Part shown: positions 1-64,000 of the stretch, piece after piece
Layout: the number at the start of each line of letters is the position of its first letter
Numbering within the stretch: the first letter of the stretch is position 1
Origin: Bilabrum cf. latius
Taxonomy: Eukaryota
Direction of reading: 5' to 3'
Length of the DNA: 64,000 nucleotides
Assembly: GCA_965178125.1 (NCBI GenBank)
Contig: OZ237751.1
Span: 992,001 to 1,056,000, forward strand
Made by a program: the position numbers and the translations under genes
Notes under the pieces: generated by a model
Told to the model about the DNA's origin: nothing
Databases searched by the model: none
What the model saw: only the letters and a program-made list of their open reading frames with translations

Positions 1-1707
1 GTCGAAGAGGATACCGAGGTCTGTCGTCAGCAGCTGCACCTCGGTCTGGTTGCCGTTGGTGCTGCGGACGGTGTCAATCACTGCTTCGTTGGACCCGCAG
101 TACATGGCGATGGAAGGATGGTGAGCCAGCCTTCGCATCTGCACGCGCGTCTCTTCTTCCACCAGCCTGACGAAGTCGTCGTCCCTCGGGTACAGGGATG
201 AAGCGAAGGAGAAATCCACCCATAGCAAGATGCCCGACTCGTCAGCTGCCTCGAGCAGGTCGTCCCGTCCCATGTCGCCGCCCCCCCACACCCTTGCAAA
301 GTTGAAATTGCCCAGCTTGCCGGTGTACATGAGGCGGCGCTGCCTGCCCGGTGACACCCTACCGTCATACGCATCCTGGGGAACAATAGAGGCCCCCTTG
401 GCGAAGATGGGCACCCCGTTGATTCGGAAGTAGAATGTGAGGCCGGTCGCATTGGAGCCTGCAGGCGGAGGCTCCTGGACGAGCTCAACGTAACGGAACC
501 CCGTCCTCTTTGTGACCGAGTCAGCATCTGCCGCCACCGATTCCTATCGTGCCTGTCTATTCGGCAAAGCCGACCCTTTGCGCAGGCCCCCGGCCCCGCT
601 CTGATCGTTCCTGCCTGGAGTGAATGTGATCATGACGTCATACAGCGGGCTAGACCCCAGGTCTCTCGTCCACCACCAGTCCACGAGCGAGGCAGGCACG
701 GTTACATTCACCGTCACTGGCACAAGAAGGGGAGAAGCTATGTCATCGTCTGCGTCATCGCCGGGACCCGCGCCTTGCCCGCACCCGGGTGCAGCGGGGA
801 GCACGACGTGCGTCTGGTTGTATGCGTCCGTGCCCTTGATGATGGCCGTCAGAATGCCCTCCACCTGGGAGCAGTCGTTGGCTCTCGCCAGCTTTGCCTT
901 GCAGCGCACCACGAACGCGTCGCCCGGGATGGGAGACGCGTCGGTGGGGGCAGCAGGAGGGACCGAGGACGCTGCCGCATGGGCGGGCGAGCCGGGCTCT
1001 GCGGGATCGTCGGCCGGCCTGACGAACACAGCCGGCTGCCAGATGCGAGCAGAGCCCGCAGGCACGTGTACGAGACGCATGCCTCTCCAGATGCCGGTGG
1101 CCCCAGCGCTAATGCCCCAGTCCCAGCCGCCGTTGGCTGGCCAGGTTCGAACCTGGTTGAGGTTCGGGAAATTGTCGGAGAACTGAGCACCGGGGACGGT
1201 GTACGGGTACTAAGCAGCCCGGTTGATTGCGTATTTGGGGGTTGAATGGATCTGCACCTTGACTTTGGCGCTCTGGCTACCCCTGAGAGCGCTCGTGACA
1301 TCTACAGTATTTGATACGAACGCGTTCTCGGAATGCAAGACAGCCTTTCCGTTCACGAACACCGTGCTGATGGCATCGATACCATCCACTTCTAAATACA
1401 CTCTTTCGTTCGCACTGACCACGACGTCTATCGTTTTGGTGTAGGTCCACTCGTCGTATGCGATCCACGCCGATGTGACATCGTTGTTACTAACCATGGG
1501 CTCTGGGATTGTGCCGCTGCGCAGTAAATCTAACTGCACCTAGCCAGGCGTACTACCGTTGATGGATATGGATCCATTGGAGTTGACTACAGCCCAGCCA
1601 TCACCGTCGAGGGAATCCACTACCAATTGTGCAAGTGTGACGCCCGGCATCGTTGCGGCACCGAACAATACCACAGAGATCCCCCACAAAGATCCGGTTG
1701 CTCTCAT
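1..1707 (-). CDS. Secreted GH2 beta-mannosidase-like glycoside hydrolase; 3' end runs off the window; in-frame TAG at 1540, 1210, 544
   Basis: Signal peptide MRATGSLWGISVVLFGAA, then PG[Q]VQLDLL, YLEVDGIDAISTVFVNG, GWDWG..GIW, FYFRINGVPIFAKGA, RVWGGG and HHPSIAMYCGSNE. All lie in one frame when TAG is read through. Confidence 0.9.
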
Positions 1708-2032
1708 ATTTAACGGTTGTATTCGCTCCGGTGCGCCCCTCACTGGCACTAGCGCGTCGCTAGCGCGAGCAAACGGCAATGAGCCACCAGGGAATCTCGT
1801 TGATGAACCTTCCCTCAGGCTCTCCCCCAGTCTAGCTGGAGCTGCGCAGCTACCGGCACCAATGCAGTTGGCTGGTGGATGTGGTGGCGCGTAGGATGTG
1901 GACGTGGCCGACGTGCCAGCCGTGGTCGCAGCTCTTGCTGCCGTAGGAGCTAGAGGCGCTCCGCCAGTCTACTCTGCTGATCCGAAAGCAAACGAACACG
2001 AAGGCATCGCTGTGAGTCGTGCATGCGGAATG

Positions 2033-2098
2033 GCAAAAGGGCGTGAGGAGAGCCTCATGCACCATGCAAAAGGGCGTGAGGAGAGCCTCATGCACCAT
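2033..2098. repeat. Perfect 33-bp tandem duplication (gcaaaagggcgtgaggagagcctcatgcaccat x2)
   Basis: Directly visible in the sequence. Confidence 0.9.
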
Positions 2099-2573
2099 GG
2101 GCCAGGCCTGCCCCACGGCCGGTTCGCGACGGCCCATCATGATGGCAGTGTTGGGCAAGGCCTCATGGCTGAGGTTCTCAGAGCGAACCAGTGCTGCGGC
2201 GAGGGGATTGGGGTGGGAGTGCTTAGGTCGAAAGAGTGTGAAAGTCCTTCGTGTGCATGTAAAACTTGAAGCGGTTTGACTTGAGGACCGGCTGTCATCA
2301 TTTTGTTCATTCCGCCGGGCCATGTCATTGCTGCAACTGCAGTGAGTGCATGGTTGTTTGCTCGAAAATCAAGATTTTTTCGTTCGTTCGTTCGTTTTGT
2401 CTAGACTCTAGAGATCTACCACCGCAAGGCTAGACCGTGGCATCAAATTCGTTTGCATCCTTCCATGCCGCGTCGCAAACGGCTAGCAAGGCGCCCAAAG
2501 CGGGGTGGGGCGGCTCGGCCTGGGCAAGACAGGATTGGGCAAAGCAGCCACGTATACGTGCTGCGATACTTCA

Positions 2574-2684
2574 ATCCACGATTGCAACGTAACCAACTTT
2601 GACGACGCCATCGCGGTCAAACCCACGAATGGGGCGCCCGGAAGCCCCTTCAACCTGACTTGCACTTCGAATCTCATACTTGAT
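2574..2684 (+). pseudogene. Possible isolated GH28 (polygalacturonase-like) fragment
   Basis: IHDCNVTNFDDAIAVKP...CTSNL resembles the GH28 xDDxIAVK segment. No flanking GH28 motifs are recognisable. Confidence 0.35.
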
Positions 2685-2832
2685 ATTATGTTCAAAGCTG
2701 TGAGAGGCGAGTTGGACCAAGCCAGGCACGGCTGGTTCATTGCACCACAAACACATTCTTCACTCTCTCAGCTCTTAGGACGTCAAAAACACATCGTTTC
2801 GGCACATGCTCTGCACCATGGTAGCGTGGCCT

Positions 2833-5448
2833 TCACACAATCTCGCCAGGTGCAGCACTGCCGGCCCCTGGCTTGCTCACGGCCTGCATGTTATCCACAG
2901 ACTTCTAAGACCCAACCGTATCGAGCTTGTCAGCCTCACGCCGAGTGGCACATTTGCAGCAGCACACATACCCGACCGCCACGGCCAGCACCATAGCCAC
3001 TCCAACGGCGATGATGGCAATGGCACCGGCACTGAGTCCATCATCGCTGTCATCCTGCTCTCCACCGTCGAGAGGAGGGGCCTCTTCCACCTGCAAGTCC
3101 TGTGTCAGAACCTCCACCTCCATCTCGATCGCATCGATTGATACCTGCAGGTCCTGCAACTCGGAGGGGACGGCAGCTCGCAAGTCTGCGATCAGGCTCG
3201 TTCGACCTCCACCTGCAGTTCCGTTCAGGTAGGCCAGCACAGCCTGCCTGGCCTGCTGCTCGTCGCGATCCATAGCAATGCGGACGGTGAAATCGACCTC
3301 CGAGCCGCTGACTGCGCTGCTAGTGGCCTGTAGCTGCCGTCTAGTGCCAGTGGCCGAGTCCAAACGGTTGATGGTCACCTCATCGGCCGATGCTGCCTCC
3401 TGCACGCCTGTCTGAAAGGGCTGCAGCAGGTGCTCCTGGAAGTTGGGAGGAGTCACGCGGGTGATGCGGGCGTTGGAAAATAGCAGGCGCCTCCCCCTCC
3501 GCTTCACAGGAGCCGTACACCTGCGCTCTGCATCGGCACACAGCAGGCCAACCATGCAGTTCGACGATGTCAAGCAGGTCCTGCCAAGGGAACACAACGG
3601 GCACTAGTCGTCGGATGGGTCCCCGCAGTCGATGTCGCTCTCCTCTCCGTTCATGACGGAGTCCATGCAGGAGATACCTGTCGCTGGCTCGCCCTCGGTG
3701 CCGGGGCTCGACGCAGGGGGGTTTCTGCTGGGAGTCGGCGAGTTGCTGGGGCTGCTGCTGACGCTCGGTGTGGGCGAGTTGCTGGGGCTGCTGCTGACGC
3801 TCGGTGTGGGCGAGTTGCTGGGGCTGCTGCTGACGCTCGGTGTGGGCGAGTTGCTGGGGCTGCTGCTGACGCTCGGTGTGGGCGAGTTGCTGGGGCTGCT
3901 GCTGACGCTCGGTGTGGGCGAGTTGCTGGGGCTGCTGCTGACGCTCGGTGTGGGCGAGTTGCTGGGGCTGCTGCTTGGTGATGTAGACGGCGTTGGAGAT
4001 GGCTCGATCTGGCTCAATGTCCACATCGCGCCTCGTCCGCTTCCGCCGTCCTGGTCACCGGTTGCGCCTACATACAAGGTGCGCGCTCCAGGCCCCGACT
4101 CGCACGTTGATGCAACCGCACTCCCGAAGTAGTTACGGTCGGTAAGGCTCCCATCAAAGCCACCCTCTGCATCGGCGACCTTGTGGTGCTCCTTGTTGGT
4201 GCCGTCCGAGTTGAGCAGAAGGATCCACACAGCGCCGCGAGAGGTACCACGGCCAGCATCTCCAGATGCCCCAACGGCAAGGTCCATGACACCATCGCCA
4301 TCAAGATCACCCATGCAGGACAACGAAATTCCGAAGGCGTCACCGTCGGCTAGAACTCCGGTAAAGCCCGCACCTCCAGGCAGAATCTTAACGAACTCAT
4401 CCACGGTTGCATCGCTGTTAAGAAACAGGATCCAAACGGCGCCGCGGTTATTCCCACCCGTCGAATCTGAGCTGGATCCGACTGCAATGCTGCGTAATCC
4501 GGATGTATTGTTGCTCAAGCGCCCCAAGTAAGCAACTGCCGTCCCAAATCGAACGTTGTTGCTCAATGTGCCAGTAAAGCCACCTTGCGTATCAGATATC
4601 TTCTGGTAGCTCTCGACTGTGCCGTTGGAATGCAAAGATAAGTACCATGCCGCTCCCCGCTCAAATCCGCCATCATTGTCGTAAGGTGCCCCCACAAACA
4701 AATCAACGGCCCCCCGCTAGTCCAGTGACTCAGCCACCGTCATGCTCAGGCCAAAATCATTGCCGTCAGCCAACGTCCCGGTGAAGCCCTCCTCGGTGTC
4801 GGAGATCCTTGATTGCCCCCTCACGGTGCCATTGGAATGAAGAAACAGGATCCACACGGCGCCCCGGCCAGATCCACCACCGCGGTCGCCGGGTGCCCCA
4901 ACGGCCAAGTCCTGCACTCCGTCTCCGTCAAGATCACCTAGACACGCCAACGCAGCACCAAACAAGTAGTCATTATCTAGAACTCCGCGAAAGTCCCCAT
5001 CTGTGCTCGAGATCTTTTGGTGCCCCTTGACGGTTCCGTTTGCACGCTGGAACAGGATCCATACTGCGCCTAAGTTTTCCGAGGCTCGCCCTTCATCATC
5101 ATCCGGCTCTGTTGAGCCGTCATCGTCGAGCATGGCACCAACTGCCAGGTCGGACACGCCATCGCCGTCCAGGTCGCCAAGAATCGCGATCGAGCATCCG
5201 AAGCCATCACCATTTTCGAGGATGCCTACAAAACCGCCTTGCGTCGACGAAATCTTCTACGATGTTTCGGGAAAGTCAATGCCGTCGCTGCTTAGGCGCC
5301 GACTTGCCTCGCGCCCTTCTTCGGCATCCCCTGCTGCACCCTCCAAGTGCACCGCTTGGACATTATGTTGCACCATGTCCACGTGGCTATGGGCCATGCC
5401 TGTCTCAGCGGCAGCGAGTATAGCGATTCCCACCACATGCCTGTGCAT
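2833..5448 (-). CDS. Type I membrane FG-GAP repeat (integrin-alpha-like beta-propeller) protein with Ser/Pro/Thr stalk, Cys-rich module and C-terminal TM helix; TAG at 5257, 4717, 3604, 2905; TGA stop
   Basis: Signal-like N-terminus, repeated FG..A.LGDLDGDG..DLAVGA...GAVWIL units, CMDSVMNGEESDIDCG module, TM AGAIAIIAVGVAMVLAVAVGYVCCC. Continuous frame through the TAGs to TGA at 2835-2833. Confidence 0.88.
3737..3975 (-). repeat. Coding 36-bp tandem repeat (about 6.5 copies) encoding SSSPSNSPTPSV, a mucin-like stalk
   Basis: Near-perfect unit gttgctggggctgctgctgacgctcggtgtgggcga. Confidence 0.92.
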
Positions 5449-6407
5449 AGTTACGGTGAGTTGTAAGTGCGGGTCGAAGAGCTAACGTATCTAAGCGAGA
5501 ACACACATATTTAAGCTATCAGAAAGAGAAGTCAATCGCTACTTCTCTTCTTACCCTGTCATGCATGCCACCACTAGAGCCATCTTGGAGTGATTCCACA
5601 TCTCTGCAGGAACGGCAGTATTCGTTGCAACGAAATAACCAAAGGCTCAAAATCGAATATGCCTTAACGTGAAGCATGCCAAAACACGACACATGAGGGG
5701 ATAGATGGCTTTTAAAAAAGTATCAACCCAAAGAACCATTTCCACGTAATGCATGTGCAAGCGCCCAACGCATGGTAAAGCAACCTTGAGCACGACTCCA
5801 TGATGTGGTTTACCTGGATTGGCAGCGATAGTTGAGAGGTCGTTGGTATTCCGCCAAAATGTGTGTTGAGCAGCGCGCCTGCCAGGGGCACGTTCGCAAT
5901 GAGATACTGAGGTTGGAACTCTCAGCCTCGCAACAGAGGACTTCGTGGTACCTGGCGCGTACATAAACATGGCTCATGCGGCGCGGCGCAAGCCGCTGAT
6001 CTCAGTTTACACTAGTAAGGGCATGCTCTGATCCCCAGCAATCAATCACACCCACACAAACAGCCCAATTCCCCGTAGGGGAGGATTAAAACCCGTAGGG
6101 GTGCAAATCAATACGGAATACAGAGGTTGTTGGGACAGAACTTTTGCTAGGGCATTCTATTTCAAGTATTTCTTACTTCGTTCCTTTGGTATTCGGCTGG
6201 ACTACGTGAGGAACTGCCCGAAAAGAATCTTACGCAGATTGTTTGAAAATCGCACACAACAAAACCGTCAGATAGCACCTATACCCCACCTATTCTCCTT
6301 GTGAAAAGTCGTATCGTTACATTCAATCATCATCATCACCTTCGAGATCTCGCACCGGACCCTCGTCCAACACTTAATCTCTGTGGCACTCATCGAGACT
6401 CCCGAGT

Positions 6408-6818
6408 TCACTCAGGATGATCCAGAAGCACCTATACCCCGCCGTGGTGGGGTTGTGCTGCAGCTGGAGCTCCTGGATCCTCGGGCTCGATCTCTTGAGG
6501 AGGTGCTTCGCCAGGGTCAGCAGCTGCGACTGCTCCTCCCCGGATTCCGCCCTGCAGGTTGAGTGCGACCGGCAATTCTTCCTGCTGCTGGTCGGCTTCA
6601 GCTTCGGTCTGTTCAACGACTGCTGCGAGTGCTGCGGCCTCTGCCGCCTCACCTGCCGCTGCCACTGCTGCTGCTTCCTGTTGCTGTTCCGCTCTCTCTG
6701 CGTCCTCCCTCCTCTTCTCCTCCTCGGCAATGGCACGGCGCGTAGTCCTTGTGAAGGCAACAGGCTGGGGGCCTGTGGGGGACCACACTGATGGCGAAGA
6801 ATGGGAACTCGGCGGCAT
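6408..6818 (-). CDS. Small Ala/Glu-rich hypothetical protein in an AT-rich island; TAG at 6432, TGA at 6410-6408
   Basis: ORF with coiled-coil-like EEEKRREDAERAEQQQE; no recognisable domain. Confidence 0.35.
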
Positions 6819-6833
6819 AGGCTGAGAACGGGG

Positions 6834-6929
6834 GGCCTTTGGCCTGAAAGGGTCGGGGGTCTTGTAGTCCTTGTTTTAGGGCTCCTTTGGATCTAGGTGA
6901 TCACCCAAATCCCTTCGGGGATCTGGGTG
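6834..6929 (+). other. Cluster of predicted hairpins with GAAA and C(UUCG)G tetraloops
   Basis: 6834-6861 GGCCUUUGGCCU-GAAA-GGGUCGGGGGUC (12 bp, 6 G-U pairs); 6902-6929 CACCCAAAUCCC-UUCG-GGGAUCUGGGUG (11 of 12 paired). Confidence 0.45.
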
Positions 6930-7561
6930 TTTATGGAATCTTTACCCAACAATGTATTTCTGTAATTCTGTATTTCTAGAATCTGTAGACCTAGGCCTAC
7001 CGCATGACTGGAGTCGAAAGCAACAAACCGTCGTATATTTAGAGCACCGTGACAAAAATCACTTTCATGGATTAACAGTATGTTTTAAAGTCTCAGAGTC
7101 TCATGTAGCCTGAGATAAAGAGGGTCGAAGAGGAGGGCTAGATCTAGACAAGAGATGATCTAGTCTATCTACTCCCAATCCAGATCGTCACATTCTGGAC
7201 TGGCAGGACGCATGCATTCTAGGTTGTACTTGTTTACTAGATCTCTACACAAGGTGGCGGTGCCACCATCACCGTAGGTAGAAGTGATTGCAGTCGGAGT
7301 CCACTTCTGGGCCAAAGTATGCCCCAATCATCGTATACATTTCACATTGGAGATAATAAATGAAAATAAGTTTGTTATTTTTATCGTTTTACTCAAGTAG
7401 ATTTCGTATTCGTGTCGATTTGAGCGAGAAGTGCTGCTCGAACGCGCTCAGAAGCCCAGCGATGGCGTTTGCCAGCCCATTTTTCGCCAGTATTGTTGCT
7501 TAACTTACCGCGAGTACCGCCAATACCCTCCTTGTGGGGCACATCGTCGACTTGGGCGGCG

Positions 7562-10208
7562 ATGCGTGTCTCCAGTGAGCACACGTCGCAGTTCATGAAC
7601 CTGATCCTGCAGAGAGCTCAGTTCTGCTTCGCGCCAAAGCCGCGGCTATCCACAGGATTGGAATTGCATCAGCACCGTGCGATAGACCTACCACCCAGCC
7701 CTGGTATAGGAAGAGAAAATGACGAGAGACGGGAGAGACATGGCGCGGGCCTGGACGCTTGGCTCACGCTGGCAGCGTCGTGTACACAGCACATAACTGC
7801 CTGGATGTGCGACGCTCCCCGCGCGCTGTTGACCAAGCTCGGTTCGCCGGAGCGCGCAGAGCTCTCTAGAGCAGTGGATGAAGTGGCCGTGTCGGCAGAC
7901 TGGCAGGTGGACTACCGGGATGAGCCGAGCATAGACGAACCGACGCGCAAGGATTTGCATCGGAGCAAGTTACGGGTCGGGTCGCTGGTCGACTTTGTCG
8001 ACGCTGCCGCCGTAATATAGGTTCGTTGCACGGAGGTGCTAGGCGCTGCGCTGCAGCACTGGGGTGATCAAGTCAATGAGCAGCTCAGCGAGGCCGCTGG
8101 CAGGATTGAGTCAGCCGTGGAGGTGCACGGGATCGGCTGCGACGGACCCGCGCAGTGCAGGTGCAGGCCGGGCACACACGACCCCAGCAGGGTTGATGTC
8201 GAGTCGTTGAAGGGCGACTGGGCCGAGCACTGCGCTCCTTCCGTGGTCCGAATGGCAGCAGGTGTCACCTAGCTGCTAGAGGCAGCCTCCCAGTGCCTCG
8301 TGGCGCTGGCATAGGGTCCTCTACTGGGAGCTGGAGGGTCCGGTCCCAAGTCCCGCAAAGGGTGCCTGCGCCTGAAACCGGCCTGCTCCATGCTTGAGAA
8401 AACAGCGTCTCAGTGGTTCCGGTTGTGCAGGCCATTGCTGGAGATGGGAGACTCGCGCCAGCCATTGCGCGGGTGCTCGTGGATCTGCCACTCTGCTCTG
8501 CGCGTTCGACCCCTGGGTGGTGCACGAGGCTGTCAGGCTCCTGTCCGCGGCACAGGGTGACTGCGTGCTGAGAGAGGTCCGCAGGAGGAGGACGCTGATG
8601 CGGCCGGAGCTGCTCGCAAACCTGAACAAGCAAGTGTGGCTGCCCGACTGGCTGGGTATACTGTGCACCGCTCGTTCTTCGTGCATGGAGCCTCACGGTT
8701 TGGCCTCGTCTGCGGCTGCTTGCAGGTTAGTGGCCATGTGCCACCAGCGGGTGCCTACCTCTGTGATGAGTAGATGGGTGCACTCTGAGGCTGCCACGAT
8801 GTGGACGGGCGCAAGGGAGCTGCCAGATGGCGTTGAAGCTGGTGGGGTAGGTGGTGGGACGACTCCGGCGCAGCGATTGGTCTGGGGCACGGCCCGACTA
8901 GCTGGCCAGCAGATGTGGGACTTGGCGGTGGGCTGGATCAGGTGCCATGCGCCGGGTACTGTGGAGGAGATGGCTGCACGGTGCGATGAAATCCGCTGGG
9001 CAATTGAACGGTCGACTAATTGTTACAGTCAGGCACATGCTGGAGAAACGGATTGGCATAGACACGTGACGCGCGATCGGCGAGAGGTGGGCGCGGCCCA
9101 GTGGCAGGATGAGCGCTTGAACAAGCTGCGCTTTGCCGAGTAGGAAAATGAGATGGAGTGCGGGCTCATGTACGGCATAACCCTGGATGAAGTGCGCCGA
9201 TAGCAGGCCGGTACACGCAAGCCGCTGGTGCTGCGCTGGAGAGACATCGTATCGAAGGGGGTGCGGCTGTCCGGCAGCCCAAGTTCAGAAGGACACGGGA
9301 CACGCGGGGGAGAGAAGGGCGAGGAGGACGAAGAGGGAGAGAAAGACGACCATGACCGAGCCACGTGTGCCGGGCTCTGCTTCAACCAGGACGAGGTGAC
9401 ACTCTGGCACTCGGAACCGTGGCGGGATGTGGCTGGGTACGGCCCGCGGAGCCATGGTAGCAGCAGCAACAGCACACGCACCACAAGCGCAAGAATGACC
9501 AGTACAAGTTCCAGGAGCAGCAGTAGTACGCCATCAGGGTAGGCTCTCCCGACCATAACTTCCACATCTAAATGCGCTGATGCGAGCTGCTTACGCCGGT
9601 GGTCGGTAGAATGGATCCGGATATTGGAACAGAGGTGCGCCGCTCTCATCAGTGAGCTGCCGTGTGCACGGTGCAGGCGAGCCGTGATGCGACTCGGAGA
9701 GTCAAACGCACGCCATGCATCTGCCGCGGATGGCGCCATGCGGGCCATTGCGTCGTTCCCTACGAGCGCCATCGAGGTGCAGCCCATTGTGGCAGCAGTG
9801 GAGCTGCACGCCATTGCCTTGCTCCGGGGAACGCCCGTTAGACACATACCAGAGATGCCGCTGGCTATGCACCTGCTGATCTAGCGCGCCATGCAGACCG
9901 AGTGGAGGACTAGGCGAAGTGGGATGGCTGGTGCTGGTGCCGGTGCCAGTGCCGAGTCCAGCTCGCCCGTGGATTTGTACAATCCGCATGGTGTCCCTGA
10001 CATCGGCACTGGTGGGGTGGGGCAGGCCGGGTGGAGGCCCGTGTGGCAGACGAGCCCGGTGGAGGGGCAGCTGGTGGGCCGGGATGAGAGTGTTGGTCGT
10101 TTGCTGGAGGTGCTTGAGGACGTGCGGATGACGAGGAGAAGAGAGCAGCTGCTGCGGCTGAGGGAGGCCGCAGTGAGGACGAGGCTGCATGATCATGATC
10201 GGCCGTGA
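7562..10208 (+). CDS. Hypothetical protein. Two long TAG-readthrough frames (7562 to ~8560 and 8394-10208) need an intron or frameshift near 8300-8500
   Basis: ORFs 8394, 9228, 9624 and 9891 share a frame separated only by TAG and end at TGA 10206-10208. ORFs 7469 and 8036 are also joined by TAG. No domain recognised. Confidence 0.45.
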
Positions 10209-10444
10209 CCGGCTTGCCTGCTTCCAGTGAATGCCAGTGGGTCACAATAGCTTCCGGTACATTCAATTGGCACGAAATCGTATTTCCCAGCAGCCTTTCT
10301 CTTCATCCAGCTGGCTAAATCTCCGTGGACCTAGACTGCCGTTTCCCGCAGCAGAAATGCAATGCACCCAGATTGGCGGCTGATCCGATCCGATCCGTTC
10401 GTCGGCACATACCATTTCGCTCCTCAAGTAGCCTTCAATACAAT

Positions 10445-11805
10445 ATGATCAGCGCTATTTTTGCCATCGCTGCTTCTGTGGGGGTTGCATCTGCCACCCT
10501 CGGCGTTGACGTGTCCCAGGCTACCCTTCCCGACGCATGGTGAGTATTCCTCGTACACGCCGTCAATCAACTTTGGACGATAGTCAGCCTTTGAACCATA
10601 TGTCCCGTCTGCAAGAGTACGATCGCATTTTTCTTGCAGGAAGTGCCTGAAGGGTAACGGCTATGAGTTCGGTATCGTGCGCTGCTTCCGTTCAAGTGGC
10701 ACCGTGGATCCCAACTGTGTGAGGAGCGATCGTTCTTAAGGAAAGCCTTCCACATTGTGTGGCCACATTCATTCAGAAATAATGGAACTGCTTATAATTA
10801 GTATGTGGCTGTAAAATGATGCAACATGAGCCGCCCCAAGCTTCAACCGAAGGCTGTATTCGCGTAAGCCAACACACTCGCGTGCGCACCACCAGCCGAA
10901 TCTCGCAGCCGCACACCATCTACAACGCCCACGACGGCGGCATCGATCACGTGGATGCGTACTTCTTCCCGTGCCCGAAGTGCAGCTCCAGTGCGAAGGA
11001 GCAGGTCGACGAGATGCTGGACGAGCTTGCCAAGTTCAACCTGCACCACAGCGATGCTGGTGGCCCGGGCACCTTCGGAACCATCTGGCTGGACATCGAA
11101 GGTAAGTTTATGTTATAAATAGAATGTGTCGCGCAAGCAATTATAGTCGCCGACTGGCCTCCTAAGTTCCTAGTGGTCTGGAATCGCCGCTCGCCTCCAT
11201 CTTTGCCGTCCTTCCCCAAGTAACACATGACAGTCCGCACCTAGCCGCCGATCCCCCTCCCCCTGCTCCCTCATTTCCCTCGCAGGCCCCCAGTACTGGC
11301 ACGCCAGCCGCGACGACAACATCGCCTACATCAAGGACGCCATCGCGGCGGTGCAGGCCCGCGGCGTGCCCGTGGCCGTCTACACCTCCGAGTCCCAGTG
11401 GGACCCCATCACCGGCAACGCGGACATCGCCAGCCACCTGCCGCTCTGGGTGAGAATCACGCCTAGTCCCCCTGGGGGGGGGGGAAGGGGGATGCTGCCA
11501 TGAGTCTATGCATTGCATTCGGATGCTGCACCGTGTTAACACACCGCGCTGCACCCCCCTCCCCTCAGCCGCACGCACCTCCTCGCGATCGCTCCCTGTC
11601 CTCCTCTTGTATCGTCCATCGTCATCGTCATTGTTGACCCCCTTGCTTGCATGCACTCGTCACACCGCAGTACGCCCACTACGACAACTCCCGGTCCTTT
11701 GGGGACTTCCGGCCCTTCGCGGGCTGGAGCAAGCCGTCCATCAAGCAGTACGCGGGCGACGCTACCGTGTGCGGGGCGGGCGTGGACCTGAACTGGTACC
11801 CCTGA
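10445..11805 (+). CDS. Secreted GH25-type (protist/nematode) lysozyme, 5 exons; introns 10540-10639, 10719-10908, 11102-11285, 11450-11670
   Basis: Signal peptide, [79 protein letters not shown]. Canonical GT-AG introns restore the frame; TGA stop. Confidence 0.92.
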
Positions 11806-12167
11806 ATGGATTCGGTCGGAAGCAGTTGTGGTGGGTCTGTGCTTGAGGGCCCTTTGGTGGCACCCAGCTCTCGGCTCTACTCCCTCGCGGGAAATGTCGG
11901 GCCGTCGCTGCAGCCACTGCGGCTCTCGCGCAGGCTACGCGTGGACCGTCTGAATTGATCGGACTCCATGCACCCTCATCCTTCGCTTGTTTTGCCTCTA
12001 GACGTGGTCTTGGCGTCACGTATCAATCATTTCTGTGCAAAACAACACGCAACAAATAGCCAAAATCGAGCAAGTGCTGGGCCACTTTGGAGCGATCCAT
12101 TACACGCATCACTGCATCATGGATCCTGCTACTGAGTATTCCCTTGTATTTTAATTACTCCATCCGA

Positions 12168-15100
12168 ATGAGCGTGCCCATTTCAGCATCTCAGGGCAAT
12201 ACCCAGGTGAAGCAACCCGCTGGAAACCCAGCACAGACAGGTTTGCCATTCCATCGAGCCATCTTCAAGGAAGCCTTCGAGTAGGACGGCCTGAATGTGT
12301 TAGCAAAAGGTATTGGTCTTGAATTCGTGGTCATGAAGCTGCTTCGAGTGTATTCTGGGGGTGCACTGCCAGTCCTGGTGCTCGGCATGAACGATTCGGC
12401 AGCTGAAGTGCGCCAGGCACTTCGATCGGACGGCCTCCCCGCCGCCGCTCTCCCTAGAGTAGCCAGCAATGAAACTCCAGCGGCAGAGCGCGTGAAGATG
12501 TACGGCCGAGGCGGGTGCATCCTCGTCACGTCACGGATCGCGGTGGTCGATCTCCTGATGCGCCGCATCCTGCCGCATCGCATCGCTGGATTCATCGTCA
12601 TGGACGCCCACAGGGTGCACGCATCGTCCTTGGATGCGTTTGCGCTGCACATCTACCGGCGCAACTACACGCGCAGCGGCTTTGTGAAGGCATTCACGGA
12701 CGACGCCGAGTCGGTGGTGGCGGGGTACGGCCGGCTGGAGCAGACGATGCGAGCCCTGCAGGTGCGGCGCCTGCGCCTGTGGCCGCGCTTCCACGCACTG
12801 GTGCGAAGGGATTTCGACGCGTGTTCCCCGGAGGTGGTGGAGCTGCTGCAGCCGCTGGGCCCCTAGGTGTCCACTGTGCAGTCCTCCGCGCTGGCCGCCA
12901 TGGGGGCCTGCCTGGAGGAGCTGAGGAGGGACGCGAGGGTCGAGGTGGACGATGCCACGCTGGAGAGAGGGATCCTGGAGAGCTTCGACAGGCAGCTGAG
13001 GAGGCAGCTAGACCCTGTGTGGAACAGGGTCAGGGATACGACCAAGCAGGTGCTGGAGGACATCAGGCAGCTCAGGAAGCTGCTCTTCTTCGCCCTCAGA
13101 TACGACCCCGCGACCCTGCTGACGTACCTCGACAGCATGCGCGCCGCCAGTGCCACCACACAGAAGGCACAGAGCCTGTGGCTGCACACGGACGCGGCAG
13201 ACAGCATGTACAAGGCTGCCAAGGAGCGGCTATACACGGTGGAGCGGGTGCAGGGGGGCGAGAGGGGGGCAAGGAGGGCCAGGGAACAAGGGGCCGTGGT
13301 GGTGACCAGCGGGGGCCCCTCCGCGGGCCAGATTGGCCACCCACCGCTGCAGCACTGGGCGCTCAGGGTGCGGCTGGAGGGGCCTCCCAAGTGGGTGCTG
13401 CTGCTCGAGGTGCTGCAGGAGGCAGTGCAGGACCACGCACAGGCGTTCGGCGGGGGAGGGGTGGAGGCGGGGAGCAGTGAAGGTAGCCCATCTCGCACTG
13501 CCCGTTAGGCTCCGTCTGCACCTGCCCTACCGGCCGGGTGGGGCATCCCTGGGATATGGCGAGAGCCCCTATCGGGCAGTGCTATCGTGGTGTTCGTGCG
13601 GGACGAGCAGACGGCGGCCCAGGTGGAGGAGGTGCTCGTGAGGGGGCCCCGAGCCGTGCTTGAGGACCAGCTGCTGGCCTTTTTGCTCCGGAATGCAGAG
13701 GCCACAAGGGACTTGAGGGCTCGGTTCAAGCAGTCGCAGGAGAGGAGGCACGCGGTTGACAAGGCAGGGGGCACTGCAGGGGGGCAGCCGCAGGGGAGTG
13801 GTACTGCGGCTGCAGGGCCCAAGCAGTCATCCGCTTCGTCTTCATCTGCGGGTGCCTCGTCCGCAGGCTTGTCCAGTGCATCGATTCAGCCCCCATCCAG
13901 CACTGGGGGCGCAGCTGCTGCGGCGGCATCTGCCAAGGCGGGGGCGGGCGCTGCACCGTCAGCAGCACCAGACCTCGATGACAGCTCCGTGTTCGTCCCC
14001 GCAGAGCAGAGGCTCCTGTGGAAACTGACTGCCCGCATGCTGAGAGACAGACGGGCGGCATTCGCCAGGGAACAAGAAGGATCCAGGGAACAAGCGGGTG
14101 GTGCCGGTGGATCGAGAGCAAGGGCAAGGGGCCTGGAGGGCGGTGCCAACAGATCGTCGAGGCAGGTATCGCGTGCATCTGGGGGCCGTGCATCTGAGGC
14201 TGCTTCGGGAGCGTCCAGTCTCGCGGGGTCTCCTTCTCGGCTGGAGGCAGCGGGCGAGGCGCAGCTTGGACAGCGGCTGCATCGTGCAGTGGAGGGGCTG
14301 GTGCAGGACTCGCTGGGCGAGGAGGCTGCCAGGAGGAGGGTGGCGCGGCGGAGGGCCCGCAGGAGGGGGGCAGGAGGAGGGGCCACTAGGCAGAGGGCAA
14401 GGAAGGGCGCCACCATGGCAGGCTCTAGCGATAGTGAGGATGACGAAGATGAGGATGAGGATGGAGGTGAATTGGGGAGCAGCACGGCCACATCAGATCA
14501 ACCCCCCGAGATGCCGCAGGAGGCTACGGGCAAGGAGAAGCAGGAAGGGGCCAAGATGGACCGCAATGAGGCTGGCTCACGCACCCCCAGTGCCAAGCGT
14601 AGAAGAGTGCAGCAGCAGCCAGAAGAAGAAGAGGCTGGTACGGGCCAAGAGGCAAGGGCTAAGGCCGCGACACCGGCGACGGACTCGCGGCCTATGGGGC
14701 CTTCCAGCCAGGGCCAGTCCCAGTCCCACGTGTCTCTGTCCAGCGGAGGTTCTCTATCCTCCTCCTCTTCATCGTCATCTTCGTCATCCTTCGACAGCGA
14801 GGTGGAGCTGGAGACAGGGGCCAGCGCATCAGGTGCCGGTGATGAAGCTGCAGGGCAGGCCGCGGACGACTCGATCCGTGGGCGGGCGCAGGCACTGTGG
14901 CGGGCCATGAAGCGGACCTGCCTGCCCCGCATGCACGTGGTGGTGTAGCCGCTGTCTTCATGCCAGGACAGGCACCAGCTGCTGCAGGACCTGCGGCCCG
15001 TGTTCATTGTGGCGTACGACCCCGAGCCCAGGCTCACCAGGGAGATAGAGGTATACAAGGCGCAGCACGCCAGGGAACAGCCGGTGCGGGCGTACTTCCT

Positions 15101-16373
15101 GCAGTACGACCGCAGCGCCGAGCAGCAGCGCTACCTGGCACAGCTAAAGGCGGAGAGAGAGGCGTTCGAGAGGCTCATTCAGAGCAAGGCCACGCTGTCC
15201 CTGCCCCAGTCCGTGAGCGCGCTGGATGAGGCCACCGTCGCGGGGCGGGCGGTGTTTCGGCGCGGGGTGGACGGCTGGGGCATCTCGGTGGAGGACGATT
15301 CGAGGCGCAGCGGGGGAGGGGGGATGGCTGGCGCGCTGGCCAGTCTGACCAGGGGGGGGCTGTCCGACGCTGGAGGGGCCATGTCGGGGGTCAAGGACCG
15401 TGGCAGGCGGCACATTGTGGTGGACATGCGCGAGTTCCGGTCCCGGCTGCCCTCTCTGCTGTACCAGTCCGGGTGCGAGGTGGTGCCTGTTACGCTGGAG
15501 GTGGGTGACTACGTGCTGTCGCCCGACCTGGTGGTGGAGAGGAAGAGCCTGTCGGATCTGTTCGGGTCCATGCGCAGCGGCAGGCTCTACCAGCAGGCTC
15601 AGGCCATGACTCGCCACTATGCCCGCGCAGCTCTCCTAATCGAGTTCGACGAGAAGAGAGCCTTCAGTCTGCGAGCCACCAACGAGGTATCCAGGGAGAT
15701 CCAGCAGCATTCCATCCTGTCGAGGCTGGTGCTGCTGACCCTGCACTTCCCCACGCTGAGCATACTGTGGGCGCGCTCCCCACACGCCTCGGTGGACCTC
15801 TTCCTCGCCCTCAAGCAGTCTGCAGAGGAGCCCAGCGCGGCCCACGCGGCGGGTGTCGGTATCGAGGAGGGTCAGGCGGCGCGGCAGGCGCAGGCCAGGG
15901 GGCGGAGGGCGGGCGCGATCGCTGCCGAGAGGCTGGCAGACTCTGTGGGCGGGGATGATGAAGGGGGTGGTGGTAGGAATGGGGCTGGGGCGGAATAGGG
16001 GGCGGCGTCATCGGGTGCTGGCGATGGGGCCTCCTCGGGCGCTGCAGCACCAGGCAGCGGAGTGGATGTAGCCGTTGAAGGAAGGGCTCCCGATCAGGGG
16101 GATGTGGAGGTCGAGGTGGAGCCCAACACGGCAGGGGTTGAGATCCTTCGCCAGCTGCCCGGCGTGACTCCAACCAACCTGCCCATGCTGCTGGACGCCG
16201 TTAGCTCGCTTCGTGAGCTGGCCGACATGAGCCTGGACCAGTTGCAGGGAGTCATTGCCAAGGCCAATGCCAAGCAGCTCTTCCATTTCCTGCACCACAC
16301 GGGCATGCGGAAGGCAGTCGCATCGCAGGGGAAGAGGGGGGCGGGCGGTGGCAGGGCAGCTGGAGGCAGGTGA
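12168..16373 (+). CDS. ERCC4: DNA repair endonuclease XPF (ERCC4/Rad1); TAG at 12282, 12864, 13506, 14946, 15996; TGA stop
   Basis: DGLNVLAKGIGL, VTSRIAVVDLL, GFVKAFTD, LWPRFH, PKWVLL, nuclease VVDMREFRSRLP..TLEVGDYVLSPDLVVERKSLSDL..GRLYQQ, and HhH LRQLPGV, all in one frame. Confidence 0.95.
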
Positions 16374-16574
16374 CTGCGGCTGTTCGTTGTATCTGTCACA
16401 CAAAAAGGCACTTTCCACTTTTCATTAAGCCGAGATACGCAATCACTTACTCGTTCGGTCGCCCACGCCCAATCGCTTCCAATCGGATTCGAAGCACGTC
16501 TATTCGATCCCAGACAGCCCAAGCCCAACCTGCAGCTGCATCGATCCAATCACCCCACCTCACCTCACTCCACC

Positions 16575-17557
16575 TCACCACCCGATCCAGCTGAGCACGC
16601 TGTCCACGATGCCCTCCTGCTGCGGGGGGGCCTCCTTGCCCGCCTTCTCTGCCCTGCGCCTGGCCAGCCTGGCCTCCACCGTCTCTGTCCTCATCTTCTC
16701 CGCCACCGCGCCCTCCCCAAACACCTCCTCCTCGTCCTCGTCGTCCAGGTACACGGCCTGGTCCAGCGCAGCCAGGGGCTCCCTGGCCCCCTCCCCCAGC
16801 TGCTCGGCATGCACCTCCCGCACGCGGTTGATAGCCTCCATCAGCGCCGGCCGGAGCTCACCCTCGCTGTGGGAGAAGACCACCACTCTCCTGTTCTTGG
16901 GGTCCATCGTCACGGACGTGACGCCGCTCACGAGAAGCAGGGCGTGCGTGTAGGCGTCGTTCAGCTCCCTGTCGCCCATCTGACCCGTCAGGTCGATCGT
17001 GATCGTGCGGGGCGCGCGCCGGGCAGAGTCACCGGAGCGAGAGGAAGATCCTGCACCGGACGCGGCGGAAGCTCCCGCGGCCGGCTTAGCCACGGACGGC
17101 GGGCTCGTTGCGGAGGAGGCCCCGTCCGCTTTGCTCCCTTCCGTCACGCCCAGCTTTTCCAAAATGCTCTCTGCCAAATAGCTTTCGGCGTCGTTGTTCT
17201 CCGCCAGTACCTGCAAGTAGTCTATCAACGCTGGGCTCTGCTCCTGGATTTTCTCCAGGCACTTGGGATGCGAAGCCAACTGCCTGACCGCTTCCAGCGC
17301 GCACTGGCGATGCCGGTCCTCTGCCTCTTCGTTCATGATCTCATTCGCTATTCCAGGAAGCATACCTGTCATCGATGATAAAGGTGGTAGAACTAGCTGG
17401 TAGAGAAGCGTACAGGCATGGAGAATCGTAACAGGCCACGCCGCTACTAAGAATGAAAGCTGTCCATGCAGGATTACACCTCACCCTTGGACAGAACTAC
17501 CTCGTGACATGATGGATCCTACACTAATGCTAGCAAACGCTCAATGAAATGCGCCAT
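16575..17557 (-). CDS. ARMC1: ARMC1-like armadillo/HMA-like domain protein; intron 17366-17484; TAG at 17519
   Basis: Spliced N-terminus MAHFIERLLALV[Q]DPSCHEVVLSKGMLPGI, HMA-like LLVSGVTSVTMDPKNRRVVV, acidic YLDDEDEE and C-terminal Trp resemble ARMC1. Confidence 0.65.
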
Positions 17558-17922
17558 ATCTACGTTTGATGCCCTTGTGGTACGTGAGGAAGGATTGGCC
17601 TTTGCCCAACGGACGTCAATCCGACGGGTACACGCAACAAACATTTTAATCAGACGCAAGTGCGTGCATCCCGAGCGAAGCCCTGGCTTGAGCAAAGCAA
17701 ATCGACCCGTGCGTTTCAGTCAAAACAAAATAAAATCATGGCATACTGACATTCCATGCGCCCGAACACGCATCATCGTGCCTGCACGTCAGACCCGCTC
17801 GCCCACATTGCCGCCATCTCTAAAAACTATGTAACACATCGCATTGGTTGCGCATCCTCCTGGACAAGGGAGAGCCGAGCCGAGCCGAGCCGAACGGTAC
17901 ATCCTTTCGAATCTCTCCGAAA

Positions 17923-20900
17923 TCAGCCTACGGTGCAGCAGCCTGGCCCGCTCCTCGCCGAGGTCGTGCTCCTGCCCTCGCCCGCGGGCTGCTTCTCCTC
18001 CTGCTCGTCCTCGCTGTCCTCTGGCGCATCCATCACGCCCCGCGGCCTGTCCCCCTCAGCCGCGGGGCCCCGCCGAAAATCCCCACCGCCCGACGGCTCC
18101 TTGCCCGAGTCCGTCCTGTCACCCCCCCTGCCCCTGGCGCTCCGCTTGCCGCCATGGTGACCCACGCCCACGTCCCCGGGATCCCGCTCGCTCCGCTGCG
18201 ACATTGCCCCGCCCAGCGCCTGGCGCTGCGCCTCATCGCTAAAGTCCATCTGCTTGCGGCCGCCGGCGCCGCGACCGGTGCTGGGACCCCCGATCAGCGT
18301 ACCCCCCGGGGTCTTGGGGACGCTCCGGATCCCCCCCGCGTTGCTGAACCTCCTCGTCCTCTTGCTCGTGCTCTTGCGGCGGCCCCCCTCCTCGCCCGAG
18401 CTGGAGCGGTCCATCCTAGCCCCACCGCTGGCCGCGGCGAGGCGGCCTGCAGGCGTCCTGGGGGCGGCCATCACGTGCAGCACGCCCTGCCCGTCCGAGG
18501 TCTCCGCCCTTGAGTGCGCCCTCGAGTGCGCCCTAAAGTGCATGGAGGCCTGGGAGCGGCCGTCCGAGTCATCGTGTCCGTCCCTGCTCCCGTTGCTCGA
18601 GGAATGCCTGGAGAACACGGACATGCGCCGCGGGTGGCCCATAGCACCGGGGCCGCCCGTGGCATCGCTGTCGTCCCGATCGTGGTGCGACATGTAGTTC
18701 CCCGCCTCCAGCATCATGGCAGCTCCGGAGGCAGGGCCAGCCGCCTCGGACCGAGCCGAGCTGGAGGACAGCCCGCGCGGGAAGGCCCTGTACTGTTCCC
18801 CAGAGGAGCTATGCCCCCCCGCGCCGCCCCACTGGTTCCCGCCCCGCGCACCCGAACCGCCCACGGGCCGGCGCACGCCAAGGCTGTCCCCGCCCGACTG
18901 GTCCCTGTGACGAGTGCCCAGGCTGCCAGACCCGTTGCCGCTCCCCCCCCTCGGTGGCGGGGTGGGCCGTGCCCCTGGCCTGCCGGGCACGTTGGGCCCG
19001 AGCCCCCTCCGGCCGTCCACGGCCTCCCTGGCCGCAGCGATGGTCGCGGCCGCGGTGGTGCCCGGCCCGCCCATGCCGGCCCCAGCCCCCTGGTCGCTGC
19101 CCGCCTCGACCTGCCCCGGTACCCTGGGCCCGGTCCTGAAGCCCTCTCCCGGGCCCGTGGGGGACTGCCAGTGCTGCCTCTGCAGCCCGTCTGAGTCCCC
19201 CCCTATGGGGGTCACCCCCGGGAGCGACCCCGACCCATCGGGGGAAGGCATCGCGCGCACCGGGCCCACGATCCGACGGGCCCCGCTGCTCCTCCGCTGC
19301 CTGCCACCCTCCGTCCCCGGGGAGCTCATCGGGCTCATGAGGCCCCCGCCGGGGCCCGCGTCCGTCACCCTCAGCCTGGTGGGGTCAAATGCCCCCGAGG
19401 AGGGGGCAGCAGCAGCTGTCCCCTCCGGCTCCGGGGGTGCCAGCAGCCTCCTCGCCCTGGCAGGGGGGGAAGCCTTCCACATGGGGAGGTGGGCGTTCCT
19501 CGTGAGCCTCTCCACGAAGCCCTCGGGGGCGCTCATGTGCACGATCCGGAACTTCTGCTCCTCATCGTCAGACATGAAGAAGTACATGGCGGCCCCGCCC
19601 CTGTACTCCAGCTCCTCCATGCCCACCAGGGCCTCGGACCGAGTCCCCGCGTCCTCCGGCCTCTCCGCAATGCCCTGCACGTCCCTCGCCGTCATGCCCT
19701 GCATCAGAGCGTCCACGGACTGACGCCTGTTCCTCTTCTTGCGCACGGGTTGGGGGGCGTGCCTCGCGGCGTCCTCGTCCTCGCTGTCGTCGTCGTGCAT
19801 GTGTGCACCACCGCCGCCCATCTCCTCCCTGTCCGCGCGCTGGGCCAGCACGTGCATGCGATGCACCGCCTCCATCTGCCGGATACGTGGGTCGATGTGG
19901 TAGGTGGCGGCGAAGAGCCTCCTGTCGTCGTCCGTGATCTTCACGCCGGCCATCTTGTCCCTGAGATCACGCTCCTGCTTCCTCAGCTGAGCGGCGGCGT
20001 TGTGGCCCACGATCTTGTCGGGCACCGCGGTGAGATCCACCCTCATGCGGTACTTGGGGGGACAGGGCGGGGGCACGAGGCGGGCCTCCACCAGACCCCA
20101 GTCCATCCCGCGGAAGAACGGGTGCTGCTGGATCTGCTGGAAGCCATCGGGGCCCACGCCCAGGCGCCTGCTCAGGTGCGGGTCCAGCAGAGCGGAGATG
20201 AACTGGGCCGACTCGTCGTCGAAGTACTTGCGGTCGTACCGCACGCTCGCCTCGTACGTCAGCTCGTTGTCCCGCTCCAGGCCCCGGCCCGAGGAGAAGG
20301 GCGACCGTCCGGTCATGAGGGCGTACACGAGGCACCCGAAGGACCACCAGTCCGCGCTCACACCGTAGGGGATGCGGCCCCCCCTGCGGTCCCTCGCGAG
20401 CATCTCCCTGCACCAGTAGGCAGGCGTGCCTGCCCTGCCCTTGTACCACTTGAGGTGCAGCGCGGGCTTGGCCGGGCACAGGCAGTCGATGTGGAAGCGC
20501 ACCGCAGCGTCCTGCACCGGTCCCTCCGGCCCCGCGTCCACGGCCGCCCTCCCCTTCTGCACCGCCTTGATGAGCTCTACGTGCCTGCATCCCATGCAGC
20601 AGGCCGTGCCCTCGGGGTACTTCTCTGGGGCAGCGCACACCACGTCCGTCATGGGCGCGCTCTTGGAGCACGAGTGCAGGAACACGGCGAGACCGTAGTC
20701 CGTGATCTGGCAGTTCCCGCGCTCGTCCAGCAGCACGTTGGAGGCCTTGATGTCTCGGTGGATGATGCCGTTCTCGTGGCTATGGTACAGCCCCAGGGCG
20801 ATCTAAGCAGCGAAGAACCGAGCCGTCTCGCGGTTGAAGCGCTTCTTCTCCTGGGCCAGCAGCAGCCTCTCGAGGTCGCCCCCCCACGCGAGCCGCATGG

Positions 20901-23129
20901 CCATGTGCACCTCGTCGTCTGTCTCGAAGGCATAGTCGATCGAGCACACGAACGGGCTCCGGATCGTGGCCGCACACGCCAGCTCCCTGATGGCGCAGTG
21001 CACGCTGTTCTTGTACTTGAGCAGCCTCTTGCGCATGGACTTGACGGCGTAGAAGACCGCCGTGTCCTTCCGCTTCCACACGCGCACCCGGCCGTAGGAC
21101 CCGGAGCCCAGCACCCCCAGCACGTCGAAGTCCGAGATCGAGACCCGCTCCTTGGGCCCCGGCCGGTTGATGCTCGCCGCGAACGAGGCCGCCGAGGACT
21201 GCCTCGAGGGGCTCGCATCGGCGCTCTTGGCCAGGTCTCGCAGGAAGGCCGGGTAGAAGGCCTCCTGGATGCCTCGCAGCAGCAGGTCCCTCAGCTGCTC
21301 GAAGGGGCCCATGTCGTCCAGGCGGATGATCTTCTTCATCTCAAGGGCCTGCACGAACTCGGCGCTCAGGGCGGAGATGCCCTCATCAGAGAGCTCAGCG
21401 GGGGGGTGGCTGCCCCCACCAGAGGGGTCAGCCCCGGCCGCTACCCCCCCCATGTCTCCCCGCCTGGATGCCCTGGAGGGCGCCACCACCGCCCAGAACT
21501 CCCCCTGGTCGTCGTCCACCTCAGCGTCAGACCCGAACACCACGGGTCCGTCCCCCTTCTTGAGCACGCCGTTCCCCGCGGGGGCGTCCATGTCGGCCAG
21601 TGCCGCGACGGCCTGCCCGATGTCCCCTCCCACGCCCACGGAGCCCTGGGCCCCTGACGCGGTGGATGTGGCGCTGCTCCCCACCGGTGTTCCCTGGGCC
21701 TGGGTGGCGCCCTCGGGCTCGTCGTCGGGTGCCAGTTGTTCCCCCACGGCCATGAGCCGGGCGGCGAGGTCCCTCCCGACCAGCATGCGCATGGCCTGCA
21801 GCACCAGGCGGTCGGCTGCGCGCACGTTGGTCGCGAGTGCGTGTTCCCTGGAGGCCTCCATGGCGGCTTCCGTGGCCGATTCGGACTTGCCCCCGCCGAT
21901 GGCCCCGTCCCGCGTGGCCGTGGCTGCCTGCTGCGAGGAGGCGAGCGCAACGCCGACCGCCCTGGCGATGCGGCGGAGCGGGAAGGAACGGACGATGCCC
22001 ACGGCCCTGCGCGAGCAAAGACAAAAGATAAGGAAGAGGAGGAATCAAGGGCGCGGCTACGGGGTTGGAAATGAGCGCAATGACGGGCAACTTCGCAGCA
22101 GCCGGCACGCTGCGCTGAGCCGGCATTGCGACCGTACCTCCCAGCGACCACAACCGCAGCGGACGCACCCGAAAAGCACGGCCGGTCATGCAAACAGCTT
22201 CGTTTGTATCATTTGCAAGGGCTCTCAATTGAATACGATTGTTGGCATGCCATAGATGGAGCACGCACTGACAGAACACGACTCGGATGCTCCTGTGTTG
22301 GAATTGACGGTGATGCAACCCCCCCGGGGCGACAAGACGTGTAACGAGCGGCAGATCCATCATTCTCACCATCTAGACTTGTGCACGGGATGCGTGATCT
22401 ATCGAATCTGCGAGAGGCAAGACCAGAAGGCGAGCAGGTGTCGATCGGGTGCTTCGTCCTCAACAGCTACATGGCGCGGCCTAAGCCCTCGCAATCATGA
22501 GCGTGCATTGCCCTTTGGCAGCATCAAAGACGCATAAAATGCAATACATGAGCCCCTTGCGTGCCCGGCCTGCTCTGGAGCCACACCACAAGAGCTTGCA
22601 TGCTGCATACCGGCTAGAAGGAGCTTATTTGCAGGCATGAGCATGGCAGCAAGTGTTAGCAACGACAGGATCGTGAAACAACAACTTATATACACAGGTT
22701 TGACCATGTGGTGCCGCACAGGCAAGCCTACAAACGAGCAAACCAGGCCGCGCGAACCGGGCCACTCACTAGAAGCGTCAGGTCTTCGAGCAAAAATGGT
22801 ATCGCATCCAACTTCTTGTACGCCATCCACCTTCGAAAGATGTAATAATGAGGCACTTGCAATTTGGGAGCTCCAACAAACGCTGAACGCGCCAGGGACT
22901 CGAATATGGCAGGAGGCGCAGAGGGACGCCCTGCTCTACCGGGAGCGCCTTGCCCAGCCTGCCCATCTCGCTTCGGCGGAGGTACATAATCAGCATAGTT
23001 CAGGCTAAATTCCCAAACAACAGCTTCAAAGTCATTCTTTGATGGCTGCGAGATGCCATGGTCCCGATGCTCGGGGACGCCCTCTTGCGCATCCAGCCTT
23101 GGGTCGCCATGACCACTCATAGCTGCCAT
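17923..23129 (-). CDS. AGC-family, GRK-like Ser/Thr kinase with putative N-terminal RGS-like region; 5' exon structure uncertain; TAG at 20803; TGA stop
   Basis: FDVLGVLGSGSYGRV, YAVKSMRKRLLKYK, YAFETDDEV, GGDL, ARFFAA[Q]IALGL, IIHRDIKASNVLLD, DYG, KGRAGT, ADWWSFGC, HPFFRGMDW. An RGS-like helix (FEQLRDLLLRGIQEAFYPAF) precedes the kinase domain. Confidence 0.85.
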
Positions 23130-23380
23130 GAATCAAATTTACGAGGGTAAGCAAGTCCTCAGGCAGAACCAATACGTATTTTCACACGAGCGCGCTGGAG
23201 ATTCCGCAATTCTTCGCAGAAACAAGCGCAGTGGCCGAAAAAATGACCGATGCCGTGGTGCGCAGTCGCTCTCGTTTCACTTGGTCGCAAAGAGGCACAA
23301 TACATTTCGATCGGAGCGCCTAGGAGAGTTTTGCGCCCTGATTGTGAATATTGGCTACATTTGGCTTTTGGAAGCTCAAT

Positions 23381-24874
23381 ATGCCCCTTCAGAATACTGA
23401 GTGCCTGGTTCCAATCAGCGATGTTGGATTTTTCCCCGCCAAGCTTGTGCATCCAGCCGAGCGGCTCATAGTACAAGTCGCTTCAGGCGAGGATTGGCTT
23501 TGCAGGTGGCAGTTGACCAAGTAGCAGGGATAGAATGAAAGTGTGACATGGGAAAGTCCGCCCAGTTACGGAATTATGCACGAAGATATGCCAAGCAACC
23601 GAGCATCCGCAGACGCGTAGCCCCGGCGAAGATAGAAGACCTCAGCTGAGCGCCGGAAGAAATTTCGGGACGCTCTTGCAGGCTACAGTAAAGAATAGAC
23701 CAGTAGTCATGAACACGAAAGTGTCGGCATCCCCTAGAAGCAACAAATGGGGCTGGGCACACCGCTTGGATTTGCCGCCAAAGGCGTCTCGGCCGACCAG
23801 CTTGAGGCATTCAAAGAAAGGCTGCAGCAAGCGGGTGGGCACGAAAGTAATACTCGTGATATACGGGATGTCGGTGGTCTGGTGGCGGCTGCCCCCCCTG
23901 GCGTGGACGTGGTGGAAGTGGGCCCGGGCAGGCACGTCCTCAGGTCCAAGGGTGACGCTAGATCTACCGCTGGCGGTGTGACGAGTGATCCTCTCCCCTA
24001 GTAGGCCGGTGGCGAAGAAAACGACGAGATCGTGGAGATCCGAGAGACGGAGGAGCAGGCCACCATCCAGGGAACAAGGGGCGGGCGGGGCCGGGCGGGA
24101 CAGGGATCAGGAGGCCATGCCATCGCCGCCGCTGGTCACCCAACAATGGGGGCCACTGGCAGTGGTGAAAGCAAACGCAGCGACGAACAATAGGTTCTGC
24201 AACCACTGCCAGCAGGGGCCGCCGCGTCGTCCCCTGACCCGCCCCTACCATCGGCATCGGCACCGGCATCGGCACATGCCTCTGCCCTGTCCAGCCGTTT
24301 GGACGCGCTGGAGGCAGCAGAGGAGAGGGCTAGGGCAGCAGCGGGAGGGGCAGGGACTGCAGAGTGGGACGCATCGCTGCTGGACCTGGACCAGGAGAGG
24401 AGGCGGGCCAGGGCCAGGGAACTAGAGGGAGCGCAGCGGTGGGCTGAGCGGGTGCTGAAGCAAGGGGGCGGTGTGACGAGTGAGGCAGGTGCAGTGGGTC
24501 CGGCCCATGGGACGTAGCGACGTGTACCAGGTACTTTAGCGCCCGCCCGAGAACCAGCATCAAATGCAGCACCAGTTGCAGCACCGGCACCAGCTTCTGC
24601 CCCGAGCCAGCACAGGCGAAGTGGCAGTGCTGGCGCGTCTTTGGTGCAGGCACCGAGTTTGCCCGCAAGTGTGACGAGTGAGCACGCAGCACCCCGTCCC
24701 CGGTCGCGTCCCCGGTCCATCATCGGGGACGTGGTGGAGAGGAGACCGGTTGCAACCGCGGTGCCGCTAGGGGCAGAGGGTAGTCCCAGCGGCGCTGCGG
24801 CTTTAGGGGCCGGGGCGCCGCGCATGTCCAAGTTCCGCGCGGCTCGGCTGGCGAGGCAGCAGGGCCGCGGGTGA
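23381..24874 (+). CDS. URI1: Unconventional prefoldin RPB5 interactor (URI/Bud27)-like protein; 10 in-frame TAG; start uncertain
   Basis: Prefoldin segment ECLVPISDVGFFPAKLVH, IVEIRE motif and C-terminal MSKFRAARL box. TAG at 23522, 23531, 23618, 23633, 23696, 23735, 23999, 24002, 24191, 24515; TGA at 24872. Confidence 0.7.
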
Positions 24875-25006
24875 GGCCAAAAGTAAGGGCGATCGGTGAG
24901 GTATACATTTGCGATGCAGTGTGGTGGATGATGGCGCACTGAGCAGACCTGTGTGAGCAGCTCGATCTGCGTACATTACAGCCAAAGCTTCAAGTGCGCG
25001 TTACTT

Positions 25007-25897
25007 TTATTTTCCTTCTTCCCCTGCGCCGTCCACACTGTCAGTCAGCATGGAGAGCAACGTGGTCGCATCCAGCCTGACCAGCCGTCGGTGCAGAGCA
25101 TCCACGCTCCACACCCCCGAGGAAGCGGACACCGCACCGTCGCTGGTTCCGCTGCATTCGCCTTCTCCTGGTTTTGCTGCCGTGCCTATGTCCCGAGGAA
25201 GCTCCATCTCGCTCTCGGGACCTTGCGCCTCGCCTCCGCATCGCCCCTCCTCGTCCTCAACCCCCGGGCCGCTCACAGAGCCGCCACTGGAGGCTGCCGC
25301 GCTGCTGCTAGCCTCAGAGGCGTGTCGCGCTTTTCCAAACCGTTTGATGGCTTCTGATCGGCTCAAGAGCTTAAAGTCGTCAAAGTCAAACCCAGGAGAC
25401 ACCGTGCAGCCAACCAGACTGTATCCATGCTGGTAAGACTTGGCCCATTCGGCTGCATCGCCAGCCACGTCGGGAAGCAGTGCGGATAATGGACAACAAC
25501 CGAACCAGCGACCCGCTGGCACGACATGTGTACATGCTAGCCCCAACGAAGGCCTGCCTAATACGCTTATTTGGTACAATTGCGATTCTTGATCCCCGCC
25601 TGTTGGATGCTTCCAAAACTCGACAATTGCCAAGGGGTCGCCGTCGTAGAAATGCCACATCTCGTCCGACGCAATCACGTGGAGCCTAGAAGTTGACTTT
25701 TTTGTTAGCATGAAATGTATCGCGGTACTGGCGTATCTATCCCCCTGGTGCTTCGACGTAAGAGCAGACTATGGCAACGAGAGACTTGATTGATATACTC
25801 GCCGATAGTAGCCTCCTTCGGGGTGTGGCTCAAGCTTATACTGAGAAATAATGCTTTCAATTGATGTATGGATCGAATCATCTGCCGATCCTGCCAT
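25007..25897 (-). CDS. Cupin_5 (DUF985) domain protein; TAG at 25769; TAA stop
   Basis: LEPHPEGGYYRR, STAIHFML, SRLHVIASDEMWHFYDGDPL, VVPAGRWFG, SLVGCTVSPGFDFDDF. Confidence 0.9.
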
Positions 25898-26121
25898 TGC
25901 CCAGCCTGCAGTTGAGTGCACAGACAGAGTTGCAGTTGGCGGCTGATCATCATGATTAGACTCTACTAGAATAGATCTAGTATTATGATCATTATACAAA
26001 TGAGAGAAAGCGAACATGATAAACAACAACACCTGTGACAGACTTCTGCCCGGTTGCGCCATGGCCGGAACAGAATGCGATAAATCGGCAGTCCTCTCCT
26101 CTGGACTGAGAAGGCGACTGT

Positions 26122-26932
26122 TCACCTGCGCCTGCCACCACTCCTGCTAAAAGTGCGCGCCAGCATCGCGTGGTAGTCGATCTCTCCTTCACCCGCTATA
26201 CCTGCACCCCCTCCCCCTCGCCCCCCCCTGCCAGCGGAGGAAGCAGAGGCCCCCATCCCCACCCCGGACCTCGCCCTCGACCCCTGCCTCGAGGGGAACC
26301 TTCTCTCGAGCCTCTTCATCTCCCCCGTCGTCATGGGGACGCCCCTCTTGGCGAGGATGTCCCGCAGCACGCCAGAGTCCACGCCGTGCGTCTGGGGAAC
26401 AGCGCCGCCCCCACCGAACCGAAGGGAAGTGCCCCCGAAAGCACCCCCTCCGCTCGTGGAGCCCCCATGCGCCCCCCCGCTCGCACGCAGGGGACTGGAC
26501 CCCTGCCCGTGCCCCGCGCCCACCTTCCTCACGTCGTGGTAGATTCCCTGCCATGAGCGCCCCAGGATGCGCCGCATCTTCTCCTCTGTGGCTTCCATGT
26601 CAACGCTGCTCACGGTGCGCCCGTCCGCCATCACCTGCATCTTGCGGCGGTGCGTGCCCGCACGGACGGCCCTCACATGCCCGTTGGCTGGGTCCGCCGC
26701 CATGCCCGCCGGCACGGCCCCGGTCACCCCCATGCCCATGCCCATGCCCATGCTGCCCCCCACCGGGCTCCCCGCCGCCCTCCTGGCCCTGCCCCTCGAG
26801 GCCCTAGAGACCACCGACCTCACGTCATCGCCCCCCATGCCCATCCCCACGCCCACTCCCATGCCGCTCCTCTGGCTCTGCCGACTTCCCGGCCTGAATC
26901 CCCCCGACGCGGCGCTCCTGGGACGGTCCTGC

Positions 26933-26964
<32 letters not shown>

Positions 26965-29492
26965 GCTGGCTCTCGACCCCCGCCTCGAGCCCCCCCCTCC
27001 ACCCCCTCTCGACCCCTGGCTGGACCGCGTCACACGCCGAATCGGAGACGCCATTAGACCGCCGCCGCCGCCACCGTTGGATTTGCTCTCCTCTTCACCG
27101 GCCCGAGGCAGCGGCGCGCCACCGCCACCCGTCCCCGTGGGAGCCCCATGGTCTGACCTCTCCCTGCGCTTGGGCTGCACATCCACGTCGCGGTCCACCA
27201 CATACACGGCCGCCTGGGAGTCGTCCTGCACCTTGCCGACCAGCTCGATGCCGAGGTGCCTGTCGTTGGCCGCGGTCTTGACGAGGTAATCGCCCACGCT
27301 GTCCATAAACTCACCCCAGGAGATCTCCTTGTCGCCCGAGGTGTCATACTTGGCAAGCAGCATCTCCAGCTCCTCCCGCCCGAGCTGCAGCCCGAACTGC
27401 GCGATGGCACCCTCGAATTCGTCCATGGACAGCGCCCCGCTGCTGTCCTTGTCCAGCATCTGGAACGCCCGCTTGAGCTGGGGCTTCTTGCCGTACAGCT
27501 GCTGCGCGAGGATGGCCTCGGCCTTGTTGAGGCCCAGTGCAGGAGACACGAGGTCAGCGTCCTTGGCCTGCCTCGCCCTCAGCGCAGGGTTGGGCTGCAG
27601 ACGCGCATCAGGGTCCACTGTCATGGCGAAGTCGTCCGCCAGACGCTTCTCCACATCGTCGTCGTCAGCGCCCGCGAATCCGGCGTCCACGTTGTTCATG
27701 GAGGGGTGCAGGAGCGGGCCCACCTGCCTGTTGAACTCGGCATACGTGATAGACCCGTCCCCCGAGGAGTCGTACTTTGCCATGAGCCCCTGCCAGTCCC
27801 TGCGGCTTAGGTTGACACCCATGCTGTTGAGCGCGTCCTTGAACTCTTTCTCGTCCAGGTCCCCGCTCTTGTCCTTGTCGAACTGCCTGAAGACTTTCTG
27901 CACCGTACCGTACTTGCCGTACAGCTTGTCGGCGATCAGCTTCTCGGCGTTCACCAGCTGCATCTTGGGCGCGAGCCGCATCGCGCCCCACTTGGCGCCT
28001 CCTCCGTCCTCGTCATCGCCGTCCGTGTGCTCGATCTTGTCTGGAATCTTCATGTACTCTCGCATGGTCTTCTCGAATTCCTCCCAGGTCATGTCCCCCG
28101 TGTCGTTGTCGGGGGAACGGTGCTTCTGCATCATCTGCCATGACTCCTCGTCGCCCACCTTCTGGATGCCCAGCTTGCGCAGCGCCTGGATGAACTCGGC
28201 GTGCGAGATGAGGCCGCTGCCGTCCGTGTCGTAGTCGTCAAAGGCCCGCCGCAGGTTGCGGACCTTCTTGCGGAGGGCCTTACCGATGCTCTTGAGGCGC
28301 CACTCCTTGATCTTGGGAGTCTCGGGGCGATCCCTGAGCAGCGGCTCTGCCGGGGGGTGGATGAGTCGGCCAATCTTGTTGTTGAACTCGGCGTAGTTGA
28401 TGCGGCCGTGCCCGAATCGATCGAACCGATCCCAGAGCTTCTTGAACTCTGAATCCGACATCCTGAGGCCGATTAGATCCACTGCGGTTGGTGGAAAAGG
28501 AGAGGAGCGGCAAGTGAAGGGGACTAAATGATCACGGTGCATCTCCGGTGTCACATTCCCCAATTCCAGCTCAACGACCGAGAACCAATACAAGCCCAAA
28601 CAAACACACAGTTGCAGCGTTTCATTGATTTGCGGCCCGTCCCAGACTGCCGCACGAGGCAACTCTCTAGATGCAGCTGGCAGGCAAGCAGAGATAGGTT
28701 GGCGCCAACTTGCGCATGATCGTTCCTGCATGCGCGAGGCCCCCAAGAGGTGCCGAGGACCACTTGAGCCGTAACAATGCAAAACTTAATCACGTACGAT
28801 CTAAATCCGGGAAATTGGAAGCCGATAAATTCCCGCAACAAGCAATGTCACGCGGCAATGCGCTCAGCTTCCAACGGTTGGCTCGACGCAACCCAGGCAA
28901 TTACCATTCATGCAGGCTGTCCAGAGCCTAAACACAAGCACCAAACCATAAAACGTATAAAATCCAATACTCTTGACGAATTTAGAGCCCACGCGTCGAG
29001 ATTCGAGGGACATGCACGAAGCGAGCGCGCCATGGCGCGGCTGGCAGGGAGCGCTCAACGGAACCCCTAGCCCAGACAACGAATGAAGCAGCCCTGTGCG
29101 TTACGCCTACGGTTCCCTTGCAATCTATATCTAGATACATACACAAACGAAACAGTCTCCGCATGGGAGCACACGACAGCTCTCACAAGTAACGCGAAAC
29201 TCCGTCGCACTTATTAGTCCGGTGTGATCGTAGTCCATGCGCACGAAGGCGTCCTTGACCTTGGCATACCTGGAAGCCAGCTTATCTCCAAGAAGCTGCA
29301 GGTATAAATGATCAGAATGGGGGCGGAGATCAGTTAAAAGACAGCTTCGCGCCGCAGAGAGATGCATCGAGAAGCAAGATGCCTCACCTTAAAGGCCTCG
29401 TCTGCCGTCACCATGGTCTTCACAACCTTACGGCCAGCAGCCCCCTTGCTCTTCCTTGGCTTGATTCCCTCAGCTGTCAGAGATAACTCCAT
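26122..29492 (-). CDS. Multi-EF-hand Ca2+-binding protein (EFCAB6-like); several 5' introns
   Basis: EF loops DYDHTGLISATE, DRFGHGRINYAE, DTDGSGLISHAE, DKDKSGDLDEKE, DSSGDGSITYAE, DKDSSGALSMDE, DTSGDKEISWGE; TGA stop. Confidence 0.85.
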
Positions 29493-29617
29493 GATTAGAG
29501 CTTTACGGCTCGAATATGGATAGCAATCGTGACTCTATTTTTGCCCTTCCGTGTGCGGCGCCGCCGAGTTTGCGGAACCAGTGACCAAACGGATCAAAAA
29601 ACACCTGCCAACAAGAG

Positions 29618-31426
29618 ATGGAAACTGCAGCCCTATGGAGCCGATTAGGCTCGGTTGTGGCTCATGTTGATGCCAATATTGCGTAAGTGCGGGAATTACC
29701 GCACCGTGCAACCGCAAGGGCCTTGGATGGAAGATTTGTCCTTCGCTGTTTTACCTGTCTCGCAGCTTGGCCAGGAAATTCAGAGCGAAGGAATTCGATG
29801 CCGCGGTCACAATTTAGCGACATTATCGTGGTTCTGTCGTGCGGGAAGCGCTGATGCGATGGATGTGAGATACCGTGTAGATGCCGCTCAGACATTACTG
29901 CTGGCTTGCAGTTCCCGTCCACTCCCCCACTTCGCCGACCTTTGGCCTCCATTTGAGCGCGCAGCATATGCGCACTTGAGGTGTAGAGATCCTTCAGGGG
30001 CTACTTGGGCCGCCGACGAGCCCTTCGCGCCTTTGCGGCTCGTGAGGCCCGCGTGGAGGAGGCTCGGCTGGGCGCGCTCGTGACGACCGTCCAGGCGGCC
30101 TTTCGCGGGTATTACAGCCGCAAGTACGTGCACAGCATGTCCGCCATTCGGGACTACCTGCTCGCGGTGGAAGCCAAGGGCAGGCAGGTGAAGCACGAGA
30201 CCTTGCGAGCAGCGGCCGAGCAGCGGGCCCGCCTGGAGGCGAGCAGGCAGGCCGCCGCAGAGCGGGATTTCCTGGACGCCGCCGAGCAGCTGCACCACCT
30301 GGTCAGCACCAAGTCACGCCCAGGAGTCTTTAACCCCCCCTACGCGGGGGCACGCACGGGGGGTGGTGGCCCCCCCACGGCCTTTGGTCTCCCAGTGGAG
30401 GATCACATCAAGGAGCGGGCGCTCCTGTTCACCCGGGAGAGGGGCCTGGACAGGAGCCAGTGGCCATCGGCGGAGAAGAAAGAGGTGGCTGCGGTGCGCA
30501 GGGCACTGCGGGATGTGGGGGGCCGCAAGCCCACCCCGGCACAGGTGGAGCAGGCGCTGGCCGAGGCCGCGCTGGGCTCGACGCTCGAGGCGACGCCGGG
30601 GGCGGCGCAAGGGGGGCTCCGCGGCACCGCGCAGCTGCCCGCCAGGCCACCCACCATTGCGCGGGCCCCGCCGCCGTACGCCGATGACGCAGGCAGGGTG
30701 TCTTTGCGTGCCTCTGAACCGTACGACGCCGCCAGGGAACAAGCCAAGGAGGAGCAGAGGTACGAGAAGTACCGGCAGCTGGACCCGCGGCCCTTCGCTG
30801 CGGGCGGCAAGGTCAGGCAGAGAGCTCCGGGGAAGAGCGTGAGAGACGACGGCGAGTTCGTGGACACTTGGAGGCGCACGCGGCTGGATAGGGCGAGGGA
30901 GTTCGAGCCGGACCAGAAGGGCAAGTGGCTGGCGGGGCGGGACTTCCAGAGGGTGTCCCGGGGGGGCGGCGTGTTCGAGGACCAGCAGCGGAGAGCGGCG
31001 AGGGACGGCGTCCTCAAGGTGGTGGCGGACGTGCGGAGCAGGGGGTCGCTGGGTGACTCGAGGTCGCTTGGCTCGCAGTCGCAGAGCCGGTCGAGTGCGG
31101 GAGGGGGCGGGAGCCGGAGAGGCCGGGGCCGGAGCAGGGGCGACGTTGCGGATGGGGCAGGGTCACGAGCAGGAGTAGGAGCAGGGCGGTAGGTCGAGCA
31201 CAAGGACAGTGAGGGTGAAGGGGGTGCCGGTGATGGTATCGACGGGGGCATGGCTTCGCTAGAGCTGGAGGGTGAGGGCGGCGTTCCCGAGTGGGACGGT
31301 GGGATGGGGGCGGAGGCACAGGATTCTAAGCTGGGCAAGTAGAGGCACGTGGCTGGGTCTGCGGGTGTGGCTCTGCGCGGATTGCGAAGGGATCGGCGGG
31401 GTCAAAGCAGACAGCAGGCGACCTGA
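29618..31426 (+). CDS. SPATA17: SPATA17-like triple IQ-motif ciliary protein; introns 29683-29765, 29865-29964; TAG at 29815, 29984, 31190, 31340
   Basis: IQ motifs AAVTI[Q]RHYRGSVVR, LEV[Q]RSFRGYLGR and TTVQAAFRGYYSRK, followed by HHLVSTKSRPGVFNPPY; TGA at 31424. Confidence 0.8.
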
Positions 31427-31599
31427 CTGGATGAAGAGGTTTGCAAACTGGCCAGAGAAGGTAACATCCGAGGGGGGGATCTAAGTAGATTTGATCCTTG
31501 TTTTGGATTACTTGAATCGAGATTGTCGTGTTCAATGTACTTTCACAGATGTGCTAGTTCTGTCATGAGGTGAGCAGTACGAAAACCGCTAACCTCACA

Positions 31600-34500
31600 T
31601 CACTCATCAAGCTCCACCTGCCCCTTGTCCTCCTCACGCCCTTGCCCCAGGTCCTCCTCCCCAGCCGAGGAGGGCACAAGGTCGATGGCACGAGCCACCA
31701 TGGCAGCCAGTTCGGCCTGCTCGTTGGCGCCCAGCGGGTCAGGCTGCGAGTTCGGGGCCATTGCATGGCTGTTGGCGCGGCTCGGGGGCGGCATGGCCCC
31801 TTCGTCGTGGCTGCCATCCGCACCGCGATCACTGCCCACGGTGCCATCGTTGCCCAGTGCGGCAGCGCCCCAATCCTGCGGGAAAAGCAAGCTAGCGCGA
31901 AACAGTGCACGATATTGATGCTTCGATTGGACGCAGACTGTAGCAGCCCTCGTAGGGAGGAAGCACCAGTCATCGTGCCCCTCCGAAATAAAGCTGCAGG
32001 GTAGGTCTACTCTGGCTCCCTTGCCGGGCGAGCCCGGGCCCGTGGGGAGGTTCAGGCCCGGGCAGATCAGTGGGCAGGAGCGTAAAGGGATGATGCAGTC
32101 TATGCCGTGTGTATTCTCTCACCTGAAGTTGGTCGACTGGCTCGTCTGGTCCTCCACGGGCCTCGTGGGCTTCCGTATCCTCGTCCTTCCCTTCTGCGAT
32201 CTGTTCGAGTCCATCCGCTGCCCCGCGCGAGCCCGCTGCGTCCGGCCTGGCAGCAGCGAGCACATCGCAGATGGAGGCGCACACGGCGATTGTGGACCCT
32301 GCGCTCTCGAGGGGCAGGGCCGAGGGGTGGCTCCTGAGGGAGAGCTGCAGGTCCGATGGCTCCTCTTCCAGCGCGCTCGCGACTTGGCCGTACGGGGCCC
32401 TCTGCACGGCGATCATCCGGTGAAACACGGCCGCGGGGACGGCTTGTTTGGCCGGCGTGCCCTGCCTCAGCCTGTTCCCCACGTCCTGCATCATGGCCAG
32501 ACAGCGCTCCCACAGGATGGGCTTGGCAGCTTGGGCGGGGGCCGTGAGCACGGTGCTGGCCATACTTGCCAGCAGCGCCACGAAGGCGTCTCTCTCCGCC
32601 CTGACGTGCTCGATGTCCGCCAGCGCCTCGCTCAGGCGCTGCTCCCTCAGCACCCGGTCCCTCGCAGGACCGCCCTTGCCCGAAGGAGACACGGCCGCAT
32701 CCTCCTCGCGGCGGGCAAGCTCGGCAGCTGAGAGGGCTTCCTTGTGCCGCGCACCATCAGTGTCTTCCCCCTCCTTTGTCTTGTCTCCAGCTGCAACCGC
32801 TTGTGCATCAACTCCTGCCTCGTTCTCGTCTTGCTGCTCCTCCTGCTGCCGCTCCTGTTCCTGATCGCTCCGCAGAATCTCGCTGGCCCTGGCCTCCGCC
32901 AGCTGCCTCCTGAGGTCCCCCGCCTCCTCGTCCAGCAGGGCCAGCTGCTGCTTGAGCTCCCTGTTCTCCTGCACCACGGCCTGGCCCTCGATCTGCACGC
33001 GCGCGCACCAGTGCTACGACCGGGCCTGCTGCTGCTGCACCACGTGCACCTCGGCCTGGGTGGTTCGGAGGGCGCGCCGGAGGAGAGCCGCGCGGTGCAG
33101 CAGCTCATCTGCATTGAGCTCGTCGTCGTCGGTGGCCGGCTGCAGCAGCTCCTGCACAGGCACCTCCTCGTTCTCGTTCTCGTCCTCCTCGAGGGCACCG
33201 CTAGCAAAGGCTCCACCGGTGGATGCTCCCACGGGCGAAGGGGCGGAGTGGCCCGTGCGATCGGTGCGACTGCTGCCCTGCTGCTCCTCTACTTGTTCTC
33301 CTTGCGATTGGTGCTGCTTCTGCTGCTCCTCCACCCCCGGCCAACCCCCGTGTCTGCCTCTTCCTTCGCCTCCCGCGCGCGCCTTCTCCTTCCCCTCTTC
33401 CTCGTCCTCGTCCTCGTCCACCTCGGTCTGGGTCCCTGCCTCGGACCTCCCCTCCAGCTCCCTCCGCAGGTCAGCGGCATCCTCCAGAAGCTCAAGGCTC
33501 CGCGCCGAGTGCCGCGCCAGCTGCTGCATGGCCGCCGAGTGCACCGCCTGCACCTCCCCCTTCACGTCCCCCATACTCTCACGGATAGCCCCCCTCACCT
33601 CGTGCTGCAGCCCCCTGCGTGCCTTCTCGAGAGCAGCGCGCCCGCCTTCCAGAGCCAGCTCCAGCAGGTCCCCGCGAGACAGCAGGGAACCCGCCTGCTG
33701 CCGCTGCTCGCCGCCTGCTGGCACCGCGGGTGCACTGGCTGCCATGCGTGACACAGGAGAGTACTTGTCGAGGGGGAGGGCGCGGCCCGGCTGCATGGAC
33801 TGCGTGGACTGGCGCATGGGCCGGCGGGTCCTGCCGTCCAGCCGCATGCTGGCAGTGGCAGCCAACGAGCCCGCCGCTGGGTTCCGCTGCCGGTCCTCTT
33901 GTTCCCTTTTCGTAGAGCTGCCATTGCTGGTACTGTCTTCTGCTCCATCCCGTGAGCCGATCTCTTGCTGTTGCTCTCGCTGCACGGAATGCGCCGGTGG
34001 CCCCGAGACAGCCACGAGCCGACTCACCGCATTGTCTTCTCCAGCCCCCTTGCCCCCGTCATACCCACCCCTCAGCATCATGAAGGACGTGGAGGACCGC
34101 TCAGAGGCCGCTGCCAGTTGGGCACGAGGGGCCCCATGGGCTGCACCAGAGCTCTGCATGCCTGTCAACTGGCCCTGCTTGTCCGTTGATTGGCTGCTGA
34201 AGACCTCGCTAGGCACGGGGGGCAGCTCAGTAGGCCCCGAGCTGGGCCGGGACACGACAGTTGGCTCGGGATCCACGTGCCCTGCCTCGGCAGGTGCAGA
34301 CGAGGCGGCTGAAGAGGCCGAGCCAGCAGCTGCAGGGATGCTGGTCGGGTCCCTGGCACCCTCTACCGGAGCCTCTCCGTCGCGGAATGGGTGGGTGAGG
34401 CGCATCGTGCGCCTGCGCCGGTCGCCCCTCCCCTTAATCCATTCTCTCTCGCTCTGGTCTCCCCCCGCGGACAGGTCCTCGATGCTCATGGGAGGGCCCA

Positions 34501-36814
34501 TCCCTGCTGCATCCAGAGTGGACCCATCCCCCGCGGAGATGTCCACGTCATCGTCGTAGTCCTCATTTAGATCATCCTCCTCCTCCTCCCCGTCCTATTC
34601 CATTTCGTCCCCGTCGCGCACCGCGAACTGACCCCCCTCGGAAGCAGTCTCGGGGAGCCCCTGTTCCCTGGTGCCTCCGGTGGCGCCTGCCCTTCGGCCT
34701 CCTGGCAGCGTGTCTTGGGCCGAGGAGGAAGAGGAAGGGGAAGAGGACGGCGGTGCGGCCCCGGGGCGGCGAGGCCTGGCAGTCGAGGCAGCGGCAGGCG
34801 TCACCCGAGTGTGGGCCTGTCCTTCCTCGCCCCCTGCCTGTGCCTGCCGGCCCGATGAAGTCGAGTGGCGGCCGTAGCCTCCGCTGGGCCCGGGAGTGCC
34901 TGCAGACTCACCCAGACTGGAGTCACCACCCCCCCCCTCCTCCTCCTCCTCCTCCCCCTCCCAGCCTTCTTCTTGTTCCCCAGCGATGATCCCGGCCAGG
35001 TCCCTCCGCAGTGCATCCCTCAGCTCCTGGGCCCACCTAGGCCACTGACCCTGCCTCTATTCCTGCTCCTTGGACTCGCCCTTGCCCTTGCCACTGCCAT
35101 TACCATCGGATGTGGCAGCAGACTGCACGGCGGGCAGTCCCCAGCGCTTCCTGATCTCACCGCGCACGATGGCCCCTGCCGTGCCCTCCACGCCCAGGAC
35201 AACAGGGGCAGAGGCTGCCAGTCCACCTCTGCCACCGGCACCCGTCCGCATGGAAACGTCCTCCTCGCTCCGGTCCTCTCTCACGCGCATGTCCGCCTCA
35301 TCCTCTTCCTTTTCCTCCTCCTCCTCTCCCTCCTCCTCCCCCTCCCCCCGCGGGCCGGCCATGCGCGCCCTCCTTTCAGCCGGCCCCGTCCTGATGAGCT
35401 CCTCCAGGGCAGCTGCCTGCTGCAGCAGCCGGCCCCTCCTCGCATGCTTGCGGGCCTCCCGCAGCTCCACCAGACAGGCATCGTACTTGGCCTGCAGCGA
35501 GCTGGCGCGCACTTCGGCTGAGAGCGCCCTGTTGCGCCACTGTGCAAGCGCCTGCAGGGTCGTGTGCAGCACACCGACGGAGGAGGCCGCCGAGTCCACC
35601 ACCGTGTCGAAGGCAGTCTTGACGAGTGCATGGGCGGGGGCCTGCTGGTGGGGCACGAGTGCCTGTGCCGGGGGAGTGCCTCGGCCGCTGGTGGGGGGCG
35701 AGGGGGGCTGGTCATGGGGCTGGTCATGGGGGTGTCGTTGGTGACGGTGGCGCTTGACGGCGTGCCCCAACATGCTGCTCTTTGACAGCTTGCCCTTGGC
35801 CTTGGCCTTGTGCTTGTTCATGTGTTTGCCTTTGCTCGCGATCTTGGTCCCGTTGGATGTGTACGACTTCCGGCGCGCTCGGCGGGCTGAGTCCTCCTCT
35901 TCCTCTTCATCCTCGTCCTCGTCCTCTTCGTCCTCCTCGTGCTTGCGCTCCCCGCCATCCGAGGAGGGCGGAGACACAGAGCCCATCAGCGAGTCACCAT
36001 CGACTGGCGGCGAATCTCTGCGGTGATTCGTGCCGTGTTGGGAGCCCGGGGGCGGAGGCGAGAGCGATGGGCTGGAGCTGCCGTCCGCGGGCTGCTGCCG
36101 GTGCCGGTGCATCTGCTTCTGCCGTGGGGCGGGGCTCTGCATCCCTCCCTTAGCTCCATTAGATGACACTAGTTCCTTGCTAGACCGCCGCTCCCTTCCC
36201 CTGCTTGTCCCCACCCTCCTGCGCTTGGCTTCTTGTCCCGAATCGGTGCGCTGCGGTCCTTCTTGGTCTGCCATCAGCGAGGACGCGGAGGAAGCTGGTG
36301 ATTCTGCGGCAGACACTTGCAAACTACCATTATCTTCAGCCTGCTCGCCTTGCAGGCTTCGATCTTGGTCGTTCGGGACTTCCGTTCTCCTGCGCTTGCG
36401 GTTCCGACGCCGCTCGCTCGGCGTGCTTGCTACAGAGCGCCCTGCTCCTGCAGAGGCGGCTTTGCCAGCGGCACCCTTTGCCTTCCCGATTTTCTTAGAT
36501 CTGCGCTTCGTTTCAGGTCGGACTTGGCTCGATATCGGTGTCGGGGCGAGGATCTCTGCATCCAGAAGAGCAGTCGTTCGAATGCCCTTCACTAACTGCA
36601 GGTGCCGCGTTGGCTTGCTGCGTGCGCCCTCTTCCGAACTCGATGAATCACTTTCATCTGAGTCTTCTGCTGCATTTTTGAGTTTGCGGGCTTCGACCCG
36701 ACCTGTGCCCCTGCTGTGCTTGCTTCGCTTGCTGCTTTTGAGACCAAGCTCGGGGGCTTTGGCCTTCTTGACCGTGGATTTCTTGGGCTGTGACGGGCGA
36801 TTGAATAAAAACAA
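31600..36814 (-). CDS. Large low-complexity/coiled-coil hypothetical protein; TAG at 35057, 34595, 33014; both ends uncertain
   Basis: ORFs 35057, 34595, 33014 and 31970 share a frame separated only by TAG. Coiled-coil stretches; probable intron starting at 32122. Confidence 0.6.
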
Positions 36815-37324
36815 AGATACGTTGTAAGTATTGATCGCAGCAGGACCAGCGCAGTGATCTCCAAAGGCTAACGTGCGCGATATGCGAATCGAATGCTCAC
36901 CGCTGCACTTCGTCTCGATGGAGCCGCCCTTTTTGGCCGCTCGAAGTCATCGATGCTGGTTGGTGTGAATCCAGACCTTGCATTCTGCGAGAAATACGGC
37001 GGGCAAGGCTGTCACGCGGGCGCAAGTGCTCGGTACGGACGGCGGTGCATGGCAGGCAATTGCTCCGTCAAGCGGCGAAGACGATTTGCAGATCCGTCTT
37101 GCCGATCTCCTCACCTTGTCCTGGCGCGCCGCCATGAACATCTACTCTCGACTTCCAGAGCTTAGTCTCGGCGTGTCTGGAGTATCCATCTTGCGGCTGT
37201 TCTGCCGCCGAGCGCCATGGGCGCACCTCGTTTTGCGGAACCAGTCGCGCGGCGACCGCTGCAACTGGCTTGGTCGCAAGCAGTGATCGCAAGCAAGAGA
37301 GGATCCATGAACCCCCCACGCGAA

Positions 37325-40300
37325 TTAATCATACAGCGACTCCTCATCTTTATCCTTGCTACCCTGTAGCACCGCGCTAGCCCCGCTCCTGCGATCCACA
37401 GCATGGCTTGAGGAGCCGCCTAGCTCCATTTCAAACCGCCGCACGTCCTCGATGGACGATCGCCCACTGAGCATGTCAGCGCGATCCATGTACCCAATGC
37501 CAGGGATCAGGGTCTCCACACCCTCCTCAGTCCCCACGGGCTCCCCCCCGTGCTCCTCCGAAGTGTCCAGGGCCCCAGCCGGGGATGACACCTCCTCGCT
37601 ACCGGCGCTCTTGTATGCCCGGGGGGAACCACCCGAGGCGCAGTCCTCCCTGATCCGATCCATTGCCTCGTCCGAGGCTTGCCAGTGTGCTCTCAACTCA
37701 CCGGCGGAGGAGGACTACAAGCCCTCGCCTTGGTCGACAGGCGCGGATTCCGCTCTCACCACCCGAGCTGGGCCAGCACCAGCACCAGCACCAGCACCAG
37801 CACCAGCACCAGCACCAGCACCAGCACCGATGGGCATTCCAGCAACCACTTGCCTTGCACCAGCACCTGCCCCTGCCCCTGCATGCTCCACTGCCAGACC
37901 AGCGCCGTGCCTAGTCACGTCCTCCCTGTGTCCCCCCGGCACGTGCCCCCGCCCCTACCCGCCCGCCTGCTCCCGGAACATTAGCACGCCCTGCCGCTGG
38001 CTGCCGTGCTTCCCCACCCACGCGGCCTCCTCCGGCCCGTGACCGTGACCGTGAACCCCGCCGCGGGCCATACCCCCCCCGGCCCTCCCCCGCCCCCGGC
38101 CCCTGCCCCCCAGAGCCGACTGCCCCACCGCAGTGACCAGCCAGTCCCTCGCCCAGGCCTGCTCGCCGCTCTCCCCTGCGCCGCCCCTTCCCCCCCCTCC
38201 CCCCTCCCGATGCTCGTCCAGCTGCTTCTGCTGTTCCCTCACGTTCCAGTGCAGCTTCCTCTTGATGCTGTGCACCCAGTCCTTGACCGTGCCCCTGAGA
38301 CTCACCAGCGGCATGGGCCACGGGCTGGTCGTCACCTCCACGCAGTCCCCCGGCCGCAGCTCCGTCTGGTGACCCCCATCAAACGAGGCGCTGACGCTGG
38401 CCCGGGCAGTGGCAGGCACCACCAGCCTAATGAGTGCAGAGTCCGGCAGGATGAGAGGTCGGAAGGACAGCGAGTGCGGGCAAATGGGCGTGAAGCAGAT
38501 GCCCGGCGTGGACGGCAGCATGATGGATCCACCTGCCGCCAGGGAGTAGGCCGTGCTGCCCGTGGGAGTGGCGATCAGGATCCCATCCGCGTACACTGTG
38601 GTGAGGTGCTCCCCGTCCACGAAGGCGTCCACAGCTGCCATGTAGGGGCTCGTGCCCCTGTCGATCGACAGCTCGTTCAGCACCGTGTACTCCTCCTGCC
38701 TCTCCCTCTCCCTCTCCACTTCCTGGTGCTGCTGCTCCCCATCGCTTCCCTTGCCCGCGGCCTGCCTCCCGCCGGTGCTCCCTCCTCCTGCACCTGCACC
38801 TGCACCTCCAGTGCGCCGCAGCACCCGCACCCTCAGCCTCGTCCGGATGGCCACGTCCACCTCGGCCACTTCTTTGGCGGGGGGTGGCAGCTGGGGGCCT
38901 GCCGCCCCTGGCGCTTGTTCCCCGGTGGCAGCGATGCTACTGCCATGGGTGCCTCGGCTGAGGCTCCTGTCTATTGTGGATGTGCCCGCGGGAGTTGTGG
39001 GGGCTGTCCTGCAGGCATCACCCGAGGACCCGCCATCAGCAACAGCGAGGGGTAGAGGGAGGGCCGGGGGCTCGCGGGTGCCTTGGTCCGCCTGTGCTCC
39101 CAACTGCAGCTGGGAGGCACTGTCAGTGGTGGTGGCTCTTGCCCTTCCCTTGTTGTTCCCCTAGGCAGATAGGGTACTGAGAGAGCCAGTCCCCGGGCGT
39201 GGCAGGGCCAGTTGTGCCCCGGGCCCAGCCACGGCCCTCTGCCCCTCTGTCTGCCCCTCCTACTAGTAGGGGCCGCTCGACTCCCTCACCACCGAGTCCG
39301 AGGAGGCGGACCGGGGCCTGGGGCCAGAGTGCGAGCGCATGTGCGAGGGAACAGGGGGGGCTAGCTGGGCGCGGGCACTGGCATTCCCTGCGGTGCCTGT
39401 GCCTGTGCCTGTTCCTCGGCTCCCCGCCGCCACGGTCCGCCTCCGACCCATCGGCCCACCGCTGCCGCTGCCATGCGCCTCCTCACCGTCGCGCTGCTCG
39501 GTCTAGTCGCGCATGCGTGCTAGCCCGCCATCGATCGAGGGATGTAGGTCACCGGCTGCCGAGCTGCGGCGCCCCCCTTGCCCCGGTGCCTCCCCCGCGG
39601 GGGCACTCTCCATGCGGGCGCGCTGCAGCTGCGACAAGCCGGAGCCGGCACCACCCGAGGATGAGGAGGGAGGCGGGGATCCGGAGTCGTTGCCCGGTCC
39701 CTCGCCGGCGAGAGCACTCTTCTGGGAGCCCTTGGAGCGCGGGCGGGGAGGGCTGCCCGGGGTGTCGCTGCCCCCGCCTGGGGTACCCCCGCCTCCGGGG
39801 GAATTGCCCCCCGACTTGGCCCCCCGCCCCCGCACCCTCTCTGGCAGCGCGTCCACGACCTCCCCGTCCAGGATGCGGCGCAGCTTATGCCTGGCGTTCT
39901 GCATGTCAAATGCCGTCATGAAGCCCAGGGAGCCGAACGCCACGCTGAGCACGGGAGGGACGGGCCCCTGAAACATGCGGCCGCAGTGGAGCACCGTGCC
40001 GTCCCCGCCCAGGCACACCACAAGGTCCACCAGCTTCGCGTGCCGAGAGGGGTCATACTTGGTGATCGAGGGACTCGTGCCCTTTGGCATCTGAGAGACG
40101 GCGCGCCGCGCAGTCTCTGTCATTGCGAGGCCGCCAATCTCGCTGGCATGCGCCCGGAGCGCCTCGATGCACGATTCAACGAGGTCCCACTTGTCGTCTT
40201 CCTCGTTTATGTACACCCGCAGTCCCATGCAGTCTCGCAACCATAGTGCGATTCCGGCGGCTGCGCGCCGCGCGGCCACGTCCCGCCACTTCTTCATCAC

Positions 40301-40453
40301 GAGGATCCTCGTGGGCCTGCTCTTCCACTTTAGCTTGACCTTGCGGACTGAAATCTGCCTAGCAGCAATCTAACCATCTGGGACATCTTCGGGCAGTCCA
40401 CATCCGTCAACTGTGCACTCTATCAGCTGCAGGCATGCCTTCTTGGCAGACAT
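37325..40453 (-). CDS. NADK: NAD(+) kinase with large low-complexity insertions; TAG at 40370, 39503, 39263, 39260, 39161, 37955, 37715; TAA stop
   Basis: LKWKSRPTRILVMKK, DLVVCLGGDGTVL, GSLGFM, VLNE, ADGILIATPTGSTAYSLAAGGS, TPICPHSLSFRP, KLHWN. Confidence 0.93.
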
Positions 40454-40693
40454 GGCGAATTGCTGCACCTGAAACACAGAAGTTCCGGAAAGCAGATCGT
40501 TCAACTCAAAGAATCAAACAGCCAGTAGAAATAAGCCAATCAAAAGATAATGCGATCGAGCTTTGCCCTTTTGCCGGCCTAACCATGCAATTAGTACGAC
40601 CCGATTCTTCATCCGGAATCTGTATTAACTGCGAATGTGACGTGCTATATCGAGGTGGTCAACGCAGTTGCGCTAGATTAAAATTTCGCAGCC

Positions 40694-42682
40694 ATGCGAA
40701 AGGAGATTAGTACGCTGTGCATGACATGTGTTTTATGTATATTGGTTGCAGCGATTATTCCAGTTTCATCGCAAGAATCATCGTCAACGCTCGGCAAGTT
40801 CGCGATTAGAGTTGACATGCCCTCGACGGGCAAAGGAGGGGTTCGATTGGATGCTTCTGTCGACGGCGATCTTCGAAGCGTTGCGAATAACTTTGGAAGG
40901 CAGTACGGTCTTTTGGATGCTGATATCGATGCTGTCCATGCGCAGCTTCTGCAGTCAGCAGAGGCGGTGCGAGCACAAATGCCAACCGAGGATGACGTGG
41001 CAAACTTGGAGGCTCCAGGCGTGATCCAGATGAGTGTTGCCCTGGATGGCAAGCCTAGCATGGTTGTCATGTCGCCTGAACAGTCGCCAGAGCAAGCAGC
41101 TCGCGTGTTCTGCCGCTCGCATGGGCTTCACGAGAATCCGCGTTACGACGAGTTTCTGCAGATCGTGGGGAATGCCCTAGCTGCCAAACGCAGGGAACAA
41201 GAAGGAACGGCCGACCCTTTCGCAGACGAAGAGCTGGCCCAGTCGGACAGAACGGCAGACGGCCCCGGGGAGGGCAGCGCGGGCCCGGACCAGTTCGGGC
41301 AGGGCATAGTGGTCTCCGTGGCCAGGGACGCCGAGGGGAGGCCGCTTGGCCGCCCGGAGAGCCTGCACGTGTTACGGCGCGCGCTTGTGATGGGCCGACT
41401 GGGGCTGAGTCGGCGGGCCGTGGCTGACGTGGAGGTGGAAGTGCCCGTGCCGCCGCCCGGGCAGGGCACCCGCCCGCAGCGCGTGGTGCTGCTGGAAGGG
41501 GAGAGCCCCCTGCAGGCAGCGCGCGGCTTCCTCATGAGGCACAACCTGGACATGTCCCAGGACGTGGACGTGGCCTTGGAGCTGCAACAGGCGGCATAGC
41601 AGGCGCAGCCCACGCTCGCCACCGCTGCCAGCATCACCGTGGCCGTGGACGGCGCCTCCGTGGTGGCCTCGATGCCTGCAGACATGCCCGCCGATGAAGC
41701 CGCCGTGAGGTTCGTCGTGGAGACGGGGCTGTCCGCGGACCCCTTGGCGCCGCGGTTCACCGCCACCGTGGCCGCGCAGCTGAGCAGGCAGGCGGCTCTG
41801 CTGGAGGGCATTCGGGAGGCGCGGGGGCGTGCGATGGGCGAGAGGCAGCGGGCGCAGCAGCGGCGGGCAGAGGCAGAGGCCAGGGCGGCAGCAGAGGGCA
41901 GGCAGCTGTCCCAGGCAGAGCGCAAGGGGCTGGGTCAGGATCAGGATCAGCCGCTCCCAGAGGTCCCCGAGATGCCATCGGTGCTGCCCGCTACGCTCAT
42001 GAGGGTGCCGCAGGAGGGGGCTGCCGGAGAGGGGCAGGGACAGGGACAGGGACAGGTAGATTCACAAGTCGATGGGGCGCAGGACCAGGGCGTGGATGGA
42101 GGGAGTGGGGAAGAAAAGGCCGCGCAGCTCCCAGACTAGGCGGCTCTCGCGGGACTGGCTCGGCTGGACGCGGCTCTGGGTCACTTCGCTGCCACCGGAG
42201 AGGTTGGGGGCGATGCTGGTGCCAATTCCGATGGGTAGGGCCAGCAGGGCGACAGGGGCAGGTAGACCACCCCCGGAATGCCTCCAGAGCGGCTGTCGGT
42301 GGCTCTGGACATCGCTGGCTAGTAGTTTGAGGTGGACTTCGCCCCTGGGACCAGAACCTCACAGGTGGCGGGGGCCTTCTGCGAGGAGCAGTGGGAGCTG
42401 CTGGAGCCGCTACTGGCGGCCGACCTGGCGGCGAGAGAGGAGGCAGCGGCCGGCGGTAGCGGCGAAGGGAATGGTGGGGAGGACGCGGAAGAGGACGAGG
42501 ACGAGGAGGCGATGCTGCGGCGGGCCGATGCGGCCGGGCAGGTGGAGCTGCCCACGCGGGAGCACTGCGTGGAACTGTTGACCCAGCTGGCGGATCCGTA
42601 CGTGAAGCAAGCGGAGGAGGCGCTGAGGAACAAGAGGGCGCGGGAGGCAGGGGAGGGAGGGAGAGAGGGGCAGGGGCCGTGA
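40694..42682 (+). CDS. Secreted protein with five copies of an unnamed ~35-45 aa domain; TAG at 41597, 42137, 42236, 42263, 42320, 42323
   Basis: Signal peptide and repeated V..DG......P..AA..F...H.L pattern; TGA at 42680. Confidence 0.7.
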
Positions 42683-42884
42683 TCAATGGTGCGTGCTAAC
42701 TTGCCCTGTGTGTTGCTGCATGCTTGGATGGATGGTGTTAGCGTTGTATTTCATTAGTATTCGATGCATCTGTTGAACGAACACGCCCGACCCATTGATG
42801 GATCGAGTTCTTGCACTGGCCCTAGGTCTCTTCGCAGCACGCTACCATACCGGACTAGACCAGACTAGACCAGACTAGACCAGA

Positions 42885-43844
42885 TCACTGCCTGTCTCCC
42901 CCGCTCTTGTCCTCCAGCTACACCTCCTCGAAACCAGTGTCGCCAAAAGCATCGCTGTACGCTCCCTGCGCCTGTCCCAGGAGAGACCCCAGCGGGCCAG
43001 TCCTCGAGGCAGTTCCGAACCCCTTGAACGGCACGCTGGCGAACTCGCCCGCGCCTGCCAGCGCGCTGCTAGAGGCAGTAGAGCTGGGGCTACCTGACGA
43101 GACAGGGGCAGGGGCAGGGGCAGGGACAGGGGCGGGAGTTGGGGCTGCTGCCGGGGCCGGTGCCGGTGCCGGTGTCGGGGCAGGCGCCGGAGCCGGAGAA
43201 GGCGCAGGGGCCGGAGCAGGGGCGGGCGATGGGCTGGGGGCCTCAGCTGGGGCCCCACCGGCGTCGCCTGCGTCGGCTGCCGTGAAGTTAGCAAAGGCAG
43301 CGATGTCTTCCTCATCCTCCACGATGACCGCCACAGGCGCGCCCAAAGCAATGTCATCGTCGCCCTCAGGAACTAGCTTCTTTGCGAGGTATCCCTCGTC
43401 TTGCATCTCGAAATCAACGTTCGTCTTGTCTGTCTTGATAATAGCTAGCACATCCCCAGGGCCAACCTCTTCGCCTTCTTCTTTAGTCCATTCGGCTAAT
43501 GCGCCACTCTCCATCGTCTGCGAGCAAGCACAACAATAGTAGCACGAGTAGCTGGATGCGCTCACTTACGACACCGAATGATCGCACGTTGAGGCACCGA
43601 AGCGATGACTCACCGGTGATAGCGCTGGTAGCCTCAGAACCATGTGATCCGGGTACGATGCAAGGAAGCGGGCAAGCTTCACTGAATTGCTGCGAACCGT
43701 ATCGGGATGCGAAACAAGTCACACGGGTTTGACAGTCCTTAGCCGTGCGAATATGAGCTTCGGATGTTTGTTGGTCATGTTCAGTGCAGCAACGTACCTT
43801 CTAAAAATACCACAGACCCGCTACGCTCTCGCTAGGCGCATCAT
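42885..43844 (-). CDS. Mitochondrial single lipoyl-domain protein (pyruvate dehydrogenase E2-like N-terminus only), 3 exons; TAG at 43821 and 42918
   Basis: Transit-like MMRLARA[Q]RVCGIFR, then YPDHMVLRLPALSP|TMESGALAEW..EGEEV.PGDVLAIIKTDKTNVDFE..DEGYLAK, then a Pro/Ala linker; TGA at 42887-42885. Confidence 0.8.
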
Positions 43845-43967
43845 GGTGTCTAGAAATAGCGAAACTGCCCCACGACGCGCACACCAGATCTGCACTCGTC
43901 ACACATATCCGATTTCGAGAATCTGCGGCCGCCGGCCGAATCACTTGCTAGCTCGTACAGGTGCATC

Positions 43968-46181
43968 ATGGCCCGAATTACCGAAGAACTCATACGGAAG
44001 AAGTCAGAACACAATGATGGACTGCTTGGTGACCTGGAAGAGATCAGCTTGCACCAGTGCGAACTGGAGAGAATCGAGGTCATCGGCACCCTGTGTCGCA
44101 AGCTTCGCATCCTCTATTTGTAGAACAACATCATTCCGAAGCTGGAAAACTTGCATCATTTGAAAGAATTAAGGTATTTGAATATAGCCCTGAACAATAT
44201 CACCAGAATTGAGGGCCTTCAGTGAGATATTTGCCACGGATTCAGCGGTTGCCGTTGCGTTCGAACGCTGGTACCACAGCATCCATCGCGATGCCCCGAC
44301 CAAATATTTTGTGCCACCCGCAGAAATTGCGAGTTCTTGGAAAAGCTAGACATGACACTGAATTTCGTTGGAGTCGACGCGCTCGCTGACGGTGTAGAAC
44401 ACCTGTCGCAGCTTGGCCGCCTCGAAGACGTAACATTTCTCGGTAATCCATTCACAGACTGGGAACGACACCGCGACTACTTAATAGCTAGACTACCGCA
44501 GCTGCTTTCGATCGACGGAAAGGATGTGACGCGCTCGGAGAGGCTCTCGGCGCAGCAGCGGCTGAGCGACCTGGAGGCGGAGCTGGCCGAGCTGGCCGCT
44601 GCGGAGGCCGCTCGAAAGGAGGAGGAGGCCAGGAAGAAGAAGGAAGAGGCAGACGCCAAAGAGGCTGCTGCTTCTGCGGATAGCCCTTCGAGCGGCGCCG
44701 GGTGCGATGCCGGGGTAGGGGGTGCGGCAGGAGGCGCATCTGGCGAGGCTGAGCCGAGAGGCAAGTCGGCTGCTGTGGATGAGTACGAGGATGGGGACGT
44801 GGATGGAGAGGTCCCGAGTGGCGGCAAATAGAAGGCGGCAACATAGGAGGAGGAGGAGGCGTCTCCCTGGTGCCCCGAGGAGCGCGTGCAGATGTACCGC
44901 GAGATGGCCGAGCAGCGCCGGGAGGAGGAGGAGAGGGAGAGGGCGAGGCAGCCCAAGGAGAGGGACTACGGCGAGGAGCACAGGGCGCGGATGGATGCGC
45001 TGAAGGAGGAGGAAGAGGAAATGGCCCGGATGGGTGGCAAGGTGCGATGGAGGAACGAGGGCAAGCTGGGCTTCAAACTGGAGGAGGAGGATGGCAGGGG
45101 CAACATCGTCCTGCGGCTGGACCTGCCGCGGTTCCTGGATTCGAGCCTGGTAGACGTGGAGGCGCACCCGCACCACGTCACGGTGGTGGCCAAAGGGAAG
45201 CTCTTCCGCATGGCGTGGCCCGAGGAGGTCTCCGCCAGCGAGGGGCAGGCGGAGAGGCTCCCTTCCGGCGCCCTGGTGCTGACTGTGCCCAAGGCCAAGC
45301 GGCCGTCCAAGTCCACGAGGAAGGCGTACCTGAGGGCGGCGAGGGAGGCGCGGGAGGAGACGGCGAGGCGGGAGGAGGAGGAGAAGTGGTCGAAGGACGA
45401 GCGAGCGGGCAGGAGGAGGAGGCTGCGGCACGGGTCTGGTGGCAGCGGCAGCGGCAGCAGCGATGAGGAGGTGGGGGTGGGGGTGGGAGTGGGGGGTGGC
45501 AAGCTGGCGCTGGAGATTATGCGGGCCGCCGCCGGGGAACAGGAGCAGACAGGAGCAGGCACAGAAGAAGTAGCGGAGCAAGCTGAAGGCGAGGAAAAGA
45601 GCGGAGACGAGGAGCGCATGTTGGGAGCAGGCAACTCTAGCCGCAAGCATGAGCTGGCTGGCACCGTCAGCGTGGCTGGGATCGTCACAGCGCGGGACCG
45701 GAGGCGGATGGACCGGCGGGCAGGGCGGCTGCCAGACGAGGACGATGTGACGAGTGACGAGGATGAGGATGGAGACCGCGTGACCCCTCTGCAGGCGGCC
45801 CAGGAGGTGCTCAAGGTGCTGGACTCGAGGCGGCTGGACGGGGCCGAGACGCTGGACCTGGCCTCCTTGCGGCCGGGTGAGCTGGAGGCAAAGCTGGGGC
45901 GGGCTGGGGCGGGGGGAGGGAGGGCGGGAGATGCCGCGTCAGTGCTGTCGGGACTGGGGAGTGCGGCTGGGAGTCGGCTGGGTGGCAAGAACCGTGGGCG
46001 GAAGAAGACTGGGAAGTCAGCCAAGTCGGGCGCTGGCGGCCGGCCGGACGCCGCCACGATCGGGACAGCGTCTGTGGCGGGGTCTAGCAGGCGAGCGGGC
46101 AAGGGCGGTAAGAAGGGCAAGAAACGGGTTGACGGGCTTGTGTCTGGCTTGATGGGCCAGGTGAGAGCGATGCATGGGTGA
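43968..46181 (+). CDS. DNAAF11: Dynein axonemal assembly factor 11 (LRRC6/TilB); intron 44222-44323; TAG at 44121, 44829, 44844
   Basis: [30 protein letters not shown][Q][31 protein letters not shown], LRRcap [14 protein letters not shown] domain [13 protein letters not shown]. Confidence 0.95.
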
Positions 46182-46279
46182 GCACGCGAAGCTGCCAGTT
46201 TGCTCCGATCGATGGAACTGGGCAGAGCCGATTGCCCGCCTGCGCATCCGTACAGCAACCCCAGGAATTGATCAGTCAC

Positions 46280-47776
46280 ATGGACAAGGAGTCCCAATGC
46301 AGGTTCTTCAAAGGCATGCTATTTCGTTCATTGCCGCGCCAATATTTGGTGCTCGCCGCACAGTAGCCGCCGATCCTGTACTTTTGCTTGAGCTCGCTGC
46401 ATTTGCTAGGTGTTCCACCGTCGGATAAGGAAGCTGCTATCCTGCGTAAAAAGATACGGGCTGGATGGGTTGTTGATCAGTTCGGTAGGGGTGGCTTCGC
46501 AGGCCAGTCCAGCGATACCGGCCGTGCTTCAGTCGACGCTGGGGATCCGACGTCGACGCCGCACCTCGCATGCACGTATGCGTCCCTTGCCGCGCTCGCG
46601 ATGATAGGAGAGTCCCGCGACGATTGGATATCTTGGCGAGACCCTGTGGTCCAACTGATCGCCAGCATGCAAGAGAGCACGGGCGGGTTCTCCGTTTCTA
46701 GCGTGGAGCGCGGAGAAGATGCCCGCTTCATGTACAGCGCGTGCATGGTTTCTGAGCTAATTGGCGATTGGAGTGGGATCAACGTGTCCGCGGCTCTCCG
46801 CTGGCTAGGCCATGCCCAGTCTATGGAGGGAGGCTACTCCCTGTTGGGCGGCGGTCCCGTCGGCGGGGAGGCGCACGGGGGCAGCACCTATTGCGCCGTG
46901 GCCGCCAGCCGACTGCTGCAGCTGCAGCTGGCACGACAAGGTGCACGATGTTCCCCTGCCATGGCGGTGGGCGCACATCCAGCGGACAGCAGGGGCGGGT
47001 GCCCCGCGGTGGTGCGGCGCGTGGGGCGGGCAGTGGGCAGGTGCCTCGCGCGCAGGTTGGCGCACAGACGGAAGGAGCAGCCCCAGGAGGGACCCGGAGC
47101 CGGTTCACCAGCAGTTCCGTAGCCGGATTGCATCGCATCAGATGCTCGCACAGCACCCACTGCCACTGGCAGGAGCACCTGCTCGGATCGCACCCGTCGG
47201 CTGTGCCTGTGGCTGGGCCAGCGGCAGGGAGACGGGGGCGGGTTCACGGGCCGTCCCCACAAGCAGGAAGACACATGCTACGGGTTCTGGGTGGGCGCCT
47301 CCATGCGACTGCTGGGGCTGGGGGACTGGGTGCGGGGAGAAGATCTCCGGGGGTTTGTGGAGGGCACTCTGTTCAAGCAGGGGGCGGGGGCGGGGGAGGC
47401 GCATGCCTTCGCCAAGTGCAAGGGGCACCCCCCGGATCCGCTGCACGCGCACTACTCGCTGGTGGGGTTGGTGGAGCTGAGCCGGGGCCAGCGGGGGCCG
47501 GGGGAGAGGGTCTTCGATCCGCTGTCGGGGCTCCCGCAGCGGGCAGCGGACCGACTAGGGATTGGGAGAATGGAAGGTGGAGGTGGAAACGGCATTGGCA
47601 GCACGAGCTCTGGTGCCCCGGGGAAAGAGGGGCGCAGCGATGCCCGAGGCAATGGCGATGGCGATGGCGATGGCGATGGCGATGGCGATGGCGGGCCTGC
47701 CACTGCCAGCCAGGACGGCGGGGGCCAGGAGGCGTCCAAGCCAGTGCTTGAAGAGGTCGAGGGCGGACCGACGTGA
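46280..47776 (+). CDS. PGGT1B: Geranylgeranyltransferase type I beta subunit-like prenyltransferase; TAG at 46364 and 47120
   Basis: HLACTYASLAAL, EDARFMYSAC, QSMEGG, EAHGGSTYCAVA, GFTGRPHKQEDTCYGFWVGA, PDPLHAHYSL. Confidence 0.85.
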
Positions 47777-47943
47777 TGCCGACATTGAGGACAAATAATG
47801 AATCGATCACACTGCGACCTTGGACATCGAATGGTGGCAATATCGGCCGAGAGAAAGCACAGGTCAAGATGTGACGAGTGCGATGCCGGGCCGCGCCAGC
47901 TGCAACCTCCGGTACTGCAACCGAGCTCATCTGGCTCGCTAGA

Positions 47944-49055
47944 ATGGCAAAACCGAAGAGTAGCGGCAGCACATAGCTGCATGCTCCATCAATGTACAAT
48001 TTTGCCATGCAACTTATCTCTGGAGCGGGTGCAGGTGCTATTACGAAGACATGCATTGCTCCACTGGAGAGGATCAAGATTCTGTTGCAAATTCAGGTAA
48101 GAAACCTCACCGAATCCAAGTGATAGTTTGTGTTTGTCTGTTCCAGCAAGATGCGCACCTGTATCGTTCGAGTAGCCTCCTATGCGCGTTGCGATCGCAG
48201 GGGATGCGAATCGCAGAGGGAGTAATCGACAAGCCGAGATACACTGGAATGATGGATTGCGGCGCGTACGTTGTTCGAGAAGAAGGGCCGCTAGCATTGT
48301 GGAGAGGAAATGGCGCTAATGTAGCCAGGGTGATCCCGGTGTATGCTCTTAAATTTGGTTTCAATGACTCTTTCAAGGAGATGGTTGCTGGACCGGAGGC
48401 TCTGCAATCCGGGAGTCGTCTCAGCTTTCTGCAGCTGATCTAGGCGGGCACATTGGCGGGTTTGTTTCAATAGTTAATTACATACCCGTTGGAGGTGGTC
48501 CGCACTCGGCTCACGATGGGCCCAAAGCTGGGCATCGAGTACAAGGGCATGCTGGACTGCGGCGTGCAGACTGTGCGGTCCGAGGGCATCGGGGGCCTGT
48601 ACAAGGGGCTGGCCCCTACGCTGATGAGCGGCTCGCCGTATGTGGGCATTTAGATGACGGCCTACGAGATGCTCTCCCGGATGTCCCCCCAGCTGGACGT
48701 GTTCCAGGACGAGGCAGTGCAGGCCAGGGTGAGGGCGGCGGAGGCAGAGGGCAAGGGGGCGCAGGGACCTCCCCCCTCGCTGCCGTACAAGCTGTGTGCG
48801 GGCGCGGTGGCGGGATTGCTCGCTCAGTCCATCACGTATCCCGGCGACACGATCCGGAGGAGGATGCAGCTGAATGGCGCTGGCGGCAAGGCCAGGCAGT
48901 ACGCGACCAGCTGGGACTGCACCAAGCAGATTTTCCGTCGCGAGGGTATCAGGGGGTTCTTCCAAGGGGTTGGGACGAACGTGGTGCGGTGCATCCCGGG
49001 TGCTGCCATCCAGTTCGCTGCGTACGAGACGCTCAAGCAGCTCCTCAAGGTGTGA
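47944..49055 (+). CDS. Mitochondrial carrier (SLC25) protein; intron 48097-48200; TAG at 47974, 48441, 48471, 48651
   Basis: Three carrier repeats with PLERIKILLQ, PLEVVRTRL and PGDTIRRRMQ, plus LWRGNGANVARVIP; TGA stop. Confidence 0.93.
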
Positions 49056-49371
49056 GCGGCTCTCGGCGGCAGAATGGGGTTGAGGTTTATTGGCGGAGAG
49101 TGACGTGCGATGGTATGCAAAGGAACATGATAGTTGTAGTTGCACTCTTAGTAAAGTCACTGGGCTTTTCCCAGGCGTCCAGTGGCGGGTCGTGCCGGCT
49201 GGGCTGCATGATGTGGTTCGGGCGGTTCCCGGGCGGCCGGTTCGTTCTTGCTTCTCACCATCAATCGCGGGTCCAAGGCACCCTCAGAACACACCATGAA
49301 TGCAGCGCAGAGCCTGGTAGCAAGCTGATATCGAAAACGATTCCCTCTGTCCACACCTTCCCAGTGCAGCG

Positions 49372-51258
49372 ATGGAACACGACGAGGGCGAGGAGAGACA
49401 GCGCGGTTCGGACTTAAGCGAAAAGTCAGGCCTCCTGGGTAATAGCGGTCGTGATGATGTGCCAGCCATCCAGTCAACCTTAAAGAGTCCAATTGAGCGC
49501 AGGGGTGGAAGCTGGGGGCGGTATTTGCTTGGTTTGCTCCTACTGGTAGTTGTCGCTGCGATCTGGACTGGTGCCTCGGTGCTCGTCAAAGCCATCTACG
49601 ACACGGGCTACGCGCAGCCTTTCTTTCTGACCTACGTTTCTAATAGCCTGTTTGTGATCTTGCTGCCTGTGTTTGCACTAGTTCGCTGGGCCGAGCAAGC
49701 TCTTGCGGAAAGCACTCGAAGCTCCCGGGAGGCGACAGGGCTCCCTGTGGTTTGCGCAAGGGGTTGCCTGTGCGCCTGCCGCTCGCTACCATGCTCTTTA
49801 GGTCGCGATACTTCCCAAGAATCAACTTCCGCTGCTTCCAGGAGCACTTCATCCCCAGGCATCCCAGTCCCAGACTACCCCATCAGCGCGCTCCTCGCGT
49901 CCGTCGAGACGGCGCTGTGCGGGGCCTCCGACCGTGCTCGCAAGTGGGAGCAGGGCTCGTGCATTTGCTCCCGCTTTGCTTGCTTTGGTGGGCGAGAGGG
50001 CCGGCTGTTGGGCTCTGCCTCGTGCTTCGGAGTGGACTGGTGGTCCTCTGCAAGGGCCGCTCTGCTGGTGAGCCCCCTGTGGTTCCTGGCGCAGGAGACG
50101 TACAACTGGAGCCTGGAGGGGGTCTCTGTCTCGGTGAGCACGGTGCTGTCCACCACCAGCTGCGTGTTCACGCTGGCCCTCTCCGTGATGGTGCTGCGGG
50201 AGAAGATGACCTGGCTCAAGGCCGCGGGGGTGGGCCTCACTGTGCTGGGGGGTATCGCGGTGGCATCCGAGAGGTGGGGCCTGGGGCTGGACAGGCCACT
50301 GCCGGTGGGTGGAAGGCACGCGAAGAAACACCACGGGGACGATGGGGGCGGGGGCGGGGGCGAGGCGGACGGGCCCTCCAACACAGCGTGGGGCATCCTG
50401 GTGTGCCTCTGCTCCGCCGTGCTCTACGGCGTGTACACGGTGGCGATCCGGATCGGGGTGCCGGACGAGGAGGAGGGAGGAGGGGCGCAGTCGGTGGAAA
50501 GGCTAGAATCTCGAGTGCTGCTGCAAGCGGGTACCGCTGCTGGTGCTGCTGCACGAGGCACAGGTGGACATGAGGCGCGGCATGGGAGCATCGGGCGTGG
50601 GATAGAGATGGAGGGTGCAACGCACGATAGTGCTACTGCGGACGGCGCGATTGTTGCGAGCGAGCCTGGAATCAGGACCAGCATCTCAGCGGGTGCCTCG
50701 TCTGGCCCTGCGCTCTCTGCAGATGGTGGGGCGGCGGGTGCGGCTGCAGAGCAACTTGGATCCGATGGACAGGTGGTGCCAGCGGAGGGCTATCAGGGCA
50801 CGGTGCCCCTGCCCGTGTTCTTCGGGCTGCTGGGGGCATTCAACGCTGTGGTGCTGCTGCCCATCGTGCTGGTGCTGCACTGGACGGGCGTGGAGCCGCT
50901 GGACCACCGGGTGGGCCGGGCCCTGGGGCTAGTGGTGCTCAAGGGACTGCTGGACAACGTGCTGGCGGACTTTCTGTGGGCCAAGGCAATCGCGCTGACG
51001 ACCCCGACTGTTGCCACGGTGGGTCTGTCGCTGACGATCCCCATGGCGATGGCAAGCGACTGGGCCATGCACGGGGCGCCGTCCGTGGCGCTGGTGCTGG
51101 GGGCAGCGCTGGTGATCGGGGGCTTCTTGGCGATCAATTTCGGTGGCACAGATGAAGAGGAGGATGCTGGGGAGAAGGAGAGAGATGACCATCATCATCG
51201 GCAGGGTACTGCCACTAGGGGTGGGGGTGATGGTGTGGATCGAGCAGAGATGGAATGA
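49372..51258 (+). CDS. SLC35F5-like (EamA/DMT) transporter
   Basis: IWTGASVLV, PFFLTYVSNSLF, PLWFLAQETYNWSL, STVLSTTSCVFT, DNVLADFLWAKAIALTTPTVATVGLSLTIPMA. Uninterrupted ORF with TGA stop. Confidence 0.88.
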   Translation: MEHDEGEERQRGSDLSEKSGLLGNSGRDDVPAIQSTLKSPIERRGGSWGRYLLGLLLLVVVAAIWTGASVLVKAIYDTGYAQPFFLTYVSNSLFVILLPVFALVRWAEQALAESTRSSREATGLPVVCARGCLCACRSLPCSLGRDTSQESTSAASRSTSSPGIPVPDYPISALLASVETALCGASDRARKWEQGSCICSRFACFGGREGRLLGSASCFGVDWWSSARAALLVSPLWFLAQETYNWSLEGVSVSVSTVLSTTSCVFTLALSVMVLREKMTWLKAAGVGLTVLGGIAVASERWGLGLDRPLPVGGRHAKKHHGDDGGGGGGEADGPSNTAWGILVCLCSAVLYGVYTVAIRIGVPDEEEGGGAQSVERLESRVLLQAGTAAGAAARGTGGHEARHGSIGRGIEMEGATHDSATADGAIVASEPGIRTSISAGASSGPALSADGGAAGAAAEQLGSDGQVVPAEGYQGTVPLPVFFGLLGAFNAVVLLPIVLVLHWTGVEPLDHRVGRALGLVVLKGLLDNVLADFLWAKAIALTTPTVATVGLSLTIPMAMASDWAMHGAPSVALVLGAALVIGGFLAINFGGTDEEEDAGEKERDDHHHRQGTATRGGGDGVDRAEME

Positions 51259-51381
51259 CTTGCCGCTCGCGTGCTTCAATCGGATCCGTGCTAGCTAGGC
51301 TAGACCTACAAAACCTTTTGTATATTGATTGCAGATGTTCCTGTGCATGAATCGAAACAACCCCAGCTGCAGTTGCTAGGC

Positions 51382-52801
51382 TCACGAGGCCGGCTTGCTG
51401 GCGTCCGCTGCAGCCTCCGCGTCGCCTTCCGCGGCCCCGTATGTAATTGGCCTACCCAGCCCAGCCGCCACCCCTGCTGCCGGCTCGGAAGCCCCCGCCC
51501 CCACATGCACCAGCAGCTCCCCGGCCCCCTTCTCCAGCATCAGCTTGGCCAGCTCCACGCCCACTGTGGCGGCTTCGTGCCAGTACCTCGGAGCAGCCCC
51601 GAAATGCAGCTCGTGCGTGGCTAGGGGAACAGTGGCACCAGAGGCACCGGCCCCGCCGCCCTTCCCCGGAGCTGGTTGGGGACACTCCCCCGCAGCGGGG
51701 GTCTCTCCTGGGGTAGGCAGCGCCACCAGCCCCGTGACAGCCCCCTCCACCACCTTCTGACCATCTCTGGATAGCACAGTGCCATGAAGCGCCAGCCGGT
51801 GCGTGGGCTTAGGCCCCGCCCCCCCTGCGCTCTCGCCCGAGACTGCCTCTTCCCCAGATGACCCCAGCGCCGTCAGCTCGCTTAGCACGCCGATGGGGAC
51901 CTGGCAGCCCCCCTGCAGCCCGCGCAAGAACGCCCGCTCCGCCTGGCAGCGCGCCGCAGATTCAGGGTGCTCGCAGGCCTGCCTGCACACGGCCGCGCTG
52001 GCCGCATCCGAATCCCTGACCTCGATCCCGAGGGCACCCTGGCTCACCCCATAGGGGAACTCGGTGGGGTCCAGCACCTGCGAGATGCGCTTGCCCCAGC
52101 CAAGCCGCTCCAAGCCCGCCTTCGCAAGCACGAGGGCGGCGTAGACGGGGGCAGGAGCAGCGCCAGGCGCTGGCTCGTGCTCCCCGTCTAGCTTCTTGAT
52201 CCGCGTGTTCAGGTTGCCGCGCACAGGGTCAACATCCAAGTCCGGGTATCGCCTGCGCAGCAGAGCTTCGCGGCGGAGAGAGCTCGTTCCAATCAAACTG
52301 CCCTTTGGCAGATCTGAGAGCGACTTGTACCCGGCTTCGATGCTCGCCTTTGACAAGACTACAGCATCCTCCGGGGCTGCCCTCTCAGAGATTGCAGCAA
52401 GAGTAAGCCCATCCGGCAGATGTGTGGGCACGTCTTTCAAGGAGTGTACTGCCACATTGGCAGCCTCCGACTGCAGCCAAACCTGCGGCGGGGGTTCGAT
52501 GACGGCCTAAGTGTTCGAGTGAGAGGCAACAAAAACGGGTGGGCGTGCGTGTCTCTTGGCCCGTCCTTACTTCTAGCTCCTTTGTGAATATTCCAGGCGA
52601 TACAGTAGCAAGCTGCGACAAGGGCTTGTCCAGAATCTTGTCTCCTTCCGCTAACTAGGTCATAATTTCGATTGTTGGAGGCGGTACCAAAGACAGCATT
52701 TGATCGCGAACCCAATGCGTTTGAACCATTGCAAGCTCGCTGTTCCTCGATCCAATAACAATTTTTCCACCTTTGGCATCCCCAGCGGCAGCAGCAGCCA
52801 T
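51382..52801 (-). CDS. HMBS: Porphobilinogen deaminase (hydroxymethylbilane synthase); intron 52483-52570; TAG at 52655
   Basis: IVIGSRNSELAMVQT, GDKILDKPL, IFTKELE, AVHSLKDVPT, IGTSSLRR, VRGNLNTRIKKLD, AERAFLRGLQGGCQVPIG. Confidence 0.95.
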
Positions 52802-52988
52802 AGCGATTGAAAAATAGCCTGCTGCAAGCGCAGCCGCGAGTGCCGCCACTGGCAGCTCCGGATTGACGCACCCAACAACTCATCGCGGCTCTCGCGCGAC
52901 ATCCTGCCACGCCAGTCGAGTTAGCGACATGAATTGCAGCGGGCTATGCAGCCGCCCCAAAAAAAGCGCTCCCGATCTCCCTCCCCAC

Positions 52989-55037
52989 TCACGCGCTCAC
53001 CTCAACGCACAGGCCCTCGTCCCCCGCGCCGGCCCACACCTCGATCCTGGACGCCACGCCCTCCCCGCTGGGAGCGTCGTGCGCCCACCAGGAGGCCTCC
53101 GCACTGCGGGGCACGGGCAGCCTCTCCGCGACCTTGTACGCCGCAGGCAGCGGCTCCCCCCCGGGCGTGCTGGCCCCCGGCGCGTCGTACCGCGTGAATC
53201 GAGACAGGGGCAGCGCAGCAGCGAGCTCGTGCCCTTGCCCCGCCTCGGCGCTGGCAGCCCACTCGTCATACGCGGGGAACGGGGCGCGCGCGATGGGTCC
53301 GCGTGCTTCTGCTTCGACGGCTACCCGGCCGCTGCCGCACGTCCCACTCGTCACACTGACGCTCACCCGGTCTGCCCTCGCGGCCATCCCGTCGAGCAGC
53401 AGCCGCACCTCTCGCCCCACGGGCCCCACCTCGAGCTGCAGGCCCAGGCCGGGTCCGCCGTCCTTGGCTGGGCCTGCCGAGTACCACGCCACTGCGTCCG
53501 GCCCCATGTGTTCCCTGAGATCTACGGACACTTTCTCGGGCGCTTGTTCCCTGGAGAGCACGTCCCAGTCGGGGTCCCACCCATGGGGGGAGTGCACGGC
53601 CAGGGTGAGCGCCCCCTTGGCGGGGGAGGCCCCCCCCCTGCCGGTGTATCGGGTGGACACGTGCAGGGGCACGATGTCTCCCTGCCGGCCGAAGACCGGG
53701 ATGACGGTGAGGGGGGCTTCCACCCGCACGGTTGCGTTGGAGGGGTAGGTCTTGTTCCGGTCGAACCAGTCGAACCAGCCCTTGCCCGTCGGTGTGGCCG
53801 GCAGGTGCACCGTGGCGCGGGTCACGTTAGCCTCCGACACCGGGTGCACGAAGATGGAGGGGCCCAAGGAGTAGTCGTACGAGGAGAAGTTGTTATACTG
53901 GATCAGGTCCTGCTCGTCCTGGGGGCGGGGCTCGGAGGGAAGCACCAGCGAGCTGTTGGTCTCGTAGGCGCGCGCGCCGTGGGACAGCAAGTACGGCTGC
54001 AGCTCCATATGCGCCGCCACGAGTGCCCTGTAGGCGTCCACGATGACCGTGCTGCCGGGGCCATCGAAAGCCCAGGGCCTGTGCTCCTTGTCTCCCCCGT
54101 TCTCCATCAGTGGCAGAAACGCTCCCATCTGCGCCCAGCGGAGAAACAGCTCGGCGGTGCGGCCCTGTGTCCCGTGCCCCGACCTGTACCCGCCAATGTC
54201 GCTGCCGAATCCCGTGTAGTTGTTCCACCCCGAGTGCAGGAGGTTCCGCAGCGCGTCCTGCATGCCCTCGAAGGTCGGGTCCTGGTCGCCCACCCAGCCA
54301 GAGAACATCACGTCCCGCGGGGAGAAGTCCAAGTACACCTGGATCTCGGCCCCGATCACGTTGTAGCTGTCCACCGGGCGGGACATGACCAGGCAGTGCG
54401 GGCCGTTCTGTTGCCTGGTGTATTGAAAGAAGTGGCGGTAGTAGTCGGTCGCGTACTCGCGATATGAGACGGGCCCCGCGTGCCCCTGAGGGTCCAAGTA
54501 CTCGATGATGAACGGATCCGTCCCATCCACCTTCCAGCCGTCGATATCAAGCTTGAGCACATTGTCAAGAGCGTCCTGCCACCAATCGACCGCCTTGTCG
54601 TACGTGTAGTCCAGAAGCAACCCGTCCCCGTGCCACCAGTGCAGGGTTGACGTCTCGTTCAGGGCATTTCGAATGTTGTAGTCGTTTGAGGCCATCTCCT
54701 AGTAGTTGCTTGAGTCCGTATCCACCATGGACGTGGCCCAGAGGATAACCATCGTCCCGTTCGAGTGCTGTCCTGCCACTAGCGCGCCCAAGTCTGGGAA
54801 TTTGGACGTGTCCGGTACAAAGTCATTGATTCCTTTCGACCACGTGCTATCAATGTCGATGGCACCCACGGGAATCGTGTGGTCCCTGAAGCTTTGAGCG
54901 AACTCTTCAACGGCCGGCTACGTTGAGCGGTCTGCTGAGAGCCAGACCCAATGCTCGTGCGCCCATGGGGCGTACGGAGTCGTGCCACATACAAGACTAG
55001 CACTAAGGGCAAGGATTGTCGCGGCCTCCCCCCTCAT
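52989..55037 (-). CDS. Secreted GH31 glycoside hydrolase; TAG at 54918 and 54699
   Basis: Signal peptide, IPVGAIDIDSTW, SKFPD, IDGWKVDGTD (nucleophile), WVGDQ, GSDIGGY, ELFLRWAQMGAF, PW.F, IPVF.R.G. Confidence 0.9.
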
Positions 55038-55195
55038 GCCGTGCAGAAGATTCTGCCTAAAATGGGCCTTGCATCAAAATCTTCATCTTCATGGATTGCC
55101 AAGTGCATTCCGGCCAAATGGGTAATTACTCTCTGTTTTGGTTCTTTCATCCCAGCAAGGTGCTACCAGAAGTGCACTCCTGCTGACGGGCTCCA

Positions 55196-57361
55196 TCATG
55201 CCCTCTCCGCGTGCCCACGCTCGGCCGTGGCCAGCACAGCCTGCGCGGCATGCAGCGCCCCCTCCAGCGACACCCTCCTGTCCTCGTGCCACCCAGCCCC
55301 AGCCCCTTCAAGTTCTGGCACGCTCCCACTATCTCTCCCTGCATCCCTCCTGCCTCCGCTCTCTTCATCAGAATCATCGTCGCTGTCCCCGCCAGCTGAC
55401 CCCCTCCCCCTCCCCCTCCCCCTGCCGCCCACCCCCACGCTCTCCCTCCTCTCCTCCGCCTCGAAGTCCCGGAAGCCAGCCAGCCCCAGCTCGGCCACCC
55501 CCGGGCCAGCAGCACCACTCCCGCCAAGCTCCGATCGAAGTGAGGCATCGCTCACGCCGGCCCCCTGACCCCTGCCCAGAGGGGGGGCTCTGGCTCCGCC
55601 GAAGGAGACGGCGCCTGCTCCCGCCCCTGCCGTACCGCCGTGCGATGCACCTTGCTCCCCATAGAACCGCACCCTCTGGCCAGGCGAGCGGGGGGAAGAC
55701 GCCTGCCGGAAGGAAGACCGGCGGGGCCGCGCGTTGATCCTGGGCTCGAACGGGCCCTAGGGGGTGCTGCCTCCAGCGGTGCCAGACCCGCCGGCAGCAC
55801 TGCCACGGCCACCCGTGCCACTGCCGCGCGGAGAGCTGCCCACGATGGGCTGCAGCTCGATGCCTCCCTGCCTCTGCCCCGCCTGTGCCGCCACTGCTGG
55901 ATTGGCCACCTGCACCACCTGGCCCCCCCTCATGACCCGGGCCGCGCGGTTGGCGAGGTCGCTGGACAGGTGCATGCCCCCAAGGTGGGGGTTCGAGGGG
56001 GGCCCCAGGTGACCGTGCCCCTGCCCCCGCTCCCTGCGCGCCTTGCCCCCATGCAGGTGCCTGAGCTCCTGCATGCGCTGCGCCGAAGACCGGAGCACTG
56101 CCTCCAGCTTGCGGTACTGCTCGTCTCCAAAGAAGCAGAAGAGTCGCACGGTGACGCCCACGGTGACCAGCCGGTTGAAGAGAGCGATGCCGCCCAGCAG
56201 CATCACCACCGGAAGCGCCGAGGATTCCCTGAAGAGCAGCAGCAGCTCCCTTGTTCCCTGATCCGTGTCGTCCAGGGAAATGGCCGCCACGGCCAGCACA
56301 AGCGCGGGCAGCAGCGGAGACAGCGCCCAAAATCCGAAGAGCCGCTCCCAGTTCTGCAGCTTGATGGCGCGCACGCCCAGCCAGTCCCACAGGAACTCGA
56401 TGGGCAGCATGAGCGCCGCCCACACGGCGAAGAGGTTGTCTCTCCTCTCGTCAGAGCTCAGAGCGAACACCCCCACAGTGAGGACCAGGCTGAACGAGAA
56501 CTGCAGATCCGCCTTGCGGATGGCCCCAAACCACTCGTACAGCCTGTACATGGCCCTGGTTTCGATGTCCGCCCCCACCGCCTTGTACTTGAGCCATACC
56601 AGGTCGCCCCACATGAGGTACAGCATCAGCACGTAGAGCGCCAGGCAGCTCACAGACACCGCCAGGTCCGCGTAGCACAGCCCGTCCCCGCCCGACTCGC
56701 ACTCGAGCGTGTAGCTGAACCCCCCGCAGGTCGCCTCAAGCAGGGCCAGGTGCTGGGCGGTGTCCGGGGCTGCGAGCGAGTATATGTTCCGCACCAGCAC
56801 GGAGAGCACCACCACAAAGAAGGTGATCAGCTCGAGGGCGTTCGCCTTGGCCACTGCCTCCGTGCCGTAGTAGGGCATGAAGAGCGCCGTCACCAGGTAC
56901 AGCAGCGAGTAGAAGACCGTCTCGGGGCCCTCCACGGCCCGAAAAGCGCGGCCACCCTGGTCGCGCGACCAGCCGGCCGTCCCGTTCAGAGTCCCGTTGG
57001 AAGAGGGACCCCCGCTAGCTTCCATCCTGTCGATGCACTGCTCCATGCGATCCGCCAAAAAGCCCAGAGATGTGAATGCGACTGCCATCAGCCACAGGGC
57101 GTGCAGGGCTGTAACAAGCACGAACGCCTGGTGGTACCATGGCGCGGAGAGAACGACACGCCAGAACAGTCCTGCGAACTGGCTGGAGTACCATAGGCTA
57201 GAACCAAGAGGATAAGACGAGCTGCGACGAATCCGAGGCAAGATGCGACGCCGCAATCCAGGGGTGGTCAGCTCGCATTTCGCGCAGAGACTCACCGAAT
57301 GTCTCGCATGCAGACTTGCTCCCGGTGCTGAGCTTCTCGAATCGAGCTTCTTCTTCCTCAT
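55196..57361 (-). CDS. Multi-pass (about 7 TM) membrane protein, UPF0658-like; TAG at 55757; start uncertain
   Basis: Multiple hydrophobic helices and the motif WLKYKAVGADIETRAMYRLY..F.AIRKAD; TGA at 55198-55196. Confidence 0.6.
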
Positions 57362-57993
57362 GGCGCTATTTTATCGCCGCCAACGCGTTTCTTGAAGCCT
57401 ACTCATCGTCGCTAGGAAGAGCGACGCCGTCCACGACTTCGACTGCACCAGATCTGGATATTTTCGAATCCATGTCGCCGGGGTGATGTCCCCTCGCCCA
57501 AGAGGACTTACTAAGAACACTAATAAGTACTTGACATGGCTTGATGCCCTTGATCTGACTTCGACCGCCTTGTAACCCGGCCGCTAGTCCAACCCATTGA
57601 AACGTGCACCTCTACCAAAACGGCTCCGAATATCGGACCGATTCATCACTTCCTTGCGGCCTTTGCGGTCCAAAGTCATGAGTGGCATGCCGCACAGGAT
57701 CCGAAGTGAGATCGAATCAAGGTCTGCCTAGCAGCCTCTCGCCTTGCACTAATAGTTCGCAATATGAAGGCCAAGATTCGGTCACCAATGTGCAACTGAA
57801 ACTCAATGTAAATATCGCGCAGGAATGCCATCGTCTGCTCTAAAGGACATTTCAAGTGAGATCATGACGTGGTATATAGCTGTACAAAGCGTATGCCACG
57901 CATGGCACTACCGGTCCGGCTGCAAACGCTACTACCGCTGCTACGTGCTGTTTCGTGATCAAGTCCCGGTGCTGTTTTGCAGGTCATAGAACA

Positions 57994-60900
57994 ATGTCGC
58001 GATCAGACGCAGAGGCTTTATTTGCCTCCTATGGCATTGACCCCAAAGCTCCGTACCCTTGCACGGTTTTGGATGGTGAGCGTCCTATCGGCCCTGGCCA
58101 ACCGAACTCGATCATATACCCGCTCGTAGCGATAGCGTTGCTCAATGCAGAACGCATAGTTTGCGATCCCACGCCCAAACGTCAGTTATGTGTGCGCCAG
58201 TGGGCGTCTGCAGCGCACTAACGATCTGTGACCTCAGCCAGAATCCGCCGCCCAACCCACCGGTTGTGGGTTTGGCTGCAAGACGGCAGTTTTCGCACAG
58301 AAGCAGCACTGCATGCCGGTCATGCCCAACGAATGCACGTTGCATGCCAGATTCATGTGATTCGCTGCATGCCTTTCCACCGCAGAGCTGTTTCACGACG
58401 TGGTGGCCATCGATGTGAACGCTCTCGTGGAGCAGCACCCCGACAACCTGCTGTCCAAGGCGCTCACCAACCACCTGGCCATCCCACGGTGGAAGCGGTT
58501 CACCTCAGAGATCAAGGGGATATTCAGGTCCATTCGAAGGCACGTCAAGGGCGGATCCAACGCGCAGTACATCCCGGTGCTGGCCGAGGCGGATCCCAGC
58601 AAGTTCGCGGTGTCCGTGTGCACGGTGGACGGGCAAATGTACTCGGTGGGCGACTACAACTGGGGATTCTCTATACAGAGCTGCGTGAAGCCGCTGCTGT
58701 ACGCGATGGCCCTTCAGGAAAACGGGCTCAAGCGGGTGCACCGGCACGTGGGGCACGAGGCCAGCGGGCTCGCCTTCAACGAGGTCAGCCTGAACAAGGA
58801 CGAGCTACCCTACAACCCCATGGTCAACTCGGGAGCCATCGCCACAGCCTCCACTGTCAGGCCGCAGGAGAGCTCCGCGGCTAGGTTCCGCGCCTTCAAG
58901 AAGTTCGTGGAGGGGCTGGCGGGGCCAATTAAGGTGGGCTTCTCGCAGCCCACGTACCTGTGCGAGAGCGAGACTGCCTGGAGGAACAACGCGCTGGTGT
59001 ACTTCATGATGAAGGCGGGCGTGTTCTCGAAGGACGTGGACCCGCTGCAGAGCCTTGACTTCTACCTGCAGGCCTGCTCCATCGAGGTCACGGCCAGGGC
59101 GGCGGCATGCGTGGCCGCCACTCTGGCCACGGGCGGGATCATGCCGCTGACGGGGGAGCGCCAGATCGAGTCGTGGGTCGCGCACACGGTGATCCAGCAG
59201 ATCTTCGTGGGGGGCATGTACGACGCCTCCGGGGAGTGGAGCGTGCAGGTGGGCCTGCCAGCCAAGAGCGGGGTGGCCGGTCTCATCTACGTGATCATAC
59301 CCAACCGGGCGGGCATCGCGATCGTGTCCCCGCCTTTAGACGACCACGGCAACTCGTTTCGGGGAGTGGAGTTCTGCAGGCGGCTGCTGCGGTCCTACCC
59401 GCTGGGCATCTTCGACCAGATCATCTCTGCCTCCATCGACGAGCGGGGGCACTCGAACGTGCTGGCGGATGAGCCGAGGGGAGGATCCGCGCATGGGAGC
59501 GCCAGCAGCTCGAGTGGCCCGGGCACCGTAGTGGCAGAGTCCGTGCTGGATCCGGAGCAGTACCATGGGCAGGCACAGGCCGCCAGCACGGCTGATCCTG
59601 GGGCGGACCACGACCGGGGAACGTGGGGCGCGGGGGGGTCTGTGGCCACGGATCAGGCCGAGAGCAAGCAGCAGGGGGGCATCAACGAGGACGGTCGCGG
59701 GGGGCAGAGGAAGGGGCAGAGGCCGCGCCGGGGATCCCTGACGCGGGAAGCGGTGGGCGGGCAGAGCTTCATCCGAAAAAAGCACGGGCGGAGCGACGGT
59801 GAGTTCGACCAGGCCTCTCCCCGTCCTGACGCGACCGACGCGTCTAGCAAGGGCGGGGCTGGAGCTACTGGCCCTTCGTTCGACTTCGGGGCCCAGATGG
59901 CGGAGAGCGAGGCAAGGGGGCTGCTGCACGAGGTGCGGCACGTGAGTCTGCGGCTGGTGCGGCTGCTCCGGAGGGTGCGGCTGTACTCGAGGTTCTACCA
60001 GTGGGCGCAAAGGGAGGGGCTCCGGCGATCGACTAGCCACGAGGAGCTGGGCAGCGAAGGAGGGGTGGACATGCGGTACGCCGCGGACGAGATGGAGTCT
60101 GGGTTTTCTCCAGAGGCGAAGGCGGTGCGGCCCCAGGGCTCTCCCCCCGCTGGGGCGGTGAGCGCGGAGGACGACATCGCCGGCTTGACCCGGGATGCAC
60201 CCGCCGGTACCCGCGGTGGTTTCTCTATCTGCGACTTGCAGATGCCCAGGCAGGCCCTGGAGGAAATGCTGCTGAAGCGGGGCATCGAGCTGGACCCGGA
60301 GCGGCAGCCGTACGCGTGCGGGCTCCTGGACCGTGCCAGGGCAGCGGGAGCGGCGCGCATGCGTGCAGAGGCGGCGAGGGCGGGTCTGGGTGACGCGGGC
60401 ACTGGACCCGTGTGCGAGGAGACGGGTGGGCCTTGGAGCGCGGGACCGGGCAAGCAGGTGTCGTTCTCGGCCGAGTCCCTGTCGGCGGGAGTCGCGCCGC
60501 CCGACTCGAGCGGGGTGGTGGAATCGCCCACCAAGCAGGCCCCCGCGGGACTCATGCGAGTGGGCGACCTGAGCAGTCCGCTGGGCCTGTCCCGGGGCCA
60601 GTCCGTGCTGCCCACGGACGACTTGGATGAGGCCGAGGAAGACAGCTGGGTGGTGGACGTGCGGGACCTCTTCCTCGCCGGTGTGCAGAGGAACCCGATC
60701 CTGTTCGCGGCGGTGGACGGGCTGGCCATCCCCGATTTCTAGCTGCTGCAGCGCGACCTAGATGAGATCATGGGCACGGTGCTGCGGAGCGCCGAGGCCT
60801 AGCAGGGGGAGGTGTACTCGAAGGACGACATCGAGGAGCTCTCTCAGGCGGACCCGGATGCGTGGGCCGTGTCGGTGTGCACTGTGGACGGGCAGACATA

Positions 60901-63505
60901 CCACATGGGCCAGGCCGACGTGGATGTGCCGCTCATGCAGGCCATCAAACCGTTCCTGTACGCTCTCGCGCTCAAGGACCGGGGTCAGCACGAGGTCAAC
61001 CGTTGGATCGGCACGGAGCCCACGGCACTAGACCCCGAAGGATTCACGTTCATGAAGCTAGGGGGCGGCGGGCACGGGGGCGGGGGAGGGGCCTCCAGCT
61101 CTGGGGGGTCCGACGAAGAGGAAATCGCGGGCGAGAGCAGCGGGCCGGTCCCGTCCGCATCCCCTGTGGGAGCCGGGCCCGTGGTGCCCGTGTCTTCATC
61201 GGGCCTGCTCGAGACTAGCGGCAAGCCCGGCATGCTCGACGGGGAGGACGAGGACATGATGCCGTGCCAGGACCCGTCCCAGGGGCCCCAGGTGCGGCCG
61301 TACAACCCGTTCACGGACACAGGCGCGCTGGCGGTGAGCGCGCTGATCGCCATATCGCGGCCCTTCAAGGACAGCGGGTCTAGGTTCAGCCACATCATGG
61401 GCTTCATGCGGCAGCTGGCGGGCTAGCGGCACGTGGGGTTCAGCAACAGCGTGTTCCTTGCCCTCAAGGAGAAGCGGCTCATGGTGCGCGCCCTGTCGCA
61501 CTACATGCAGGGCATGGACCTGTACCCTCCCGGGTGCGAGCCCAACGACATCGCCTCTCTCCTGTGCCAGATGTTCTCCGTGGAGGTAAACATGGAGACG
61601 CTCGCCGTGATGGCCGCCACCCTCGCGCGAGTCGGGGTGTGCCCCGTGACCAGAGAAAAGGTGCTGCCCACTCACGTCGTGCGGCGCATGTTCTCCATCA
61701 TGTACACGAGCGGGCTAAACGAGCACAGCGGCAACTGGAGCTTCAACGTGGGCATACCTGCCAGCAGCGGCGCCAGCGGCGTGATGCTGGTGATCATCCC
61801 GAACCGCATGGGCATCGCCATCCACTCCCCCCGGCTGGCCAGGGGCGGCATCCCGTCCATCGCCACCCCTTTCTGCCAGGCCCTCAACCAGAGGTACCGC
61901 GGGAACATCTTCGACTCGCTCGTGCACCAGGACCAGGCCCCCTCCAAGGCGGCAGAGGAGGGCACGCACCGGGTGGAGGCCCCCATGAGCACCAAGCAGG
62001 GGCTGCTGTTCTTCGAGCTGTGCGTGGCGGCGCACATGAACGACGACAAGAGGGTGAGGGAGCTCCTGGAGGACGGTGCAGATGTCACGCTGTCGGACTA
62101 CGACAGCCGCACGGCCCTTCACATCGCGGCCAGCGACGGGCACCTGAGGGTGCTCAACACTCTGATCGAGGCGGGCGGGGACGTGCTGGCCAAGGACCGC
62201 TGGGGGAGGACCCCGCTGGAGGACGCGGGGCTCACGGGTCACGCGCACTGCCTGTCTGCCATGCAGGAAGCACTCAGGAGGCAGGGGTACAGGGAGGTGC
62301 CCGGGGCTGGAGGCGGGCACGGGCACGGGCACGGGCACGGGCAGGCGGGGCCTGGGCCGGCGTCCACTGCCAGCGAGCATGGGAGCACGGACGGGCGGAG
62401 TGGTGGGCGGGGGCCGCCCACTCTGTTGTCTGAGGCATTCGGGGGCAGTCGCAACGGCTCCGAGTCGGACATCGCTCGGCTGGGGCTCGCCCTTGGGGGC
62501 GACGGCGGGGACACGACCCCCAAGCCCTCGGCTGTGGGGGGGCCGGGTGCGAACGATGCGGCTGGCTGGGGCTCGGGGGTCTCGGCGGATAGCGGACATC
62601 CGTCCAGCAGCCACCTTCACGGGCTTGGGCTGGACGTGCCCAGGCGTCCTTCGGGCGCGATGCTGGCAAGCCTCATGGGAGTGTCTGCCGGGCACAGGCG
62701 TGGGCCATCGGGGGCGGGGGCACACAGGGGGCCAATGGCCCGGTCAGCGCTGCACTCGAGCTCCAGCCCGCTGCTGGCGGCGCAAGGGGTCAACCAGGGT
62801 GCATCGCACGCAGGTGCGTCCCACATCATGGGTCGCCAGGGCAGCACCGGTTCGGACTTCCAGCTGCCGCCCACCGCGCGTGACGCTGACGCTGGCACCC
62901 ACGACACTGACGTGTCCTCCACGGGCCGGTCTCATCAGGACGAGGGCGTGGGGGAGCGGGGCAGCCTGGTGCTGTCTCCGTCCTCCAGAGGCCGGTCCAG
63001 TGCGGAGGGGGACGGGCCATTGAGTGCAGCTGCCATGGGCACTGTGGGGGCCATGGAAGGGGCCGGGGCCAGGTCACTGACCGGGGACACCGTGGCGTTC
63101 GTGTCTCCTGGGGGCGACGTGGTGCACGTGCCTGAGGTGATGCTGGGTGTGGGGGCGCACCAGCATCGGCACGGGCACCTGCAGCACACCCAGCATCAGC
63201 ATCAGGTGCAAGGGCAAGGGCAAGGGACCTCTCGGCGCGCTGGGGGCGGGGCATCGGCGGCTCCCCACAGAGGGGGGGGGGAAGGGCGCACCCCGCCCAT
63301 GGCACCGGCAGGGCGGAAACCATCCCCGCTGCATCCTCAGGACAGCCGCAACGGGGGACAAGGTGGGGCTAGCAACGGAAATGGCAGTGCAGGGGCCGGC
63401 CAGGGAGCGGGACGCTCTGCTCCCAGACCTGTAAGGGTGGGAGAGGCGCTGGCCAGGGCCCTGCAGCCGTACAGAGACCGAGCAGAGGCAGGTGAAGAGT
63501 CGTGA
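57994..63505 (+). CDS. GLS: Glutaminase with two tandem glutaminase domains plus ankyrin repeats; true start probably further upstream; TAG at 60740, 60800, 61424
   Basis: Domain 1: AQYIPVLA, SVCTVDGQ, SIQSCVKP, PYNPMVNSGAI, GMYDASGEW, PAKSGVAG, SPPLD..GNS.RG. Domain 2 is a degenerate copy. Ankyrin DYDSRTALHIAASDGH, DRWGRTPL. Confidence 0.9.
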
Positions 63506-63649
63506 AATGTATTTTAATGCGCAAAACGGTTGTTCTGGCTCTTGTGGGCCTTTGTTTCGGATCCATGATGGGGTCAGAACACTTGCGGAACCTCTATGCG
63601 GATGCGCGGCGCCAATCCATCTCCACGTCTTTCGGATCATATTATCGCA

Positions 63650-64000
63650 ATGAGAGCTGTCGGACGGACTGCAAGGACACTGCAGGTTGCTGTAGCCCGC
63701 TCTGCTGGTCGATTGTCGGTGGCTCCGCTGGGCGTGTAGAGGGCTGGGTACCACGAGAACATCGTGGACCACTACGAAAACCCCAGGAATGTCGGTGAGG
63801 CACGTGCCGCCGTTTCTTCACGCATAGAACCTATCTGGGACACACCCTGCATTGCAAGTATTACTCATAGCTATGTTTCGCAGGTTCACTTGATAAGAAG
63901 GCGAAGACAGTTGGAACTGGCCTCGTAGGGGCACCATCGTGCGGCGATGTCTTGAAGCTGCAAGTGAGGCCGCCAGTTGGCGCTTCATGCCACAATTTTG
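63650..64000 (+). CDS. ISCU: Mitochondrial Fe-S cluster scaffold IscU, 5' part; intron 63795-63883, next intron from 63964; TAG at 63737
   Basis: Transit peptide MRAVGRTARTLQ...LGV[Q]RAG, then YHENIVDHYENPRNVG|SLDK..VGTGLVGAPSCGDVLKLQ. Confidence 0.93.

Follow-up and report, generated by a model that had tools for sequence, protein, structure and literature searches.

Reassignment of UAA together with UAG to glutamine (NCBI table 6) is the code of many ciliates, Hexamita, ulvophycean algae, and Streblomastix. Amoeboaphelidium is listed among the organisms with this code as well (PMC11687900). Codes that reassign UAG to glutamine and leave UAA alone are rare. Iotanema spirale (Fornicata) is described as having UAG as a glutamine codon and terminating at UAA and UGA (Panek et al. 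2017, PMC5304391), and its eRF1 is reported to carry a T32G change in the GTS motif (PMC5304391). The first-pass annotation of the DNA analyzed here had named Iotanema as the reported case; the rarity stands, but the same code has also been described for Protocruzia tuzeti and two phyllopharyngean ciliate lineages (McGowan et al. 2024, PMC11687900), for which a tRNA-Sup(CUA), unable to read UAA, has been proposed (PMC11687900). Other uncoupled UAG codes are reported from the rhizarian exLh and a ciliate, where UAG encodes leucine, and from Scotinosphaera, where it encodes serine (PMC5304391, PMC11687900).

Here, we propose a nuclear code in which UAG specifies glutamine and UAA and UGA end translation, which is the content of NCBI table 15; we put the probability of this reading at about 0.9. 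The window, i.e., the whole stretch of 64,000 nucleotides that was analyzed, is GC-rich, as the first-pass annotation had stated, with a G+C content of 63%. It contains 20 long frames without TAA or TGA, on both strands, and TAG is present in 18 of them, with 66 TAG codons in total. This agrees with the earlier count of more than 60 in-frame TAGs in about 20 genes, but not every one of these TAGs is coding (52507, 47940, and 47961 are not; see below), and some that are close to the 5' ends of frames may sit upstream of start codons. Since long frames also arise in GC-rich DNA if TGA is read through, frame length alone is no proof. The coding status of about 22 TAGs is firm: 16 lie in homologue or PDB alignments, five are backed by RNA (47974, 44829, 44844, 55757, and 63737), and one is backed by internal repeats (5257).

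Fourteen of the genes were confirmed by Pfam (E ≤ 0.001), namely, those encoding a GH2 mannosidase-like protein, an FG-GAP protein, ERCC4/XPF, a protein kinase, Cupin_5, an EF-hand protein, NAD kinase, DNAAF11, a prenyltransferase beta subunit, a mitochondrial carrier, EamA, HMBS, GH31, and a double glutaminase with ankyrin repeats. Pfam gave no support for three other names assigned earlier, ARMC1, URI, and SPATA17 (best match, IQ motif, E = 0.16), and the frame at 23348-24871, formerly called URI, has 10 TAGs, none of which is backed by homology. For ISCU, a partial 5' end was found, with a NifU_N match of only E = 0.039 over 47 aa, but its sequence matches the ISCU of a relative found on an independent metagenome contig (L001; ~77% nucleotide identity, 55% G+C). 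No tRNA was found in the window or in L001, and the window has no rRNA, no Rfam match, and no eRF1 gene.

The claim that many genes use TAG with a sense meaning was borne out by homology. All three stops were masked alike, and 523 homologues were aligned, with about 2,800 codons lying under homologue alignments. A count of the stops covered by 10 or more homologue HSPs gave 11 TAG, which belong to four genes, 0 TAA, and 1 TGA, and this sole TGA (49053..49055, plus strand) lies at the end of the homologue alignments and is the terminator of the mitochondrial carrier itself. Conserved domains are thus free of in-frame TAA and TGA, as had been claimed. Three of the TAGs, at 1210..1212, 1540, and 544 (minus strand) in the GH2 mannosidase-like gene, are each within 124 to 150 homologue HSPs, in variable columns (Q in 15/150 and 13/147; the third consists mostly of gaps). 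Five further TAGs are inside PDB alignments of the kinase, the GGTase, the cupin, and XPF (two). The kinase TAG (FFAA-TAG-IALG; 20803..20805, minus strand) is in the catalytic domain, inside both the Pkinase match and the PKC alignments, and the prenyltransferase TAG (46364..46366, plus strand) is inside the GGTase-I beta alignment. In XPF, a gap-free alignment of 345 aa with human XPF (E = 1e-61) spans both TAGs (12282..12284, which is in the N-terminal domain, and 12864..12866; plus strand).

Transcripts retain the codon as well. Eight GT..AG joints were seen in contigs of the public RNA-like runs X5, X6, and X7 and none in the DNA-like run X1, and therefore, X5 to X7 hold cDNA; their classification as RNA is a software guess that is based on these spliced joints, and X5 is labeled "probably DNA." T-A-G is kept at 13 in-frame sites in the spliced contigs, which answers the call of the first-pass annotation for confirmation in mRNA and means that none of these 13 TAGs can be put down to editing, a sequencing error, or an intron. 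No differing letter was found across 44001-64000 in the contigs of the three runs, which are contigs and not raw reads, so that minor variants can stay hidden. The spliced carrier mRNA (47928-48093 plus 48198-49126) lacks a GT..AG intron of 104 nt (48094..48197, plus strand), whose joint 48093->48198 is present in X5, X6, and X7 and absent from X1, and forms a single ORF with four TAGs that stops at TGA 49053. This ORF starts MAKPKSSGST-TAG, and its N-terminal TAG (47974..47976, plus strand) is covered by spliced contigs of X5, X6, and X7 with no other letter. The TAGs at 47940 and 47961, considered as coding, were rejected: both are out of frame in carrier exon 1, where 47974 is the true in-frame TAG. 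In HMBS, the joint 52480->52569, seen in X5, X6, and X7, reads CT..AC, which is GT..AG on the minus strand; TAG 52507 is removed with this intron (52481..52568, minus strand) and is therefore not coding. The ISCU joint 63793->63883 is seen in X5 at a depth of 1636 (81 letters or more on either side), and the TAG in the N-terminal part of the protein (63737..63739, plus strand) is in the spliced frame MRAVGR...GV-TAG-RAGYHENIVDHYENPRNVG. DNAAF11, whose frame carries LRR_9 and CS_DNAAF11_C, is spliced at 44221->44324 in contigs of X5, X6, and X7, and contigs of the same runs cover its two in-frame TAGs (44829 and 44844; 44829..44846, plus strand). The organism is an intron-bearing protist.

How the genes end bears on the possibility that UAG has a dual, context-dependent role, encoding glutamine within genes and also terminating translation at the ends of some of them, a situation known from Condylostoma and karyorelict ciliates. 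Gene ends were set by the first TAA or TGA, so that terminal use of UAG is not visible from the frames: a terminal TAG further upstream would have been read through. The FG-GAP frame, for example, has a TAG (2905) 23 codons ahead of its TGA. However, two C-termini could be fixed independently, and both are TGA. Homologues of the carrier end at TGA 49053 and not at a TAG, and the glutaminase-ankyrin gene ends at a TGA (63503..63505, plus strand) that is aligned with the terminal TGA of its L001 orthologue (position 3993), whose TAGs extend to within about 135 codons upstream of that terminator. Furthermore, no common sequence context was found around the TAGs; the next base is C at 6, G at 6, A at 4, and T at 2 of 18 sites, in keeping with the earlier observation that flanking bases vary. 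We regard a dual role of UAG as unlikely.

A second alternative is that UAA and UAG both encode glutamine and that TAA is simply too rare to show in GC-rich DNA. Indeed, at 63% G+C and with a CAA share of only 15.5% of the CAR codons, sense TAA codons would be few. Still, 9.7 in-frame TAAs are expected if TAR encodes glutamine with the A/G ratio of CAR, and none is present in 15,478 codons (P(0) = 6e-5). These codons make up 19 gene frames with 53 TAG, 0 TAA, and 0 TGA, and the off-frame rates in the same 19 stretches predict 34 TAA and 236 TGA. In the glutaminase of L001, with its lower G+C content, 5.9 TAAs are expected and 0 were seen (P = 0.003), and 1,264 aligned codon pairs between the window and L001 contain no in-frame TAA or TGA. 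Finally, TAA closes genes: the closing codons at 18 gene ends are 16 TGA and 2 TAA (Cupin_5, 25007..25009, minus strand; NADK, 37325-37327), and the terminator of ISCU in L001 is TAA. A code with both UAA and UAG as glutamine codons is thus very improbable; UAA and UGA remain stops, as proposed from the first inspection, being absent in frame and closing 18 of 18 gene ends.

As to the amino acid, the log-odds summed over the TAG columns favor glutamine (+13.5), with threonine (−7.1) as the runner-up, followed by glutamate (−8.9) and lower values for all others. The clearest column is the near-invariant one at carrier TAG 48651..48653 (plus strand; TAG in the X5 and X6 RNA contigs), with Q in 117/120 homologues, followed by GH31 TAG 54918..54920 (minus strand), with Q in 75/95 aligned homologues. 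A second GH31 TAG (54699..54701, minus strand) has A 35 and Q 33 of 120; both GH31 TAGs are kept in RNA contigs of X5, X6, and X7. In the second glutaminase domain, TAG 60740..60742 (plus strand; X5 RNA contig 59687-61058) faces Q 31, D 25, and E 10 of 75. Another TAG of the glutaminase, 61424..61426 (plus strand; X5 contig 61094-63558), opposite AGA in L001, faces N 35, Q 32, and R 17 of 120. Carrier TAG 48471..48473 (plus strand; TAG in X5 and X6 RNA contigs) has T 51, I 26, and Q 22 of 120. In the FG-GAP gene, the position of TAG 5257..5259 (minus strand) is occupied by Q, S, Q, and H in four sister repeats, i.e., by glutamine in 2 of 4.

Not all columns are Gln-like. Carrier TAG 48441..48443 (plus strand; within 174 homologue HSPs and kept in RNA contigs of X5, X6, and X7) is in a variable column with L 31, A 28, and W 14 of 120; glutaminase TAG 60800..60802 (plus strand; covered by an X5 contig) is in a gapped and variable column and opposite GCC (Ala) in L001; and the TAGs at 46364, 20803, and the two XPF sites are opposite a conserved Arg, a Glu, and a Thr, respectively. 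CAG sites scatter likewise, with a mean Q fraction of only 0.244 (49 sites). The mean is 0.347 over 9 TAG sites, 0.309 over 6 CAA sites, and 0.024 over the 1,391 remaining sites, and 0 of 100,000 random site sets reached the mean of the TAG sites. The orthologous glutaminase of L001 has 14 in-frame TAGs, and at 5 of 5 sites with flanks at least 7/10 identical, its TAG is opposite a CAG in the window; one TAG is common to both (L001 1316 and window 60740; flanks 8/10 identical). Sense UAG with another meaning, be it glutamate, leucine, serine, tyrosine, lysine, or pyrrolysine, could draw on the glutamate opposite the kinase TAG in PKC, on one L001 TAG opposite a GAG of the window at 63134, and on codes described in other lineages with UAG as leucine, serine, or glutamate (PMC11687900), but in view of the log-odds, the two Q-dominated columns, and the exchange of TAG for CAG, it is hardly credible. 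The TAG columns are as Gln-like as those of CAG and CAA, and the assignment to glutamine made in the first-pass annotation holds.

The least plausible alternative, that the code is unchanged and the TAGs stem from introns, lesions in pseudogenes, sequencing errors, or sites that mRNA editing converts to CAG, can point to intronic TAG 52507, to the out-of-frame pair at 47940 and 47961, and to others near frame starts that may be noncoding, but it fails on the 13 TAGs kept in spliced contigs, whose runs come from two studies distinct from the probable source of the window, on those inside gap-free homologue alignments, and on the same pattern in the independent relative L001. Many expressed genes carry in-frame UAG within conserved regions, UAG behaves as a glutamine codon, and, judged by the L001 sequence, the trait is common to at least one related species.

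The host appears to be a relative of the flagellate Cafeteria, near the bicosoecid stramenopiles (Bigyra). This tentative placement is based on the nearest named homologues, which are stramenopiles, chiefly Cafeteria: the best named matches of the carrier are Hondaea, Cafeteria, Bicosoecida sp., and a MAST (49 to 53% identity), GH31 is nearest to a Cafeteria cluster (57%), and a tree built from GH31 alone, with 85 sequences, places the window in a clade of six with Cafeteria (support, 0.66). We found no report in the literature of a code with UAG alone as a glutamine codon in stramenopiles. Because of this and of the bicosoecid placement, an independent origin is suggested. The further claim, that this is the first case of a reassigned nuclear stop codon among stramenopiles and one more independent origin of a UAG-only glutamine code, fixed in a clade and not peculiar to one strain, and that it arose in a GC-rich genome that mainly used UGA, seems to us a little short of an even bet.

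In our model, UAG would be decoded by a tRNA-Gln whose anticodon, CUA, differs by a single base from that of the CUG isoacceptor. Because such an anticodon is unable to read UAA, the uncoupling would be accounted for, and an eRF1 that recognizes UAG less well would let the tRNA-Gln(CUA) win. Since UGA closes 16 of 18 genes, UAG was perhaps already rare as a stop; in a GC-rich lineage, it may have been little used and, hence, cheap to capture. If the origin is as outlined, it would favor a scenario in which a tRNA-Gln mutant, its anticodon changed from CUG to CUA, captured a UAG stop that was little used, and AT pressure would not be required.

Compared to the known systems, the UAR codes likewise turn a stop into glutamine, presumably by a mutated tRNA-Gln, but they reassign UAA too; here, UAA does not occur in frame and closes genes. 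In exLh, the ciliate, and Scotinosphaera, as here, UAG is reported as sense and UAA and UGA as stops, but the amino acid differs, glutamine being strongly favored here. Protocruzia and the phyllopharyngeans share the change of UAG to glutamine with UAA still a stop (PMC11687900); however, they are ciliates described as having 27 to 54% G+C and UAA as almost the sole terminator (PMC11687900), whereas the window has 63% G+C, stramenopile-like genes, and mostly TGA. The codon table of Iotanema is the same, and in the published account, its UAG is in frame in many genes and ends none (PMC5304391). The glutamine share at UAG compared to canonical glutamine codons is alike, with 23% versus 19.5% in Iotanema (PMC5304391) and 0.35 versus 0.24 to 0.31 here. 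Iotanema is nevertheless an unrelated anaerobic metamonad (PMC5304391), and its reported terminators are 104 UAA and 15 UGA of 119 (PMC5304391), whereas TGA closes 16 of 18 genes here.

UAG most probably encodes glutamine in the nuclear genes of Bilabrum cf. latius, with UAA and UGA kept as stops (we put the probability of this reading at about 90%). The first-pass annotation had proposed this code, and it is supported by homologue columns, codon controls, the pairing of TAG with CAG in a related species, and gene ends. The 64-kb window has a G+C content of 63% and is tightly packed with eukaryotic genes, which lie on both strands and have short GT..AG introns. The longest frame under the standard code has 959 codons; with TAA and TGA as the sole stops, frames of 1,714, 1,658, 1,508, and 1,373 codons are found. 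Twenty such frames contain 66 TAG codons and, with TAG masked as X, 14 of the 20 were confirmed as genes by Pfam (E ≤ 0.001). Pfam matches comprise a GH2 mannosidase-like protein, FG-GAP, ERCC4/XPF, a protein kinase, Cupin_5, an EF-hand protein, NAD kinase (NADK), DNAAF11, a prenyltransferase beta subunit, a mitochondrial carrier, EamA, HMBS, GH31, and a 1,714-codon glutaminase gene with ankyrin repeats (58361-63505, plus strand; E 6e-160, three stretches); ISCU is present with its 5' end only, at the right edge of the window. The names ARMC1, URI, and SPATA17, given in the first-pass annotation, receive no support from Pfam.

In the glutaminase gene, two complete glutaminase domains are joined to ankyrin repeats and a long low-complexity tail. 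Microsatellite-like coding repeats occur in the FG-GAP protein (about 3700-4000, minus strand), where the unit SPSNSPTPSVSS is repeated about seven times, and in the EF-hand protein (26125-28785, minus strand), which has long GM and GG runs; furthermore, Gly/Ala/Ser-rich inserts lie within conserved domains of many genes, NADK and the second glutaminase domain among them. The frame at 23348-24871 (plus strand) runs for 508 codons without TAA or TGA and has 10 TAGs, 8 of them in the first 220 codons, and a lower GC3 of 0.60; Pfam gave nothing for it, even with the cutoff relaxed to E ≤ 1. Part of it may be noncoding, or it may be a fast-evolving gene that uses TAG heavily.

Could such frames have arisen by chance? 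Frame length was rejected as a test, because in GC-rich DNA reading through TGA lengthens frames as much as reading through TAG (24,834 and 22,649 codons, respectively, in frames of 500 codons or longer), and it was replaced by a homology test in which all three stops were masked alike and the six frames were aligned to 523 homologues of four genes. Inside at least 10 homologue alignments, there were 11 TAGs, no TAA, and 1 TGA, the latter (49053) being the terminator of the carrier gene. Five further TAGs lie within alignments to solved structures (kinase, GGTase-I beta, Cupin_5, and two in XPF); the TAG of the kinase is in the catalytic core, and the two of XPF are inside a gap-free alignment of 345 residues to human XPF (E 1e-61). 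In the 15,478 codons of 19 gene frames, we counted 53 TAGs and neither TAA nor TGA; at the rates seen out of frame in these stretches, 34 TAA and 236 TGA would be expected. The earlier claims of in-frame TAGs in otherwise intact genes and of conserved domains free of in-frame TAA and TGA are therefore borne out.

The residue at TAG was read from the homologues. Glutamine was found in 117 of 120 homologues at TAG 48651 and in 75 of 95 at 54918, followed by 31/75 at 60740, 33/120 at 54699, 32/120 at 61424, 22/120 at 48471, 15/150 at 1210, 13/147 at 1540, and 0/120 at 48441; two more columns consist mainly of gaps. Log-odds summed over the TAG columns gave +13.5 for Gln, compared to −7.1 for Thr, −8.6 for Ala, −8.7 for Asn, and −8.9 for Glu. 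The mean fraction of Gln at TAG (0.347, n = 9) is like that at CAA (0.309, n = 6) and CAG (0.244, n = 49) and far from that elsewhere (0.024, n = 1,391). Ranked by this fraction, TAG, CAA, and CAG stand above all other codons, and in 100,000 random draws of non-Gln sites, the TAG value was never attained. One of the FG-GAP repeats has a TAG where Gln is found in two of the four sister repeats. Some TAG sites are not Gln-like: 46364 is opposite a conserved Arg, 20803 is opposite a Glu in PKC, the kinase aligned to that of the window, and the XPF pair is opposite Thr. PKA has Gln at the position of 20803, and CAG sites are equally scattered in their homologue residues. TAG 25769 lies in a variable loop of the Cupin_5 alignment and is therefore uninformative on the residue.

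A relative shares the trait. The nearest homologue of the glutaminase is the public protein P0121 (79% identical), which led to L001, a metagenome contig of 5,222 bp (55% G+C) that is collinear with 59294-63807 of the window at 75 to 81% nucleotide identity. Among 1,264 aligned codon pairs, TAA and TGA are absent from both genes, and L001 has 14 in-frame TAGs. In conserved context (at least 7 of 10 flanking residues identical), TAG of L001 is opposite CAG of the window at five of five sites (59894, 60599, 60986, 61889, and 61928), and TAG 60740, also in conserved context, is common to both; at the remaining two glutaminase TAGs of the window, L001 has GCC and AGA. In low-complexity, poorly aligned parts, its TAGs are opposite assorted codons, once GAG (63134). 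Both glutaminase genes end at the same, aligned TGA, and L001 1-3995 has the layout of the window gene over the part covered. P0121 (255 aa; L001 1706-2471) corresponds precisely to the segment bounded by two in-frame TAGs in the L001-type glutaminase, and it shows how gene callers using the standard code cut proteins of this lineage at TAG. Public database proteins of the lineage are consequently fragmented, and it will be underdetected in surveys until annotation uses table 15, the NCBI code with this content. L001 also has a one-base frameshift at about 2365-2375, within the conserved IIPNRMGIAIH motif of glutaminase; P0121, from a sister contig, has no shift there, and the frameshift is probably an assembly indel.

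TAG is also retained in mRNA, a check that the first-pass annotation had named. Contigs of four public runs were compared with 44001-64000. Eight GT..AG joints (CT..AC for minus-strand genes) are present in runs X5, X6, and X7, which come from two studies other than that of X1, and absent from the DNA-like X1, indicating that X5 to X7 contain spliced cDNA; their RNA status is drawn solely from these joints, none being recorded as RNA, the automatic label "RNA?" being a guess, and X5 being labeled "probably DNA." Not a single letter differs in the run contigs across the 20 kb. The contigs cover the TAGs of DNAAF11 (44829 and 44844), the carrier (47974, 48441, 48471, and 48651), GH31 (54699 and 54918), a membrane protein (55757), and glutaminase (60740, 60800, and 61424), and the ISCU TAG (63737) is spanned by a highly covered splice joint. 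After splicing, the carrier mRNA is one open reading frame from ATG to TGA containing four TAGs; were TAG a stop, it could yield only a fragment. The run data also amend the first-pass annotation at some TAGs: 52507 is intronic, and neither 47940 nor 47961 is in frame in exon 1 of the carrier. Two noncanonical joints, 44637 to 45911 (X1 only) and 50365 to 50463 (X6 only), were discounted as repeat artifacts. In contigs of X1, X5, and X6, 46105 is linked to 63208 by identical 31 to 37 extra letters, and the depth of X1, about 41 in other parts, reaches 244 at 62010-62676; these places probably harbor a dispersed repeat. Runs X1 to X7, filed under three coded organism labels (A, B, and C), contain this stretch, and no letter differs.

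Leaky readthrough of a genuine UAG stop is countered by the frequency of TAG, which makes up 7.6% of Gln codons in the window and 24% in the L001 glutaminase, and a readthrough signal is argued against by the contexts, which differ between sites as had been claimed. Reassignment of UAA together with UAG is likewise disfavored. If TAA were Gln at the CAA/CAG ratio, 9.7 in-frame TAAs would be expected in the window and 5.9 in the L001 glutaminase; none was seen in either (P = 6e-5 and 0.003). Since ISCU of L001 closes with TAA as well, UAA is still a stop. The 18 gene ends in the window are 16 TGA and 2 TAA; the C terminus is fixed independently in only two genes, both ending in TGA.

With UAG read as Gln, the usual route would be decoding by a tRNA-Gln in which the anticodon has mutated from CUG to CUA, partnered by an eRF1 with poor UAG recognition. 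As argued in PMC11687900, such a tRNA reads UAG and not UAA, which would account for the uncoupling, and PMC5304391 describes T32G in the GTS motif of Iotanema eRF1. ARAGORN detected no tRNA in either the window or L001, and Rfam found no match anywhere in the window; together with Pfam, this agrees with the earlier statement that the tRNA-Gln(CUA) and eRF1 genes lie outside it.

Stramenopiles supply the closest named homologues: the carrier matches Hondaea, Cafeteria, Bicosoecida sp., and a MAST sequence (49 to 53% identity), and GH31 matches the Cafeteria cluster (57%). In a single-gene GH31 tree (85 sequences, homologues below 450 aa left out), the window and Cafeteria fall in a clade of six (support, 0.66) nested in a clade of 28 (support, 1.0). 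HMBS retrieved only bacterial HMBS clusters from the Protein Atlas and gave no taxonomic information. Because the window has no rRNA (Rfam), a position near Cafeteria and the stramenopiles is tentatively suggested by these protein comparisons.

In full-text searches of literature that includes few subscription journals, we found no report of nuclear stop or UAG reassignment in stramenopiles, and one may exist elsewhere. According to PMC11687900 and PMC5304391, UAG but not UAA encodes Gln in Iotanema spirale, Protocruzia tuzeti, and two phyllopharyngean ciliate lineages, Leu in one rhizarian and one ciliate, and Ser in Scotinosphaera. The code itself is thus of a known kind; what is new is its occurrence in this lineage, in a GC-rich setting, and with termination mostly by UGA. 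Codes that separate the meanings of UAG and UAA are few and bear directly on the release-factor and tRNA coupling of the two codons. For this question, a stramenopile that is free-living, rich in G+C, and intron bearing, with both a genome and transcriptomes available and the trait present in at least one relative, would offer a new system that does not depend on ciliates or metamonads.

Follow-up and report, generated by a model that had tools for sequence, protein, structure and literature searches.

UAG Very Probably Encodes Glutamine in the Nuclear Genes of Bilabrum cf. latius

Nuclear translation in Bilabrum cf. latius very probably reads UAG, a stop codon in the standard code, as glutamine. 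This reading comes from the sequence of a 64,000-nucleotide stretch of contig OZ237751.1 (positions 992,001 to 1,056,000), called the window here, and from its comparison with a metagenome contig of a related organism, L001. At its center is a gene with three IQ motifs, two of which carry TAG where the motif has its signature glutamine. With the same high confidence, and jointly with the reading itself, these two codons can be taken as ordinary glutamine codons in a gene that has three exons, is normal and expressed, and encodes a ciliary protein. The reading of TAG as glutamine is shared with at least one diverged relative, the source of L001, and presumably holds for all nuclear genes, genome-wide.

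The IQ-motif gene and its RNA

The gene lies on the plus strand. Exon 1 (29618..29682, 65 nt) opens with the ATG at 29618 and ends in phase 2, and its ATG, its length, and its GT donor are all kept in L001. It is followed by intron 1 (29683..29765, GT..AG, 83 nt), which in the alignment with L001 is much less conserved than the adjoining exons. Exon 2 (29766..29864, 99 nt) contains the first IQ motif (IQ1) with its TAG at 29815-29817, and intron 2 (29865..29964, 100 nt) again runs from GT to AG. Exon 3 (29965..31426) holds the second motif (IQ2) with TAG at 29984-29986, the third (IQ3) with CAG at 30092-30094, and the stop codon TGA at 31424-31426. Joined from the ATG, the three exons form one open frame to the TGA once TAG is read through; under the standard code, the spliced frame is interrupted at both IQ-motif TAG codons. 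These codons are placed exactly on the signature glutamines of IQ1 (gcc gcg gtc aca att TAG cga cat tat cgt ggt) and IQ2 (ctt gag gtg TAG aga tcc ttc agg ggc tac), and IQ3 reads gtc CAG gcg gcc ttt cgc ggg. The original prediction had placed the TAG codons at 29815 and 29984, with CAG in the third motif, and the introns at 29683-29765 and 29865-29964. The sequence bears this out, both introns being canonical, correctly bounded, and consistent with an open frame. Only those two TAG codons had been listed; the gene holds two more, in frame in exon 3 (31190-31192 and 31340-31342), and the C-terminal tail that it shares with L001 stands 3' of both.

The gene had been called SPATA17-like, and database comparisons support the name. 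A word-indexed search with exon 3 found three relatives, two of which (P0002 and P0003) have glutamine in each of their three IQ motifs. A profile of the relatives, run against 1.84 billion representative sequences, matched 2259 proteins at E values up to 0.001, and among its best matches is a protein annotated as Spermatogenesis-associated protein 17 in Tetrabaena socialis. Among solved structures, the family profile matches chains of FAP305 (E 2.9e-99) and of Spermatogenesis-associated protein 17 (E 2.6e-30). FAP305 is part of the central apparatus. The spliced product aligns with 148 family members from residue 1 and is collinear with them, having the three N-terminal IQ motifs and then the conserved LHHLVST...PGVFNPPY...LPVE.H block that are common to SPATA17/FAP305 proteins. 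Unlike those members, it has a longer C-terminal half of low complexity, and in the conserved N-terminal part it shares only about 39-41% of its residues with the named ones. P0001 (311 aa) and P0046 (131 aa), both public predictions for the SPATA17-like gene, are fragments of the kind that gene prediction under the standard code produces, cut off or divided at TAG.

Nine public sequencing runs contain the stretch, and four of them (X4 to X7) were compared; X5 and X7 belong to one study and X6 to another. Runs labelled "algae metagenome" and "protist metagenome" contain small shares of it and play no part in what follows. No run is recorded as RNA, and the RNA labels of X5 to X7 were guesses, with X5 marked "probably DNA." The divergent neighbor of the IQ-motif gene, an EFCAB6/CFAP115-like EF-hand gene on the minus strand (26122..29519; the names come from solved structures), served as a splicing control. 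In X5, X6, and X7, there are contigs that match the window exactly but leave out 28482-29186 and 29296-29387 of this gene, and the resulting joints (28481/29187 and 29295/29388) are GT..AG on the minus strand. Since these joints are present in X5 to X7 but missing from the DNA run X4, the three runs hold spliced RNA.

For the IQ-motif gene, X5 gives a contig over 29965-31044 and X6 one over 29965-30782, each with 0 differing letters, and both pieces begin exactly at the predicted acceptor of exon 3 (29965). The IQ2 TAG in exon 3 is therefore seen directly in RNA, neither spliced out nor edited. Removal of the TAG codons by splicing, which had been named as the outcome that would speak against the prediction, fails for this codon, unchanged as it is in RNA-derived contigs. 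Contigs of this kind could miss a minor edited form. The same contigs carry 129 (X5) and 162 (X6) further letters, and the depths of 9.27 and 1.76 in the bin 29507-30007 are reproduced only if all of these letters fall there, which agrees with coverage of exon 2 (99 nt) and of the last part of exon 1. We infer from this that the TAG of exon 2 is present in RNA as well and, from piece boundaries, depth arithmetic, and conservation taken together, that exons 1 and 2 are spliced as predicted.

Conserved positions of TAG and the residue encoded

The alignment of 148 family members was drawn from the 150 listed profile matches plus P0002 and P0003; four proteins longer than 700 residues were set aside, and so was P0001, which is truncated and nearly identical. 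At the IQ1 column, where the window has TAG, 117 of the 128 non-gap rows have glutamine and 3 have glutamate. The IQ2 column, also TAG in the window, has glutamine in 106 of 136 non-gap rows, with 12 glutamates and 8 alanines, and the IQ3 column, CAG in the window, has glutamine in 144 of 145, with a single alanine. The original prediction had argued that the consensus [FILV]Qxxx[RK]Gxxx[RK] fixes the residue as glutamine and that a different residue in orthologues would count against it; the orthologue columns are mostly glutamine, and scores against the Pfam IQ profile (PF00612, gathering score 20.3 bits) agree. With TAG translated as glutamine, IQ1 scores 22.8 bits, above this cut-off, and IQ2 scores 15.9 bits, under it even as glutamine, though it spells V-Q-xxx-R-G-xxx-R. 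The open reading frame of exon 3 reaches 20.6 bits, its best stretch being IQ3. With serine in place of TAG, IQ1 scores 16.0 bits and IQ2 has no listed match, and with glutamate, lysine, leucine, tyrosine, or tryptophan no Pfam IQ match is listed for either motif. The best scores are obtained with glutamine only.

A second line of evidence comes from the relative. P0046, a member of the family, has 77% identity across 130 residues. A metagenome scan with exon 3 of the window found no relative; a scan with P0046 found two contigs, L001 and L002, and L002, which is AT-rich and unrelated, was set aside. L001 is the metagenome contig of P0046, with 7527 bases and 55% G+C, and its gene order is that of the window: Cupin_5, EF-hand gene, SPATA17-like gene. 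In L001, the last of these also starts with exons of 65 nt and 99 nt, separated by GT..AG introns at the same positions. The exons of the two contigs are conserved, with changes mostly at third positions, and the introns are not, and the two SPATA17-like proteins share 73% identity (382/522 aligned residues).

L001 keeps TAG at both IQ sites. The glutamine-dominated columns, together with the retention of TAG in the relative despite synonymous change of the flanking codons, indicate that the placement of these TAG codons is beyond chance. Over the three shared genes, 14 TAG sites could be aligned, after excluding sites that face a gap or lie upstream of the aligned coding part. Both species have TAG at 2 of the 14; TAG is opposite CAG or CAA at 6, one of them in a low-complexity stretch; and at the other 6 it is opposite GAG, AAG, AGG, AAC, GAC, or AGA. 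This means that TAG and CAG/CAA are exchanged between the two organisms. For example, one of the two late TAG positions of the window gene (31190 and 31340) is CAG in L001. Both SPATA17-like orthologues end at an aligned TGA, and since a conserved tail follows the late TAG codons before this TGA is reached in both proteins, translation continues through TAG.

The original prediction presented the glutamine reading as a feature of one gene. The reading itself stands; the scope does not, as TAG is read as glutamine window-wide. The window consists of nuclear DNA from a eukaryote; its G+C content is 63%, and its GT..AG introns are short. When 30 long open reading frames, delimited by TGA only, were scanned against Pfam, 17 matched a family, including glycoside hydrolases 2 and 31, FG-GAP, ERCC4, protein kinase, Cupin_5, EF-hand, NAD kinase, DNAAF11, prenyltransferase, mitochondrial carrier, EamA, porphobilinogen deaminase, and glutaminase with ankyrin repeats. 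The 3617 Pfam-covered codons of 12 genes contain 12 TAG, 0 TAA, and 0 TGA, and the 12 TAG are spread over seven genes other than the SPATA17-like gene. The same codons include 108 CAG and 15 CAA, so that TAG is roughly 1 glutamine codon in 11. A six-frame scan for coding-like sequence on both sides of the codon gave 51/774 for TAG, 3/347 for TAA, and 8/1436 for TGA; the codon-usage score is a weak classifier and a relative measure only, under which antisense frames also score as coding, and the 3 TAA and 8 TGA "internal" cases include antisense frames of real genes.

One of the other sites is in the mitochondrial carrier, where a TAG (48651..48653, plus strand) falls on a near-invariant column with glutamine in 116 of 120 homologues. 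In the glutaminase gene, the TAG at 60800..60802 (plus strand), before the second glutaminase domain, aligns with a glutamine of human kidney-type glutaminase (GLS). A TAG in an FG-GAP repeat (S-TAG-KISS; 5257..5259, minus strand) has the sister repeats HQKISS and YQKISD, and a comparison by eye finds glutamine at its position in two of the five other repeats compared. In an AGC-type protein kinase, the TAG at 20803..20805 (minus strand) lies inside the catalytic domain and faces glutamate in the three PKC chains shown; it shows a sense reading without separating glutamine from glutamate. TAG thus occurs in conserved domains of many unrelated genes, where it acts as a sense codon, and it both occupies glutamine columns and exchanges with CAG/CAA between relatives. 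Like the kinase site, several further TAG sites are on variable, non-glutamine columns, namely two of the three in the carrier (glutamine in 19/120 and 0/120 homologues) and two of the three in the glutaminase gene (aligned with Met and Asn of the human glutaminase). The solved carrier structures are too distant to inform the TAG columns.

Could these codons mean something else? Under the standard code, they would be real stops in pseudogenes, sequencing errors, or codons removed by splicing or RNA editing, and the in-frame stops that appear under table 1 are the sole support for such an account. It is hardly credible given that 12 TAG lie within Pfam-matched domains of seven genes without any TAA or TGA, that contigs from RNA and from DNA, independent of each other, carry identical TAG codons and show 0 differences, that TAG is kept in a second species despite synonymous divergence, and that conserved sequence runs on downstream of the TAG codons. 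Very improbable, too, is a sense reading as another residue. Glutamate would be the most plausible one, being the second commonest residue at IQ2 (12/136) and the residue of the PKC chains at the kinase site, and one TAG of L001 aligns with a GAG of the window. However, glutamine exceeds glutamate by 117:3, 106:12, and 116:1 at the three conserved columns (IQ1, IQ2, and the carrier), TAG is paired with CAG/CAA at six orthologous sites and with GAG at one, and translation as glutamate leaves no listed Pfam IQ match. It is somewhat less improbable, though still not to be expected, that TAG also acts as a stop codon in some genes. The six-frame scan found 22 TAG with coding-like sequence upstream and non-coding-like sequence downstream, but most of these are at exon-intron borders or in wrong frames, and none of the genes examined needs TAG as a stop. 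The SPATA17-like protein passes two late TAG codons to reach its conserved tail and conserved TGA, and a TGA or TAA closes the carrier, EF-hand, and Cupin_5 genes where one would be expected.

Termination and the type of code

UGA still terminates translation, as it does in the two codes that come into question, NCBI tables 15 (UAG-only) and 6 (both UAA and UAG). Nearly all genes of the window end at TGA. For example, the Pfam match of the carrier ends 2 residues before a TGA, and the SPATA17-like and EF-hand genes end at TGA codons aligned with those of L001, where all three orthologous genes (Cupin_5, EF-hand, and SPATA17-like) end at TGA. Two candidate TAA terminators stand out, both on the minus strand. 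One is at 25007..25009 in the Cupin_5 (DUF985) gene, with a coding score of +0.26 upstream and -0.52 downstream, and the L001 orthologue ends nearby, at TGA; the other is at 37325..37327 in the NAD kinase gene, with a coding score of +0.39 upstream and -0.35 downstream. TAA may therefore end these two genes.

A code of the UAG-only type is the likely one. It is favored by the complete lack of in-frame TAA where about 6.5 would be expected and by the two TAA at drops from coding to non-coding sequence. The count of zero covers 3617 codons of the window and 1566 codons of L001 (about 5200 in all). The expectation (1.7 + 4.8) presumes that TAA:TAG mirrors CAA:CAG, and the Poisson probability of finding none is then about 0.0015.

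The other code, in which both UAA and UAG mean glutamine and TAA goes unseen because it is rare in a GC-rich genome, is unlikely. In its favor, the window has few CAA (15, with 108 CAG), so that few TAA are to be expected there; PMC2984419 describes a large excess of TAG over TAA in ulvophytes that has the same cause; and nearly all genes terminate at TGA, as if it were the sole stop. Against this, L001 has a GC3 of 0.51-0.62 in its three genes, and with a CAA:CAG ratio of 16:40 it still has 12 TAG and 0 TAA in its 1566 codons. The combined expectation of about 6.5 compares with none observed, and the two TAA of the window stand at coding-to-non-coding transitions, one of them in Cupin_5, whose orthologue terminates nearby. 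In neither species was an in-frame TAA found on a glutamine column, a comparison with limited power in the GC-rich window and better power in L001.

As to mechanism, UAG would be decoded by a tRNA-Gln with the anticodon CUA, which would read UAG and not UAA. The release factor eRF1 would be without efficient recognition of UAG while keeping that of UGA (and UAA), and termination would take place at TGA and probably at TAA as well. A CUA tRNA-Gln with an altered eRF1 is the model described for other UAG-to-Gln lineages in PMC5304391, and it is by analogy with them that the same pair may be proposed behind the UAG reading here. ARAGORN and Rfam gave no tRNA gene or Rfam match in the 64-kb window or in L001.

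Lineage and significance

According to PMC5304391 and PMC11687900, UAG alone is read as glutamine in Iotanema spirale (Fornicata) and in the ciliates Protocruzia tuzeti, Hartmannula sinica, and Trochilia petrani. As described there, these lineages have in common UAG on glutamine columns, no in-frame UAA, and termination at the other stop codons, a pattern that the window shares, with the retention of TAA as a stop probable here from sequence. A difference lies in the main terminator, which in the accounts of Iotanema and of the two phyllopharyngean ciliates is UAA and here is TGA, in keeping with a G+C content of 63%. According to PMC2984419, PMC5304391, and PMC11687900, both UAA and UAG are read as glutamine in many ciliates, hexamitid diplomonads, oxymonads, and the aphelid Amoeboaphelidium protococcarum and, among green algae, in the three ulvophyte orders Dasycladales, Cladophorales, and Trentepohliales. 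With these the window shares TAG as glutamine and TGA as stop, and PMC2984419 reports that TAG is far commoner than TAA in GC-biased genes. Unlike them, the two related species studied here have no in-frame TAA in their roughly 5200 conserved codons, in spite of the 6.5 or so expected.

The organism is GC-rich, with long exons, mitochondrial carriers, haem synthesis, and motile-cilia genes. The mitochondrial carriers, the haem synthesis, and 64 kb of GC-rich DNA with long exons suggest that it is neither an anaerobic metamonad nor ciliate-like. The best named matches of the carrier, at about 50% identity, are from stramenopiles (Hondaea, Cafeteria), rhizarians (Amorphochlora, Partenskyella, Nonionella), and amoebozoans (Flabellula, Pellita). 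The glutaminase has matches in animals and bacteria, and an Atlas look-up of the porphobilinogen deaminase returned bacterial clusters only. An ulvophyte or aphelid placement was considered and found unsupported, as none of the best 120 carrier homologues bears the name of a green alga or fungus.

One could tentatively propose, with the balance tipped slightly against it, a GC-rich aerobic flagellate clade outside the ciliates and Fornicata in which UAG alone would mean glutamine and UAA and UGA would be kept as stops. The clade, as part of the same tentative proposal, would take in the organism of the window, a second form with 98% identity in the SPATA17-like product, and relatives from the environment whose proteins are 73% identical. 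The literature covered by full-text search describes no UAG-to-Gln change in a stramenopile or other non-ciliate, non-metamonad lineage beyond the known cases. Unless the code of this organism has already been published, it is a further lineage for the known UAG-to-Gln change.

Changes of the nuclear code are known from only a few dozen eukaryote lineages, and in a still smaller number UAG and UAA have different meanings, according to PMC5304391 and PMC11687900. If the reading proposed here is true, it would be one more independent instance of a nuclear genome in which UAG has become separated from UAA in meaning. The change would also be an old one, common to species that differ in a quarter of their protein residues. 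As a GC-rich lineage that terminates mostly at TGA, it would provide a data point on the evolution of release-factor specificity and suppressor tRNAs, and it bears on whether base composition steers which stop codon gets freed. For practical purposes, every gene model of this genome and its relatives made under the standard code is shortened or split at TAG, and the annotation, orthology, and phylogenomics of the organism require table 15 (or table 6).

Long reading frames and domain layouts

The FG-GAP repeat protein encoded at 2836-5646 on the reverse strand has a hydrophobic stretch close to its C-terminus and resembles an integrin-alpha-like surface protein in its layout. The protein also carries a 12-residue Ser/Pro-rich unit (SPSNSPTPSVSS) repeated seven times in tandem. 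Animal kidney-type glutaminases have one glutaminase domain along with ankyrin repeats, whereas the single 1714-codon ORF at 58361-63502 (forward strand) has two. Its glutaminase domains lie in tandem, followed by the ankyrin repeats and then a long low-complexity tail.

The NAD kinase ORF (36950-40513, reverse strand) has two Pfam domains, which are separated by very long low-complexity inserts. Beyond it, after a single TGA and in the same frame, lies an ORF of 1658 codons (31973-36946, reverse strand) that has no Pfam match. The coding score falls at a TAA 126 codons upstream of the TGA that closes the NAD kinase ORF.

Low-complexity stretches and contig depth

Short GC-rich stretches at 33394-33425, 35890-35940, and 38787 encode acidic low-complexity peptides. 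Partly fitting contigs and false joints are numerous there in all four of the runs compared, and contig depth reaches up to 90-fold that of neighboring bins.

A head-to-head pair of cilia genes

Two motile cilia genes are arranged head to head in the window: an EFCAB6/CFAP115-like EF-hand gene (26122-29519, reverse strand) and the SPATA17/FAP305-like IQ gene (29618-31426, forward strand). A gap of about 100 nt separates the end of the EF-hand transcript (29519, from RNA contigs) from the ATG of the IQ gene (29618). The same arrangement, with Cupin_5 adjoining, is present in L001, a metagenome contig from a relative, in which the SPATA17-like gene occupies positions 4631-6483.

The standard-code public predictions of the SPATA17-like gene, P0001 and P0046 (the latter from L001), are fragments cut at TAG, with 311 and 131 residues, respectively, compared to about 540 for the SPATA17-like product. 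The 98% identity between P0001 and the protein encoded in the window suggests a second close strain or species.

Follow-up and report, generated by a model that had tools for sequence, protein, structure and literature searches.

The DNAAF11/LRRC6/TilB gene examined here raises the question of how a protein can be translated in full from a frame that carries TAG at a conserved position. The window, a 64-kb stretch of DNA with a GC content of 53-73%, lies on contig C17 of a near chromosome-scale genome assembly (G000; 48.6 Mb in 111 contigs). Exon 1 of the gene (43968..44221, + strand) begins with an ATG at 43968, encodes part of the leucine-rich repeat (LRR) region, and is supported by both homologues and spliced contigs. 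It is followed by a 102-nt GT..AG intron (44222..44323, +) and by exon 2 (44324..46181, +), which encodes the remaining LRR region, the CS domain, and a long low-complexity tail, and which ends with TGA at 46179-46181. The resulting two-exon model comprises 703 codons, three of which are TAG: codon 52 (44121..44123, +), codon 254 (44829..44831, +), and codon 259 (44844..44846, +), the latter two lying before the CS domain in a linker that is not conserved. The initial annotation placed the first of these correctly but missed the other two.

A homologue search returned 82 proteins, most of which either bear the name TilB, LRRC6 or DNAAF11 in their annotation or have a CS_DNAAF11_C domain, with 42-82% identity to exon 1. 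The closest named homologues are from stramenopiles, mainly oomycetes, and not from animals. When the two-exon model was aligned with all 82 proteins, codon 52, which sits between ILYL and NNII, fell in a column occupied by Q in 81 sequences and H in one, flanked by columns that are 95-100% conserved without a gap. The alignment bears out the proposals of the initial annotation that the TAG at 44121 is codon 52 in a conserved Gln column and that exon 1 is colinear and gap-free around it; across the orthologues this column is neither variable nor non-Gln. The LRR and CS domains were also proposed to be intact downstream, and both LRR_9 and CS_DNAAF11_C are matched in the exon 2 frame. The gene shares the N-terminal LRRs and CS_DNAAF11_C domain of the family but differs in that the model adds ~300 low-complexity residues past the CS domain and in that three Gln codons are TAG. 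The low-complexity tail (45300-46181) is mostly missing in the homologues and is a model, as the spliced contigs extend only to 45345-45431. A phylogenetic tree of DNAAF11 was poorly resolved, and no entry named DNAAF11 was found in the PDB. DNAAF11 has a head-to-head neighbour at 42888-43800, ~200 bp away, which encodes a lipoyl domain and an Ala-Pro linker.

Four of eight listed public runs were compared with positions 42000-54000 of the window. Contigs from runs X1 and X2, which belong to one study, and X3, which belongs to another, join 44221 to 44324, skipping exactly the intron, and show no differing letters at all three TAGs, so that UAG is retained in the spliced contigs of all three runs. 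The contig from run X6 has no such joint; it is unspliced and identical to the genome at DNAAF11. No run that contains this stretch is recorded as RNA, and X1-X3 were taken to be RNA as a guess for which the splice joints argue. A pseudogene, an assembly error, an RNA-editing site or gene-specific readthrough could each in principle account for the TAG, and although contigs drop rare variants and a rare edited form could escape them, the likelihood of any of these is negligible: nothing but the stop codon itself speaks for them, whereas identical letters occur in four runs, three of them spliced, and many of the contigs hold TAGs in dyneins, GTPases or eRF1, hundreds in all.

Four other frames in the window contain TAG and end in TGA. 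These are an XPF/ERCC4-type frame of 1508 codons stop to stop with six TAGs (11847..16373, +), a protein kinase frame with one TAG within the kinase domain (17923..22044, -), a GH31 hydrolase frame with two TAGs within the Pfam match (52989..55073, -; partly covered by contigs, with no differences), and a glutaminase-ankyrin frame of 1714 codons with three TAGs (58361..63505, +). In the last of these, the glutaminase domain occurs in three matched stretches, apparently by duplication, alongside the ankyrin repeats.

Beyond the window, codon statistics were drawn from a 244 kb sample and from gene-family loci. When the dynein AAA_6 domain of Pfam was searched for without assuming any code, 28 matches were obtained, and within them there are 20 TAG, no TAA, and no TGA codons. 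Stretches of 10 kb around each of 19 dynein genes on 13 contigs were then read with TAG alone as sense, whereupon 18 of the 19 show one open frame of 3,208-3,333 codons, and the 19th is split into frames of 2,387 and 871 codons. Reading TAA as sense makes the dynein frames no longer. Reading TGA as sense lengthens many frames in the window, but it was rejected on the lack of TGA within the dynein matches and on the occurrence of TGA after terminal Cys motifs. The dynein frames total 62,825 codons, including 272 TAG, 393 CAA, and 2,291 CAG, with the absence of TAA and TGA from them being partly by construction; one dynein stretch holds 48 TAGs. In the 244 kb sample, TAG is present in 30 of 38 coding-like frames. 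TAG makes up 1-7% of Gln codons at GC3 > 0.8 and 18-25% at GC3 0.54-0.63, as expected for an ordinary synonymous codon. Among the dynein genes (L067-L085), GC3 spans 0.54 to 0.92 and the TAG share runs inversely from 1% to 25%. TAG acts as a third, minor Gln codon, and what explains DNAAF11 is that UAG, and only UAG, was reassigned throughout the genome; neither readthrough nor editing particular to this gene is the cause. The initial annotation was supported in reading this TAG as Gln, but it confined the reading to one codon of one gene, whereas the cause is genome-wide. Since UAG is read as Gln across the genome, DNAAF11 would be an intact, spliced gene translated whole as the 703-residue model. 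An annotation under the standard code would cut short most genes of the lineage, going by the 30 of 38 sampled frames.

To assign the residue inserted at UAG, the codons of the 19 dynein genes were compared with conserved columns of 120 reference dyneins under a local-identity filter, a method that assigns 60 of the 61 sense codons their standard meaning. In columns that are ≥70% conserved, Q faces TAG in 21/37 cases (57%), CAG in 231/375 (62%), and CAA in 32/48 (67%); at a 90% threshold, it faces TAG in 13/19 cases, CAG in 79%, and CAA in 83%. Over 210 TAG columns, the log-odds sum to -129 for Q and -441 for E, the next best residue. Without the local-identity filter, 89 conserved TAG columns contain Q 38 times, E 11, R seven, and Y two; the majority of the dyneins were aligned to references that are paralogues, and the columns are blurred by this. 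In small GTPases (65 matches in all), TAG occupies the switch-II Gln position, equivalent to Ras Q61, in 8 of the 30 loci examined. In eRF1, the position of Q44 is TAG, and 110 of 112 references have Q there (112 of 120 matches were retained, eight having been left out by length).

A dynein locus from a metagenome (L229) represents a sister species, with 86% amino acid identity but 51% third-position identity to this genome. It contains 13 TAG, no TAA, and no TGA codons in 1,180 codons, and its TAGs face CAG ten times, GAG twice, and GAC once in this genome. The UAG = Gln code is common to at least one sister species. The possibility that UAG encodes another residue, such as Glu, or Tyr in view of the likeness of the tRNA stems to tRNA-Tyr described below, or a mixture, is very remote. 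E is the second commonest residue at TAG columns and the acceptor and anticodon stems of the cognate tRNA are nearest to those of tRNA-Tyr, but E likewise ranks second for CAA and CAG, Y faces TAG in only 2 of 89 conserved columns, Q beats E by ~310 bits, and the sister species exchanges TAG with CAG ten times and with GAG twice. Glu and Tyr were rejected on the column counts.

UAA and UGA are retained as terminators. Thirty small GTPase loci were considered, from which two 5' exons and eight loci without a terminal Cys motif were removed; in all of the 20 that remain, the terminal Cys motif is followed by TGA (16) or TAA (four) and never by TAG. The 17 histone loci examined and H4 all end in TGA or TAA, with TAA ending H4 and H2A, and no TAG ends any of them. 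The eRF1 gene ends in TAA, and the 38 frames of the 244 kb sample end in TGA (34) or TAA (four), although some of these frame ends may be introns. UAG was not seen as a terminator in this small sample of ~80 gene ends, with which rare UAG termination would also be compatible. The UAR = Gln code (NCBI table 6) was rejected on the lack of in-frame TAA, the use of TAA to end genes, and the failure to find a tRNA(UUA).

A dual role for UAG, as Gln internally and as a stop at some gene ends, or a partial suppression through competition between tRNA(CUA) and eRF1, is improbable, though less so than the alternatives above. Such a role would fit the retention of the core motifs of eRF1, the finding of a single tRNA(CUA) gene, and the lack of TAG inside core histone matches. 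However, TAG ends none of the 20 GTPases with Cys motifs and no histone, and its rate shows neither excess nor depletion toward gene ends (2.2-5.3 per 1000 codons near frame ends versus 3.6 inside; a comparison of low power). Leaky reading of UAG would also be costly, given the 48 TAGs in one dynein stretch and the two in eRF1. Taken from sequence, a nuclear code in which UAG encodes Gln and UAA and UGA terminate, with the meaning of NCBI table 15, is very probable.

A code of this kind calls for a tRNA that decodes UAG. No tRNA genes were found in the 64-kb window. In the genome, an Rfam search in which 63 of 780 candidates were scored revealed a tRNA with a CUA anticodon at G000:C23:907607-907679 (69.8 bits), the minimum-energy fold of which is a cloverleaf. 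Of seven matches to a pattern for CUA and UUA anticodons in the genome, this gene alone proved to be a tRNA bearing either of them, and the search yielded no tRNA(UUA). The host contig, C23, itself uses the UAG = Gln code, and both tRNA-Gln(UUG) and tRNA-Gln(CUG) are also present in the genome. The tRNA(CUA) would pair with UAG but not with UAA, and the cytosolic GlnRS would charge it. A GAU anticodon is carried by two distinct nuclear tRNA-Ile genes (G000:C32:91173-91245, L011; C4:952092-952164, L046); eukaryotic tRNA-Ile usually has an AAU anticodon.

In a comparison set that lacks His, Leu, and Glu(UUC) genes, the nearest relative of tRNA(CUA) is tRNA-Tyr(GUA), with 39 of 56 fixed positions shared as opposed to 34 for Gln(CUG). 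The 5' strands of the acceptor and anticodon stems match tRNA-Tyr at 10/12 positions, a value reached by none of 314 control pairs, although these two stems were picked post hoc, after being seen; across all four stems the likeness is 13/20, which is reached by 18 of 314 control pairs and is unremarkable. Among 27 tRNA types, only tRNA(CUA) and tRNA-Tyr start with C1-G72, and the D-stem of tRNA(CUA) is identical to that of Gln(UUG). C1-G72 and A73 are described as eukaryotic Tyr determinants (PMC9976931, available portion). The tRNA(CUA) differs from tRNA-Tyr at G2-C71, C34, A37, and G73, all of which belong to the E. coli Gln set as given in the available portion of PMC1483225, but it lacks U1-A72, G3-C70, G36, and U38 of that set. 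A TATA-like motif upstream of both tRNA(CUA) and tRNA-Tyr was dismissed as a sign of kinship, as tRNA-Gln(CUG) is preceded by it too and other tRNA genes by motifs like it. The stems are more like those of tRNA-Tyr than those of tRNA-Gln, a likeness that is no more than suggestive, and the chances that tRNA(CUA) is of Tyr origin may be put close to evenly balanced. Under a Tyr origin, a G34C change would first have made tRNA-Tyr(GUA) an amber suppressor, and Gln identity would then have followed through the loss of A73 and the gain of G73, G2-C71, and A37.

One GlnRS was found in the genome, and it exhibits no distinctive change. An adaptation of GlnRS through Gly at a position of Arg in the human enzyme was rejected, as Gly is also present in 71 of 150 relatives, and the only three departures from conserved columns are all found in other relatives too.

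One eRF1 and one pelota were found in the genome. The N-domain of eRF1 (G000:C35:455550-457423; L001:1068-2941) departs from the references at 10 of 84 conserved columns, whereas 107 of 112 references depart at 0-4. The changes (human numbering) include G29A, N30D, S60V in TASNIKS, L69Q, E107Q, N129S, and K130H, while the cores of the GTS, NIKS, and YxCxxxF motifs are intact. This divergent eRF1 may have lost or weakened its recognition of UAG while keeping that of UAA and UGA. Q69 is also present in plant eRF1 (Zostera) and in PDB 8ip8, and L69Q is therefore not diagnostic and cannot be the whole cause. In yeast eRF1, L69A raises readthrough, slightly more at UAG, N30A has no effect, and E107A lowers readthrough (PMC4381064, available portion); L69 is also altered in a rhizarian with UAG = Leu (PMC5304391, available portion). 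The eRF1 gene contains two TAGs, and Q69 is itself encoded by TAG. Both TAGs lie in the stop-recognition domain and must be read as Gln there, and any UAG activity left in eRF1 could thereby feed back negatively.

In a phylogenetic tree of one dynein heavy chain, built from this genome and 39 of 120 matches (40 rows), the organism groups with Cantina marsupialis and proteins from metagenomes (FastTree support 1.0), whereas oomycetes and ochrophytes branch elsewhere; the tree covers a single gene, with Cantina as the one named bigyran. The position points to this flagellate being a heterotrophic bigyran stramenopile, and membership of Bicosoecida is plausible, with no named bicosoecid in the trees. 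A ciliate contaminant was excluded by the dynein tree and by the use of UAA as a stop. The mitochondrial contig C111 has in-frame UGA (= Trp) with a tRNA(UCA), which matches the bicosoecid Cafileria as described in the available portion of PMC6723347 but is not diagnostic. C111 (L055, L154, L155, L056, L156) is 38,401 bp with 24% GC, has its long gene-like frames all on one strand, and contains only 10 tRNA genes by ARAGORN (F, Y, R, W, K, Q, H, E, M, C), a number small enough to suggest that many tRNAs are imported into the mitochondrion. The main 18S is 1,700 nt in length and forms an array on C12. A second, different 18S of 1,802 nt (G000:C95:6099-7900, L034), on a contig of 17.9 kb, probably belongs to another eukaryote that was co-assembled.

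The codes of relatives were sampled in 80 metagenome dynein loci. Beyond L229, the next closest loci (58-63% identity) contain no TAG, and the nearest dynein proteins are recorded as uninterrupted chains of 2,654-4,314 amino acids; on these grounds, the change of UAG looks confined to a small clade. Elsewhere among the metagenome loci, TAA and TAG are both often opposite Glu in L250, L214, and L203 (a UAR = Glu pattern), and many other loci exhibit a UAR = Gln pattern.

The results can be joined in a single reading that we put forward tentatively and hold to be possible rather than probable. This would be the first nuclear stop codon reassignment in Stramenopiles, with a tRNA(CUA) derived from tRNA-Tyr(GUA) and not from tRNA-Gln, and with an eRF1 that has turned specific to UAA and UGA, like bacterial RF2, while keeping GTS, and the own mRNA of which requires two UAGs to be read as Gln. 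No nuclear stop reassignment in a stramenopile was found in the open literature searched; subscription papers, database notes, and supplements lie outside this search, and an earlier report is possible. The list of UAG-only codes in the available portion of PMC11687900 (2024) comprises Iotanema, Protocruzia tuzeti, Hartmannula, and Trochilia (Gln), a rhizarian and uncultured ciliates (Leu), and Scotinosphaera (Ser), and names no stramenopile.

UAG uncoupled from UAA is rare in nuclear codes, the cases in the literature, as far as its available portions extend, being ciliates, one fornicate, one rhizarian, and one green alga, to which an independent origin in another major lineage is now added. 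A GC-rich genome with UGA as the main stop does not fit the picture of AT pressure drawn for ciliates and Blastocrithidia. The assembly also yields the tRNA, eRF1, and GlnRS genes, which are missing from the available portions of the literature for other cases of UAG = Gln, and with these in hand it becomes testable how eRF1 ignores UAG yet keeps UAA, and where such tRNAs originate. A natural amber-blind eRF1, if true, would be of interest for genetic code expansion.

The available portions of PMC5304391 and PMC9161772 describe the fornicate Iotanema spirale as likewise having UAG alone as Gln and UAA as a stop, with close relatives that use the standard code. Iotanema belongs to a different supergroup, however, and its eRF1 carries T32G in GTS, whereas GTS is intact here and the changes are at G29, N30, S60, L69, N129, and K130; its tRNA(CUA) is given there as predicted and not found. 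The phyllopharyngean ciliates Hartmannula sinica and Trochilia petrani, as well as Protocruzia tuzeti, also have UAG = Gln and UAA as a stop, as here, and no sign of a dual meaning of UAG is reported for H. sinica and T. petrani in the available portion of PMC11687900. In the reassigned phyllopharyngeans, UAA ends 87-98% of genes, whereas UGA dominates in this non-ciliate (16/20; 34/38) at a GC content of 53-73%, and the suppressor tRNA, described in the same portion as undetected in H. sinica and T. petrani, has its gene recovered here. The rhizarian exLh (PMC5304391, available portion) resembles this genome in that UAG was reassigned alone and Leu69 of eRF1 is substituted, but it has UAG = Leu and L69A as opposed to Gln and L69Q, the latter also present in plant eRF1. 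The UAR = Gln code of many ciliates, ulvophytes, Hexamita, and Amoeboaphelidium (NCBI table 6; PMC11687900, available portion) has UAG = Gln in common with the present code, but here UAA is a stop that occurs nowhere in frame and ends eRF1, H4, H2A, and four GTPases, and the search gave no tRNA(UUA). This genome differs from the known UAG-only codes in its lineage, in being GC-rich with UGA as its main stop, in keeping GTS intact, and in having yielded a tRNA whose stems are Tyr-like.
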